A DNA stretch of 64,000 bases, taken from positions 15,376,001 through 15,440,000 of the forward strand of contig OX597842.1 of the NCBI GenBank assembly GCA_951406725.2, read 5' to 3'. Positions 1 to 64,000 of this stretch are shown piece after piece. How positions within the stretch are numbered: the first letter of the stretch is position 1; each line of letters starts with the position of its first letter. A program made the translations under genes and the position numbers. Below the pieces are notes generated by a model that worked only from the letters and a program-made list of their open reading frames with translations, ran no database searches and was not told where the DNA came from. Source of the DNA: Octopus vulgaris. Lineage: Eukaryota.

Positions 1-103
1 TCAAGTTTCATCAGAATCGGTTGAAAGCCGTGGTCAGGGTGAGGGTACAACCTGACAGACACACAGACACAGACAGACAAACTGCCGTTTATATAGAGAG
101 AGA
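1..103 (+). mobile_element. Probable end of a non-autonomous Helitron/Helentron-type (HINE/DINE-1-like) element
   Basis: aagtttcatcagaatcgg ... (acag)n microsatellite ... tttatatagagagat resembles the core and terminus of such elements. Recognised from pattern only. Confidence 0.45.
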
Positions 104-263
104 TTCCAAGAGCAATATAATGACGAAATTGCAAAAATCAATCATGAATAATTAAAACACTTATCTTAACACCAATTCACAACTTTAAGAAACATATTCA
201 AAATATATGTAGGAATTAATGTTCGTCTCTAAACTGTTTTGAAAAACATATATATCTTTCATA

Positions 264-1279
264 TTAGGTCGTCAAGTATGAAAATTATCGAAAACCAATG
301 TTTTTTTAAATACAAGGAATAGTTTTATTCTTCAATATATGCACCCATATTTTCAATACACTTTTGCCATTTCAGCGGTAGCCTGTGCAGCCCGGAACTG
401 TAAAAGCCTGGCAGTCTAGAGACAATAAATTCCTGGAAGGCTTGTTTTACAGCATCATCGGAATTTCTTTTTCCTAACAAAAATCTAGCGAAATTCTGAA
501 AGATGTGGTAGTCAGTGGGGACAATATCGGGTGTGTAGGTAGATGAAGGAGAGCTTCCAACTCGAAACCCTGTAGTTTCGCCAAAGTTATTTTTCCGTTG
601 TGTGATCCGGCGATGTCTTGCAGTAAAATAGGATTGATCTGTTGACTAATCTAGGTTGTTTTTGTACTTTTCTGCATTATTTGTTCCAGCTGGCTGCAGT
701 GTACTTCGGCTGAGATTAATGAGCCAGGGGTAATGAAATCATAACGGATCACACATGGACCAGACCACCAAACACACACCAACAGCTTCTTTTGCGTTTT
801 GGACTGTGTTTTGGTGGCTCGTCTTGGTCCAGCCATTGTGGTTAACCTCTACAGTTGAGGCATTGGATCGATTCTGATTCAAAAATAATTCTTTTTGCGA
901 TGAGAAACTAGCATAATGTAGGCTTCCAAACGTTGCTATTTCTGATTTTTATTGAATACATGTCGAAGCCACTTATCCAACGTTTTCACTTTACCGATTT
1001 GAACTAGGTGAGTCAATATTGTTTGCTAACACAAAACAACAACAATAATTCACAGGCACTTTGAGATGGATCAGACTCGACGGTTGCTTTCAGTTTGAAA
1101 ATATCCAACTTTGTTTCTGGTCGACCGCATTTCTCATTTGTGAGATCAAAATTACCAGAACTAGATTTTGCAAACCAATTTGATACTGTCTGCTGTGTAA
1201 TAACATTAGAATGAAATTCCCCATTCATATTCCGAGCTGTCAGTGATGCTGTATTTCCAAGAGAGAACTCATATTTCAA
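264..1279 (-). mobile_element. Degraded mariner (Tc1/mariner) transposase fragment
   Basis: HTH region MKYEFSLGNTAS...VSNWFAKSSSGNFDLTNEKCGRP, KKLLVCVWW...YDFI, and YTPDIVPTDYHIF (YSPDLAP motif). TA plus TIR-like ttaggtcgtcaagtatgaaa at 262-283. Confidence 0.9.
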
Positions 1280-1950
1280 AACTGTAAAAATGTTAATTGC
1301 AGACTGGTTAAAGATGGCTGATGTTGGAATATTGATGTCCAGATATCATCCATATTTGAAAAGTTCACCTGTTGTTTCAGTACCCAGTCACATTGCAGTA
1401 GCTGCTGAGTAAGACAACTCCTTCCCGGACAGAAGCCATTCTGTATGTTAGTGAATAGGTTTTGTTCTCGAAATGTAATCAACTACTTTCCGACAACGAG
1501 TCTCATAACTTACCTAATATGTGAGATCAGAGAATTATACCTGTAATATTTAGAGTTTTCTCTACTTCCTTCTTAATCAATATAACCTCTTCTAACACTT
1601 TGGAATGTTTGCCCAAATGTACGGAAGCTCTGGAAACGTATCTGCAGTAGTTCTGGAAGGGCTTTCTTGCAAATCTTTAAAAGCATTCCTAGAAAACCAT
1701 TAGAGCCGTGACTAAGTTCACATCGAAATAACAGATGTTTACTTTCTTTTCTGTAGGAACATATCAAGCTTGCTTATTTGCATATTTTCTAATGAGGAAT
1801 TGAAAGCATTTGCGAATTGTTAATTGAGTATTTCGCTCATCCTCCTGGCCATAGGCTGTAGCGCACTAAGGTAATTACTTTTGAAAACTGTAGAAGTCAC
1901 TAGTGTTCGTTTTTATATTTTCATCTGATTCGGTTTCGCTTTTTCGCAGC
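1280..1950 (-). mobile_element. CR1/Jockey-group LINE reverse transcriptase fragment
   Basis: IQNGFCPGRSCLTQQL (QxGFRxGRSCLTQLL motif); degraded. Confidence 0.8.
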
Positions 1951-2499
1951 TTCTTTTCACAAGAGAATGTGATGGTAGTGTTGGTGAAGGGGAGGAGGAG
2001 GAGGGGGAGTGGTGGTGCCAAACGTCGTCGTCGTATTTAGCTTTGAGTCTTAAGACAGGAAGAATGTGGTAGTGTTGAAGAAAATGTTGCTGGTGCTGAT
2101 TGTGATAATGATTCTAATGAGGATAATTATGAAGATAATGATGATGATTTCCATGTTGACGTTCGTGCTAGTGAAGTTTCTAATGATGATGATGGAGAAT
2201 AGGTTAAGATTTGATACATTCACACGCACTCGCACATATACTTAGACATAAATATATAACATATGTAACAGCAAAACTGCCATGCTCAAACACTCTTGAA
2301 ATATTTTAAACTAACACACTTTTTGCTTTTTGTTACATGTTTTGCACATAAACTGGCTGGACATACTGACACACGTTTTTATAAGAATCAGTGAAATACC
2401 ATTTGAGATATTAAGCTAGAAATGTAAAAGGATGAAATCGTTTTGTGTCAGCCACACCCGACTGAGCAAGGTTATGAGGGTTAAAACCATTCAGTCCTT

Positions 2500-4090
2500 C
2501 AGTAATGGTACCGAAATTCATTCTCTAGATTCCATCTTCAATGCCCATTCAATAATTATCAAGACAATTGTGTATACGTTTGATAATGATGGAATAGGGG
2601 TGAGGAAAGCTACATAAGGAGATCATAACCCCATGAAGGATCATTTCAATCTGGAGCTGAAGAGATCCAAATCAATCCATAAGATTATTGGCATCTGGTG
2701 ACAGAAGACGTGAAAACAAAATTGCATATGAAACTTGTGAGGAGTTTTGATACTCCAGGAGAAAAGTTTAGAAGATTGGAGAGGGCGAAGTTCATCTGCG
2801 ACAAAGTGAAACACAACCTTCGAGTGAGAAGATATTCACCCAAGATGTGCGCACAAACTGACGCGACAGCTGAGGTCTGGCTTCAGCTCACGAGAAAGCC
2901 AAAAGTGTCTAAGTGATAATTTTCAACTGCATGATCTCTGATGGTAAGAGGATGTTCCTTGTCACACAAGTGTAGTGAGACAAGTGTTTCCCATGGATGA
3001 GTTTGCGAAAAGGTTTTAGGATAAGGGCACTTGGCCTCATTCATCACCTGGTTTGAGCATCTGGCATAAACTGATCATAGAATAAGCTCGTGAGTAGCCC
3101 CACACTTACCTGGACGTTAAAATAGGACATTGATGAGCATTTCCACAAGAAATCTTGTGGTAAGGCAGGAAAAGGGTTGATAAAGTCTTTGGCAAACAAG
3201 GAGTAACTCATGATGCCTAAAAACCAGGGGTTTGGCCAGAATTCTTACTCAATTTTTCAAATATCACTTTAAAACCTTCCGTTTGGACTTTATTCCAGTA
3301 TTTCATGAGCTCCCAATCCTGAGCTATGTTAAAACAGAATTTCATCTTCGCCAATTCATTCATGATTATTCATGAGAGCTTGGAGAGGAACTCACATTTC
3401 GTCTTGCTCAAAATAGGGTCCATTTGTGTTAGAATAGCCGCTGATAGTTTTGTTACCTTTAAGTGATACTGAGACACAAAGTTCCGAAGTGGTATCTAAA
3501 CTTTGGACACTTTTTTCTGATATAATCGGTATCTGTACATCCATACACAAAAACTTATGACGATTAAAAGATAAACTTAGAAAACTAGAATAAAGATTTA
3601 AAAACGAGAAAAAATGATGGAATATAGTTGAATAATGGGAATTTGAATATTAGGTAAACGGATGTTTAGAAACAAGAACCTGATTACCTATGCATAAGAA
3701 GTAAGTAAAAAAGAAGCTCATTCATCCACACACCTACACTTTCACAAAAACGCATTCACACATACACTCAGAGAAAACTATGGAGGGTGTGCACGGGTGT
3801 TAGATTGATGCAGTCTAGGAAGAGAGATAGAAAAAAAGAAAGTTGGAGAAAATATTAACAATGTAGATATATGGGGAAATAGATGGTACGAACAAAAGCA
3901 ACCCAACTCACAGATATCCTAAATTCGGAAGGTTTTCGAAGGAACCGCGTTGAATATACGTGATATCATTGTCATTCAAATTCCTGTAACATAAAACGGA
4001 GTTCATAACAAACATATAGAAACGATTAGTGACAAAATGTTAAATATTATGACGAAAAGATTCGATATGATTAAGAAATTTAAATGTATA
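2500..4090. repeat. Exon-bearing duplicated unit, copy A (unidentified coding-like relic + intron + LRR exon)
   Basis: Near-identical to 13560-15225 and 15226-16580. Confidence 0.92.
3912..3983 (-). CDS. LRR exon 7 (72 nt): NLNDNDITYIQRGSFENLPNLGYL; gene probably continues beyond the left edge
   Basis: Acceptor ttttatgttacag, donor GTGAGTTG, 72 nt, phase 2-2. Confidence 0.92.
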
Positions 4091-4099
4091 TGATGATGA

Positions 4100-5330
4100 G
4101 AGGGACGGCGAGAAGGTAGAATATGAAGAGGAGGGGAGGAAGGAAGAGAAGAGAAGAAGACGGAAAATAACAAAAAAAAGAAGAAATAGAAGAGGAAAAA
4201 GAAGGAAAGTAGAGGAGATGTAGTAGAAGAAGAACAAGAAGAAAGGAGAGAATGAAGAGTTGAAGGAGGAAGAGTAGAAAAATAAGAACTAGACGAGACG
4301 AAGGAGTAGCAGAAGTAAAAGATGAAGATGAAGAAGAAGAAGAAGAAGAAGAAGAAGAAGAAGAAGAAGAGGCAACAAGAAGAAGATGACAAAGAAGAAG
4401 GAGAGAAAGAAAAAGAAGAGCAGAAGGAAAACAACAAAATAAATTGCGAAAGGAAAAAGAGGCGAAAGAAGACGATGACAACAAAAGGAAAGGGAAGAAG
4501 AAGAAGCAGCAGGAGCAGCAGCAGCAGCAGAAGAAGGAGGAGGAAGAGGAGGAGGAGAAGAAGAAGTAGAAGAAGAAGAAGAACAACAACAACAACAAAA
4601 GTGAAGAAGGACAGGGGGTTGTGAATGAGAATGAAGAGTAGGAAAGAACAAGTTGAAGAAGATTAAGAAAGAGAAGAAAGACAGAGAAGGAGGAGGAGGA
4701 GAAAAGAGAAGAAGAGAAGCAAGATAGGTATATAGAGTAGAAAAAGAACATGGACAACAAAGACAACAACAATATTAAAGAACAAGTCATGCAGAAGAAG
4801 AAGAAAGGAAATGAAAAATACAAGAGTAACAGGAAGAAAATTTATGAAAACAAAAAGGAAAAATATAGAGAAGAAGAAGAAGAAGAAGAAGAAGAAGAAG
4901 AAGAAGAAGAAGAAGAAGAAGAAGAATAAGAAGGAGAACAGCAACAACAACAACAACAACAACAACAACAACGGCAATGAGTAGAGGAGGCAAGAAATGT
5001 AAAAGCCGGATAAAAAGAACAATGAGGAAGAGGAAGCGGGGAGAGATAAATTGATAGATGCAGAGGAGAGTGTGAAGAAAATGAAATTGAAGAATAAGAG
5101 AAAGGATGGATATGAAGAATCAGAAGGAAAAATGTAGACGAGTAAAAAGACAAGGAAGAAGGAGAAGAACAACAACGACAACAAGTATAAGTAGAAGTAT
5201 AAGTAGGAGTAGGAGGAGGAGAAGAAGCAAAGAAGAAGAAAAAGAATAAGATGAGGAGGAGCGAGAAGAAGGATGAAGAAGGAGGATGGGGACGATGAAG
5301 AAGAAGAAGCAGAAATAGAAGTCTAGAATG
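4100..5330. repeat. Purine-rich (GAA/GGA/CAA)n low-complexity region
   Basis: Compound trinucleotide microsatellites; source of the poly-S/F/L/K/R pseudo-ORFs. Confidence 0.95.
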
Positions 5331-5626
5331 TTAACCAATACACAAACAGACACACACAACCAAAGCAGGAGAAAAAAAAGATTTATGAAGGGGAAGTGGT
5401 TAGACATAAATTAACATACGCAGAAGGACATAGGGTAGGAAATGAAAGAAAGAATAAGAGGAAGAATATGACGAATAAGAAGAAAAAAGAAGTCAAAGAC
5501 GTTAATCAGTGTTGACGGAGGAATAAATACCGTACATGATATAGAAACCGAATTACAGATACATTTTGCTACACTCGCATACACGCATCCATGCACCAAC
5601 TGATACAAACACGCACAGAGACACCA

Positions 5627-5665
<39 letters not shown>

Positions 5666-6755
5666 CATAATTATTTGCACCACATTTTCTCTTCAATTGT
5701 CTCAAACTGTTATATCAGAAATCTCACGAATTTCTCCCCGCAACATTCGCAGTGATTCACAAACAATAACACAGTTCGGATAGAGAAAGATTGTAAACAT
5801 ACACAGAAATACACCCGCATGCACTCAATGGGTTTCGTCTTGTATCGTGCATTAACATATCCCATATTTTTAGAAATGGACCCACACTCACACTCTCACA
5901 TTTACAAAAAATAAAACTGAACTTTGGATGTATAGACAAGGGAGGTTAAAATGAAGGATAGGCACATATTACAAATTTAGAAAGATAACGTAATGAAATA
6001 TTAAAGAAGATTTAAATATAAGAGGTTTCAGAGGAATAGAGAATTCAGCGGATGATAGAGAAAGAGAAAGTGATATGAAGAAATCATGAAAGAGCATTTT
6101 TACATAAAGGAGAAGAAGAAGAAGAAGAAGGAGGAGGAGGAGGAAGTGGAGGATAGAGGAAATGTAAATAATGTAAATAGTGAGATGGTAGTAGTTATGA
6201 TATTGATAGTAATGAATATGGCAAAGGTGAAAATAAATGGTGGTACTATCCATAACGAAGAGATTATGATGATGACGACGAGAGTGATGTTGTTAATGCT
6301 GATTGTTATGATAATGATTGAGGATTAGCATTTCAATGGTGAATATGAATATGATATTGAGGATGATGACGATGATGGTAATGTATTTATCGTCCACGAT
6401 CAGAATGGATTTCAAGATATTGTATCTCTATCGTGGTGCTATTTGGTAATAAATGATCTCGATGATGAAGATGGCGACGATGAACTTGACGATGTTTATG
6501 AGTGAGAAATGTAACAATGAAGATGAGAATAATGAGTCTGATGAGGACAGAGAGGAAGACGTCCATAGTTATCACGGTGGCAATGGAGGTGAATTGAATA
6601 GAGAGTTTGGAGGAATAAGAGACTTCAGCTGATGATGGAGAAAGATAAAATGTTATGAAGAACGTACGGAAGGAAATTTTACACACACGAGAAATAAAGT
6701 AGAAGGAGGCGGAAGAGGAGAAGGTGATGAAGAAGAAGAAGAAAGAAGGAGCATT

Positions 6756-6897
6756 AGAAGAAGAAGAAGAAGAAGAAGAAGAAGAAGAAGAAGAAGAAGA
6801 AGAAGAAGAAGAAGAAGAAGAAGAAGAAGAAGAAGAAGAAGAAGAAGAAGAAGAAGAAGAAGAAGAAGAAGAAGAAGAAGAAGAAGAAGAAGAAGAA
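6756..6897. repeat. Pure (GAA)n tract, >45 units
   Basis: Seen directly. Confidence 0.97.
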
Positions 6898-6908
6898 AAG
6901 AAGTAGAT

Positions 6909-6980
6909 ATATATCTTAAACTGGACAAATTTCGGAAGGTGTCTCCCTTGATTTCCTTAATATCATTAGAAGACAAATAC
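6909..6980 (-). pseudogene. LRR exon lacking a donor (YLSSNDIKEIKGDTFRNLSSLRYI)
   Basis: Acceptor ttttgtgttccag and an open 24-aa LRR, but it runs into atctacttc and the (TTC)n tract with no GT. Either a real deletion or a local assembly collapse. Confidence 0.75.
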
Positions 6981-7052
6981 CTGGAACACAAAATGGAGTT
7001 AAGAAGCAATTTTATGAGACATTTAGGAAAAAAGTTTGGTTAAACAATTAGA

Positions 7053-8937
7053 TTTTTTGCGCACCGTGCCCGTAAGGTGCAGCTCTATCTAAAATACTCC
7101 GTGTCACGTTGAAAGGTCGGTCTTCTTTTAATTCCCAGGCATACTTTGCCAAGCTGGTCTTCATCCTACTTTCGGGGTTTCCGAAGGAATTTTTATGCGA
7201 ATAAAATCGGGTTTTGAAAGAATTTTCAGAAGCCCCGGTACAAGTTCTATATTAGCGTGAGCCTTCTATCTGCACCTTGGCTCTATACACGATTCCTTTC
7301 TCCAGACATTTTCCTTCCAACGGACAGGAGGTTCCATCATTTCAATTATAATTTTTAAAAAGAGAATAGGCACTATGATTATTAGCAGTTATCCTACTGT
7401 TGTGTTGGTTAAAAAAAAAGAGGCGAAGTGCACGGTGCACATAAAAGACCCATCAAATCTGATTTATGCCTGCTAGAAAAATATTTTATTTCATTCCAGG
7501 ACAATAACTCTTTAAATCAAAGAAGCGAACTCTTGAATTCCTGCAGACACGCAACTGAATTTAAAATGTCGGTTAGCGATATACCATATGGATAGTGTAT
7601 ATTTTATTGGTTCTTGGACTAGTTTGATTTATGACTACATGATTTATTTCGCATCGCAAAGTTATTGTATATATTTCGAGATATTTCTCAAGAAAAATCT
7701 TCGACTGTTATACGTAAATATTATTTTCTTGTTTAAGTTTCTACATTTATTTTATTTCATTGTATTTTTATAAACCCATTTTAATCGCTTAATTTATAGA
7801 TAATTCGATTTAGAGTGTTCTAATTTGCATATCTTTTATTCGAATTTTATTATTATGCACTCAGCAATTTTTTTTTAAATGTTGTTTAAATATATACGTC
7901 AGGACGTAGAGATGCTTTTATGTGGATATTTGTATTGTTGGCATGCATCTATGTATATGTGTAGGTAAGCGTGTATGTTTATAATTGTGCACATACATAC
8001 ATGGATGTATATGTATGCACGTGTTCACTTAGATTTGTGCAGATGTATATTTACGCACTTTCTTCCATATATTTATAAATGTGATCTGATATGTGTATTT
8101 ATGCTAATATACACTTTTGTATAAACATGTATACGTACTTTTATTTTGTGTGCGTTCGTTGCACATATTCAGCCACCTATTTTTCTTTCTTCCTTCTTTT
8201 CCTTTCCTTACGAAGGTATTTTTCTTTCCCCATTCGTTATTTGTATACAGTCCTTTAACTTTTCGCTCCTCCTCCCTCCTCCCACTCACCACTTTCTCTC
8301 GCTAACCGTTATATCTAAGATCCTTTATTTTCTTTTTCTTTCCCCCTCTCTGCGTTTTAAAATTCACTTCTCATCAAGATTGTCTGTCATAACTTCTATA
8401 TGTATACACCAAGTGATTTTTGCATGCGAGTATGATTGCGTACATATGTATACATGTGTATATGTATATGTGTGTATATATTTACGTCTTATATATGTCT
8501 GTATATGTATGTAGTCTGTGTGCATCCATCTGTGTATTTTGATGTATATATGTATATTAATGGTTAAATATCGCTTTATATTGTTGTAAAATATTTCTCT
8601 AATGTAGTGTGAAAATTTTAATGTATTAATTGTATTAATTGTATTATATTTCGTATATAATCATTTGCAATATGTATTTTGAATCAGCTCTTCAATTTAA
8701 GGTTTTCTTTGACTTTTATAATAGGATGAATTTATATTGAATTCATTTTTTATTTTGTTTAGTTTGTTCATTGCATGCATAAGACCGTTGATTGAAAGGA
8801 CCAATGAAGCAAATCCATTTTTAAAAGTGTATCATTTAACTAGATTTTATCATATGGTTATTTCTGTTCTATTTTAAGAAAACGGTCCTACGGGAACGTG
8901 AAAGTCCGAGTAACAGCTTTTGGCATATTTCTGCTGC

Positions 8938-8940
<3 letters not shown>
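7053..8940. mobile_element. Penelope-like element remnant with an inverted GIY-YIG segment
   Basis: Minus strand 7053-7330: CPLEGKCLEKGIVYRAKV...GASENSFKTRFYSHKNSF...TSLAKYAWELK. Plus strand ~7455-7570: DLCLLEKYFI...LNQRSELLNSCRH (PLE C-terminus), then an AT-rich tail ending in (TA)n. Confidence 0.8.
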
Positions 8941-8993
<53 letters not shown>

Positions 8994-9092
8994 GCATAAC
9001 TTGCACTACACTTTTCCCTTCAATTGTTATACACTGATATATCTGAATTCTCAAGAATTGCCCTCTACAACATTCGCAGTGATTCACAAGCA

Positions 9093-9132
9093 ACCATCTT
9101 CGATTTCCATGATATCATTAGAATTCAAGTAC
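9093..9132 (-). pseudogene. Truncated LRR exon (YLNSNDIMEIEDG...)
   Basis: Acceptor ttttttgtcccag is intact. After ~13 codons the exon is fused to intron-cassette sequence (caacattcgcagtgattcac, also at 5741-5760). The 3' half and donor are deleted, and an in-frame stop follows. Confidence 0.8.
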
Positions 9133-9275
9133 CTGGGACAAAAAATGAGTTACGAAGCACTTTTATGAGACATTTATGACAGAACTTTGGTTAAAAATTT
9201 ACATGAAGGAAGAGAAGAACAGCAAAGAAGAAGAAAATGAAGATGAAGAAGAAGAAAATAAAAAAGAAAGATAAG

Positions 9276-11725
9276 TGTTGTGTGGACGCCTCCAGACGAT
9301 GAAGTGGATTAGCCCAATACGTAGATAGAGAGGGAGACGTCTAGACGTCAGAGAGGAGAAGGGTTGAGTAGAGGTCATCCGAACGTGCGATATAATAGTG
9401 GCGACGAGGTTTCGAATAGTAATGAAAAGGAAGAGTTACTGAAAGCAGTCGTAAATCAACGAGAGTAGCAGCAGCATCTACGGTTGTTAACAGAATTGTT
9501 ACTGCAGTCGAGAAATACGACCGAATCATTTTCAGCAGATGGTTTTGCAAATTCCATCGAAGAATTTCACTACAATCCGGATGAAGGAACTACTTTTGCT
9601 GCATATTACAGACGATAGGAAGACATGTTCCGAGAGGAATGCAAGGGATGGCCTTGTGAAAGGAAGGTAAGGCTCCTTTTCCGAAAGCTTGCGACTCCGG
9701 AACACGAAAGATTTTGTAACTTTATTTTGCTGAGAAAGCCCGCGGGGTTGTGTTTTGATGAAGCCATAATTATTTTGACTAATACTTTTAGCGAGTAAAA
9801 ACATTCGATGAGAATGTTTAAATTTAAAGAAAAACGAGTCCGATGATTTTTTTAACATGTTCCGGTATGCTTAATAAGGCTTGCGAAAGGTTTAAGCAGG
9901 AAGAATTAACGCCAAATATGTTCAAGTGCCTAATATTCGTTAAAGGGCTAGTGGCAACGGAAGACGCGGAAATTAGAAAAAGAATATTATCAAAGTTGAA
10001 TCAAGATGTGAAACTCACTTTGCAGAAAGGGGCTGAGGAAGGCCAACAAATAATAAACCTTCGAGATGATACAAGAAAGTATGGTGCTATGGTTTCGGAG
10101 ATCGACATTTGAAGAAAGATTGCTCCTTTAAAGATAAAACCTGTTTTAAGTGTGGTAAAATTTGACATATACTGACGAAATGCCGGTCAAAGAAAATGGT
10201 AAAACTGAAGAAAGTCTACTCAACAAAAGTAAATTATATCAGACAAAATCGAAAATTTGTGTTGGTAGAAATAAATGGGTTTCAGACCAAAATGCAATTA
10301 GATTCCGGTTCGGACGTATCGATAATAAATACAGCAACATGGAGTAAGATAGGCAGACCGTTGTATAAAACAAAAACTACTAGAATAGCCTACGGTGTGT
10401 CAGCGGAACGAGTTCAATTCTTGGGCGAAATTTCACCAGAAATAAAACTTAAAAACAGGACGCGGAAATGTAAACTAATGGTATCTAAGAATATATTGAA
10501 TCTGTTTGGCACAGATTTAATACAAGGATTCGACCTGTAGGATCTATCCCTGAATACATTATGTAACAAGGTGAATGCGTCACAGACCGTGTCAGAGAAA
10601 GCATGGGAACAAATGAAATTAAAATTGAAAAAGATGTACCCTGTTATTTAAAAAATTAAAGTAAAGTTTGAGTTGAAAGAAGATGCGGTGCCGGTGTTCA
10701 AACGGAAAAGAAATGTACCTTTTGCAGCGTTAAACCAGGCTGAAAACAAATAAAAAGATTGGAAGACATGGAAGTTATTGAAAAAGTAGATTACTGTGAG
10801 TGGGCGGCTCCTACAGTATATATAAAAAAGAAGAACAACGAGGTAAGAGTATGTGCAGACTGGTCTTAATGATTGTTTAAAAAATTACACTTATCCGCTT
10901 CCAAACCCAGAAGACATATTTGCTAAGTGCAGTGGCGGGAACATGTTTTCCAAGCTGGATTTGTCAGAGGCCTAATTCCAATTACTGTCAGATGAAGAAT
11001 GTGCTAAAGTATTAACAATCAATACTCGCAAATATGACAACATTTTTGCAGGTGTATACAATAACACCGAATCCAAATACAGAGTTGGGTAGGTCACCAG
11101 CAGATATGCTGCTTTCCAGAAAAATTCGTTCTATTTTTGACAAATGGTTGCCGGGCAGGAAACAGAAATAGAAAATTCGGGAAGAAAAACGAAATTTTTT
11201 AACATAGGTGACAAAGTGTATTTTAAAATATATAGAAACGGATACAGGACTGCGAACAAGGAAGTATAACTGGACATCTGGGTAACGTGATGTACACGGT
11301 AAAAGGACCAAAATATGAACACAGAAGGCATTTAAACCAATTAAAAATATATATACCAAAAGCCAAGAGAGGCGAGAAGAACCAATGGATTTATGGTATG
11401 ATTTGTTCCAGGTCCCAGGACTACAAACAAAAGTGTTCGAGGTCCCAGAACCACAAGCAAAAGCAGAACCGACACGTAGGTCGAACAGGAAGAGAAAACC
11501 TACAGAAATGATGGAAATTAACGCTAAGAGAAAAAGATATGCCAGTTTCTCACCGAGGAAATAAAATTGATAAATTTGGGTTTAAAAACTCAAAAGAGGC
11601 AGGTGTTGTGCGGACACCTCCAGACGATGAAGTAGAAAAGCCCAATACGTAGATAGAGAGGAAGAACTCTAGACGTCAGAGAAGTGAAGGGTTGAGTAGA
11701 GGTCATCCGAACGTGCAACATAACA
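9276..11725 (+). mobile_element. Internally deleted Ty3/Gypsy (Mag/K02A2.6-like) LTR retrotransposon with 122-bp LTRs
   Basis: LTRs 9276-9397 and 11604-11725 (TGTTG...AACA). PBS gtggcgacgagg, PPT aaaagaggcagg, TSD ataag/agaag. Gag (FHYNPDEGTTF), protease QLDSGSDVSII, and RT start (WAAPTV...VRVCAD, FSKLDLSEA) fused to the integrase C-terminus. Confidence 0.92.
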
Positions 11726-12131
11726 AGAAGAAAAAGAGAAACGATAGAGATGTCAATAATGTAGATGATACCCAATTACACATATATTTTGATACAATCG
11801 CAAATCCGCATCTATACAGAAACAAACACACACGCACACAACTACACACACACCGGCCCCCTTCCCCCAAGCCATACATATAATATACGTAGTTTACTCA
11901 AAGCAAGTGTGTGAACATACACAGTTATATACACATGCATGCACTAAATGGTTTCGCCTTGCATCATGAACCCACACATCCCGTATTTCAGAAATGGACC
12001 CACACGCACGCTCTCAAATTGATGAACAATAAAACCTTTCTTTGGATGGACGGGTAAGGGATGGGCACATAATACAGATTAGGAAAGATATCGTCAATGA
12101 AATACTACAGAAGGAAACAGATTCAACTTAT

Positions 12132-12205
12132 AGATATGTAAACCTACACAAATCTCGGAGGGTGTCATATTTGATTTCCTTGATGTCATTAGAATCCCCA
12201 AGTGT
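12132..12205 (-). pseudogene. Decayed LRR exon (HL..SNDIKEIKYDTLRDLCRFTYL)
   Basis: 74 nt (2-nt insertion) and donor mutated to ATAAGTTG. The acceptor and cassette flanks are retained. Confidence 0.85.
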
Positions 12206-12569
12206 CTGGAACATCAAATTGAGTTAAAAAGGAATTTTATAGAACATTTCTGATAGAGTTTGTGGTAAGCAATTAGATGAAAGAAGAGATGTACAGTAAT
12301 TCAAATTGGTGATTAGTTTGATTACGAAGACGTTGTCGATAATGATGATGATGATGAATCGTATGAGAGAGGAGAAGAATGAGTGCGATGGGGAGGAAGA
12401 AAACTGTTGTGATAGTGATGGTAGGTGTTGTGATATTTATAGTGATGAATATGATAAGGCAGAGGTAAAAATACATAGTGATACTATCCATAACGAAGAG
12501 ATGATGATGATGAGGAGGACGAGAGTGATGTTGTTAATGCTGATTGTTATGATAATAATATAATGAAAT

Positions 12570-12806
12570 TATTGTATACAGTGCTCAGGTGCACCACAAC
12601 TTGTCAGAGTATATGCAGTAATGTACAAATGCCTGGAAAGCGAACAATGCATGAGTCAGATACATGCTTGTGTGTGTATGGAGGGGAGAAAATCAAGTGC
12701 AGTGTTGGAGAATCTCAGAAAGCATGGAAGTTTTGAAGGATGCAGCGCTCCGACAACTAACAACTGATGCCGGCAGTTTGTTCCATGCTTCAGCAAATCT
12801 CAGCGT
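12570..12806 (-). mobile_element. 5'-truncated CR1-type LINE 3' end
   Basis: EAWNKLPASVVSCRSAASFKTSM (CR1 C-terminal motif). Interrupts sequence that is contiguous in the paralogous cassette at ~6310. Confidence 0.75.
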
Positions 12807-13478
12807 AATGATTGGGGATTAGCATTTAAATGGTGAATATGAATCTGATACTGAGGATGATGACGATGATGGTAATGTGTCTGTTATCTATGATCAGGAT
12901 GCCCAGGAGATTGTGTATTCCTATCGTGGTGCTTTTTGGTAATCAATGATAACGATGATGACGAGGGTGACGATAAAGTTGACGATGTTTATGTTTGAGA
13001 AAGGTAACAACGAAGATGAGAATAATGACGGTGATGAGGATGGAGAGGGAGACGTCAATAATTATCACGGCAGTAATTGTGGCGAATTAAATTGTAGAGA
13101 TTTTAGAGGAAAAGAGAACTCAGCGGATGATTGAGATTGAGAAACTCTTATGAAGAACTCAAGAAAGAGATTTTTACACGCACGAAACGAAGAAGAAGAA
13201 TAGAAGAAGGAGGAGGAGGCTGAAGTATAGGTGTAGGGGGGGAAGAAGATGAAAAAGAAGATGAAGGAGAAAATAAAGAGAAAGAGAAGAAAACGTGAAA
13301 CAAGTATTAATATTCAATGACGATAGAGATTTCAATAATGTAGATGATACCCAGATCTAATTACACATATATTTTGATATACTCGAATACCCGATTCTAA
13401 ACACAAACAAACAGATAAGCACACAACCGGACGCACCACTGCTCACACACACACACACCTACACACACACACACACTT

Positions 13479-13514
<36 letters not shown>

Positions 13515-15032
13515 GTATAAAATCCGTGGTGTGGTCAGAGTAAGTTTGAGAAGATACACAGTAATGGTACCGAAATTCATTCTCTAGATTCCATCTTCGA
13601 ATGCCCATTCAATAATTATCAAGACAATTGTGTGTACGTTTGAGAATGATGGAATAGTGGAGAGGAAAGCTACATAAAGAGGTCATAACCCCATGAAGGA
13701 TCATTTCAATCTGGAGCTGAAGAGATCGATCAGAAGAGATCCAAATCAATCCATAAGATTATTGGCATCTGGGGACAGAAGATGTGAAAATGAAATCGCG
13801 TATGAAACTTGTGAGGAGTCTTGATAATCCAGGACCAAAGTTTAGAAGATTGGAGAGGGCGAAGTTCATCTGCGACAAAGAAAAACACAGCTTTCGAGAG
13901 ATATTTCACATAGATGAGAAGATATTCAGCCAAGATATGCACAGAAATAGACGCGACAGCTGAGTTCTGGCTTCAGCTCAGGAGAAAGTCAAAAGTGTCA
14001 TTTGAGGTGTAAAAACCTGATTAACTGATACTTTTCAACTGCATGATCTCTGATGTCTGATGGGAAGGGAATGTTCCTTGTCACACAAGTGTAGCGAGAC
14101 AAATGTTTCACATGGATGAGTTTGCGAAAAGGTTTTAGGATAAGGGCACTTGGCCTCATTCATCACCTGGTTTGAGCATCTGGCATGAACTGTTCATAAA
14201 ATAAGCTCGTGAGTAGCCCCACACTTACCTGGACGTTAAAATAGGACATTGATGAGCATTTCCATAAGAAATCTTGTGGTAAGGCAGGAAAAGGGTTGAT
14301 AAAGTCTTTGGAAAACAAGGAGTAGCTGATGATGCCTAAAAGCCAGAGGTTTGGCCAGAATTCTTACTCAATCTTTCAAATAAAACTTTAAAACTTTCCA
14401 TTTGAAATTTATTCCAATGTTCCATGAGCTCCCAATCCTTAGCTATGTTAAAACATAGAATTTCATCTTCACCAATTCATTCATGATTATTCATGAGAGC
14501 TTGGAGAGGAACTCACATTTCGTCTTGCTCAAAATAGGGTCCATTTGTGTTAGAAAAGCCGCTGATAGTTCTGTTACCTTTAAGTAATACTGAAACACAA
14601 CGTTCCGAAGCTGTATCAAAAATCTTGACACTTTTTTCTGATATACTCGGTATCTGTACATCCATACACAAAAACTTATGACGATTAAAAGATAAACTTA
14701 GAAAACTAGAATAAAGATTTAAAAACGAGAAAAAATGATGGAATATAGTTGAATGATGAGAATTTGAATATTAGGTAAACGGATGTTTAGAAACAAGAAC
14801 ATGATTACCTATGCATAAGAAGTAAGTAAAAAAGAAGCTCATTCATCCACACACCTACACTTTCACAAACACGCATTCACACATACACTCAGAGAAAACT
14901 ATGGAGAGAGTGCACGGGTGTTAGATAGATGCACTCTAGAAAGAGAGATAGAAAAAAAGAAAGTTGGAGAAAATATTAACAATGTAGATATATGGGGAAA
15001 TAGACGGTAAGAACAAAAGCGACCCAACTCAC

Positions 15033-15104
15033 AGTTGTTCTAAATTCGGAAGGTTTTCGAAGGAACCGCGTTGAATATACTTTATATTATTGCTATACAA
15101 ATAT
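15033..15104 (-). CDS. LRR exon 6 (72 nt): YLYSNNIKYIQRGSFENLPNLEQL
   Basis: Acceptor ttttatgttacag, donor GTGAGTTG, 72 nt, phase 2-2. Paralogous to the exons at 16384 and 3912. Confidence 0.92.
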
Positions 15105-16383
15105 CTGTAACATAAAACGGATTTCATAACAAACATATAGAAAAGATTAGTGACAAAATGTTAAATATTATGGCTAAAAAAAATAGATATAATTAAGAAA
15201 TTTAAATGGAGATGATGATTAGAGAGAGGGCGAAGTCCATCTGCGAAAAAGTGAAACACAACCTTCGTGTGAGAAGATATTCACCCAGGATATGTATACA
15301 AACTGACGCGACTACTGAGTTCTGACTTCAGCTCACGAGAAAGCCAAAAGTGTAATTTTAGAAGCAAAAACCTGACTAAGGGATAATTTTCAACTGCCTG
15401 ATCTCTGATGTTAAGAGGATGTTCCTTGTCACACAAGTGTAGTGAGACAAATGTTTCCCATGGATGAGTTTGCGAAAAGATTTTAGGATAAGGACACTTG
15501 GCCTCATTCATCACCTGGTTTGCGCATCTGGCATTAACTGATGATAAAATACGCTCGTGAGTAGCCCCACACTTACCTGGACGTGGGAATAGGACATTGA
15601 TGAGAATTTTAACAAGGAATCTTGTGGTAAGGCAGGAAAAGGGTTGATAATGTCTTTGTCAAACAAGGAGTAACTCATGATGCCTAAACAACCAGAGGTT
15701 TATCCAGAATTCTTACTCAATCTTTCAGACATAACTTTAAAACCTTCCATTTGAAATTTATTCCAATGTTCCATGAGCTCCCAATCCTGAGCTATGTTAA
15801 AACATAGAATTTCCTGTTCGCCAATTCATTCATGATTATTCATGAGAGCTTGGAGAGGAACTCACATTTCGTCTTGCTCAAAATAGGGTCCATTTGTGTT
15901 AGAAAAGCCGCTGATAGTTCTGTTACCTTTAAGTGATACTGAGACACATCGTTCCGAAGTTGTATGTAAAATTTGGAAACTTATTTTCTGATATACTCGG
16001 TGTCTGTACATCCATACACAAAAACTTATGAAGATTAAAAGATAAACTTAGAAAACTAGAATAACGATTTAAAAACGAGAAAAAATGATGGAATATAGTT
16101 GAATAATGAGAATTTGAATATTAGGTAAACGGATGTTTAGAAACAAGTACATGATTACCTATGCATAAGAAGTAAGTAAAAAAAGAAGCTCATTCATCCA
16201 CACACCTACACTTTCACAAACACGCATTCACACATACACTCAGAGAAAACTATGGAGAGAGTGCACGGGTGTTAGATAGATGCACTCTAGAAAGAGAGAT
16301 AGAAAAAAACAAAGTTGGAGAAGATATTAACAATGTAGATATATGGGGAAATAGATGGTAAGAACAAAAGCGACCCAACTCAC

Positions 16384-16455
16384 AGTATTTCTAATTTCGG
16401 AAGATTTTCGAAGGTACCGCGTTGAATATACGTGATATTATTCAAACTCAAAAAT
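16384..16455 (-). CDS. LRR exon 5 (72 nt): FLSLNNITYIQRGTFENLPKLEIL
   Basis: Acceptor ttttatgttacag, donor GTGAGTTG, 72 nt, phase 2-2. Confidence 0.92.
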
Positions 16456-17303
16456 CTGTAACATAAAACGGATTTCATAACAAACATATAGAAAAGATTA
16501 GTGACAAAATGTTCAATATTATGGCGAAAAAAATTGATATAATTAAGAAATTTAAATGGAGATGATGATTAGAGAGAGAGAGAGAAGTCCATCTGCGACA
16601 AAGTGAAACACAACCTTCGAGTGAGGAGATATTCACCCAGGATATGCACAAAAACTGACGCGACATCTGAGTTCTGGCTTCAACTCACAAGAAAGCCGAA
16701 AGTGTAATTTTAGGGGCAAAAACCTAAGTGATAATTTTCAACTGCCTGATCTCTGATTGTAAGAGGATGTTCCTTGTCACACAAGTGTAGTGAGACAAAT
16801 GTTTCCCATGGATGAGTTTGCGAAAAGGGTTTAGGATAAGGACATTTGGCCTCATTCATCACCTGGTTTGAGCCCTTTAGACGTCAGCATCTGGCACTTA
16901 TCCGTCAGCATCTGGCATGCCTTTTTACCTTTTTTTTAAAACCAAAATACAGGTGCAATCTGTTTTTCTTTCCTAACGCGCCATCGTCTGCCACTCTTGC
17001 ACTCTCTCTCTCTCTTATTGACGTTTGGTGATGCTCCTCACTCGCATCCCTTTTCTCACAAATGAGTGTCGCCGTGTTTTGTTTTGCTTTCTCCATCTTC
17101 ATAGATTAAACGCAAACAAATTTGACTGGAAAACAAAATCAACCGGTTCGTCCCCACAAAATGGCAGAGAAAGCAGAAAAATAAACTCACCACTCGACAG
17201 CAATTTCCACGACAGTAAAAACTTGATGGGTGAAAATACACGTATTATGTGTTTTTATTTACAAATTTCATAATCATGTCAAGCGAGGCTTGTCAGTTTG
17301 ACG

Positions 17304-17361
<58 letters not shown>

Positions 17362-17368
17362 TAAGAAT

Positions 17369-17410
<42 letters not shown>

Positions 17411-17639
17411 TTCTTTTATTTGTCACCAGAGTGAAGGATGAAGGGGACAATACAAAGACAGACATAAAGTGTGGAGGTTTACAGAAAATGGATTGAGAAA
17501 ATGAAAAGTATACACGGTATGCATTAGAAGAAAGGAAATATACATAGTATGTGACACTAGAAAAAGATGTTTAGTAGCGCGGAAGTACGACGACGTCCTC
17601 GAGGGGGGGGGGGCTAAGCGTCGATGAAGATGAACTGGC

Positions 17640-18185
17640 AAGTCTATTCCGGAGGACTTTCCGGTCGGGGACTTTCATGAATAATTTCCAGATGTCTTTG
17701 GCTGGTAGTGCTACCAGGGGTGGGGCTCTACCTGATCGAAATAAATTTTACATGCATGGATGTGCTGTTAGACATGCTTTGTCCGAAGTGCTCGCAGAGG
17801 GATGAAACCGTTCTGCATGCAGCACTCGTTTAGTGTCTGGGCATTGCTGACTTGTGGAGTTGTATCGAGCAGCTGCCGTCGCGTGTAGGACAGATCCGTC
17901 TGTCGTCCGAGTCCATAATGACGATGTCCCCGCCGCCCTCCTTTAATTGGGCTGGCAAGCCTGTGCTCCTTCGTTTGGTGGCTGTCACGAAAGAAGTTAT
18001 ATGGTGGACGAGGCTGATGGGATTGAGGACGGAAACTTTCCTCTTTGGTAAAGACCTACAGGCAAGTAGGGTGGTGAGGGAGGTGCTGGTCTCGAGTGAA
18101 TTTATGAAAAGGTGAGTGAAAGTTGCGAAAAGGGCAAGAGTGGATAGTCCCAGAATGTAGACCTGTGAGTCGGAAGAAGTAAGGT
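17640..18185 (+). mobile_element. Tx1/L1-like ORF2 C-terminal fragment (zf-RVT region)
   Basis: MNNFQMSLA...CPKCSQRDETVLHA...ADLWSCIEQL; homologous to 33020-33310. Confidence 0.7.
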
Positions 18186-18189
18186 GAAA

Positions 18190-19470
18190 TGGGCTCCTTC
18201 CACACCAAACACATAAAAATAAACATACCCTTTAACCTAGCGAAAAAAATCTGCACCTTAGTTTCCGATACATACACTCGTGAACATAGACTCCTTGAAA
18301 TTAGATCTACACTAACTAAAAGACATTACCCAATCACATTAGTAAATGAAGGCATCAAAAGAGCTGAGGAAATAGATATACAAATTTTAAGGAAAACTAG
18401 CCGAAATACTAAACAAGACTTAAAAAATACTCCTGTACATTTCCCCACATAACCCTAGAAACAACGAAGCCTTCAACTTCATCACCCAAAATCTTCCCAT
18501 CCTCACAGCAGTCAAAGCAATGAACGAAATTTAAGCTCATATAAAATTATAAAAAGCAAAAAGCAACCGAAGTCACTGAAAAATTATTAACCAGCCCTAG
18601 ACTGTATCCACTAACAACAGAGCCAAACGTGACAAAATGTGGACGTTCTAACTGTGGAACATGCCTCCACCTTCTGGAGGGTTCAGAATTCCAATTCAAA
18701 CAAGGAGAAATATTTAAGATCAAATCAAATTTCACCTACGCCTCAGTAAATGTAATCCATGACATGACATGCATAGGATGTGGTAAACTCTATATTGGAC
18801 AAAGAGGAATTTCGCTCCGTCAAAGAATCACCATTCACAAAGAGCAAATCCGTCACCCACAATACAGACAGTTAAAGGTGAGTGAACACATAGGAGGTGT
18901 GCCAGGAATCTTAATCCCAATTTCCAAATATTTCCCTTTTACCAATGTTCACAGAACATCACAATGCAAGAAAGGTTGAATACAGAGGCATTTTTCATCA
19001 ATAAATTTCTCCCCCAACTAAATATGAACACACAACTCAATACAGAACACCACTAATTCTTCAATTGAAACCACTAACCCCTATACACCCCCTACACCAC
19101 TCACATCTCTAAATCCAGAACTACTTACCTCCCTTACAAATAATACAGAACTACTTACCTCTCTTACAAATAATCTTTTTTCTCAGGAACTATTAGACCT
19201 GACACCGTGTATTAGCCGGTGTTTTTCAAGCGATGAATAGCTTTGCGTAAACCATAGTTCGCTTTGTTCTCTTACTTTATTATCATCTTATAATCATCTC
19301 ATAATAATGACTTTTATGAATCTTATCACTACCTCAGTCAATCTAAATGTATATATTTGTCGTTACCTGTCATAAAAAACCTTTTTTATTTGCAATGTGC
19401 ATTTTCGTTGATTTTTCATATTTTACCCTTACTCACGTGTATTTTATATTTTCTTTTTGTAACATATTTC
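18190..19470 (+). mobile_element. Penelope-like element 3' part (RT thumb + GIY-YIG), degraded
   Basis: HTKHIKINIPFNLAKKICTLVSD and KCGRSNCGTC...NVIHDMTCIGCGKLYIGQ...LRQRITIHK. Ends at (TA)n. Confidence 0.88.
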
Positions 19471-19525
<55 letters not shown>

Positions 19526-19712
19526 TGAGTGTATTTTTAACTTGTTAACAATTAACACGGGATAAATGAATAGTTACCAGGGTAGCAAAAATCTCACAAG
19601 TAAAGTGGTTATAACTCCTTGTTTATAAAGGTAGAAACTTCATGTTTACGTGCAATTCTTTGTATAATATATGAATAAATAAATGGAGTTTAACGCAGGT
19701 ATAAATCAAATA

Positions 19713-19810
19713 TTTTTACTTTCGACACATGTTTCGAAAATTCCACTGATAACATTGAAAAGGATAAACGGTATAACTAATGCAATTTTTTCTTCAGGAA
19801 AGTGAAAAAA
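19713..19810 (-). ncRNA. Type I minimal hammerhead ribozyme (intact core)
   Basis: Stem I tttcactttc/gaaagtaaaa, CUGAAGA box (19791-19797), stem II aaaatt/aatttt with a long loop, GAAA, palindromic short stem III acatgt, GUC cleavage triplet. Confidence 0.8.
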
Positions 19811-21447
19811 CGAAACTCGTCAACACGAAATTTTAGCAAAAAATGATGCATTCGTATAGCAATGAACTGAATGCTATTAATATTATTTTTAAAAAACGTT
19901 ATATGATATAACGTCAGAAGTAGCTTACAGAAAGAGCAGGGATATTAATAGTGAAGGTTAAATATAAAGGAAATTAAAGTTTAAATTATATATAATGATA
20001 GAGACTACTTATATGCACTAAAGCTGCCAATGTTTACATCTGTATGCTCGCTCTATAACCGTGTTTACTAGGGGATTTTTAGAAAAAATAACGAAAAATA
20101 GCTCAGAATTACAGAGAAGACAGAATTCCTTGCCTTTGTCATAAGGTATCGAGATTGAGAGAATCAACCATTCTAAATGAAATTGTTCATTGTGGTCTTT
20201 TAGATCCCAAATTTGTTTGTCGAGACCGGCACTATTACGTTTATTTCTATCTCTAAATGTTGAGTAATGGATAGAAATTTTTTTTAGATAACTCTAATGA
20301 TGTACTTCCAATGTAAAATCGTACTTAATTACGAGTACTGATTATACACTGCTATATAGAATTTTTAATCTTAAAGTTACTTGACATAAACATAATTCTA
20401 TTGGAATTGACTTCGGATACAATAACCTTGTTATTAATATTCCTAGAGGGTTGGATAATATTAGCTAAATTAATGTTAATATTAGTAAATGTATTAATAT
20501 TGAACAGTTTGTTGTTATGTGAAGAGATAATTTGTAAGAGATTTTTTTGTGTTGGAAAACCGATCCTAACCGTATGTGAATTGATAATAGAGTAATACCT
20601 AGAATTTTTTGGAAAATTCCTAACAATAGCTTGACGAAACCGCAGTGGGAGACTAGATTTAATTTGTCTCCCGTACGGAATTATTAACCAAATATTTTTA
20701 CTAGTATTTATAGCGTAATTGTTTTTGAAAGTGTTATATTTACTTTTAGAACGATACTAGGGGATTAAATATCACCCTTCATTCGCTTTGTAGCGGTACA
20801 TAAGTTATGATTGTTATCAATAATTCTTTTACGACTAGAAATCTTATCTACATTATTGAATTTACAATTTGACTGAGTAGAATCAATGTAGAAAATTTTC
20901 TCTGTATAACCTGCTTTAATTAAGGCAGAGTTATAGAATTCAGCATTATCATTGAAAATATAAACATTAGCAGATAATTTAGATAATCTAAATGAAATAT
21001 TCTTAACTAAGTTCTTAGTAATTGCTCTAGGATGATTACTAAATTTGCTAATGTACTTAAGATTGGTCAACGGTTTACGAGTCACTGTGTAAATTAAGTG
21101 TAATATCCAAAAAGTTGGCCTTCGTCATATCGTCATCAAAAACGATTTTAAGCCCATTCTACTGACAAATTTAACTAAACTATTCTTAACTTTTTGTACC
21201 GTGTGGTTGGAAACATTTTGGAGGTAAAGCAAACACACCTTTAGTGCATATAAGTAGTCTCTATCGTTATATATAATTTAAACTTTAATTTCCTTTATAT
21301 TTAACCTTCACTAATATCCCTGCTCTTTCTGTAAGCAACTTCTGACGTTATATCATGCAACGTTTTTTTAAATACTATTAATAGCGATTAGTTAATTGCT
21401 ATACAAATCCATAATTATTTGCTAAAATGTCGTATTGACGAATTTCG

Positions 21448-21545
21448 TTTTTTCACTTTCCTGAATAGAAAATTGCATTGTTTGTAATGTGTATCCTTTT
21501 GAATGTTATCAGTGGAGTTTTCGAAACATGTGTCGAAAGTAAAAA
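21448..21545 (+). ncRNA. Second copy of the hammerhead with core mutation CUGAAUA (likely inactive)
   Basis: Same fold as 19713-19810, but G8->U in the CUGANGA box (21461-21467). Confidence 0.7.
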
Positions 21546-21581
21546 TATTTGATTTACACTGCGTTAAACTCCATTTATTTA

Positions 21582-21657
<76 letters not shown>

Positions 21658-21903
21658 CATAAACTCATGAACTCATGTATACAGTAAATATAACCCGTTA
21701 ATTTCCATACACCCATAAATCCCAATTCTCAGGAATTGGCCCTCATATTCCAAGACCTTCATACAAAAGAGCACACACTTTGGATAGAGGTAGATAGTGA
21801 AGGTAAAGAGGTGTGAAGGAGCATAAAATGAAGTATGGGAAGACTTAAACATTTAGAAATATAACGTCCATGAAATACTATAAACAAGAATGTTTCAACT
21901 TAC

Positions 21904-21975
21904 AGTGAACTTAAACTCAAAAGATTTTGGAATGTTTCTGCCTTGACTTCCTTGATATCATTACTTTCCAAATAT
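21904..21975 (-). CDS. LRR exon 4 (72 nt): YLESNDIKEVKAETFQNLLSLSSL
   Basis: Acceptor ttattttacag, donor GTAAGTTG, 72 nt, phase 2-2. Confidence 0.92.
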
Positions 21976-22084
21976 CTGTAAAATAAATATTTAGCTCAGA
22001 AGAACTTGTGTGGAAGACACATGTGTAACAGAATAGCTAATCAATTATGACTAAACAATTAAAAGAAAACATGGAATATAAATC

Positions 22085-22640
22085 ACGATGATGATAAACT
22101 TGATGATGAAGATGATGAGGATGATGATAATGATGATGAGGATGAGGATGAAGTTGACTATGATGTTGAGGGTGATGACGATCGTGATGATGATGACGAT
22201 GATGATAATTGTGGTGGTGGTGCTGGTGGTTGCGGTAATGGTGAATATGTTGACGAGGCAGAGGAGAAGAAAATATGGTGGTGGTGCTGATGACGAAGAA
22301 GTTATTATGCTGATGATTGAGGTGAAGTTGTTAATGTCGATTCTTCTGATAATGATGGGGGTTAGTATGTCTATGATGGTGCCGAGTATAATATGGATGA
22401 TGATAATGTTGTTGGTTGGGATGTTACTGTTAGCGATGACGATGTTTGTGTTGAAGATTCTGCATCTGATCGCGGTGTTTTATGATAATTAATGATTTTG
22501 ATGATGAAACGGACGGTGAGAAAATTGACGATGATAATTAGAAGGAAAAGGACAGAAGAAGAAGAAGAAGAAGAAGAAGAAGAAGAAGAAGAAGAAGAAG
22601 AAGAAGAAGAAGAACAACAACAACAACAACAACAACAACA
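22085..22640. repeat. (GAT)n / (GAA)n / (CAA)n low-complexity intron cassette sequence
   Basis: Seen directly; similar to 23200-24290. Confidence 0.9.
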
Positions 22641-23015
22641 TGGAAAAAAATAAGAAGTAAAGATGATGTTTAAAAATTAGCGTATGAATAATTTAGTTCT
22701 GAATAAGCAGCTACAACGCTTATACAAGGATGTTATTTAGCGTCCATCTAGAAATAAAGTTCGTACGTGTCAATATTCTCGCATACCAAGAGATATACAT
22801 ATGCATGCAGTCAGTGTTTTCCCTGATGTATCATGCTCTCATATATCCCGTATCACAGAAATGGGTTCACACTCACAATCACGGACATTCATAAATAATG
22901 AAATACATCTTTGGAAAGACGGAATTGGGAGCTTAAATGGAAGGATGAGAAGATGTTGCATATTTAGGAATATACCGTCAATGAAATACTAGAAAAGAAC
23001 ATTGATTCAACTTAC

Positions 23016-23087
23016 AGATATGATAACCTGGAAAGATTACTGAAGGTTCCTATTTTGATTTCCTGGAGTTTATTTTTCCACAAAAGC
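23016..23087 (-). CDS. LRR exon 3 (72 nt): LLWKNKLQEIKIGTFSNLSRLSYL
   Basis: Acceptor ttttatgttccag, donor GTAAGTTG, 72 nt, phase 2-2. Confidence 0.92.
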
Positions 23088-23199
23088 CTGGAACATAAAA
23101 TTGAGGAAAGAAGAAATTTTATGTAACAGATTTGACAAAATTTATAATATTATGGCTTATCAATTAGATAAAGGTAGAGAGGGAAAAGAAATTACGATC

Positions 23200-24290
23200 A
23201 TGATGAACGTGATGATGATGATGATGATGATGGTGATAATGTTGCGGAGAAGTGATTAATATGATGATTAGGTAGAAGTGAAGAAAATATGGCGTTAGCT
23301 TTGATGACGAAGATGTTATGTTGTTGAATGGGGGTGATGTTGTTAATGTTGATTACTCTTTTAATGATGGTGATTAGCATGTTTATAGTGATAAGGAGTA
23401 TGACATTGATGCTGATGATGTTGGTGGTGATATTTCTCTTGGTGTTGATGACGATGATGTTGAAGATGTTGCATCTGATCGCCATGTTTCATGGTAATGA
23501 ATGATGTTGATAATGAAGAGAACGATGAAGAACTTGATGATGTTGAAGATTGAGGAAGATGAAAATGAAGACAACAATGATGACAGTGATGACAAGAAGG
23601 ACGAAGACGTCAATAATGAGAGTGGTGGGATTGGGGGTGATAAAAATTTTAGAGATATTAAGTGAATGGGGAAACTTGTAAATTATGAAGAAAGCATGTA
23701 AAACAGAAAGTGAAAAGCACAGCAAACGGAAAGGTAACGAGAGAAGAGGAAGGAGAAGAAGAACAAGAACATGAAGAACAAGAGGAAGGAGAGGAAGGGT
23801 AGGAAGAATAAGAAAAAGAATAAGAGGAAGAAGAAGGAGAAGAAGAAGAAGAAGAAGAGAAAGAAGGAGAAGAGAAAGAAGGAGAAGAGAAAGAAGGAGA
23901 AGGGGAAGAAGAAAAAGAAGTGGAAGAAGAAAAAGAAGAAGGGGAAGAAGAAGGAGAGGAAGGAAAATAGGAAGAAAGAGAGAAGTAGGAGGAGAAGAAG
24001 AAGAAGAGGAAGTAGAAGAGGAAGGATAAGAGGAAGAAAGAGAGGAGGTAGAATGAGAAGAAGAAGAAGAAGAAGAAGTGGAGGAGAAGGAGGAGGAAGA
24101 AGAAGAAGAAGAAGAGGAAGTAGGGGAAGAACAGCAACAACAAAAGAAGAGGAAGGAGAAAAAGAATGGGAAGAAGAGGAAGTGGAAGCAGACGAAGTAG
24201 AAGAAGAAGAATGAGAGGAAGTAGAAGGAGAAGAAGAAGAGGAAGAAGAAGAAAAAGAAGAGGGAGAAGCGGAAGAAGAAGATAACAAAA
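23200..24290. repeat. (GAT)n and (GAA/GGA)n low-complexity region
   Basis: Seen directly. Confidence 0.9.
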
Positions 24291-24382
24291 GAATGTGTTT
24301 AAAAATTAGAGAATGAATTATGTAGTTCTAAATATACTTGCATTACGGAAAGTCTGGAATGTCAATCAGTTTTGATCTAGAG

Positions 24383-27054
24383 CAGTGTCCCTTAACCTTT
24401 ATACTACCAGGAATTAGTCCTTCTTTCCACGAACCCCCTGCATCTATGATTAAAAGTCCCACCCAGATTTTAAATAAAATATAAACTATGTTTTTAGTGA
24501 TTTTATTTAATACGATTAGTATTAGTATTCTTGAATGCTTGGTTGAATACCAGGGAGTTCACAACGAAAGTTTCTTTCGACGTTCAGCCTGTTTCTGTAC
24601 TTGGCCTTGACTGCAACGAGCCTGGAAAATGCAGCCTCACATAGCCTCGTGGATCTACACATAGCTAAAATCCGAAGAATCTGATGTGAGATTAGAAGCT
24701 AAGTAAGAAGATACTTGATCACTAACGTTTTAAGATCTTCCTTAGCTCAGGGTTTGAACTTCAGCTCAAGAAAGTCCTTTTGCACTTCATGCAAATCATC
24801 AGTCACTTCACACTGAAATAAGTTCCTGATGAATATCCAAGCTTCACCCTTTTCATCTACATCTGAGAAGCATTTGATGAATTCAATTTTCAAGTTAGAT
24901 GAGTGATTATTTGTTTCTTTAACTCAGAATCAAAGTTACCCTGGATGAGAGCAAAATCCAAGTAACTAAAACTGGCTGTATTTCCTCGCTGAATTCGATA
25001 TTTTCAGAGATCGAGTTTCATCATGAAGGTTCGAATGATGTCATGGTATGTGAGAATGTTGATGTTTTACCATTATAGTTTAAAGTCGAGATCATTCTCT
25101 AGCATACCTGTCCGCCAGGTATGCTAGAGATAGCTGAAAGCCTTCAGACTAGAAATTGTCATGGAGATCTGCCTTCGGTTGCAAATCTAGAAGTATTAGT
25201 ACTTCTCGTCGTTCATTAAGCTGTCCAAGCATGTTCCCTTTTTGATCGCCATCGCACATGCGTGTGAAAAAGCGATGCTTCCTTTCAGAATCCATATTTT
25301 ACACAGCAGTTTAAAAAGACGACTGTTTAGGCTCCACCTTTAACAAAGTTGACAACCTTGATAGCCACGTTCAGGAGTTTTCTAATTTCAGTAGGGAAGG
25401 TTTTGGATAGTAAGGCTTCACGATTAAGTATGCAGTGTGTACTACAACAGATGAAGTTTTTTCCTTCACTCTAGCAATGAAACCAGACTGCAGACCAAGC
25501 ATGACCGGAGCTCCATCAGTACACACTTTTACCTGGTCGAGAATTTGATCTTTGATGTTTTCAGACAAGTCGTCTATCCTTCACTTGACTGTATCATTTG
25601 ATAGTGAAATCGGGGAAAGCTTGTATGCATTATCTTTCCCCTGAACGAGTTCTGCTACAGGTAGTAGACTTGGTTTTAGGAGAGACTCTCCGATATCACG
25701 GCTCTTCAAGTCTCGACAATTATTGAAATTTGTTGCCGAAATGCCCCACTACTGTCAAACCTAGCTTGCTTCAAGAAACTTCTTTTTGTTTCAGAGAATG
25801 TCTTGAGGTTGTCTGCAAGAGCAGGATGTGTTGGCCTCAAGTAGCATTCCAAGCGTGAGGGTCGTATTCCATCATTGCTCAAAAATTTTGTAACATACCA
25901 CACACTGGGGGACTTCTGTGTCACCCGTTTGGAGGGACACGAATCGAAATCGAAATATATTCGTCAAGATACTTCGATTACTCTGCACTCATTGCGAATT
26001 ATTTCATGTGCAGGGGACAACAGAAATATGTGAACAAAAGGTAAGACACGCGTAAGGTTATCTCAAGGACCAAGATGGAACATTTTGAGTAAAAAGTTCC
26101 GAAATTTTATTTTAATGTTTGGAGTAAAAGAACAGTTATACGAAACATTTGTACAATAAAATGTTGTAGTTTTTGTACGAAAATATAAAAAAAATGTTTC
26201 TTGAGAAAAGAAAACATTTTGCATAGGTTTTAGTTTTACCTAGTACTTTCTGTAATATTTAAGTTTGATTTTAGTTTAACATTTGGCTTTATATTATAAT
26301 TATTTTCTTACCAACGTGTTTACTATATCTTTCACATAAGCATTTAATAATAAAAATTTTGGTTTTATTGCCAATATTTTTTTCTAATGTGTGTTTTAAT
26401 TGTTTTGAGACTTTATTAAATTGAGAAATAGTAGAATCTATTATTTTTGTTTTATTTCCTATTTTTGAATATATAATACTTTTGATCTTCCTAATATTTT
26501 AAAATAGTTTTCAGTTTTTTAAATTAAGTCACTATTTCTTAGTATGTTACTATAATGATTTGATAATGTTTCAGCATGTCTCTTGATATTAAGAATCACA
26601 TTATTTCATATATATGAAAACTGTGGATCAAACTTCTTTATAATCTATTAACTGGAAAAGATGTTAATAGTATCTATGCCTTGTAGCACGGGTTCTTAAC
26701 CTGAGTCTTCTTGTAACAAAACAAAAAATAAAAGGCAAATGTTAAAATGTAAAAATATAGGCAAATGTTAAAGCTACAATTCAGAAACAAGTGAGAGTTT
26801 TGAAGGATATGAAGAGGGGTCAACAATTACAGAAATGGTGAGTGGCACTAAGATAGTAGAATAAGAAAACTAAGTGTATTAGGCGATAATTTTTCATTTT
26901 TTCCATAAACTTGTCATTATTTGACCATGTTCTCGGTAAGAAAATAACATATAATTAGAGAAAATCCCACTTTTTCGCAAGCGGTCGCGCTCCCTTCAGA
27001 GTTACTGACGCACCCCCTGCCCCAGGGGACGCGCTCTTAGGTTAAGAACCACTG
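24383..27054 (-). mobile_element. hAT (Charlie/Buster, ZBED8-like) DNA transposon, degraded
   Basis: TIRs CAGTGTCCCTTAACCT / AGGTTAAGAACCACTG and 8-bp TSD atctagag/atctcgag. Peptides LSNDGIRPSRL...HP and VCTDGAPVMLGLQSGFIARVKE. Confidence 0.92.
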
Positions 27055-27432
27055 ATCTCGAGGTAAACAACGTACATGATATAGACACTGAATTACACAC
27101 TAATTTTTATACACTCCCATTCACTCATCCATACACCGAGACAGGTATTTATATATAAACACAGGTATGCATTAACTATGCCTCCTCAAGTGTCACACTG
27201 ATATATATATATACCAACTGTCAGAAATGCTACCACACTCACAGTCACAATCATTCGCATATATCTCCTATCTTAAAAGTGGACCCAGACTCACATTCAC
27301 AAACATCCAAAACCAATAAAATGCATGTATAGAGAGACGGATGTAGACCTTAAATTGAAGTATGGAAAGACATTACGCATTTAGGAAGATATCTTCAGTG
27401 AAATAGTATAAAAGAAGATTGATTCAACTTAC

Positions 27433-27504
27433 AGAGTTTTTAAACTGGAGAGATTTTGGAAAGTTTTTTCGTTGATTGCTTGGATATCGTTTTGAGCCAA
27501 ATTC
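27433..27504 (-). CDS. LRR exon 2 (72 nt): NLAQNDIQAINEKTFQNLSSLKTL
   Basis: Acceptor ttttattctccag, donor GTAAGTTG, 72 nt, phase 2-2. Confidence 0.93.
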
Positions 27505-27578
27505 CTGGAGAATAAAATTGTATTAAGAAGAATATTTACGGTAAGAAAAAGAAAAAGATGATGAGGAAGAAGTAGATA

Positions 27579-27622
<44 letters not shown>

Positions 27623-27834
27623 GAACAAGAAGAAAAAGAAGAAGAACAAGAAGAAGGAAAAGAAGAAGGAGGGGAAGTACAAGAAGATGAAGAAGAATAA
27701 GAAGGAGGAGGAGGCGAGGGAGAAGAAGAAGAAGAAGAAGAAGAAGGAAGAAGAAGAAGAACAAGAAGAAAAAGAAGGGAAAGAAGGAGAAGAGGACCAA
27801 CAAGTAGGAGATACTTCCAGAGAAGGAAACAAAC

Positions 27835-29720
27835 ACTAGTGGAGCGAAATCCCGATATGGAAAAAATGCATGAAGGACACCATCCAAGCACCTCCCCACA
27901 ACACATACACACAACTATCCTCTATAACACCAACATTACCAACACCACCAATACCGCTGCCAGCACCACCCGCCATACAAATATCCCCTTCGAAATCACC
28001 TTCGTAAATTTCCCTGCAATCCACATATTGAAGCCCTAATGAAATACATACATAAAACTACCAACATCACACCAAAAGATCACAGCACCTAACGCTTCAC
28101 CTCAAATACAATACTCAGCATAAGTAACAACGCCTTAATTTCTTGTAAAAAAAATCTACCCCTTTGCGCTGGGAAATTTCCAAAGAACAATAACCAAAGG
28201 TTTATACAAAACCTGATCGTGGAAACTCCTACAACCATCGAGAAGCGTGGAAGAAACCATTCACCCTCACCGCATCCCAAAAAGTAAGTTGTGCATCATT
28301 TTGTTTTCCCATTTCTCTCATCATTGTTTTGCTCAAGCAAGGCAGTTTAAACGTGCGTGAACGGGGATCATTTTTCAAGTAAGGACGTTTTCTAAACGAC
28401 CTCCGTTCACTGGATTTGGACGGTGTAGTCATTAGTGAAGCCAGACTGACCGGACCACAAGTTTTCTTGCCCCTCTATGGAGGATATGAGATGTAACGAT
28501 TCAGTGGCACCCGAGACAAGGCGATGAAACTGCAATTTGGTTCCAGAAAGGTCTAGATCTAGAGATCAGTGTAGGCTTTGCGGACCCAGACGGCAATCTC
28601 GTCGTCCTTTATGTGAATGGTACTGATGGTGATGCTTTCAGACTGGTCGCTGTCTATGCACCAACAAATGTTGGACAGTCAGATTATTTCAGGCGTCCGG
28701 AAGCTGTTTTGGGAATGTTGCGTACTTTAGTATTAGTAAGCGATTTCAACAGAATCCTAAGATGCACGAATGGATTGTGTGGGGTCAAATGATAGAAGTG
28801 GAAACAAATGCCTCACGAACCTGCTCAGACGTTTCCAGCTGTCTGACGGGTATCGACAGGATTTCCCGAATGTGCCAATGTGGTCTTGGGCCAACCGCGT
28901 CGGGTCATCCAGGTCATATTTAGGTAAGGTTTTCATTAAGACAACGGAGAAGGGTAATATAAGTTGTCTACTTTTCCAAATTGTCAGCTATACCGTCCGC
29001 AAATTTGTGATCTCTGAACTTAATTTAGATTTCATAGATTTCCAGTTACTGGAAGCTGAACACGTCATACCTAGCATGCCCTGCTTACAGTGACCGGATT
29101 ACAGAATTATTTATGCGGGCTTTGACAGGCGCAATTGTTAACAACACCTGGTGGTAGGCCCTAAAATAGCGGTTAATGCAAAATCAGATTTAGCAAGGCT
29201 TCCGTGCAAGAAATGAATGTTATACAGGGTGAGTTAGTTAAATCCTTAAAAGTGACCTTAAGGGTAAGCAGTGCAACTGATATGCTGACTGCGAGATTGG
29301 CCATTGACGAGCACTTCAGGGATAAGCACGAAGGGTGCATTATCAGTGCTTTGAGATAGGGGGATCTAACGCTGCTCAACAGGCCCGGCTGATAGAGGCA
29401 CAACGTGACAAGAAAGTTACCATTCAATCCCTGATTGACCAAAGTAGGTGTTTGGGATGAGTGCTTGGCCAAAACGTAGGTTGAATTTCTCCGATTTCCT
29501 ACCGCGACTCCTGGGAAGCGAAACTGCGATGGGCTGATAACAGCTACAAAGTTAAGGGATTCTTTGACGGGCTGCACGAGGAATAAGTCGCCTAGTTTGG
29601 ATGGCCTTACCTATGAACGTTATTATAGAATTCCAGATTTGATTTAAGGCATTTTGGCAGATATCTACGACAACAAGCAACGAAATGGGAGAATTTCTAG
29701 CTCTGTGAGCCGAGGGACTC
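27835..29720 (+). mobile_element. Tx1/L1-like LINE copy A (ORF1 3' end + degraded APE and RT start)
   Basis: GSLNVR, LVAVYAP, SDFN, WSWANRVGSSRSYL and KSPSLDGLPYE motifs. Confidence 0.82.
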
Positions 29721-29729
29721 TGATACTCT

Positions 29730-32700
29730 ATCGTCCCTTTCGAACACGCGTGTTTTTTGTGCTCGTGAGTTTTGGATTTTTCTTGTGTCTCCAAATATGT
29801 ATAATTTAGTTTGAACATTTAAAGTCTATAAAAGGGAACCTGCTTTAAGGGGGAGGTTTCCTGGACTATACGTATCGCCCTTTGGTGACGAATTTCTATC
29901 CTCTTTTGTATACTGTGAGTTTGATTTATGGCACTCGTTTTTTTTTATTCTTCTAAACATTGCCTCACGCCCTAGAGAAAGAAACACCCTCTCCCTCAAT
30001 GCGAACAAGAGGAAAGATGTAAAAGTGTCGGCAAATGAAATCACGGCGGAGGAAATTCGAACGTCACTACAGCCAGCAAATCACTTGATACTAGCGAAGT
30101 AAAGAAACATAAATTCGACAGTCACGGTTTCGCTTCCGTTGCAAAACTCTACCAAGAAACAGTCAACATAAATATGGATGATATTTTAAAATTCAAAAAT
30201 CCAATCAAAAGGAAAGGAACAAATGTCACCCCGGCTCAGGTGATATCACACAGCCCACTTCATGTAGAGCTGTCACCTTCAAAAAGCTAATTTTGAATGA
30301 CATAGTCAGGTTTCATTCCACAGTGATTCTAAAGACTGTAGTTCTCCTGCCGACCAACATCGGTCGGTGAGTTACTTACATTAACTTAAAAGTAAACTTT
30401 CCCAACGCGGTAGGCAACTTCCAAACAAACCTAAACAAACAGCTTTATAGAAATCACAGCCAGCCACTGGAGAGAAGAAAAAACACATTCACCCTCCCCT
30501 CAGCTAAAACCGTAAGTAACAATTCGTCCCGTTTTTTCCCCATTTTCATCCATCATGGTCTTGCTCAAGTTAAGTAGTTTAAATGTACGTGGTCTGGATC
30601 GCACTGGAAGCAAGGAAACCATTAGCAAAACAAGTCTAACAGGGCTGCAAACTTTCATGCCTCTCTACGATGGATACAAGATCTACGCGTCTCTGCGCCA
30701 GCCGAGAGGGAGTGGTGGAGCTGGGGTTCTGTCCCGGAAATCTCTGTATCTAGAGATCAGGGCAGTCTTTGTGGACCCAGAATACAAGCTGGTTATCCTC
30801 GATGTGAATGGCAGTGACGGTTGTGCCTTCACACTAGTCGCTGCACCAACAGATGTTGGACAATCAGATTATCTTAAGAGCCCGGAGGTCTTTCTAGGAA
30901 CGTCTGGAAGTTTAGTATTAGTTGGTGACATTAACATCGTCCTAGATGCACGTGTGGATAGTGTAGGGTCAAGAAATAAGAGAAGAGGAAACGAATGCCT
31001 CGTAAATCTGCATAGACATTTTTTTGACAGGCATCGACAGGATTACCCGAATGTGCCAATGTGGGCTTGGACCAACCGCATCGAGTCTTCCATATAATAT
31101 CTCGATAGTTTTCATTAGGTTAGAAGATAAGTATAGCATCAGTTAGGTTTAGCGAGGCTTTAGCGTTAGAAAAAACAGATAAGAGGATGATTTATTTAGA
31201 ACCTTATAAGAGGCGTTAAGGGTAGGCATTGCAACTGATGTGCTGGCAGCGTGACTGTCCCTCGACCAACACGTCAATACTAAGCACGAGGTTGCATTGT
31301 CAGAGATCAGGCACGTGCTATGAAACATGAGCGATCGGTGGGCCCGGGTGGTAGAGGCGCAGCGTAACAGCAAAGCCACCATTCGGTCTTTAGTTGACAA
31401 AAATGGGTGCATGATAGATGAACCCAGCCGGATGTGTACGACCTTTCAGTAGGACATCGCCGAATTGGGACGAGAGGATGGCCAAAACGCAGCATGGACT
31501 TCACGGAATTCCTTGCTGGCCTTCCACGACTCTTGGCGATAAAAGCCACAGAGGTATGGGATAACTTTGCTGGCTGCACGGTGTGCAAGTCGTCGGTTGT
31601 GGATAGTATTTCGTATGAAAGTTATTATAGTATGCATGCCAGACCTGTTTGAATGCATTTTGGCAGATATCTAGGGCAACTGGTAACAGAATGGGAAAAT
31701 TCCTAACGCTGTGAGCCTAGGTTTGTGGTACTGCTAAAAAAAGACCCAAACAAGGAGGTTGTAATTAATAACTTTAGGCCCGTCACTCTGCTAAATGCAG
31801 ATTTTAAGATTTTGAGTTACGTTTTAGTGAAGTTTAGCGTTTGTCGTCGAGTAACTGTTTGGGGATGCGCAAACCTACGCCATCCCAAACAGGACTGTCC
31901 ACGACAAACTCCACCCCGTACGCTACACTATAACAGGACGGTAAAGGAACCTGGCATGGGAGGTGTACTGATCAATTTAAATTAACAAAATTCCCTAGAT
32001 ATGGCAGTTATCGGTATTTGGCGGCAATTCTCATGGCTATCGGCTTGGGTCCAGTATTTTCGGGCTAGATCACGGCAATTTTCTGTGACATTCGGTCAGT
32101 GGTTCGGGTGAACGGTCTCCTATAATGCGCTCGGTCCACCAAGGATGCTCACTCTTCTCTCTACTTTATGTATTGAGTCTGGAACCATTACTGCAGAAAC
32201 TGGAGGCCTTGAGGAGCATGCCGTATGAACTAGGGTGCAGGAGATCTGTCTCGTCATATGCGGATGATGTCACAATCATAGTTGTGAACGACAACCACTT
32301 GCACCTTTTTGTTTATGTCGGAAAAGAATAGGTGGTGATAGGAACAAAAGTAAACCCAGAATTGTCAGTCGGCCTGCAAACTTTGCACCTGGAGAGGCAG
32401 ATTGATGACGTCTAGCAACGTCGTCTGACGATTGACGAACGGTTCAGTGAAATTGCTCGGCGTCTGATTCGGTCCGAACGTCCAGGTAGAGAAGAACTGG
32501 GACGAAGTAGCGGACAGGGTAGCCAATAACACCCAGAAATGGGCTGAAAAAAAGCACTCCCTGAAAGGACGGGCAGAAGTATCGAATATATACATCGCAT
32601 CCGTCCTCTTCTACCTCCTGGCCGTCGTTCCTTGCCTTAATTTGGGCCTGAACAAACTGGAACAGTTATTTTTGCGCTTACTGTGGAAAGAACACTGCCC

Positions 32701-33672
32701 GCAGGCCAGGCGCTCTATCTACTGCCAACAGTCACTGAATGGAGGGCTGGGAATGCCGTGGCTAAAGATGCGCAGACATGTGCTGAGGCTGCGACATCTC
32801 CAGCTTTACCTTGACGATGAGTAGATGTAGTCACCCTTTCTCAGACTCGCTTTCCCACAGGTCGTCTGTTTCGACGAGCAGAACCCATGGATCAGTGGAG
32901 GTTCCACCTTGGCTTTCTATGGACATTTAGTAGCTAATATGTGCGATGTTATTCTCAGGGAGACTGCGTCGACGATAATGACTCGTTAGTCTGTTCCGGA
33001 GGATTTTCGGGCCAGGCTCCATGGATAACAACCATAAATTCCTGGCCTGACGGTGCTACTGGAGGGCACTACCTGTTGATATAAACTATACAGGCACAAA
33101 AGGCGGACCAGCCCATGATGCAAACCAAGTGTTGAGACTTTTCAACACGCGCTCGTCCAGTGCCCAAAATTATCTGAATTGTGGTTTATGTTGAATACCT
33201 GCCGTCGCATTTTGGACGATCACAGATGTCAACTGAGTCCATTATAAATATTGCTCCACCGTTTTCCTTTAACCGGGAAAGGCGGGCGGTTTTTCTCTGT
33301 TTAGTGGATATCGCACTGGAAGGATGGGTAAACATTGCATGAATAAATGGGCCTGACTCGAGCATATATATCTAGGCATTTTGTCCTAATTTTGAGGTTG
33401 TTTCGTGACTTGTGGGGTTTCCACGACCAACTCAGGAAACCTCCCCCTTTTGGGGAATTACTGTTGCTGAATATTTCTACATAATCTTTTAAAATCTTTT
33501 ACTATTGTTAATTTTTTCGTACACGACTTTCATGTATGTCCCCACCCGTATGTCCTCTATGTCCCCACCCGTATGTCCCCACCCGTATGTCCCCACCCGT
33601 ATGTCCTCTATGTCCCCACCCGTATGTCCTCTACTGTTCCTCTATGTTGAGCTCTCAATGGCTGAAAAAAAA
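29730..33672 (+). mobile_element. Tx1/L1-like LINE copy B (deleted ORF1, degraded ORF2, 3' tail with poly-A)
   Basis: MVLLKLSSLNVRG, LVGDINIVLD, VLLKKD...FRPVTLLNADFKIL, SVHQGCSL, YADDVT, GGLGMP. Tail ends in A8. Confidence 0.9.
33533..33632 (+). repeat. Minisatellite of atgtccccacccgt / atgtcctct units in the LINE 3' UTR
   Basis: Seen directly; no unique spacers. Confidence 0.9.
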
Positions 33673-35907
33673 CGTATTTCTTGCTGAACAGACTTGCTTA
33701 TTTGCGCTCGGGAGGTTTTAATTTTCACTTTCACCAACTTTGTGAATATTTTGGACCTTTTAAGTCTTTAAAACTGAACCTACTTGACAAGGGAAGTTTC
33801 TTTGACCGTACAAATTCGCCGTTTTGGGGGTGAATCTCAATCTGGAATTCAATCGTGTATTGGTTTAACTTTAAAACACAAACGACCTCCACCCACCAAA
33901 TTTGGCAGTACGAAAGAATGTTTCCCACTCTTCCGTGTCACAAACAAGAAAAAATTAAAATTTTGCAAATGAAAACACGAGCAACACCACATAGACAAGT
34001 TTTCAATGCCACCGCTACCACAACCAGTAACAGAATTGAACCCAGCGAAGAAAATAAGCAAAATAAATGCAACAGTCGCAGTTTCGCCGCTGTCGTGAAA
34101 GTCAATCAAGAGACAATATAAACGTTGGCAATTTACAGAAATATAAATGATTAATACAAAGAAACGGTAGAAATGTCTTATTAACACCACCACCCTTTTG
34201 ATATTATACAAAAACAGTTCGCAAACTTTACTCCTACAAGACTCTAACGATGAAAATAACTGAACAGGCTACAAAGGAAAAAGCTGGAAAATGTTTGCAA
34301 CCAGTCTAGAAGATCGCATACGTGGCAAGGGGAAGAACATATGACCCTGTCGAAGTGAGGTCCACCACGGAAGACGAAGCAAGGTAACACCCCACAGTAC
34401 CTCTAAAGACGGAGGAACAAGTGCTCTTACCGACTTACCTTGGTCGGTGATCTTGCAATATAAAAATTGGTTAATTACCCCCAGAATTCGACATTTTTGG
34501 TTAGTGGCGTCCGTCCTAATTGACAATGAAGTTAAAGTTGAGACTCTTCAAATACACTATCATAATTGGTGGGGTCAAGGATCTTAGCTGTTAATTCAAG
34601 TAGACTATCAAACGCTCGGAATAATACCAGATCTCATCCACTTACCGGAAGGCGCAAAGCTGCATTTATCGGCGGAGGGTCGTAAACCAATTTGCTATCT
34701 CTACGGCAGAGGGACCACCCCAGAACCTTTTGCCCGGAGGGAACAGATGAGAAACTTATCCTTCCACCAAAAGCATTATCACAGCATCACCAACAATAGC
34801 AGAGGTAAACTACAGTAGAAGCAACACCACCTCCACCTCCACCCAAAACAACAACGTCAACACAATGTATAGAAAATACAACAAAAATAATAGAAGAGAA
34901 AACAACAACGAAAAACAAACCAGAAAGAGCAACAGCAACAGCAACAGCAACATGACCAATGGGAAGAATAGCAAACACCGCAAAAGCAACAGGACTGGCT
35001 GTGGAAAACACAGCAGAAACCACAACAACGGAACAAAAGAAAAATCAACAACAAAAATATCTCAAAAATAAGCCCTAAAAGGAACACCAAGAGAGACCGA
35101 CCCAAGAGAGTTATCCCTTCTTGAGTTTGATTTGGAAATATGGAAAAAGATAAAAACGGACAGAGTGAAAGAAGTTCCACAAAGAAAGAAGACGAAAGAT
35201 GGACACAACCACAGCACCTCTTCACAACAGAGACACTATCACACAACCTCTACCCATAACACCCACATTACCAACACCACCAATACCACTTCCAGCATCA
35301 CACACAGAACAAAAACCAACATTAGAAAGCATAATGAACTTTACTGAAATTAACACAAAAAATACACATACAAGAACACAGCGACATTACCGCAAGAAAT
35401 GTTCTTTGTGCACCACCCAAAGAACCACTACACATAAAGATCCTCAGCGTTTCAAATAACACGTTCATTGACATACAAGAAAGGTATCCCAATGCGGTGG
35501 GCAAATTTCAGAAAACTATAAGTAAAACTCTTCACATAAATCTGACCGTGAAAGAAGCCACAACCAGCCTGAGGAGTGAGAAAACCACTCACCCTCCCTT
35601 CAGTCAAAACAGTAAGTAGTTTTCGTTTTTTGGCGGGGTATAAATGTTGCAAGAAGAGCTCGAATGAATGGTTCTGACTTGAACATAATTTTTCTAAACA
35701 AAGACATAGATTTTTGCCCTACAGATCAGGCATCTCTCTGGCTTGTGTGGTTTCCACGACCAGCCCAGGAAACTTACCCCTTTTAGGGAATTACTACTGT
35801 CAGCATTTTACTATTCTTAATGTTTTCTACACACTTTTATGTATGACGCTAACCGTATGTCCCGTATAATCTGTCTATGCTGAGCCCTGGTGGCTAATAA
35901 AGAAAAA
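33673..35907 (+). mobile_element. Tx1/L1-like copy C: degraded ORF1 plus 3' tail, ORF2 absent
   Basis: ORF1 pieces (SRSFAAVVKVNQET, similar to SHGFASVAKLYQET at ~30125; EGRKPICYL). 3' tail tttccacgacca...gagccctggtggctaataaagaaaaa matches copy B. Confidence 0.72.
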
Positions 35908-35939
35908 TATTCCTGACCTACTCCACAGACGATTTGTTT

Positions 35940-36300
35940 ATAGTAATCAAATGTTTGTGTACACATAAGCGTACTCCCTACATGAAATCGATATTACCTG
36001 TTCAGGTGCACCGTATGCCACATGTCAGATGACGAAATGATCGCAGAGCAATGTGAAATGAAGTGCTTTGCTCTTGAACACAACGCAACGCCCGGCCTGA
36101 GAATCGAAGCCCTAATCACTATGCCATGCACGTTCATACACACACACACATGTATACTACGGGTTTCTTCCAGTTTCCGTCAACCAAATCCACTCATAGG
36201 GCTTTGATCACCCCATCAAAGACACCCCAGCAAAGACACTTTTCAATGTGCCACCCACGTATGTGGTTGGGAAGCAGAGTTCTTACCACTCAGCCACGCC
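35940..36300 (-). mobile_element. Two tRNA-derived octopod-type SINE fragments
   Basis: ggcgtggctgagtggtaag...gagtggatttggttgacggaaactg and gttgtgttcaagagcaaagcacttcatttcacattgctc. Confidence 0.7.
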
Positions 36301-36305
36301 AACGC

Positions 36306-36403
<98 letters not shown>

Positions 36404-36419
36404 GTGTGTAGAAAGTTGA

Positions 36420-38070
36420 AAAGGAACATACCAGTTGATATATATGGTAAAAAATATCAAGATGGAAAATGCTAAAGTAATTTTATAAAAAACATTTCAG
36501 TACCGGTTTCAGTCATTGAGACTTTTTCATCTGTAAGTATGGAAAAGAATTATATTTTGGAAAAATTAAAGGAATAGATTTTTAAAAGAATATTTGCATA
36601 GTGTTCAAATACAAGTGGCATTTTCTCCTCTCTCTGTCTCTCTTATTTACTCTTGTGGATTCGAGGTCGTTGTGAATTCTTGGTAGGGAAGAAGAAGAAG
36701 AAGAAGAAGAAGAAGAAGAAGAAGAAGAAGAAGAAGAAGATGATGAAGAAGAAAAAGAAGAAGAAGAAGAAGAATGTGGGAGTGCCATGACAGCAGTATG
36801 TTAAATGGTCAACTGCCCGGTGTTGATGTTAGTAGAATGGTCAAGTGACCCACTGTGGATGGTAGTTGTAATTGTTGAATTCCTGAAACATCTCTTTTGA
36901 ATGCTTCGATTATAAAATTTGTGTAGGTGTTATTCTAAACAGCAATAGGAAGGAGAAGGAGGAAGACAAACAAGAAGAAAGAGAAGGGAGAATAAGAAAG
37001 TAATGTAGGTAGTATTAAAGTAGTAAGGTGTTAAATAGTCAAATTACTTAAAATTGGCACGTTAAGGATTATTGCAGTGATTGGGACTGTTTTTAATGAA
37101 TTCGTGGGAATCTATTGAGTGTATCATTTTTAATATTTGCGTGTGTATTTGTGTTATTCTAAGGCCGTGGTGGATATATCGTTTGTTGTAGACGCGTTCA
37201 AAAGGGGTCTGTATTTTGTAATAAAGAGTGTTTCTTTACTGATTTGTTCCTTGTTGTAGCGTCCCTGAATTGGTAGAGGGGAAAAGTTCTGATTTTTGTT
37301 ATTGGCGCAAATGTCTATGTGTTGGCTGAATGCAATTTTTCTGTTATGGGGAATTTTGATCTGGGATCTGTGCAGAGCCATTCTTTTACGTAGACTTTTT
37401 GTTTGGCCCATGTATTGTTCTTGACACCCAGATCAGGTTAGTACATATATCAGGTTCCCCGAAGCAAATTTGAAGTTGCTTTTCACTGTGAAACGTTGTC
37501 CCTGTTCCAAAGAGAACTCTGATCTCTCAATTAAATTGACGCATATCTCACAGTTGGGTCTTCCGCAGTTTTTCACTGACGGCTTCTGTGTTGTTGAGAG
37601 TATTCGAACTTGTGTTAGGAGACTTTTCATAGATTTGGGTTATCTCTTGCTTTTTATGATGGTGTGTGTTTGGAGGATTAAGTTCATTCTGTCTATTTTT
37701 AGCAGGGGTATGCATTGGAGGATGGTGTCGAAGGCTTCATTGTTGAGAGGGTTGTGTGTGGAGATCTATGGTAGGGCTTTTGGTTGTAAATCATTCTTTA
37801 ATTTAGGATGTCTGTGTTGCTGGATGTTGAGTTGAAGAGACTGTTGAAAGCATATGTCTATTAATGAAGGTGGGTAGTTCCTGGTGATGAGTGTATCCTT
37901 TTTTTCATGTAGTCGTGTGTCTCCGGTGTTTGCATTAGAAACTATAGTACATACCCTTTTTGCTAGGTTGAAGAGAATCTAGTATATATCTGTTATAGTA
38001 TATATCTGTTTCCATTACGTTGTTAGAATTCTTGGTGAGGATATCGAGGAAGGGAAGTTGTTTCTTTGGC
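36420..38070 (-). mobile_element. Penelope-like element 3' part (GIY-YIG) with tail
   Basis: NCGRPNCEIC...NLIYVLT.SGCQEQYMGQTKSLRKRMALHRSQI. Same family as 18190-19470. Confidence 0.88.
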
Positions 38071-38560
38071 ATGAAAATATAGAGAAACTTAAAGAATCCC
38101 AAGCACTTCTAAATGGACTTGACTTAAATATTCAATTTATGGTTGAATATAGCCAGCAACACCTTACGCCTCTCTCATTAACTGAATCCCCGACGAACAC
38201 TGAGACCGAGAGCGTGTTTTAACGACAAACTACAAAGTGTATACACTATAATCTTTATCAACTACCAACTTCAACCACAATCCGATTCCTGTAAGCCATG
38301 TGTTATAGGGTAATATGTCACAAAGATGGAAAAATAACTAACACCCGATGCTATATTCAGTAGGAAAGATAATATAAGAGCACGCTTGGAGAAACTAGTA
38401 AGTTCATAGCAGAATGCGGTGGAAGGCGTTCCTATATGATAGAAAGAATATATAAGAAGATAAACCATCGAACATGGATGCACATTCAGTAAAATCAAGG
38501 AAAATCCACCGACCAACCAACCAACACATAACCAGGTTCGTGGAGGAAATCTAAGATGTA

Positions 38561-39333
38561 TTGGGTCATTCCATAAATAATGCGGTTTTTTCAATCGAAT
38601 GAACTAAAAAGTCGAAGAGTGCAGTTTGGTTTCAACAGTTATTTTTTCAAAGTTATAATTGAAGTGACGGCATATCTTGCTTTATGAGTTCAATTAAGGC
38701 AACAACGCAACGGAAAACGTGAGGAATAACAATGCATTATATGGGGATTGGACAATAAGTGTAAGCCAGTATCAACGGTGTTTCCAGAAATTCCTAGCCG
38801 GAGACTACAGCATAGGAGACGAGCCTCAACTTTGGAGGATCTGTAGAGCTCGACGAAGCGTCCTGCAAACACTGGGGGAAAAAATCCCATCCTAACCAGT
38901 CAGTAATACCTGCGCTAGAAGAAAAGTGACCATCTTTGATTTCAAAACGAAAGGTGTTCTTCCATCAGGATAATGCTTAGCCAAGTACAGCAAGGATGAC
39001 ATTTCAAAGACTGGAGCAGTTTCAATAGGAAACGATGCCCCACCCACCATATTTGCCGTCGTTGCACCATCTGATAATCATTTATTCCGTAGTCTTTGAA
39101 ATTATTTGGACAGAAAAAATATGAATTCTATAAACGAGGGCAGAACAGTACTGGGGGAGTATTTTTCATAAGGGGCGGGCAAGGAAATTCCGGAAGAGGG
39201 ACCTTGCAATTCTACAAAATAGATAGAACATTGTAGAAAATGAAGGAGAGTATATTCTATATTAAAAACATTTGTCTTAGTTTTGAAAAATAAAGGGAGT
39301 ATAAAAAAGTGCATTATTTATGGGATGACTCAA
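38561..39333 (+). mobile_element. Internally deleted mariner element
   Basis: TA-flanked TIRs ttgggtcattccataaataatgc / gcattatttatgggatgactcaa; FHQDNA and HPPY..APSDNHLFRSL motifs. Confidence 0.9.
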
Positions 39334-39392
39334 TAATCAGAGCATGAAATTCAGAAAGTATCCTCCTAGACAAATGATATTTTTTGATAGTA

Positions 39393-42300
39393 AAATGAAG
39401 TTTGGCTTGCTAATTAACTTATAGGAAGATATAATTGTTGTGATGCTATCACTTTTTATTGGTCAATTCATGAGTTCTTTTGTCTCTATTAGTCCATTTC
39501 GTTATACCTAGTTTTATTACATTTTCATGCTGTTATATATCTATAATTATAGACATATCGTTATAACTCACTAATTACAATAATAATTATATATATAACT
39601 GATGCTACCGATTCACATATTAATGATAATTAAGAGCTCAGGCATTCAAAGCTGATATTATTTCTGTGTGCATTCTTGTAATGATGAGTTTTAAGGTTGG
39701 CGCTTTTGATTAATTTTTTGAATGATGGGCCATATTTTGGGCCACAACCGATTGTGCCCTTTGTTTATCGCCGCAAGAATCGATGCCAGATGGAGAAATA
39801 ATTATAGTTATAAGTCATTTGCATTATTCGGTAGCTTCATAACATCTATGTTAGCTAAGTCTAAAAGCGTTAGCGGTAATACATTTCGGAAACTACATCG
39901 AATTTCCTTTGTCTAGCTTCGTATCATTGTCACCATTGGTCAATGAATGACTTTCTCACTGAGACTACACCGCTGTCATATTGTTTCCCACGGCTTCGCC
40001 TGTAACCCTAGATTGAATGGAAGATGGGTGATACGCTGAGCCAAAGGGCAGCTGTGTTTGCGCCAACAAAGTATTTCCTTATTTGACGTAATCCCTATAT
40101 TTAAAGGCTGTTCCATTGTCCACCGCCTGGTAACCTACCGAATAGTAGATTCTCATTCAAGATTTACACATTCACACACACATTCATTGCCATCCTTAAT
40201 TCGCGAGTCGAGCGAGTATGTCTTGGCAACATATCTAATGCTTTTACTAATTGCTTCAGGTGCCAATGTATTTCCGAGCAGACATAGATACACTTTTATA
40301 TCTCCAACACTAACCCTGACCCAGCTGTCACATCCAACACCTGACTGGGAAACATTTACAACTAAGTAGACTGAATCAACCTTGATCAACGTCGCAAACA
40401 CCGAGCTTAGTTCATGAACTGAACCAATCACATTATGATTGAGCAGCGACATGCTAATCACTGTGTCATATCTTTCACACACGCTGCGGTACTACAAGTA
40501 GAATCTGACACCAACAGCTCAAATGCAGCCCAAATCAATTTTCCCCTCTCATCAACAAGTCACAGGATCCACGCTCAAATCATATCCAGTGCTATGGCAG
40601 TTTTAACACTCAAAACATCTCAGCTCAGATTTAATCTATTGGCTGAAGTAAAGTCACAGAGATGGGAACAGATTGCATTAAATGATAGAATATCATAAAT
40701 GCCTGACAAGAAATTCAAAGTTGTCTCTTGAATAAAGTTCAACATCTTTTTACACAAAAATATCTAAAAATCAAATGATTCTGGCAGCCATAAAGAATAC
40801 TCTTCTGTTTTCTTTTGATCATGAAGGAAGTCACTTTTGAAGAAGAACATCGCTCTAGGAGAAAGTAGATCCCGTGTATATCTAGGACTGAATTTAAAAG
40901 ACATATTTTTTCATTTTAGAACCAGAAAATATTTCAATCCTAACAACTCCCACTTTTTGATGCTTAAGTAACCAAAGTAAGACCACTCTTTGTATTAACA
41001 TTCCATCAGTTATATATTAACCGCTATGTTTAGTTCTTCATCCTCAGAACATCGGCTTCTGGAATGCCCTCCATGTTCTTGTCTTCTTTCCGGTGGGAAT
41101 TTATCTGTAACAATTTAAACGGAGCATTACCATCATCTCTCTCACCCATATCACACAACCAGCGAAATTAATGATCTCTACTCCTTCTTCAAAACGCAGA
41201 AAGTAAAAACAAGTGGGATTTGAACTTAAAATGCAAAGAGCTAGAAAATGTCCATACCAGACCCAGTCCCACATCCCTATATTTGTTCTAGTTCAGTGGC
41301 CTCTTTAAGTACGCAAAACTCCGTAATTTAAGGACGTCCTCGGCTGGATTTTAAGTCAGAATACCGAATGCTAGATTAAATACCACAAGGTGTCATTCAA
41401 CTCGATGACCTACAGGTTCGTCAAATTTTTGACTAAATTATCAATTAAAATTTCTAAATAATATATATCGTATATTCACCATCTGCATATATACCGATTT
41501 CTATTTTATTCAGACAATCCCAAATGTGTAGAGAAGCAAGTGAATTCGCTTGAATCAATCGAATATAGTATTGGCATATTTTATTTAAACTGGAAACTTG
41601 AAATATTTAAAGCCATATAACTTTTTCTACTGTAGACACAAGACCAGAAACTTTGGTGTAAGGAGAATTGATTAGATCGACCCTAGTACGCATCAATTAC
41701 TTAATTTATCGATCCCGAAATGATGAAAGGCAAAGTCGACTTCGGCGGAATTTGAAGTCAGAACGATTAATGCAATATAATACAAATCCTTTAATCTGAA
41801 ATAATACTCAGGAAGAGTCGAACCCTCTCTGTACAATCTAGGATACTTTTCAGTTGAAAAGATCGAGAGATCAGCTAAATCTTAAGCTTAAAGTATTTTG
41901 TAGAATTATAACTAATGTGTTTTTATATCTAAAAAGGTATCGGGTTCATGATATCAACCTAAATTTTACCGATGACGTCTTTAATAAAAATAAGTTTCAT
42001 AATACCGGACTATTTTACATGTTTCATTTACGTAATTTCAGAGTCAGGCAATTTAAGCGGATCTCGTAATTATCTGCAGTTTAATTAGTCTAACAATATC
42101 ACTTTTAATTGTAAACGTAATATAGACATGCAATAATTAACTGTCATTCTGTTACAAAATCAGCTAATATCAATATAACTGTAACAATAAACATCTTCTA
42201 TTTAGGAAATGATGTTGCGAAATGCGGCACCCGGGGGGGGGGGGGGGGCAGACCAGCAAGCCAATTTGATTTAAGTGGTGGAAGTAGGTATATCCGGCCG

Positions 42301-42565
42301 GATTATTTGCGTAATGTGGTTCTTCGTTGCCAGGTTCATTTCGACTCCTCACATGTCATCATTACACCGATGTCTTCGTTGACAAATCCACACTGTATGC
42401 CATTCTTCGTCGTCTGACCTCACACCAATTGTTCACATCACCCAACTCTCATCTCTAACTCTTCCCATCGCCCAACACTTATCCGATTTTTAATTACCTA
42501 CAAGGGTCTAACATAGACGGACAATACGCACATTTGGGGATAATAAACATATGAAAGAACAGAAG
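39393..42565. repeat. Segmental duplication, copy 1
   Basis: 39393-41388 matches 45386-47400; 41444-42565 matches 48383-49289 plus 51500-51605. Confidence 0.92.
41620..41766 (-). mobile_element. Octopod SINE (Nin/Deu-domain-like) fragment; paralog at ~48570-48690
   Basis: gattagatcgaccctagtacg...tttatcgatcccgaaatgatgaaaggcaaagtcgac. Confidence 0.75.
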
Positions 42566-43248
42566 AATAAGAAAAAGAAGAAAAAGAAGAAAAAGAAGAA
42601 GAAGAAGAAGAAGAAGAAGAAGAAGAAGAAGAAGAAGAAGAAGAAGAAGAAGAAAAATGAGGAAGAGCAGAACGATAAGATGTAGAGTAAGAGAAAGAAA
42701 AACAAGAATGGTAGGACAAAAACAACATCAAATCAACAACATTAAAACAATAATAGAGGAAGTAGAAGAAGAAAACGGAGACGAAGAATATGTAGATGGA
42801 GATAATAACTAATATGATGAATCGAAGGAAATGAAGATGAAGTGGAAGTAGAAGTCAAAGAAGAGGAGGAAGGAGATGAAGAATAAGTCGGAGAAGAAAA
42901 GAAGAAGAAAGGAACAAGAATAAGTCCAAGAAGAATTTTATAAATGAGTTTTATAAATGACGTAGTTCTAAATGTACAAAAGCCATCGGTATTGAAGCAT
43001 GTTATTTAGCGTAAACACCAGACCTAATATCCATACCGAATGATAGACACAGGTGAATAGGGATTTGTATGTTTATAGTGATGATGAACATGGTATTGAT
43101 GCTGATGATGTTGGTGGTGAAGTTTCTCTTGTCGATGATGATGAACATATAATACCGTGTGAAAGGAAAATGACGAGAGTGAGCGAAATTACAAACATGG
43201 AAATATATCGACAATGATATACTATAAATGAAGATTGATTTAACTTAC

Positions 43249-43320
43249 AGTTCAGTTAAATTGGTCAAATATTGGAAGGTTTCTGGTTTGATTTCAGTTA
43301 AATGATTATTGTTCAAATTC
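43249..43320 (-). CDS. LRR exon 1 (72 nt): NLNNNHLTEIKPETFQYLTNLTEL
   Basis: Acceptor ttttatgttccag and donor GTAAGTTA. Exactly 72 nt, phase 2-2, matches LxLxxNxLxxIxxxxFxxLxxLxxL. Confidence 0.93.
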
Positions 43321-43938
43321 CTGGAACATAAAATTGAGTCAAGATGAAACTTTATGGAACAGGTTTTTGGAAGTATATAACATATTTCGAGTAAGGAATT
43401 AAACTATGGAAATCAGGAAGAGTTGATTACGGTTCTGTTGAAATTGATAATGACGATGATGATGATGTTCAAGTGGGTGCAACTAACTGCGGTTGTCTAT
43501 GGTAATGAATAAAGTTGATGATGAACCTGACAATGTTGACGGCTGAGAGAAAGAATCATGTTGCGGAGAATAATCTCAGTAATAATGATGGGAACGAAGA
43601 ATGTTTCGGGGACCACTACCCTGGGATGATCATGAAGCAAGCAAGCGTGTGTTTATGCACGCACGAGTGTATGTAAGCATGTGTGTATGTATGTGTTTTT
43701 CTGTATGCACGTGTGTGTTACCTCAATAGTTGAACATGAAGAACGAAGAATATTACATCTTCATAATTTATTTGTTGAGGCATTTTCTTCATATTACATT
43801 CATTGGTTAATCAGCCCAAGATTTCCTCAGGATGCTAAAAAGTATCTGCTCGGATTTGAAATCCCTATTCCATTACGTTACATATGTGTGTGTGTGTGTG
43901 GCTGTGTGTATATAGGTATGTATATGCATATGTATATA

Positions 43939-44826
43939 CGAGGGGATACACAAAAGTAACAGTAAATGTTCTCTGTAAGACAAACCCGTTGTAGTTCGGG
44001 TTTCCGTCGCTAAACTCCACTTGATGCGACTGTCAGGCATCAGTCCGCCAACCGGCGTTATCCGCTAGTGTTGTACTGCCGCGTAGTTCGTCTTTGTTTT
44101 GACGTGTTTCTGCTCAGTTCGTATGTTTTTTGCAATGGCTGGAACGAAGGAACATTGTGCTTCTGTGAAATTCTGTTTACTGCTGCTGAAAACTGCAGAT
44201 GAAACAATTTTCATGCATCCAATCACAAGGATGATGCAATGGGCAAAGCACAAGTTAATGAATGGTTTTCACGATTTAGGAATGGTCACTTGTCGCTTGA
44301 AAACCAACCTCATTCATGACAACCGTCGACCTCACGAACGTCATGAAAATTCATGATCTGATCCTGGAGGACCGTCACTGAGCAATTGATGAAATTTTTA
44401 AAATGTCGGTTTTGCCCTGGAGCTCCTGCCAATGAATTTTGTGCATGGAATTGTGAATGAAAAGCGTTCCAGCAAAATCTGTGCCTCGTTTGCTCACGGA
44501 ATGTCAAAAACAGTCACGGCGGAATGCGTGTCGTTAGCTAGAAGAACGGTTATGAGGTAATCCGAAAGTTTTTTCGAAGGTCATCACTGGTGACGAAAGC
44601 TGGTACTACGGAAGTTGAAGATGTGTAAGTGAGGAAAGAAAACGATGGGGGCATTAAAAAGCATCACTTCGGAATAGGTCCAACACGGATTCCAGGGGCT
44701 GAAAAGGCGCCTGGAACGATGCATTGATTAAAATGGAGAATACTTTGAACACAATAAATGTGTAAATATGTAAAACTAAGTGAATAATATATTTCAAAAT
44801 TACGGTTTCTTTTGGGCACCCCCTCG
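43939..44826 (+). mobile_element. Internally deleted mariner element
   Basis: TIRs cgagggg.tacacaaaagtaac / gtttcttttgggcacccctcg; EHCASVKFCLLLLKTADET and VITGDESWYYG motifs. Confidence 0.88.
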
Positions 44827-45385
44827 TTTGTATGTACACACAAGCGGCTAAGGCCGAGCTGCCCTGGGATTGTTAATACCTAAAATAGATATCATCTCAT
44901 CATTTCTTTATATTTTGGGTAAACCGTTGTTTAAAACATGCCAAGATGCCAAAAATCCTCAGTTTGTCTGTGAATATTAATTCACTGAGAATTGTAAATA
45001 CACAGAACATAAGAAAAAACTAAAATACAGTTTACCTTTATATTCATTTTTTCTGTGGTATATGTTTTTATAACATACGGTACACATTTTCAAAATATCT
45101 TTAAAGTAGTTGTTTTTCTAACAAGTAAACTTTTACAATGACTAACGTAGTGCTTGAATTATACAACGTTCATATTTCGCCCTTGGTTGCAGACAAGTGG
45201 TGAAGATCTGACATTTGATATTCATGATGTCGGCTGGCAAGCTAAGACTTCATAGATTTTATCTTACAGAATATGGTTTATTGTACTCTGTACCTTATAT
45301 ATCTTCGCCTTTGCAACTATACTTCAAACATAACAAGGTGTTCTACACCCACAACCCTTTAATTACTAGATTTATTTTGATTGTG

Positions 45386-45527
45386 AAATGATGTTAGGCT
45401 TGCTAATCATCATCTTGTAGGGAAGATCTAATTATTGTGTTGTTATCACTTTTCATTAGTCAATTCATGAGTTGTTTTTTCTTTATTGGTCCATTTCGGT
45501 AAACTAAGTTTTATTACACTTTCAAGC

Positions 45528-45570
<43 letters not shown>

Positions 45571-48500
45571 TAGACATATCGTTATATGTCACTAATTACA
45601 ATAATAATTATACATAACTGATGCTACCAATTCACATATTAATGATAATTTAGAGCTAAGGCATTCAATGTTGATATTATTTCTGTGTGCTTGCATTTTT
45701 GTAATGATGAGTTTTAATGTTGGCGCCGTTGATTAATTTTTTAAATGATGGCTATATTTTGGGCCCCAACCAATTGTGCCCTTTGTTTATTCCCGCAAGA
45801 ATCGATGTCGGATGAAGAAATAATTATAGTTATAAGTTATTTGCATTACTCAGTTGCTTCATAACATCTATTTTAGCTAATTCTAAAACCGTTAGTGGTA
45901 ATACTCTTCGGAAACTACATAGAAGTCCCTTTGTCTAGCATTGTATCACTGTCACCCGTGGCCAATGAATGACTTTATCACTGAAACTACACCGCTGTCA
46001 TATTGTTTCCCACAGTTTTGCCTATAACCGTAGACTGAGTGGAAGATGGGTGATACGCTGAGCCAAAGGGCGACTGTGTTTGCGCCTACAAAGTATTTCA
46101 TTATTTGACGTAATCCCTATATTTACAGGCTGTTCCATTGTCCACCGCCTGCTAACCTACCGAATAGTAGATTCTCACTCAAGATTTGCACATTCACACA
46201 CACATTCATCGCCATCCTTAATTCGCGAGTCGAGCGAGTATGTCTTGGCAACATATCTAATGCTTTTACTAATTGCTTCAGGTGCCAATGTATTTCCGAG
46301 CAGTCATAGATACTCTTTTATGTCTCCAACGCTAAACCTAACACAGATGTCGCATCCAACACTTGACTGGTACACATTTACAGCTGAGTAGACTGGATCA
46401 ATCCTGATCAACGTCCCAAACACCGAGCTTAGTTCAAGAACTGAACCAATCACATTATGATCGTGCAGCGACATGCTAATCACTGTGTCATATCTTTCAC
46501 ACACACTGAGGTACTACACGTAGAACCTGATACCAACAGCTCAAATGCAGCCCAAAACAATTTTCCCCTCTCATCAACAAGTCACTGGATCCACGCTCAA
46601 ATCATATCCAGTGTTATGGCAGTTTTAACACTCAAAACATCTCAGCTCAGATTTAATCTATTGGCTGAGGCAAAAGTCACAGAGATGGGAAAATGATAGA
46701 ATATCATAAAATGCCTGACAAGAAGTTGTCAAAGTTGTCTCTTGAATAAAGTCCAACTTCTTTTCACACAAAAACATCTACAAATCTAAGGATTCTGGCA
46801 GACATAAAGAATTCTCTTTTTTTTTCTTTTGATCATGAAGGAAGTCACTTTTGAAGAAGAACATCACTTTAGGAGAAAGTAGATCCCGTGTATATCTAGG
46901 ACTGCATTTAAAAGTAATGTTTCTTCATTTTAGTACCAGAAAATATTTCAATCCTAACAACTTCCACATTTTGACGCTCAAGTAACCAAAGTAAGACCAA
47001 TCTTTTTATTAACATTCCTTCAGTAATATTAACCGCTATGTTTAGTTCTTCATCCTCAGAACATCGGATTCCGGAATGTCCTCCATGTTCCTGTCTTCGT
47101 TCCGGTGGGAATTTATCTGTAACAATTTAAACGGAGCATTACCATCCTCACTCTCAACCATATCACACAACCAGCTTAATTAATGAGCTCTACTCCTTCT
47201 TCGAAAGGTAGGAAGTAAAATCAAGTAGGATTTGAACTTAAAACGCAAAGCGCTAGAATATTTCCATACGAGACCCAGTCCGACATCCCTACACTTTCTC
47301 TAGTCCACTGGCCTCTTTAGGTACGCAAAAAGCCGTAAGTTAAGGACGTCCTCGGCTAGATTTTAAGTCTGAATACCGAATGCCAGATTAAATACCACAA
47401 CTTGCGGAGAATAGTCTCGGTAATAATGATGGCAACGAAGAACGTTTCGGGGACCACTACCCTGGGATGATCATCAAGCAAGCAAGCAAGCGTGTGTTTG
47501 TGCACGCACGTGTGTATGTAAGCATGAGTGTATGTATGTCCTCAGTTTGTGAATGTTAATTCACTGAGGATTGTAAATACACAGAACATAAGAAAAAACT
47601 AAAATACACTTTACTTTTATATATAGGTCCAACACTGATTCCAGTAGCTGAAAAGGGGACTGGAACGATGCATTGATTAAAATGGAGAATACATTGAACA
47701 TAATAAAAGTCTAAATATGTAAAATTTATTGAATAATATAACATTTCAAAATTACTGTTTCTTTTGGGCACCCACTCGTTTGTATGTACACACAAGCGGC
47801 TAAGGCTGAGTTTCCCTGTGATTATTAATACCTAACAAATATCATCTCATCATTTCCTTATATTTAGGGTAAACCGTTGTTTAAAAGATGCTAAGATGCA
47901 ACCAATCCTCAGTTTGTCTCTGAATGTTAATTCACTGAGAATTGTAAATACACAGAACATAAGAAAAAACTAAAATACACTTTACTTTTATATTTATATT
48001 TTCTGTGGTAAATGTTTTAAGAACATACGGTACACATTTTCAAAATATCTTTAAAGTAATTGCTTTTCTAACAAGTAATTTTTTCAATGACTAACGTATA
48101 CAATGTTCTTATTTTGCCCTTGGTTGCAGACAAGTGGTGAAGATCTCACATTTGATATTTAGGATGTCGACTGGCAAGCTAAGACTTCATAGTGTTTATC
48201 TTACAGAATATGGCTTATTGTACTCTGTACCTTCTTCGCCTTTGCAACTATACACCACATAACAAGGTGTTCTACACCCACAACCCTTTAATTACTAGAA
48301 TTATTTTGATTGTGAACTGATGTTAGGCTTGCTGATCATCATCTCGTAGGGAATATTTGATAATTGTGTTGCTATTAAGAAAATTAAAAATGTCTAAATA
48401 ATATATATCGTATATTCACCATCTGCAGGTATGGATTTCTGTTTAATTCGGACAACCCCAAATATGTAAAGAAGTAAGTTAAGTCGCTTGCATCGATCGA

Positions 48501-49289
48501 ATATAGTATTGGAATATTTTATTTAAACTGGAAACTTGAAATGTTTAATGTAATATAATCTGTTCTACCGAAATTTTGGGGGAGGGTGAATCGATTAGAT
48601 CGACACTAGTACGCAACAGGTGCTTAATTTATCGACGCCGAAAGGATGAAAAGCAAAGCCGACTTCGGTGGAATTTGAAGTCATAACGATTAATGCAATA
48701 TAATACAAATCCTTTAATCTGAAATAATACTCAGGAAGAGTCGAACCCACTCTGTACAATCTAGGGTACTTTTCAGTTGAACTGTAACAGAGAGATCAGC
48801 TAAATCTTAAGCTTAACGTATTTTGTAGAATTATAACTAATGTGTTTTTATTTCTAAAAAGGTATCGGGTTCATGATATCAACCTAAATTTTACCGATGA
48901 CGTATTTAATAAAAATAAGTTTCATAATACCGGACTATTGTACATGTTTCATTTACGTAATATCAGATTCAGGCAATTTAAGCGGATCTCGTAATTATCT
49001 GCAGTTTAATTAGTCTAACAATATCACTTTTAATTGTAAACGTAATATAGACATGCAATAATTAACTGTCATTCTGTCACTAAATCAGCTAATATCAATA
49101 TAACTGTAACAATAAATATCTTAAATTTAGGAAATGATGTTGCGAAATGCGGCACCCGGGGGGGCAGCCCAGCAAGCCAATTTGATTAAAGTGAAGGAAG
49201 TAGGCATATCCACACTGTATGCAGTTATTCGTTGTCTGAAAAACTCACGCCAGCTCTTCACATCACCCATCTCTCATCTCTAACTCTTC
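45386..49289. repeat. Segmental duplication, copy 2 (mosaic; also re-duplicates 43560-43700 and 44680-45440)
   Basis: Direct comparison by eye. Confidence 0.9.
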
Positions 49290-50972
49290 GATTTTTTATT
49301 ATCCACCAGGGGCGACGGAGAGGGGACATTACAAAATATTGGGGACATAGAATATTATAATTAATAATATGAAAATGAATTTCAAATGAAAAAATGGTAA
49401 TGTGAAAGCGATGCTAACGGCCCCATCCGCCAGCATCACTTACCTGTCCTTCATCACCCATTTCCAATTACAATTCCTTCCTTTCTTATCACACTCTTCG
49501 TTTCCCTTTCATACTTCTCTATCATTTCATCCTCCATTGTCACTGTCATCCATTTTATACCCTCTTCCTCACACTTCCTCACCAATGTCTCCATAAATTC
49601 ATATTTCAAAACCGCGTAACTACCATCTTCACGTTCGCGCCATAAGTCTTTATGTACCATCCTTTTTGAGTTCTGGGTGTCCCTCTTCCTCGCAACACAT
49701 AAAAAATAGGTCCTGGGACTTTGTTCGTTCTGTGTGTCTGCATTTGTTTTTGTTTTTTTGTAGGTGGGGAGTGGGTGGAATCGCTGTTTGCAGGGGAAGG
49801 ATGGTGTTGGGGTGGGTTGGGGTTTCGTACTGTTTTCTTTTTTCTTTCTTTTTCTTTTTTTTCTCCCTTCTTCCCACTCTTGCTGGATCTCCTCCACTTC
49901 AGTTGCTTCCCTTTCTGTTTGGTTCTCCTTTTCTTTAGTGTCTTCCTCTTTTGGGGGTTCCGCAACGATTTCCTTTTCCTTTGGTGGGGGAGGGCAGTAG
50001 GCTCTTATGTGACCCCTCAGGCCACACTTATAGCACCTGGGCGCCCTGCCTTCTACCCACACTCTCATAATAATGTTCCCTGTTCTTATATTTTCTGTCA
50101 GCCTTTCTATTGTTTCCGCTTCTGTCTGTATATTCATGTCCAAGGTAGCACCTCTCACGCCTTCGTATTTCATAGTGGCGTGGAGGATGTCCACCTTTTT
50201 CTCGTTTCCCTTAATCACCGCTGCCGTTATGTACTCACCCTCTAGGTGTGGAGGTATTCCCTCCACCCTAATTCTCGTAGTTCTCCTGTTTAGGTACGAA
50301 GGTAGTAGGTATACCTTCTCCGTCTTTACCACCTTGGCTGCTATTTTTCTGGCAACATTCTCACTTCTATATTGCACCGTTACAGTTCCATACTCCATTC
50401 CTCTTGTCTGGTAAACAATTTCCTCTCCAGTCTGTTTCATTGGCTCTTCAATAGCTTCCATATTTACTATTTCCACCCTTCTTCCTCCATTCACGTACAC
50501 TCTATATTTGATGGTTCTACGGTTGAACCACTCGCCACGCTTTGCTGGAGGTGACAGCTCGACTTCGCCGTTCTCCTCCTCTTTCATAAAATCCTGGAAG
50601 CCTGGTAATTTAGCCAGGTCCACCTCTTTTTCTTTCGACTTCCTCATTATTCCTGCGTACGTACTTTCCAGCTTCCTGTCCATTTTTTCCACTGCTCTTT
50701 CCAACTCCTCCTCAGATGTCGATAATTCCGACAAACTTTCAAATAAATTCTTCCCGGCCATCTCACCCGTTTGGGAGAGGCGGCTCATAATCACCTCAGA
50801 CCGAAAACGGCCGCCCGAACAGAAACAGTGTAACGCGTAGAACCAGTGTAACGCGAAACCGCATCAACCGACGTTCAAAATTCCACAACAACAACAATTC
50901 ACTTTCTGTTCTTTTTTACCGAATTTTACGAGCGTAAACAAACACGACCGACGTCAACCGAATCTCTGACTC
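49290..50972 (-). mobile_element. Full-length ORF1-only Tx1/L1-like non-autonomous retroelement (~1.7 kb)
   Basis: 5' end gagtcagagattcggttgacgtcggtcgtg, a single ORF, and a ~160-nt 3' UTR ending gcccctggtggataataaaaaa. No ORF2. Confidence 0.82.
49454..50788 (-). CDS. Gag-like ORF1 protein with CCHC zinc knuckle (444 aa from ATG)
   Basis: Uninterrupted ORF with RRM-like TTRIRVEGIPP, EGRAPRCYKCGLRGHIRAYC and basic RKKRKRKKK. Confidence 0.88.
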   Translation of the reverse strand: MSRLSQTGEMAGKNLFESLSELSTSEEELERAVEKMDRKLESTYAGIMRKSKEKEVDLAKLPGFQDFMKEEENGEVELSPPAKRGEWFNRRTIKYRVYVNGGRRVEIVNMEAIEEPMKQTGEEIVYQTRGMEYGTVTVQYRSENVARKIAAKVVKTEKVYLLPSYLNRRTTRIRVEGIPPHLEGEYITAAVIKGNEKKVDILHATMKYEGVRGATLDMNIQTEAETIERLTENIRTGNIIMRVWVEGRAPRCYKCGLRGHIRAYCPPPPKEKEIVAEPPKEEDTKEKENQTEREATEVEEIQQEWEEGRKKRKRKKKENSTKPQPTPTPSFPCKQRFHPLPTYKKTKTNADTQNEQSPRTYFLCVARKRDTQNSKRMVHKDLWREREDGSYAVLKYEFMETLVRKCEEEGIKWMTVTMEDEMIEKYERETKSVIRKEGIVIGNG

Positions 50973-51499
50973 TTTCTTTCTTTAGTACCCACTAGGGGCG
51001 ACACAGAGGGGACACCACAAGACATTGGGGACATAGAACATTATAATTAAATTTATGAACAATGAATTATTAAATGAAAAAATGATAATATGAAAGCGAT
51101 GCTAACGGCCCCATCCGCTAGCATCACTTACCTGTCCTTTGGTTGCTAATCGCACACAAATATTCCTCGTTCAGTTCCAATAACAAAACCTTTCATCTGC
51201 ATTCCTCCAAATCTCTCATGGTTTCTTCCATCATTCTCACCTCCTTCACTTCCCAATCCTCCCTTTCCCACTTTCTCATCAAATCGTCCAGTCGCTCCTT
51301 TCCAATCACTGCATACCTCATATGTCCTCTCTCACACCATTTCAATTCCTCCAATGTCTTTCCCATTTTTGCCTTTCCTCTCATCAATACAATGTTTGGC
51401 CTGGCTTCTTGTTTCGTGTCTTGTTTGTGTGCATCTTTTTTTTCTGTTTTCTTGTTGGAGGGGAAAGGGTGGGTTCACTGTCTGCAGGGATAGGGTGGG
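50973..51499 (-). mobile_element. 5'-truncated sister ORF1-only element
   Basis: 3' UTR nearly identical to 49290-49450; ORF1 C-terminus diverged. Confidence 0.8.
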
Positions 51500-51526
51500 A
51501 CTCTTCCCATCGCCCAACTCTTATCC

Positions 51527-53230
51527 GATTTTTAATTACCCACAAGGGTCTGACATAGAGGGACAATACGCACATTTGGGGACAATTAACATATGAAAGA
51601 ACAGAAAAAAATGAAACTTTACAAATGAAGTTGGAACGTCTATCCCGACCGCGCTCCAGGATGGTCACGTTATTTCAATTACGTCATCTTTAAAATCAAT
51701 CAGCACTTAATACTTTATGTTACTTTTAATGTCCTCATACTTCACCACTGTAGCTCTGGGTTCGATACTCACCTCGGGTCCCAGTGGGTTTACATCTGAT
51801 GGGAATACATCTTTCAGCGTTCTATATTTTTCTTTCTCCATCAGGACACAATCTTTTTCATAACCTTCCGAAAGGATCACTCTAACAATCCCTTTCCTTT
51901 CTGTTATTCTCCTTTCCACATTTTGGGGTCGTACGATATGTTATTAAAAATAATGTGTTCCTGTGGACCTCTTCTGTCTGTATGTCTGTTCTTAATGTTT
52001 TTGTTACTCTGTGTTATCATGCGTCCGTCTATGTTTCTTTGTGTCTGTGTGTCTATGTGCTTATGTGTCTGTAAGTCTGTGTGTTTGTGTGATTGTAAGT
52101 CTGTACATTTGCTTGGTGATGTTGTTCTGCTTGTATCATTTTCCCGCGGTCATCCCACAGGCGTACTGCTTCTACTTGTTGTTGGTTGGCTCAATTTTTC
52201 CTCTACTTTATATTTCTTCTGTTCCATTTCAGGCGGTGAACTCTTCCTTTCTCTCTTCTTCAACTTGACCTCTACAAACTCCATGTTCTGTTCCACTTCC
52301 TGGACCTGACTCTCCACCTCCATCACGCTTTCTGGCATGTTTACCTCTGCTTTTTCCATCGTTATTCTGGGGCACACCATTTTCTAATATACCCCTCTTC
52401 ACCACACCCAAGGCACTTTGGAGGCCTCCCCTCCAACATTACATCCACTTTGTCTTCATTTAACAGCACCAATGACTCTGGTATTGCCTCGTATAGTTTC
52501 TGATCCGCCGCAAAAATTATCTCTGACTCGTGTCCCCATATTGTTGGGTCCGGGTTACAATAATTAAACTACTTCTTTGACTTCTTCCTCTTATGTGGTG
52601 AAAAGTGCTGCTAATATCCACTCTAACTCGATTCTCGGCGGGATCCTGCTCACCCTAATCCTAGTAGATCGTTTACCCTGGTAATTGTGCAGACGTGTCC
52701 ATTTTCCCCACGATACTATCCTTGTATCTTTTTGCCACTTCTTCGGAGACAAATGTGACCGCTACTGAACCATATCTTTTTCCTCGTGTAAAATAATAAA
52801 ATAAAACTTTATGTTTTCTTTCAGGTCCTTTAGGCATTCTTCCATCTCCTCCTTCGTTGCGTTCTCAAGTCTCTGATTTTTCTTTTGAAAACGTTTTGTA
52901 CTCTATTACTTTATTTTCTCTCCCCGCCTTGTCTTCCTCTGGTGGTGTCAACTTTACGTTTGACCTCTCTCTCTTTACCATATCTTAGTATTTCTGTAGC
53001 AATTTTACATCGCAACATATTTCATTTTGTTCTAGCATGCTTGGGACGACAAAAGCTTGACTCCTCGTTGCTGCCACGTAGCTCTTCCTTTTCGTTAGTC
53101 AGTACACCCACCAAACAATGATGGTGTTACACTCAAAGAACTGCTGCAAAGCAGCATAAAACAATCCTCAGCACAAAACAATCCTAAGCACACAGCAACT
53201 CTCACAAAAAGCACTCAAACAGCCCTCATC
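51527..53230 (-). mobile_element. Older, degraded ORF1-only Tx1/L1-like element
   Basis: GKRSTRIRVSRIP and GRPPKCLGCGEEGYIRKWC; related 3' tail atgtc..acccttgtgggtaattaaaaa. Confidence 0.75.
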
Positions 53231-53769
53231 ACCGGCTGACAGACACCACGCGTTCCATCACCAATTTGAATTGTCCACCTCACAGTAAAAACGTACAAAA
53301 GAACGCGTAACATGTTTTAAACCAGCCGCATGATCCATGAATTTTATTTCTCATTAGAATCCATTATAGATCCATTAGTGGTTGTCTACTGTAAAACTGG
53401 AGTACAGTATTTCGATATCGATCAGTAGAATTATATTTATCGGAATATTTCTTCCATTTTATACTCTCCTTCATAACAACAATATATGCAACGATTTTTG
53501 CAAAGTTTTTATACATTCCTTTCCCTGAATCTTGCCATAAAGAGTTTTGATGTAATAAACTAACATAATCAAAGTTCGGATATTGTAAATTAAAGATTCC
53601 ATGAGTCAGAATACACAGAAATAATTTACTTGACTTAACGGCAGTTAACATATTTGCCCTTTTTACTCCAACATAACATTATATTTTTAAGCTGAGGTAT
53701 TTAGAACATAACCAACGATAATTTAAAATATCAAATGCGGAAAATATATAGAAATGGTCTAATACTTAC

Positions 53770-53951
53770 AAATTTTCAACATTTGGTGGAATGGGTTGCG
53801 GGATCGAAGTCAGTTGCCGAGATGAACAATCTATTCTTGTCTTAGAATTTTCACATTTGCATATGCTGCAAATGTCTGACGCCGCATGAGACTCCAAACA
53901 GAAACTCATAGAGAGTATCAACACAAACGTCAATTTCAATTGTTGGAACAT
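53770..53951 (-). CDS. First coding exon of an LRR protein: signal peptide plus cysteine-rich LRR N-terminal cap (LRRNT)
   Basis: MFQQLKLTFVLILSMSFCLESHA (signal-like) then SDICSICKCENSKTRIDCSSRQLTSIPQPIPPNVENL (CxxCxC...C...LTSIP..IP LRRNT). Acceptor ttttcttcttttacag lies 20 nt upstream of the ATG (exon 53770-53971). Donor TT|GTAAGTA is phase 2. Confidence 0.93.
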
Positions 53952-55279
53952 ATTTCGAGGCGTTGATTTATCTGTAAAAGAAGAAAATACAAATTACCAG
54001 AAACTTCAATGTCAGTTCTTTCCCATTGCAAATCCTTCGTAGGACAAGATTTGGCCCCTGTTCCATGAGATGACTTTATCTTTGATTGCACTTTCAGTTT
54101 GATATTTAAACTTACGGAACTGAATTCAATTATAATTCAAAGTGGTGAACATAATAGATTATAACTTTAATAAGTGATAATGTCGAAGATAAACAGAACA
54201 TCAAGCGCCCTTACATACACACGCATACACACACAGACACAGACACACACACACAGACACACACACACTTATACACATGTGTGTGTGTGTAATGTTCTTC
54301 CTATGTTGTTCTCCTTTCCTTCAACATTTCCGCTCCCGTCAGACTCCATGGAGATATTGTGGGAAGTTGCTGCAACTGACCAACTCTCTATAAACAGCCT
54401 TCCACTCAGCTTTCTACCCTCAATTGAAGAAACTGAAGCGACATCTGTTGATAACACCACAACAGCATCTACAACAACGCCATCAACAGCTGAGGACCCC
54501 TACACCTGAACATTGGCAGCGGGAATATTTGCTCCCTGATTCCACGGAAGAGCAAGCTCTTCCCAAATTTCCTGCTTCCCAAACCAACAACAACAACAAT
54601 CTAAATTCTTCTTTCGATCAAACCTCTTCATATTGCACAGACTCGTTGATTGTAGTGTCTGTGGTGGTGGTCATCTTTGTCGTCGTCTTGGTGGTGCTGG
54701 GCGTGAATATCAACGGGGGTAGGGCCTTCAGAATTGCCACGGTTTACACATTGACAGGAGCTGGAAACACAGATTTCTTCAATCTCGCATTTTATTACTT
54801 GTAAGAGACTAGATTAGAATTTGACGGATGGAAGAACTGTGTAGGGCTAGTAGTACATTATGAGAGGAATGTGAACCCTCGAAAATCTGCTTAAAATCTT
54901 CCAGCTTTCTGCAGGATTACCCTCTGTATGGCGGCTTAGGAATGCTCTGGGTGTTGATGCTCAGACACGCGGTGAGATTGCGACAACTGCAACGATTTCT
55001 TGACGGTGAACGTGTGTGGACTCAGTGAAGCACTTCTCCTTGACTAGGCTGCAGTCCTGGGGGAAGCGAAGCCTGAAATCCTCTGCCTGGTGCCTAGAAT
55101 GTCAGACGAGCACGCATTTATTGAGTATTCGAGCATGATATTGAAGGAAGGGCCAGTAACTGCTGGCATCACTGTACGGAATGAGTGGGGGATATTCCAC
55201 TGTGACCGACACATGAGAAAACCATTTTAGTGTTGACGGATGCGTCAAAGGATAATTCGGTTTCAAACAATGGACCAAT

Positions 55280-56200
55280 AACACATTTACCAATCATGTG
55301 GTAACTGGTGACAGAATTAATAACTGAAGAATTGTAGACATTTTTAGATTATGAAAGATTTTTATCAGACGAGAAGAAAAGTTGTAAACACAGGTCAAGT
55401 GGGACAAAAGATTAGGTGTTAATAGACAAGATAATATTAAGGAATTGCAGAAGAAGGTTAAGGGGACTAAGAGTGGCCTGCCTAGATTACAAAAAGACCT
55501 ATGACATGATCCCTTCCAATTGGATAAGGAAATATATGTGGTCATTTTGAGTGGTAGAAAGTGTACAAAGACTGCTAAAATGAGTTACCGTCTGTAGGAA
55601 GGTCATTGGATACAGTGAACATCAGAGGAGGAATATTTCAGGGAGATAATCTATCACCACACTTCTTTGTGTAAATACTAATACCTCTGTCGATGGTTTT
55701 GAGAAGTGGTAAAGCTGGATAAAATTTGGGAAATGGGGTGGAAGTGATTAACGGCCTACAATACATGGACGATTTATAGGAAAAATCAAGATGAAATTAG
55801 CTCATTTGTGAACACAGTAAGTATTTTCAGTTGTGATATACGCAGGGAATTTATCATGAATAAACGTATTACTTGGTATTGAAGAGAAGGAAGATAAAGC
55901 AGAGTGAAAGACTAGAAATCAAATAATCCACCAAAAGTTTGTCGAATTAGGGAATCAGATACCAACAAAAACATAGAAATGAAGGAAACCATTTTGAGGG
56001 AGCATTTCAGAAGGATCAAGTTGATACTGAAATTTAAGTTGAATTCTAGAAACATTGTAAAATTAAACAAGTAAAGTAAAAGTTATATGGAAAAACATTT
56101 GCACATTCAGTTTATAAAGAACAGAGGCAGAAGACACTTGAAATTGGTTGAAAAGGAGATTTTTCAATAAAGAGACAGAAGGATTAATAATGGCAGCTCA
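55280..56200 (+). mobile_element. Degraded R4/Dong-clade RT fragment
   Basis: ACLDYKKTYDMIP, RGIFQGDNLSP, YMDDL and KETEGLIMAA motifs. Confidence 0.8.
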
Positions 56201-56202
56201 TG

Positions 56203-56234
<32 letters not shown>

Positions 56235-56326
56235 GATGATGGTGGTGATGATGATGATGATGATGATGATGATGTTGATAATGATAATAATAATAATAAT
56301 AAGTGGGGGAGCATCACAGCCATTTC

Positions 56327-56625
56327 TTGAGAGGGATTCTTTGGGGTTTGAATAATTCACCTCTGGAAACACGGGTGGTTCTTTCAACATCCTTAAACAA
56401 CCCTTATTCAGGGACCTTTTGAGCGGGATGGGCTACTCAACCTGAAGAAAATTCTAACTGGGACCCACCTGCAAGAGATCACCATGAAATCACCATGTTG
56501 CGCACATATGGTTGTGATGCATGTGCCCGGTGTACCCTTATCAGACGGGTAGTCATGATGGGTATATTGGGCTTCGTATATTTTACCCCAGTGTCACTTT
56601 GATGGCATGAACTGCTCTCTCACTC

Positions 56626-56627
<2 letters not shown>
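56327..56627 (+). repeat. Interspersed repeat (probable LINE 3' UTR) ending in (AAT)n
   Basis: GC-balanced 300-bp island between two (AAT)n tracts; family not identified. Confidence 0.45.
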
Positions 56628-56681
<54 letters not shown>

Positions 56682-56683
56682 CA

Positions 56684-57736
56684 ACAAATATAAACAAGAA
56701 ACCGTACTACCTAATAAATATGAAGAAGAAGAAGAAGAAGAAGAAGAAGAAGAAGAAGAAGAAGAAGAAGAAGAAGAAGAAGAAGAAGAAGAAGAAAAAT
56801 AATAAGAAGAAAACAACAAAAGCTATAAATGAAATCGAAACTAAAACTAGAACAGCAACGGACCATGATAATACGATGGCAAGAAAAGCCCCTTCATGGC
56901 AAATACTGGACCAAACTAAATGCAAAAGAAATAGACAAAGAAAAACCCCAGCAATGGTTGAGAAGTTCAGGACTCAAAGCAGAGACGGAGGGATTTTTAA
57001 ATGCAGCACAAGAGCATAGCCTCCCCACCAGAAATTACCAAAAACTTATAATGAAAAGAAATATAACAAGTAACTGCAGAATATGTGGAGATGGACAAGA
57101 AACAATAAATCATATTATCTCTGGCTGCTCAGTCCTGGCTAAGAAGTAATATTTTCACAGACATGACAGAGTTGGAACCTACATACACTGGAAGATATGC
57201 CAACATTATGGAATAACAACAGAAAAAAGATGGTATAGGCACACACCAGAAAAGGTGACAGAAAACGCGAAAGTAACCATATTCTGGGATATGCTAATAC
57301 ACACATATATAGAAATTAAGGCCAACAGACCATATACAGTTGTCAGAGATCATGAAAAAAAAATGCTTTCTAATTGATGTATCAATACTAGCAGATGACA
57401 ACGTGTCTCTAAAAGAAATGGAGAAACTTTCAAAATAAAAAGACCTGGAAATAGAGGTAACTAGCACGTGGAATCTAAAAACAGAAACAATTCTTATCAT
57501 AGTAGGTGCATTAGGCATGATAAAAAAATATTCAGACAAATACATAATAAAAACACCAGGACTTACAAACACATATAACATACAGAAAATTGCATTACTA
57601 GGCACTGCACACATCCTACACAGAACACTTTCAATACAGTAACCATCAGAGCACCACAACAAATCACAACACATACTCAAGGCACACAGAGCTGCGCTCG
57701 GTAGTGAAGTGAAAGCCCGCTATAAAAATAAAACTA

Positions 57737-57740
<4 letters not shown>
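56684..57740 (+). mobile_element. 5'-truncated R4/Dong-clade element (CCHC + restriction-like endonuclease) in (TAA)n
   Basis: WQEKPLHGKY, CRICGDGQETINHIISGC, RLE region; 3' end taaaactactga followed by (ATA)n. Confidence 0.9.
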
Positions 57741-57793
<53 letters not shown>

Positions 57794-57814
57794 CATAGTA
57801 ATATTAGTAGTAGT

Positions 57815-57881
<67 letters not shown>

Positions 57882-57934
57882 ATATTGAGAAGAAGACGAA
57901 GAAGGAGAAAAAGAAGACGAAGAAGAAAAATCGT

Positions 57935-58122
57935 TTTACTATAGGCACAAGTTCTGTAATGTGGGAGGGGGACCAATCGATTAGATCTAGCCCAGTACAC
58001 AACTGGTATTTAATTTATCGACCCCGAAAGCCCGGTAAGACGAAAGGCAAAGTCGACCTCGGCGGAATTTGAACTCAGAAGACAATGACGGACAAATACC
58101 CAGCGTGTTAACGATTCTAGCA
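57935..58122 (-). mobile_element. Octopod SINE (Nin/Deu-domain-like)
   Basis: aaggcaaagtcgacctcggcggaatttgaactcag and tttatcgaccccgaaag. Confidence 0.78.
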
Positions 58123-58140
58123 GAATTATTATTATTATTA

Positions 58141-58206
<66 letters not shown>

Positions 58207-58208
<2 letters not shown>

Positions 58209-60120
58209 TTTGCACAACTTCTAACGCTGGGGATGTACTACGTTGTCAGCTGTTCACTCCCAGTGAACTAATGTACCACCTCTTCCAGAGTATTCGAGCG
58301 GTTCCCAGCAGTGTTGTTTTCTGCAAGTGCTCCACCCTTATTGCATCCCCTATTTATTCCATGTACTTCTCGAGGTTTTTGCTCACTGTTCCTAGGGCTC
58401 TGACAATTATTGGTACGACTGCTAATTTTTTCATCGACCATAACTGCTTAACTTCCCGAGCTGCCTTGTCATATCTATCGAATTTTCTCTCTTCTTTATC
58501 GCATACCTTGCTGTCAACTGGACATGCTATAACTATGATCCAGCATAGTTTGTTTTCTTTCTCAATTAAGACTATGTCTGGCTTCCTATTCTATATCTCA
58601 TCGTCGCACTGAATCATGAAAATCCATAGGATCTTTGCAGCTTTATTTTCGATGATGCCTTCGGGTTTGTAGTCGTATCAGTTTTTTGCTTTAAGTTCCT
58701 ACTTGTTGCAAATTGTCCAGTTGACAAGTCTGGCTATATTGTCGTGGTGTCTGTTATATTCCTTCTGGGCTAGTGGCGTACATTGGATGGTAATATGCCA
58801 TACACTTTCACCATTATGTCAACAGTCATCTTTTTTCTCTGTCTGTCTCATCTTTAACATCCCTATGAAATTGACCATGCATTCTTTTCTTTACCCACCT
58901 ATTTTCCGTTTCCTTCCTTTTCCTTTCCTTGTACAGTGTTTTATCTTTGCCATCTTTCATCCTACACATGCCTGACCTTCTTACGTCAAATAATAGCGGT
59001 TCTGTGACATTTTAACATACCATGCTATGTTTTTCTTCTGCTCTAATGCTGTGTTCGCATCCAATAAGTCCTTTTCCCCCATTTTTCCTTGTTACACGCA
59101 GTCTGTTTCTGTCAATTTTGGGTGGAGTGTTCCATATCTAGTGAGCAAATTCCTTATCTTGTCTAAGTTATTTAGCTCTTCTACTGTCCATCCGATCACC
59201 CTGCTCCATATCAAAGCAGTGAAACGGCCCGAGTGTTGATAGCTTCAATCTTATTCCGTATGTTTAATTTCGACTTAAGGATCAGTCTCAGTCTGTGCAC
59301 ATACTCCACTTTAAATGTTTGTGTGATTTTCTTCTCCATCAATTTATTCATTTCCAAAATATCCAAGTAATTATAGCTAGTATCTTCTATCTCCTTCATA
59401 ATCGTCCTTGACGGTATCGTTAGTCCGTCCATACATTTAAATTTGCCTGTCTTCAAGACTAACGCCTCACACTTTCTCAGTCCGAACTTCATTCTTATAT
59501 CAGCACTGAAAGTATACACCGTATCAACGAGGGAACTGACCTGGGCTTCATCTTTACCATAAAGTTTGACGCCATCAATAAATAACTCTTTGTTGGCGGC
59601 TTTTGAATACATAATCTGCTTTTGCTTTCCTCAGAATCAGTGTTAATGGTATCAATCACAGAACAAAGATCAGTGGGGACAGGCAGTCCCCTTGGAAGTT
59701 ACCCCTCCTAATTTCTACTGTCCCTAAACCTCTTCTGTATGCTGTCAGGTCCGTCCTCCAATTCGCCATACTTTTCCCAAGCAGTTGCTCAACATTTGAT
59801 GCAATACCAAGTAGGTCCATACATTCCATAATCCAAGAATGTGGGATCATACCGTACGTCTCACGATAGTCGATCCATGACATGGATAACTTAGTTTTCC
59901 TTCTCTTGCAGTCTCTAAGTACAGTTTTGCCTATCAGGATTTGATCCTTGGTACATCTGCACTTACGCTTGCAACGCTTCTGTTCATGTGACAGGACTCC
60001 ATTTTTTCCAGATGTTCATACATTGACTCTGCGAGTATTCCAGTCAATAACTTCCAGGTAAGTTGCAAACAGGATATCGGCCTCTAATTGTCTTTTTTCG
60101 ATGATTTTCAAGCATGGAAA
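58207..60120 (-). mobile_element. Second R4/Dong-clade family, degraded
   Basis: [30 protein letters not shown] and KFGLRKC motifs; 3' end abuts (TTA)n. Confidence 0.85.
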
Positions 60121-60147
60121 AGTCCTACCCAATGTCAACCTCACTTG

Positions 60148-62793
<2,646 letters not shown>

Positions 62794-62794
62794 T

Positions 62795-62884
<90 letters not shown>

Positions 62885-62886
<2 letters not shown>

Positions 62887-63080
62887 GTCGGCGATCTGGC
62901 ATGATCCTTAGCACACCGGGCGAAATGCTTAGCGGTATTTCATCTGCTGTTACATCCGAAGATTAAATTCCGCCGGGATCGACTTTGCCTTTCATCCTTT
63001 CAGGGTCGATAAACTAATAACTTAAGTACGAGTTACGCATTAGGGTCGATGTAATCGAGTTGACCCCTTCCTCCCAAATA
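62885..63080 (+). mobile_element. Octopod tRNA-derived SINE (Nin/Deu-domain-like)
   Basis: ccgggcgaaatgcttagcggtatttc...gactttgcctttcatcctttc.gggtcgataaa. Confidence 0.78.
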
Positions 63081-63262
63081 TGAAAATATGAGATTTGTGT
63101 TTCACGTACAAAGGATTACTGTTATTATTGTTTATGCATTAATGAGGGTTGGGATTTAAGTTTTGTTTTGTATTTTTATTTGTGTTTTACCCCTACCCTC
63201 TGTTACACTCGATTCCCACTAATTCTCCACAAACTCACCCTTCACAACTAGGGATCCAACTC

Positions 63263-63880
63263 CTAAGCATGTAAGACCGAAAAGCGGGGGTATCTTTGAG
63301 GATGGAAATTTGATACAGAAATTGGAATTTGACCACCAGGCAGATGCCGCTTTACATTTTGGTGACTCAGCTTCTGAAGGCGGGAACGAGCAAACATGTG
63401 GCGATGACCTACCCTGTCGAATGCTTTGGGTTGATTCAAATTGACCAGAGCCCTTCCCAAAATCAGATCTATTCAAGGTTCCCTTCCATGATGTTTGCCA
63501 TATGGAAGTTTAATTCCGAAGGCAGATTATCCAATCCTGGTGATTTAATCCCCTCACAGCAGATCAGTATTTCTGCCACTTCATCTGCTGAAATTAGTTT
63601 TGAACAACACTCAGTCTCCCAGTCCGATTGTTGTGGCAAATCATGGAAGTAGGCCTTAAAGCCCACTGTCTCAAGTATATCGCTCCTCGAAAACAGTTTG
63701 ACGAAATGCTACGGAAACATAGCGCTCAGTTACTCGGAATCGGAGAGCACAAGACCGCTGCGTTCTGCTACTGACATAATTCTTGCAGTAATGGTAAACT
63801 GTGCCTCCACCACACGGGCCCAACCGACAATATTTGAGTTTGCATGTTCCAGAGAATGCATTATCTCCTATGTGTCTCTT
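63263..63880 (-). mobile_element. Tx1/L1-like RT fragment
   Basis: KSPGLDNLPSE and ALVNLNQPKAFDRVGH motifs. Confidence 0.75.
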
Positions 63881-63909
63881 CTAAACTATTTAGTTTATTT
63901 TCTATCCTT

Positions 63910-64000
63910 TTATTCTTCTATTTGGTTCAGTCAATTGACTGCCACCATGCTGGAGCATCGCTTTCAGTCGAACAAATTGACCACAGGCCTTAGTCTTTGT
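63910..64000 (-). mobile_element. Octopod SINE 3' fragment
   Basis: tcagtcaattgactgccaccatgctggagcatcgc...gtcgaacaaattgacc. Confidence 0.6.

Follow-up and report, generated by a model that had tools for sequence, protein, structure and literature searches.

An array of one-repeat exons with a fast-changing concave face in the 5' half of a predicted octopus adhesion GPCR gene

To which gene does a row of 72-nt exons, each encoding a single leucine-rich repeat (LRR), belong in the genome of Octopus vulgaris, and what might its product recognize? The exons are located on the minus strand of a 64,000-nt stretch of contig OX597842.1 (positions 15,376,001 to 15,440,000, in the following termed the window; five-digit and shorter positions refer to it), for which a variable LRR recognition receptor diversified by exon copy number and/or splicing had originally been predicted.

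The first exon located (53770..53971) comprises 20 nt of 5' UTR, the signal peptide and the LRRNT (ATG at 53951; Pfam E 6.7e-6, 26.0 bits versus a cut-off of 25.8) and ends in phase 2; since it begins at an acceptor, an additional, not located UTR exon is expected upstream. It is followed by seven intact LRR exons, LRR1 (43249..43320), LRR2 (27433..27504), LRR3 (23016..23087), LRR4 (21904..21975), LRR5 (16384..16455), LRR6 (15033..15104) and LRR7 (3912..3983), each with the structure AG-72 nt-GT and all in phase 2-2, the Leu codon being restored at every junction (TT/CT + A/G); an intron (1..3911) then leaves the window toward the rest of the gene. No such exon was present in 99 of 100 locally shuffled windows. 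Three dead LRR exons were counted on the same strand: one of 74 nt that is frameshifted and has lost its donor GT (12132..12205), an acceptor with a 44-nt stub (9089..9132), and a mostly open frame that lacks a donor and continues into a GAA microsatellite (6909..6980). The predicted inventory of exons, their uniform phase and the rebuilt Leu codon were thus all recovered.

The homology of the intron flanks, likewise proposed beforehand, is real but falls into two families: the acceptor motif given for it occurs exactly at 2 places and, if up to 2 mismatches are allowed, at 4, of which two belong to dead exons, the donor motif exactly at 2 and with up to 2 mismatches at 4, and the downstream motif only at 12003 and 5885, both adjoining dead exons. 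LRR5 to LRR7 are carried by a separate 1.35-kb cassette, tandem for LRR5 and LRR6 and present as a third copy around LRR7, with copies that are ~90% identical (13853-15525 versus 15224-16873, 90.8%; 2500-4111 versus 13559-15233, 89.9%). The cassette type of LRR3 is common to the paralogues A, B, g6 and g11, and in five genes LRR3 and LRR4 move together as one block; LRR1 and LRR2 are both missing from paralogue A. An origin of the LRR exons by duplication of exon-plus-intron cassettes, as had been suggested, is supported at the sequence level by these shared flanks, the tandem cassette and the cassettes of the paralogues.

The C-terminus, expected beyond the window, was found by leftward extension on the contig. 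On the minus strand, LRR8 (contig 15375335-15375264, 665 nt left of the window edge) is followed by the LRRCT (15363955-15363786), a Ly6/uPAR-like domain (15359605-15359514 and 15356688-15356505), the HRM (15351514-15351400 and 15348038-15347869), five GAIN/GPS exons located by tblastn (15346534-15335832) and five 7TM exons (15335122-15326760; TGA after CVHK) that end ~49 kb left of the edge. The whole gene consists of 25 exons, all GT-AG, with a single 1038-aa frame to the first stop. Judged from these translations, the window holds the 5' half of a gene for an octopus adhesion GPCR with the predicted organization LRRNT - 8 LRR - LRRCT - Ly6-like - HRM - GAIN/GPS - 7TM. A class B2 receptor is indicated by five in-frame exons of a secretin-type 7TM (PF00002) and by a GAIN domain that ends in a GPS before TM1 (PF01825 found on close relatives); residues 575-1038 are 96.8% identical to P0004, which carries both PF00002 and PF01825. 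The consensus of autoproteolysis (H-L|T/S) is present as HL|T, cleavage being a prediction from the sequence. Identities as Slit, LGR, TLR or VLR are ruled out by the 7TM and GPS exons, the nearest vertebrate 7TM likeness being ADGRG (about 30%).

Some features set this copy apart. Before the HRM no SEA was found in this gene, versus three SEA-region exons in paralogue B, and the exons flanking the missing region join in phase 1-1; in relatives, the SEA itself was matched by Pfam below the cut-off (E 2e-5 to 3e-4). The C-tail is short, ending after helix 8, and an O. sinensis gene model terminates at the same place. The Stachel, the hydrophobic tethered agonist of adhesion GPCRs according to its consensus, bears Gln at +6 here and in the two nearest relatives of this copy, compared with Leu, Ile or Met in other members. 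Because of the missing SEA, the stop after helix 8 and this Gln, the present copy may signal poorly. The Ly6-like domain contains 12 Cys with a terminal CC-x4-CN, its matches to UPAR_LY6_2 (E 0.051) and Toxin_TOLIP (E 7.7e-4) both being below the Pfam cut-off. Outside the Ly6 part, a fold search with the Ly6/SEA model returned generic ferredoxin-like matches, with GPR126 (Z 7.5, rmsd 3.3, 89 aligned) tied with unrelated proteins. One family member of O. bimaculoides carries a C-terminal Death domain.

The gene nests in a 100/100 clade of 19 octopus sequences including A0A0L8FKK5, A0A0L8GYR2 and A0A0L8FLR8, entries that supplementary file 3 of Ritschard et al. 2019 (PMC6408891) assigns to group 3; by this placement it belongs to the octopus-specific adhesion GPCR expansion described there. 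NCBI annotates the family as 'ADGRG6-like'. In this genome the family comprises about 55-60 copies, spread over at least ten contigs (40/40 scored NT matches, 61 LRRCT, 55/60 7TM matches near-full), about 17 of the loci lying together within C29:13.1-16.3 Mb, on the contig of this gene. The published passages (PMC6408891) count 22 sequences, 5 of them with LRR, and share with our data the clade, the GPS and adhesion 7TM, the LRR in some members, the tandem clustering and positive selection at branch level, site tests there having given no selected sites. The one-LRR exons, the range of 5-31 repeats, the concave-face selection, the Ly6-like/SEA stalk and the ectodomain/7TM mosaics find no mention in these passages. 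The family is already published, and its cassette, selection and module-swap biology, for which no paper was found in the open-access literature and bioRxiv, appears new.

For the selection analysis, 50 independent exon pairs were picked by intron likeness alone. Nonsynonymous differences accumulated at five concave-face codons per repeat (concave pN 0.196 versus 0.023 for concave pS, 0.039 for all pS and 0.024 for introns; Fisher p 6e-11), pN being 0.007 in the core and 0.036 at the other positions, and the bootstrapped pN/pS ranged from 6.0 to 18.3 in nine genes. The inner codons 3 and 4 by themselves had a pN of 0.19; therefore, the excess is not a splice-edge effect. The predicted strand spans the two fastest codons. 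Codon 6, classed as concave beforehand, did not evolve fast (pN 0.026). Counted by eye, this gene and paralogue A differ in 17 of 36 concave residues versus 3 of 102 others, and in their three dead exons by 1, 1 and 0 nt. In the control with dead exons, limited to 8 pairs, a residual concave excess (11/144 versus 13/408) derived nearly entirely from two pairs. As 41 of the 99 differing concave codons had changed at 2-3 bases, short gene conversion may import part of the concave changes. The variable recognition surface of the original prediction is supported by this nonsynonymous excess.

Neutral churn in a repeat-rich cluster by unequal crossing-over and conversion, with this copy as a decaying duplicate, would be compatible with the dead exons, the SEA loss, the short C-tail and the weak constraint on the non-LRR exons (pN/pS about 0.77 versus B and g10). 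It is, however, highly improbable and already largely refuted for the family: the exons with the concave pN of 0.196 have conserved core positions (pN 0.007), their synonymous as well as their splice-adjacent sites remain at the background rate, and the 1038-aa frame is open, with the O. sinensis model sharing its end.

In our preferred reading, to which we assign a probability of roughly 0.6, the LRR arm would serve as a variable sensor, encoded in the germline, for non-self ligands that keep changing, e.g. microbial or parasite surfaces, and this gene one of the family's many copies; we infer the class of ligand solely from the selection pattern. Arrays and chimeras would arise as copies within a cluster undergo unequal crossing-over and gene conversion, diversifying selection would tune the concave beta-sheet, and ligand binding or pulling would be signalled to G proteins through the GAIN domain, once this has cleaved itself, a relay established for vertebrate adhesion GPCRs; exon skipping probably adds isoforms.

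Among the 13 genes to which the exon counts are limited, 150 LRR exons were intact and 31 dead, with 5-31 intact exons per gene, and LRR numbers also differ between the counterparts of other species, in agreement with the anticipated diversification by exon copy number. Exon blocks and whole ectodomains versus 7TM ends were shown to have different nearest relatives in sequence comparisons, indicating that modules recombined between paralogues: this gene shares 99% (NT), 99% (CT) and 70% (TM) identity with A but 83% (CT) and 98% (TM) with B, and A shares 77% (NT) and 99% (TM) with g2. NT and TM distances were uncorrelated (Mantel rho -0.04, p 0.61), for each of the modules NT, CT and TM the trees of the other two were rejected, and the ectodomain/7TM switch point was located to the GAIN exons. 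Near-identical LRR arms are joined to different 7TM ends, of which at least five classes were distinguished. The original prediction is supported in its cassette origin, copy-number diversity and variable surface; it missed the adhesion GPCR identity and the recombination of modules. Neither a single invariant isoform nor a fixed exon number nor orthology to Slit or LGR applies to the family.

An escape from attachment rather than detection, i.e. a conserved host function (adhesion or GAIN mechanosensing) with parasites or viruses attaching to the LRR face, would explain face-restricted selection without a sensing role and is consistent with the same architecture, with few repeats, in other lophotrochozoans; nevertheless it is very unlikely, as it leaves the six-fold range of repeat numbers, the copy number and the swaps onto five 7TM classes unexplained. 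The many loci on at least ten contigs are also unlike single-haplotype allorecognition loci and render quite unlikely a further role, in which polymorphic LRR faces would read skin or gamete ligands of conspecifics and so tell individuals apart, be it for allorecognition, for self-avoidance of the suckers or for the recognition of mates or gametes. The MHC-like focus of change on the predicted binding face and the expression in skin and suckers (PMC6408891) would suit such a self/non-self tag, as would allelic variation, if paralogue A, whose ectodomain is 97-99% identical to that of this gene, is an allele; indeed, A could be a misplaced one.

Expression data bear on a further alternative, a neural wiring or cell-identity code in which the receptors label arm-nerve-cord neurons, complement the expanded protocadherins and set their partner by LRR number and face. 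According to the published passages (PMC6408891), group 3 expression in O. bimaculoides peaks in the axial nerve cord with tandem co-expression, a neural adhesion role being favoured by the authors; for group 3 as a whole, skin, suckers and gills are reported as well, and the gill and skin expression in C. minor argues against such a code. The nearest solved folds also connect the LRR arm to neuronal receptors, e.g. the Nogo receptor and LRRTM2, a likeness generic to 24-aa LRRs, and annotated isoforms differ by whole repeats. Yet concave pN is five-fold pS in copies that separated very recently; taken with the 31 dead exons in 13 genes and the chimeric genes, this is a better match to an arms race than to an endogenous code that stays stable, and the available brain-atlas passages leave the family unmentioned; altogether, we regard the neural code as rather unlikely.

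The variable sensor that we favour would be of wider interest. Adhesion GPCRs are normally conserved single-copy genes, and an arms-race pattern on one is therefore unexpected. No diversified recognition receptor is known in cephalopods, and the family is a concrete and testable candidate for one: its hypervariable positions are defined, its exon arrays can be counted, and its signalling ends can be swapped. Passages of a review (PMC13428168) name FREPs as the diversified receptors of molluscs and Dscam as that of arthropods. The published expansion, read as neural adhesion, gains a new frame, and the gene structure shows why annotations split or truncate family genes. It is possible, though doubtful, that octopuses hold a germline mix-and-match repertoire of ~55-60 adhesion GPCRs, individually different, whose arms are rebuilt by cassette gain, loss, conversion and skipping on at least five 7TM classes, as a GPCR-based anticipatory immune or self/non-self system; if true, it would correspond in animals to the LRR receptor clusters of plants and would parallel VLRs without their somatic assembly.

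Full-length profile matches were obtained to lophotrochozoan LRR-(Ly6-like)-SEA-HRM-GAIN-7TM receptors (Gigantopelta, Haliotis, Nucella, Ylistrum, Saccostrea, Dreissena, Lingula, Tubulanus), Gigantopelta being sister to the octopus clade (92/85). By simple motif count these relatives have 2-6 repeats in contrast to 5-31 in octopus, and no large expansion was seen among the ten proteins named; a word search with the Gigantopelta stalk gave its self-match only. Vertebrate ADGRA2/3 (LRR-Ig-HRM-GAIN-7TM) and ADGRG6 (CUB-PTX-SEA-HRM-GAIN-7TM) are conserved single-copy genes; the family shares the aGPCR core with both, the LRR arm with ADGRA and the SEA-HRM-GAIN order with ADGRG. Pfam scans of relatives gave no Ig family after the LRRCT, where the Cys-rich domain takes its place, and neither CUB nor PTX was found in the octopus gene. 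Lamprey and hagfish VLRs consist of a 24-aa LRR solenoid between LRRNT and LRRCT with a variable concave face; their germline gene is incomplete and is filled in somatic cells with cassettes that lack splice sites, and their expression is clonal and cell-specific. The octopus gene has the solenoid, caps and hypervariable face in common, and VLR chains were present among the fold matches of its arm; unlike VLRs, it is complete in the germline, its repeats are GT-AG spliced exons, and its C-terminus is GAIN-7TM in place of the stalk and GPI anchor of VLRs. The resemblance to VLRs does not go beyond the design.

Brown-algal ROCO genes, as described in the passages of Teng et al. 2024 (PMC11378527), have 72-nt phase-2 exons of one LRR each, shuffling and concave-position selection in common with the octopus gene, and are candidate immune receptors with splice variants. 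They encode cytosolic LRR-ROC-COR GTPases (PMC11378527), in contrast to the octopus LRR arm, which is extracellular and belongs to a 7TM receptor whose signalling ends are swapped; no ROC-COR domain was found in the 1038-aa frame, which is filled by other domains, nor by Pfam in six relatives. By analogy, octopus LRR-exon shuffling is a germline, convergent counterpart of ROCO shuffling. In the crab Eriocheir, splice isoforms of VLR2 differ in repeat length and bacterial binding (PMC10045472); this is one gene diversified by splicing, its abstract describing no GPCR part or multigene recombination.

For the octopus gene, four sequence runs of putative RNA nature were used, with joints scored at 90% likeness and thus not locus-specific. 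Three predicted introns were joined in their contigs: LRR3-LRR4 (21973/23016; runs X18 and X19), LRR4-LRR5 (16452/21904; run X15) and LRR5-LRR6 (15104/16384; run X15, CT..AC, depth 319). The joints 23084/23014 and 23085/21922 and the link 16442/6916 were rejected as exon scrambling, for a differently ordered paralogue or a 22-nt match suffices. P0214, an exact match to the locus with the LRRNT joined to LRR6-8 and the 7TM, was rejected as a faulty prediction, and the 24-aa isoform differences of Haliotis and Gigantopelta lie in the C-tail and are no LRR skips. No exon-skip joint occurred among the 15 joints listed of 27 in these runs; LRR skipping was seen only in annotated isoforms of relatives, which differ by whole repeats, a Dreissena isoform lacking exactly one LRR.

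The octopus gene O, of which the 5' half lies on the minus strand of the window, contains the signal-peptide/LRRNT exon (53971-53770, minus strand) that had been proposed originally, followed on the same strand by the likewise proposed seven intact 72-nt exons and by dead (degenerate) LRR exons, three in number; as had been claimed, all intact exons are of phase 2-2, the Leu codon being restored at every splice. The 72-nt exon pattern matched seven times in the window, with zero matches in 99 of 100 local shuffles. The 200 kb left of the window were examined and the remaining exons located by tblastn with named relatives; a secretin-type TM5-7 exon was found 49 kb left of the window on the same strand. 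The resulting model comprises 25 exons (all GT-AG) in a single 1038-aa frame, with the predicted order LRRNT, eight LRR exons (LRR1-8), LRRCT, 12-Cys Ly6/uPAR-like domain, HRM, GAIN, GPS (HL|T) and 7TM. The LRR-to-GAIN link is predicted from frame continuity and full-length relatives, and the 12-Cys domain is putatively Ly6-like, judged by its Cys pattern and sub-threshold Pfam matches. O and the O. sinensis protein P0004 were 96.8% identical over aa 575-1038, the C-terminal residue of P0004 coinciding with the TGA of O (about 40 nt ahead of the last junction). O was without the SEA exons seen in the paralogue B, and the gap closes in frame. A public prediction at this locus (P0214) matched O exactly, but lacked LRR1-5, LRRCT, the Ly6-like domain and the GPS and was shifted in frame; the existing annotation of O is unreliable.

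Octopus vulgaris and O. sinensis supplied the nearest named proteins. A tree built from 29 GPS-7TM rows positioned O inside a clade of 19 octopus rows (support 100/100) with Gigantopelta as sister (92/85). The supplement to Ritschard et al. 2019 (PMC6408891), where the family has already been published, assigns three rows of this clade to group 3, an octopus aGPCR expansion; by this test O is near certainly a group-3 aGPCR. Relatives with the full-length profile carried two to six repeats by motif count and came from gastropods, bivalves, a brachiopod and a nemertean.

The homology of intron flanks that had been noted originally is genuine but comprises two flank families; of the three motifs quoted for it, one is confined to sites beside dead exons. 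LRR5, LRR6 and LRR7 each lie within a 1.35-kb unit (three copies, ~90% identity), whereas shorter common flanks (69-84% alike) enclose LRR1-4 and the dead exons. A 2-kb direct duplication (39376-41388/45369-47400, 88.6%) surrounds LRR1; the paralogue A is devoid of a stretch delimited by this pair, and the pair may have mediated the LRR1 loss. Upstream of O, a 1-kb inverted repeat was present (56785-57806/60184-61211, 93%). Long retrotransposon-protein-like frames (60795-62962 and 49457-50863, minus strand; ~30515-32350, plus strand), judged by eye as reverse transcriptase-like, gag-like and endonuclease-like, occupied introns and 5' flank. The strong purine skew at 4001-8000 and 22001-24000, with maxima of 0.57 (AT) and 0.54 (GC), derived from GAA/GAT microsatellites sitting inside the exon cassettes.

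The 2.8-Gb O. vulgaris genome, in which the window occupies G000:C29:15376001-15440000, contained at least 40 family matches to the LRRNT exon (40/40 scored), at least 61 to LRRCT and at least 60 7TM rows (55 nearly full-length). LRRNT-to-LRRCT spans were compared in 13 genes, chosen non-randomly among the closest relatives; of their LRR exons, 150 were intact and 31 dead, the intact ones numbering 8 in O, 6 in A, 31 in B, 11 in g10, 11 in g6, 26 in g11, 12 in g17, 12 in g8, 9 in g5, 6 in g2, 7 in C9a, 6 in C9b and 5 in C10. Exon typing by intron flanks alone revealed tandem runs, multi-exon blocks in repetition, and blocks that otherwise dissimilar genes have in common: the LRR3-LRR4 pair was present in O, A, B, g6 and g11. 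Among these 13 arrays, the LRR4-to-LRR5 order was confined to O and A. The terminal LRR type of the C10 gene (C10:6.79-6.81 Mb) occurred twice. Five loci of contig G000:C29, g3 (13.34 Mb), g4 (13.40), g11 (14.82), g14 (15.73) and g15 (15.96), possessed LRRNT exons and, in four of five cases, LRRCT, with no 7TM exon at the expected place among the genome-wide 7TM matches listed, and may be secreted or truncated members. The 7TM exons at C29:18972994-18973289 and 20733864-20734134 each matched as two halves, being probably frameshifted pseudogene copies. Non-LRR modules were duplicated as well (Ly6-like domain twice in P0020, SEA-HRM units repeated in P0022).

For the comparison of modules in 13 genes with LRRNT (NT), LRRCT (CT) and TM5-7 (TM) exons, C8 replaced g11; modules were assigned to one gene according to their strand and position, with an unsure assignment for C8. 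The 7TM exons formed five classes (95-99% alike within, 62-79% between) that the 5' exons did not track: NT/CT/TM identities were 99/99/70% for O-A, 87/83/98% for O-B and 77/81/99% for A-g2. Mantel rho was 0.64 for NT-CT (p 0.001), −0.04 for NT-TM (p 0.61) and 0.13 for CT-TM (p 0.14), and in AU tests every module rejected the trees of both others, the NT tree being weakly supported. In continuous DNA, the stretch running from the 5' flank as far as the first GAIN exons was mostly 95-99% alike between O and A, except for the segments carrying LRR1 and LRR2, which are missing from A; beyond, O matched B at 93-98%. The switch of A from O-like to g2-like proceeds across a stretch just 70-83% like g2, which is not what a simple assembly misjoin would give. 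A could nevertheless be a misplaced allele of the 5' part of O; with g10 as the third copy (LRRCT likeness 99%), the sharing goes beyond alleles. The O. sinensis protein P0002 carries the TM2-7 class of O behind a different GAIN and TM1.

Generally, the LxxLxLxxNxL rule places the concave-face codons of an LRR, and six such codons were set beforehand. Flank likeness was the sole criterion for pairing exons (≤10% difference on each side, single use per exon), and the resulting 50 pairs were compared by uncorrected distances. Nonsynonymous change amounted to 0.196 per site at concave codons (140.8/718), 0.007 at core and 0.036 at other codons; synonymous differences were 0.023 at concave codons and 0.039 over all synonymous sites, introns differed by 0.024, and intron bases adjoining splice sites changed at background level. 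The concave excess was significant (Fisher p 6e-11), and the figure was 0.177 within genes (26 pairs), 0.223 between genes (38 pairs) and 0.19 for the inner codons 3 and 4 alone. A comparison of nine genes (44 pairs) gave pN/pS a bootstrap interval of 6.0-18.3, and one of the concave codons, codon 6, did not change fast; in the AlphaFold model of the relative P0085, the fastest codons 23 and 1 lie on the beta-strand. Dead-exon pairs (n=8) differed by 0-1 nt in 6/8 cases, the 11/144 concave versus 13/408 remaining changes coming nearly all from two divergent pairs, and outside the LRRs constraint was weak (pN/pS ~0.77 for O versus B and g10). Among 99 changed concave codons, 41 differed at two to three bases, and such changes could stem from short conversion tracts.

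The family thus exhibits cassette gain and loss, module mosaics and face-restricted amino-acid change. Unequal crossing-over and conversion in the gene cluster would generate the arrays, and a changing ligand would exert the diversifying selection; that parasite escape drives the change of the face is judged very unlikely, and neutral churn most improbable. In aGPCR biology, GAIN cleavage and the tethered agonist serve as signal relay; such a relay would operate in the family, being possibly weak in O. Non-self sensing is the favored role (probability roughly 60%), a function in neural wiring appearing rather doubtful and one in conspecific recognition unlikely. The O. bimaculoides family member P0017/P0111 ends in a Death domain (above cut-off in Pfam, E 3.3e-6), a predicted immune-type signalling module on the GPCR tail; a Death-domain member was noted by Ritschard et al. 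2019, too (PMC6408891). The one-LRR exon design and concave selection published for brown-algal ROCOs (PMC11378527) are alike in the octopus group-3 family, for which no account of either was found in the open-access and bioRxiv literature.

Four contig sets, presumably RNA by guess, were compared with window positions 6910-23190 at 90% likeness, at which paralogues are inseparable. The putative joint 15104/16384 of set X15 was exactly a predicted intron (CT..AC, depth 319; paralogue origin possible), and its joints 16452/21904 and 21973/23021 fell within a few bases of predicted introns; joint 21973/23016 occurred in X18 and X19 (one organism, two studies; X15 stems from another). None of these predicted-intron joints appeared in X22 within this interval. 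Over the interval, 15 of 27 putative RNA joints were inspected and contained no exon skip. Annotated isoforms of relatives skip whole repeats (1208 versus five of 1184 aa; 1394/1298/1298/1250; 1387/1363/1339/1298; 1204/1132 aa; in Dreissena 1089/1065 aa), and the annotated model P0076 is without one unique repeat; where exons are nearly the same, false skips can arise in models of this kind. A short element at 12340-12882 had a depth, summed over contigs, of 1,400-33,700 in each of the four putative RNA sets and is probably a high-copy transcribed repeat.

Follow-up and report, generated by a model that had tools for sequence, protein, structure and literature searches.

Adhesion GPCRs are usually regarded as conserved adhesion and mechanosensing receptors. 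An octopus-specific expansion of them has been described (Ritschard et al. 2019, PMC6408891), whose group 3 resembles the gene reported here in comprising octopus class B receptors with a GPS and an adhesion-type 7TM encoded by clustered genes; the accessible portion of that paper places LRRs in 5 of 22 sequences and positive selection at the level of branches, but mentions no amino-acid site under selection, one-repeat cassettes, repeat-number variation or head swaps. In brown-algal ROCO LRR-GTPases (PMC3341825, PMC11378527), as in the octopus family, the available accounts describe one LRR per 72-nt phase-2 exon, inactivated exons within introns, shuffling between near-identical paralogs and four positively selected concave sites, though the algal proteins are Roc-COR GTPases with demonstrated alternative splicing, whereas the octopus protein is an extracellular GAIN-7TM receptor. 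The VLRs of jawless fish (PMC5395774, PMC13428168) share with it, as far as those texts extend, a 24-residue LRR solenoid, variation at xxLxLxx and a variable repeat number, but are put together somatically, through deaminase-driven conversion, out of germline genes that are incomplete; the octopus gene is complete in the germline, split by introns and codes for a terminal 7TM. In molluscs, too, an N-terminal LU domain stands ahead of the 7TM in a group of invertebrate GPCRs (PMC13719153), but the accessible part of that report refers neither to octopus or cephalopods nor to LRR cassette variation. A literature search, mostly of sources outside subscription journals, found no published description of the cassette design or of site-level selection.

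An intact receptor gene carrying one-repeat LRR cassettes

The window, a 64,000-nt stretch of the Octopus vulgaris genome, contains three minus-strand exons, each bounded by AG...GT, that are copy-and-paste mini-exons within an intact adhesion-GPCR gene, whose product is an octopus cell-surface receptor; they are termed here young cassettes A (3912..3983), B (15033..15104) and C (16384..16455), and they encode the peptides that the original prediction had quoted for them. The host gene (W) has an open frame of 24 exons and 1038 aa, with AG/GT at every internal junction, and encodes, in order, a signal peptide (judged by eye), eight one-repeat LRR exons (72 nt, phase 2), LRRCT, an LU-like domain, HRM, GAIN, GPS and 7TM, that is, a long multidomain ectodomain. 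All of its exons in the window lie on the minus strand. The first coding exon (53770..53951; tblastn match to P0006 residues 9-78, 98.6%) covers the predicted signal peptide and the LRR N-terminal cap, with a phase-2 GT donor at its end. LRR exons 1 (43249..43320, phase 2-2) and 2 (27433..27504) have no counterpart in G16, a ~98%-identical paralog on the same contig and in the same orientation; LRR exons 3 (23016..23087) and 4 (21904..21975) differ from G16 by three and four replacement changes, respectively, all four of the latter concave. Cassettes C, B and A form LRR exons 5, 6 and 7, with C matching Pfam LRR_8 at E 0.001 (under the curated cut-off) and B also present in the public model P0006, while LRR exon 8 and 15 further exons, from LRRCT to 7TM, lie outside the window (G000:C29:15375335-15326800).

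Secretin-class 7TM (PF00002) was detected on two of the downstream exons (E 5.6e-10 and 3.7e-4), with the LRR exons in frame, and a GPS (PF01825, E 3.3e-15) directly precedes TM1; its exon contains the His-Leu-Thr motif of predicted cleavage. The GAIN exons match P0006, on which PF26588 is precomputed, at 100%, and paralogs P0029 and P0007 carry PF16489 (E 0.0018, under the cut-off) and HRM (E 5e-7), respectively. Two cysteine-rich exons between LRRCT and HRM encode the LU-like domain; the corresponding region of P0029 aligned to UPAR/Ly6 models with TM 0.60-0.74, under the threshold for naming a family; a single-sequence fold of P0029 reached a mean pLDDT of just 38.7 and was disregarded. A Pfam search of P0017, P0028 and P0029 found no Ig family, and a regex search for LRRNT, LRRCT and Ig motifs gave no real matches, the exons being located by tblastn with homologues. 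The order LRR, HRM, GAIN, 7TM is that of vertebrate ADGRA2/3 (GPR124/125), and a source for P0012 gives PF26588, found on P0006, the name ADGRA2/3 GAIN; ADGRA2/3 has an Ig domain where the octopus gene has the LU-like one, and the octopus family is multi-copy, variable and fast-evolving as against conserved. Instead of a Roc-COR GTPase domain, the exons downstream specify GAIN, GPS and 7TM. The host gene family is probably the group 3 of Ritschard et al.; the last 7TM exon gave 58 matches among 83 candidates scored, and all 23 matches to the GAIN exon were Octopus proteins. The public model of the host gene contains just 3 of the 8 LRR exons, and its relatives go by names such as TLR5 or SLITRK4, so that annotation largely conceals the variable part. 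Contigs from four runs guessed to be RNA connected LRRCT-like and LRR sequence with exons of the last-LRR type (for the most part 85-99% alike). Four runs placed over 14500-16700 yielded contigs that were short and collapsed across many paralogs.

Each young cassette sits in a tandem duplication unit, delimited for C by self-BLAST and alignment (15224..16587, minus strand, ~1.35 kb); the units that surround B (13559-15233) and A (2500-4115) match it at ~90% identity. The distal cassette intron (13570..14500) is a decayed dispersed repeat. Many contigs carry pieces of it at 65-80% identity, a six-frame Pfam search assigned it to no family, and another piece of 298 nt lies upstream of exon C (16576-16873). 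That exon-flanking repeats seeded every duplication was only partly borne out: a piece lies upstream of the first cassette at the C10 locus and in both W and G16, and is missing there from G146, G138, G144 and the two C9 loci. Three broken LRR exons also occur on the minus strand, one without a GT donor (6909..6980; the same in G16, which has lost the acceptor as well), one truncated, LRR-like in its first part and then interrupted by a stop (9061..9132), and one frameshifted (12126..12205).

Divergence of LRR exons and their introns

The original prediction held that the young exons diverge ~5x more than their own introns. Alignment reproduced its counts, with 11/72 exon nucleotides against 12/371 adjacent intron nucleotides for A/B (4.7x, Fisher p 2.7e-4) and 13/72 exon differences for B/C, the latter against 7/371 in the intron (9.6x); A/C gave 15/72 against 15/371 (5.2x). 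The 13 central codons predicted to be identical between A and B are codons 9-21, and 9 of the 11 A/B differences fall in amino-acid-changing codons, as claimed, seven of them at positions 1, 3, 4, 22 and 23, the remaining two being one silent change and one junction base. The ratio itself stands only for the 371-nt window, which is a well-conserved intron portion: over all aligned cassette intron columns it falls to 2.4-3.0x (A/B 81/1256, 2.4x, p 0.013; A/C 87/1265, 3.0x; B/C 87/1280, 2.7x), and the most divergent 72-nt intron windows match the exons, differing at 11, 13 and 15 positions. Because the ratio depends on the intron window, and one of low divergence had been chosen, the three exons by themselves make a weaker case than "5x" implies, and the main result is carried by family-wide tests.

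Across 32 disjoint paralogous exon pairs, divergence was 3.8% in flanks, 3.9% at silent sites (pooled, 18/462 vs 358/9339 in flanks), 3.9% for other replacements and 31% for concave xxLxLxx replacements. Among 19 close cassettes, pN was 0.376 at the five concave codons and 0.053 at the other 18, with an exon pS of 0.086 and an intron pi of 0.062 over 969 columns. A fixed-site codon model on the intron tree returned omega 8.1 for concave and 0.71 for other codons (p 5e-9 vs omega=1), with a silent scale of 1.01 of the intron rate. M2a was preferred over M1a on three trees (p 4e-7, 2e-6 and 4e-6). The three trees agreed in flagging sites 1, 3, 4 and 23, and position 22 emerged, weakly, on the exon tree only; these codon models are custom code with naive empirical Bayes, and the recombination detected in introns among the young cassettes (p 0.001) can inflate site models. 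Positive selection at the concave x positions, as the original prediction had proposed, is thus supported by both the codon model and the tree-free pair tests, and the replacement excess is confined to those positions: residues predicted to face ligand change ~8x faster than the intron DNA around them, and silent sites do not. The pattern is not universal across the family. Six G141/G151 pairs showed one concave change vs 48/1781 flank nucleotides, 6 of the 32 pairs showed no exon change whatever, and in G138 and G146 the exons of five cassettes are the same throughout, with introns that differ by up to ~7%.

Structurally, xxLxLxx forms the concave binding strand in VLRs, according to the accessible text of PMC5395774. 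Mapping on the AlphaFold model of P0006, which is confident over the LRR part only, placed strands at residues 101-103 and 125-127, corresponding to position 23, the junction Leu and position 1 (pLDDT 86-93), and lamprey VLRs headed the Foldseek matches, superposing over 105 columns with an rmsd of 1.2-1.3 A. The variable positions are accordingly predicted by the model to line the concave beta-sheet.

A near-identical paralog and competing explanations

The 5' sequences of W and G16 are 98.3% identical over 105 kb or more, and the baseline there is uniform (1500/89024). With expectations taken from flanks (88/4582), their six colinear exon pairs carry 17 concave replacements in 72 sites where 1.4 are expected, beside four other replacements (4.9 expected) and two silent changes (1.6 expected). 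Non-LRR exons (8/913 differences) and broken exons lie at or under the baseline; the broken exons stay neutral, with 2/217 differences vs 24/432 in intact ones (p 0.003). Despite the common 5' half, a 7TM exon of G16 is just 50% identical to that of W, and G144 has the 3' half type of G16, while G146 and G138 have that of W. Together these comparisons point to a head swap in which one 5' half was joined to two different GPS-7TM halves. The number of symmetric 72-nt phase-2 LRR exons also varies between paralogs. That W and G16 are two haplotypes or an assembly mis-join, making the signal partly allelic or artefactual, would fit their identity on one contig in one orientation, but is highly improbable given the differing and separately shared 3' halves, both GAIN-exon types being found in proteins named O. 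sinensis (P0009, P0011) as well; the signal persists in 27 disjoint pairs without W/G16 (concave 33%, other 4.4%, silent 4.4%, flank 4.2%), and an allelic signal would still mean selection.

Gene conversion, which the original prediction had offered beside selection, would have short tracts from older LRR exon types overwrite exon ends, leaving selection secondary. The variable codons do lie at both exon ends beside conserved splice sequence, introns recombine detectably, different exon types have in common two 3' 14-mers and a 12-mer of codons 1-4, and a change of four bases at positions 3-4, seen in cassette C as well as its G16 twin, resembles what other types carry at these positions. The multi-nucleotide codon changes that had been noted are present, in 34/76 changed concave codons, but not clearly in excess (28.5 expected, p 0.12); a constant omega of 8 predicts 17, and the excess disappears only with pair-varying rates. 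Matches to distant exon types were found for 6/34 multi-base vs 11/42 single-base changes, 15 of the 16 concave codons changed in the youngest pairs, W vs G16, are single-base, and no 5' 16-mer is common to different types in 82 exons, a donor pool that is part of the family. Silent divergence, moreover, equals that of flanks, yet distant types differ at many silent sites. Conversion is thus at most a minor source, and improbable as the principal one. A further reading, that introns homogenised by conversion look young while the exons are merely older, draws on patchy intron diversity (0.018-0.099 per 100 nt), frequent incompatibility of intron sites upstream and downstream, and the low-divergence patch used originally; it predicts raised silent divergence and changes exon-wide, neither of which is observed, and the uniform W/G16 baseline also counts against it, so that it is very unlikely, the silent scale of 1.0 having already refuted most of it. 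Targeted hypermutation or VLR-like somatic assembly acting on LRR exons is suggested by the VLR-like fold and the same variable positions, but is exceedingly improbable for a complete germline gene with spliceosomal introns, whose assembly DNA has no silent excess and no transition bias of deaminase type (13 transitions:29 transversions among single-base concave changes vs 172:186 in flanks) and whose broken exons are not hit. Hypermutation, intron homogenisation and distant-exon import were each rejected as the main cause on silent rate, broken exons and donor matches.

Proposed role of the variable heads

Selection on the binding face remains the preferred reading. We posit that these LRR modules of an octopus adhesion GPCR, whose predicted ligand-facing residues evolve at ~8x the neutral rate, are probably under positive selection for new binding surfaces toward fast-changing foreign ligands; since concave residues outpace introns and silent sites do not, the receptor family has likely been selected to recognise changing targets. 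Mechanistically, each beta-strand is predicted to be split across an exon junction, with positions 22-23 from one exon and 1, 3 and 4 from the next, so that one exon gained, lost or skipped would create two new strands with the frame kept. Cassettes may be duplicated and deleted by germline unequal crossing-over, and ligand binding would be signalled via GAIN and 7TM. Evenly balanced against the remaining ligand classes is a microbe or parasite, with cell-cell or neuronal identity a lesser possibility and a gamete or other ligand doubtful. More speculatively, and we consider this unlikely, the family could form an inherited VLR-like repertoire wired to G-protein signalling, in which cassettes gained, lost or skipped would remodel the LRR heads of dozens of adhesion GPCRs, selection on the binding face would refine them, and entire heads would be transferred to other GPS-7TM signalling halves, giving distinct immune or self/non-self sensors per animal or cell.

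An octopus adhesion-GPCR family here bears, at named residues, an evolutionary signature like that of immune recognition receptors, one missed by an earlier family-level test. The four or five selected positions, the near-identical paralog pairs and the natural head swap could serve as ready-made constructs for ligand finding, and may offer a route to testing how an invertebrate of a long-lived lineage without adaptive immunity diversifies recognition.

The host gene and its LRR exons

A scan of the window, which spans G000:C29:15376001-15440000, for 72-nt exons bounded by AG and GT recovered seven intact leucine-rich-repeat (LRR) exons on the minus strand, at 43249, 27433, 23016, 21904, 16384, 15033 and 3912; three broken LRR exons lie in the window at 12126, 9061 and 6909. 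Each intact exon carries one base at its start and two at its end, and all of the LRR-exon introns are therefore phase 2. Downstream on the same strand are GPS exons (E 3e-15) and secretin-class 7TM exons (E 6e-10), and the remaining exons of this gene (W) were located via homologues assigned by name to Octopus vulgaris, O. sinensis and O. bimaculoides. The resulting model comprises 24 coding exons for 1038 residues; all of its internal junctions are AG/GT, and its sole stop is at the end. It encodes a signal peptide with LRRNT, eight LRRs, LRRCT, a cysteine-rich domain, HRM, GAIN, GPS and 7TM, in that order. In the paralog P0029, the cysteine-rich domain resembles UPAR/Ly6 models at TM 0.60–0.74, below the bar for naming a family. 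The stop falls directly after TM7 (G000:C29:15326800; L024:800-803), shortening the cytoplasmic tail; the O. sinensis protein P0003 has the same final residue, and the paralogs G146 and G138 read on.

The public protein model P0006 corresponds to W and contains three of its eight LRR exons. In its predicted structure (pLDDT 86–93 over the LRR part), strands 101–103 and 125–127 each join position 23 and the junction leucine to position 1 of the exon that follows. Because an intron thus divides the beta-strand, gaining, losing or skipping one LRR exon would, on this model, create new strands in frame. The best Foldseek matches of the LRR model are lamprey VLRs, and by sequence LRRC15, ALS and LGR4 outscore VLRs; the likeness to VLRs is one of common fold, not kinship.

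A tandem duplication (~89%; 39376-49211) surrounds exon 43249, its second unit lacking the exon, and long GAA-rich simple repeats adjoin several LRR exons (4110-5330, 6650-6907, 23740-24300, 27540-27830), one beginning exactly at the missing donor of broken exon 6909. Between two broken exons lies an LTR-retrotransposon-like remnant (9274-11724) with ~115-nt direct repeats at both ends and a decayed frame (10166-10540) carrying an aspartic-protease-like motif. A 469-aa open frame (49454-50863, minus strand) that lies inside an intron and has a CCHC zinc-knuckle-like motif is probably a retroelement ORF1 or gag. Fragmented reverse-transcriptase-like frames occupy 60348-62962 (minus strand), and 56785-57806 is an inverted copy (93%) of 60184-61211.

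Exon change at predicted ligand-facing positions

The young cassettes A, B and C (3912, 15033 and 16384) belong to units ~90% alike. The original prediction held that their exons diverge fivefold more than their introns. Its counts were exact (A/B, 11/72 in the exon versus 12/371 in adjacent intron; B/C, 13/72 in the exon), and the ratio holds for that intron stretch, but it falls to 2.4, 3.0 and 2.7 for A/B, A/C and B/C when all aligned intron of the cassette is taken as the reference. Since, moreover, the most divergent 72-nt windows of cassette intron carry as many differences as the exons, A, B and C alone are suggestive, not decisive. A further young cassette (L015:4310-4381; G000:C29:14483310) has an open exon and TG in place of the acceptor AG.

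Across 19 close cassettes, we took the x residues of xxLxLxx (codons 22, 23, 1, 3 and 4) as concave, predicted ligand-facing positions, following the available portion of PMC5395774. Pairwise pN was 0.376 at these codons versus 0.053 elsewhere, with an exon pS of 0.086 and an intron diversity of 0.062, and 22 of the 40 minimum mutations fell in these 5 of 23 codons (p 5e-6). Our own MG94-type codon model on the intron tree gave an omega of 8.1 at concave and 0.71 at other codons, with a silent rate 1.01 times the intron rate. M2a outperformed M1a whether the tree was built from intron, near-intron or exon sequence. Sites 1, 3, 4 and 23 were flagged on every tree, and 14 and 22 on the exon tree only. 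Incompatibility between intron sites depends on distance (108 sites, p 0.001), indicating that the cassettes recombine and that tree-based tests need a tree-free check.

Such a check is offered by G16, a near-identical paralog colinear with W (1500 differences in 89,024 columns). In six orthologous LRR exons, 17 concave replacements were observed against 1.4 expected, 4 replacements at other positions against 4.9, and 2 silent changes against 1.6, which supports positive selection at the concave x positions; six non-LRR exons differ at 8/913 positions, and the three broken LRR exons at 2/217, one of them at position 3. When 82 exons from 15 regions were reduced to 32 disjoint closest pairs, divergence was 3.8% in intron flanks, 3.9% silent, 3.9% for other replacements and 31% for concave replacements (4.2, 4.4, 4.4 and 33% in the 27 pairs without W/G16). 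Fast exon change is real, and its signal is stronger family-wide than in A, B and C alone. The six G141/G151 pairs show one concave change against 48 differences in their flanks, and the exons of five cassettes in G138 and G146 are identical, limiting selection to some lineages. One subfamily (G000:C29:14100001-14140000 and 15122001-15162000) consists of a repeating three-exon unit with almost invariant exons, flanks up to 8% different and no diversifying signal.

The alternative that conversion imports short tracts from other LRR exons was weighed with a donor pool covering part of the family, in which different exon types share no 5' 16-mer, only one 12-mer and two 3' 14-mers. Multi-base changes (34/76) exceed the 17/66 expected at a constant omega of 8, but 28.5/76 are expected with rates varying by pair (p 0.12). 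Context matches to a distant exon type are no commoner for multi-base (6/34) than for single-base changes (11/42), and transition bias was absent. Short conversion may explain a few changes, positions 3–4 of cassette C being a candidate, but not the pattern.

Repeat number and probable head swapping in the family

The cassette yielded 41 matches in 40 of 48 candidates scored (19 at ≥89%), in eight clusters, and the last 7TM exon 58 matches among 83 candidates scored; every cluster has a last-7TM-exon match 49–82 kb downstream on its own strand. GAIN-to-7TM exon order was checked in five genes (W, G16, G146, G138 and G144), leaving aside the C9 and C10 loci. LRR exon number varies: W has 8, G16 has 6, G138 has 7, and G146 has at least 11 in the stretch covered. 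The HRM-containing stalk module is present three times in some paralogs (P0007, P0028; G000:C29:14425000-14452500), so stalk length varies too; in P0028, labelled toll-like receptor 5, the LRR array is long and there is no 7TM. Contigs from four runs that we guess to be RNA cover last-LRR-type exons, two runs without intron cover, and their loose ends, inspected by eye, continue into LRRCT-like and LRR sequence; being mostly 85–99% alike to these exons, they show splicing in the family, not of W itself.

W and G16 share a duplication of at least 105 kb, 97–98% alike (G000:C29:15345600-15450318 versus 16082426-16175500), that covers the 5' half of the gene. It reaches from a point upstream of the first exon as far as the second GAIN exon, in which the likeness ends. 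Their 3' halves are two divergent types (50% protein identity in the last 7TM exon), that of W common to G146 and G138, ~3% apart, and that of G16 to G144. From the last LRR to GAIN, W is 1.4% from G16 and 3.5% from G146. The simplest reading is that one of two signalling types recently took over the recognition half of the other; an assembly error could also produce this arrangement.

Relation to known systems

The available portion of Ritschard 2019 (PMC6408891) describes an octopus adhesion-GPCR group to which W probably belongs. Of its 22 sequences 5 contain LRRs, selection is described at branch level with no selected sites, and the genes are expressed in nerve cord, suckers, skin and gills. 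The design of the W cassettes works like that of brown-algal ROCO genes, as far as the accessible parts of PMC3341825 and PMC11378527 describe them, and the W LRRs resemble VLRs on the binding face, yet W lacks defining features of both. Our literature search found no paper on these LRR cassettes. We read W as an LRR adhesion GPCR in which cassettes turn over in the germline, the predicted binding face is under selection and head swapping is likely, and hold the mechanism proposed for its LRR exons to be quite probable.
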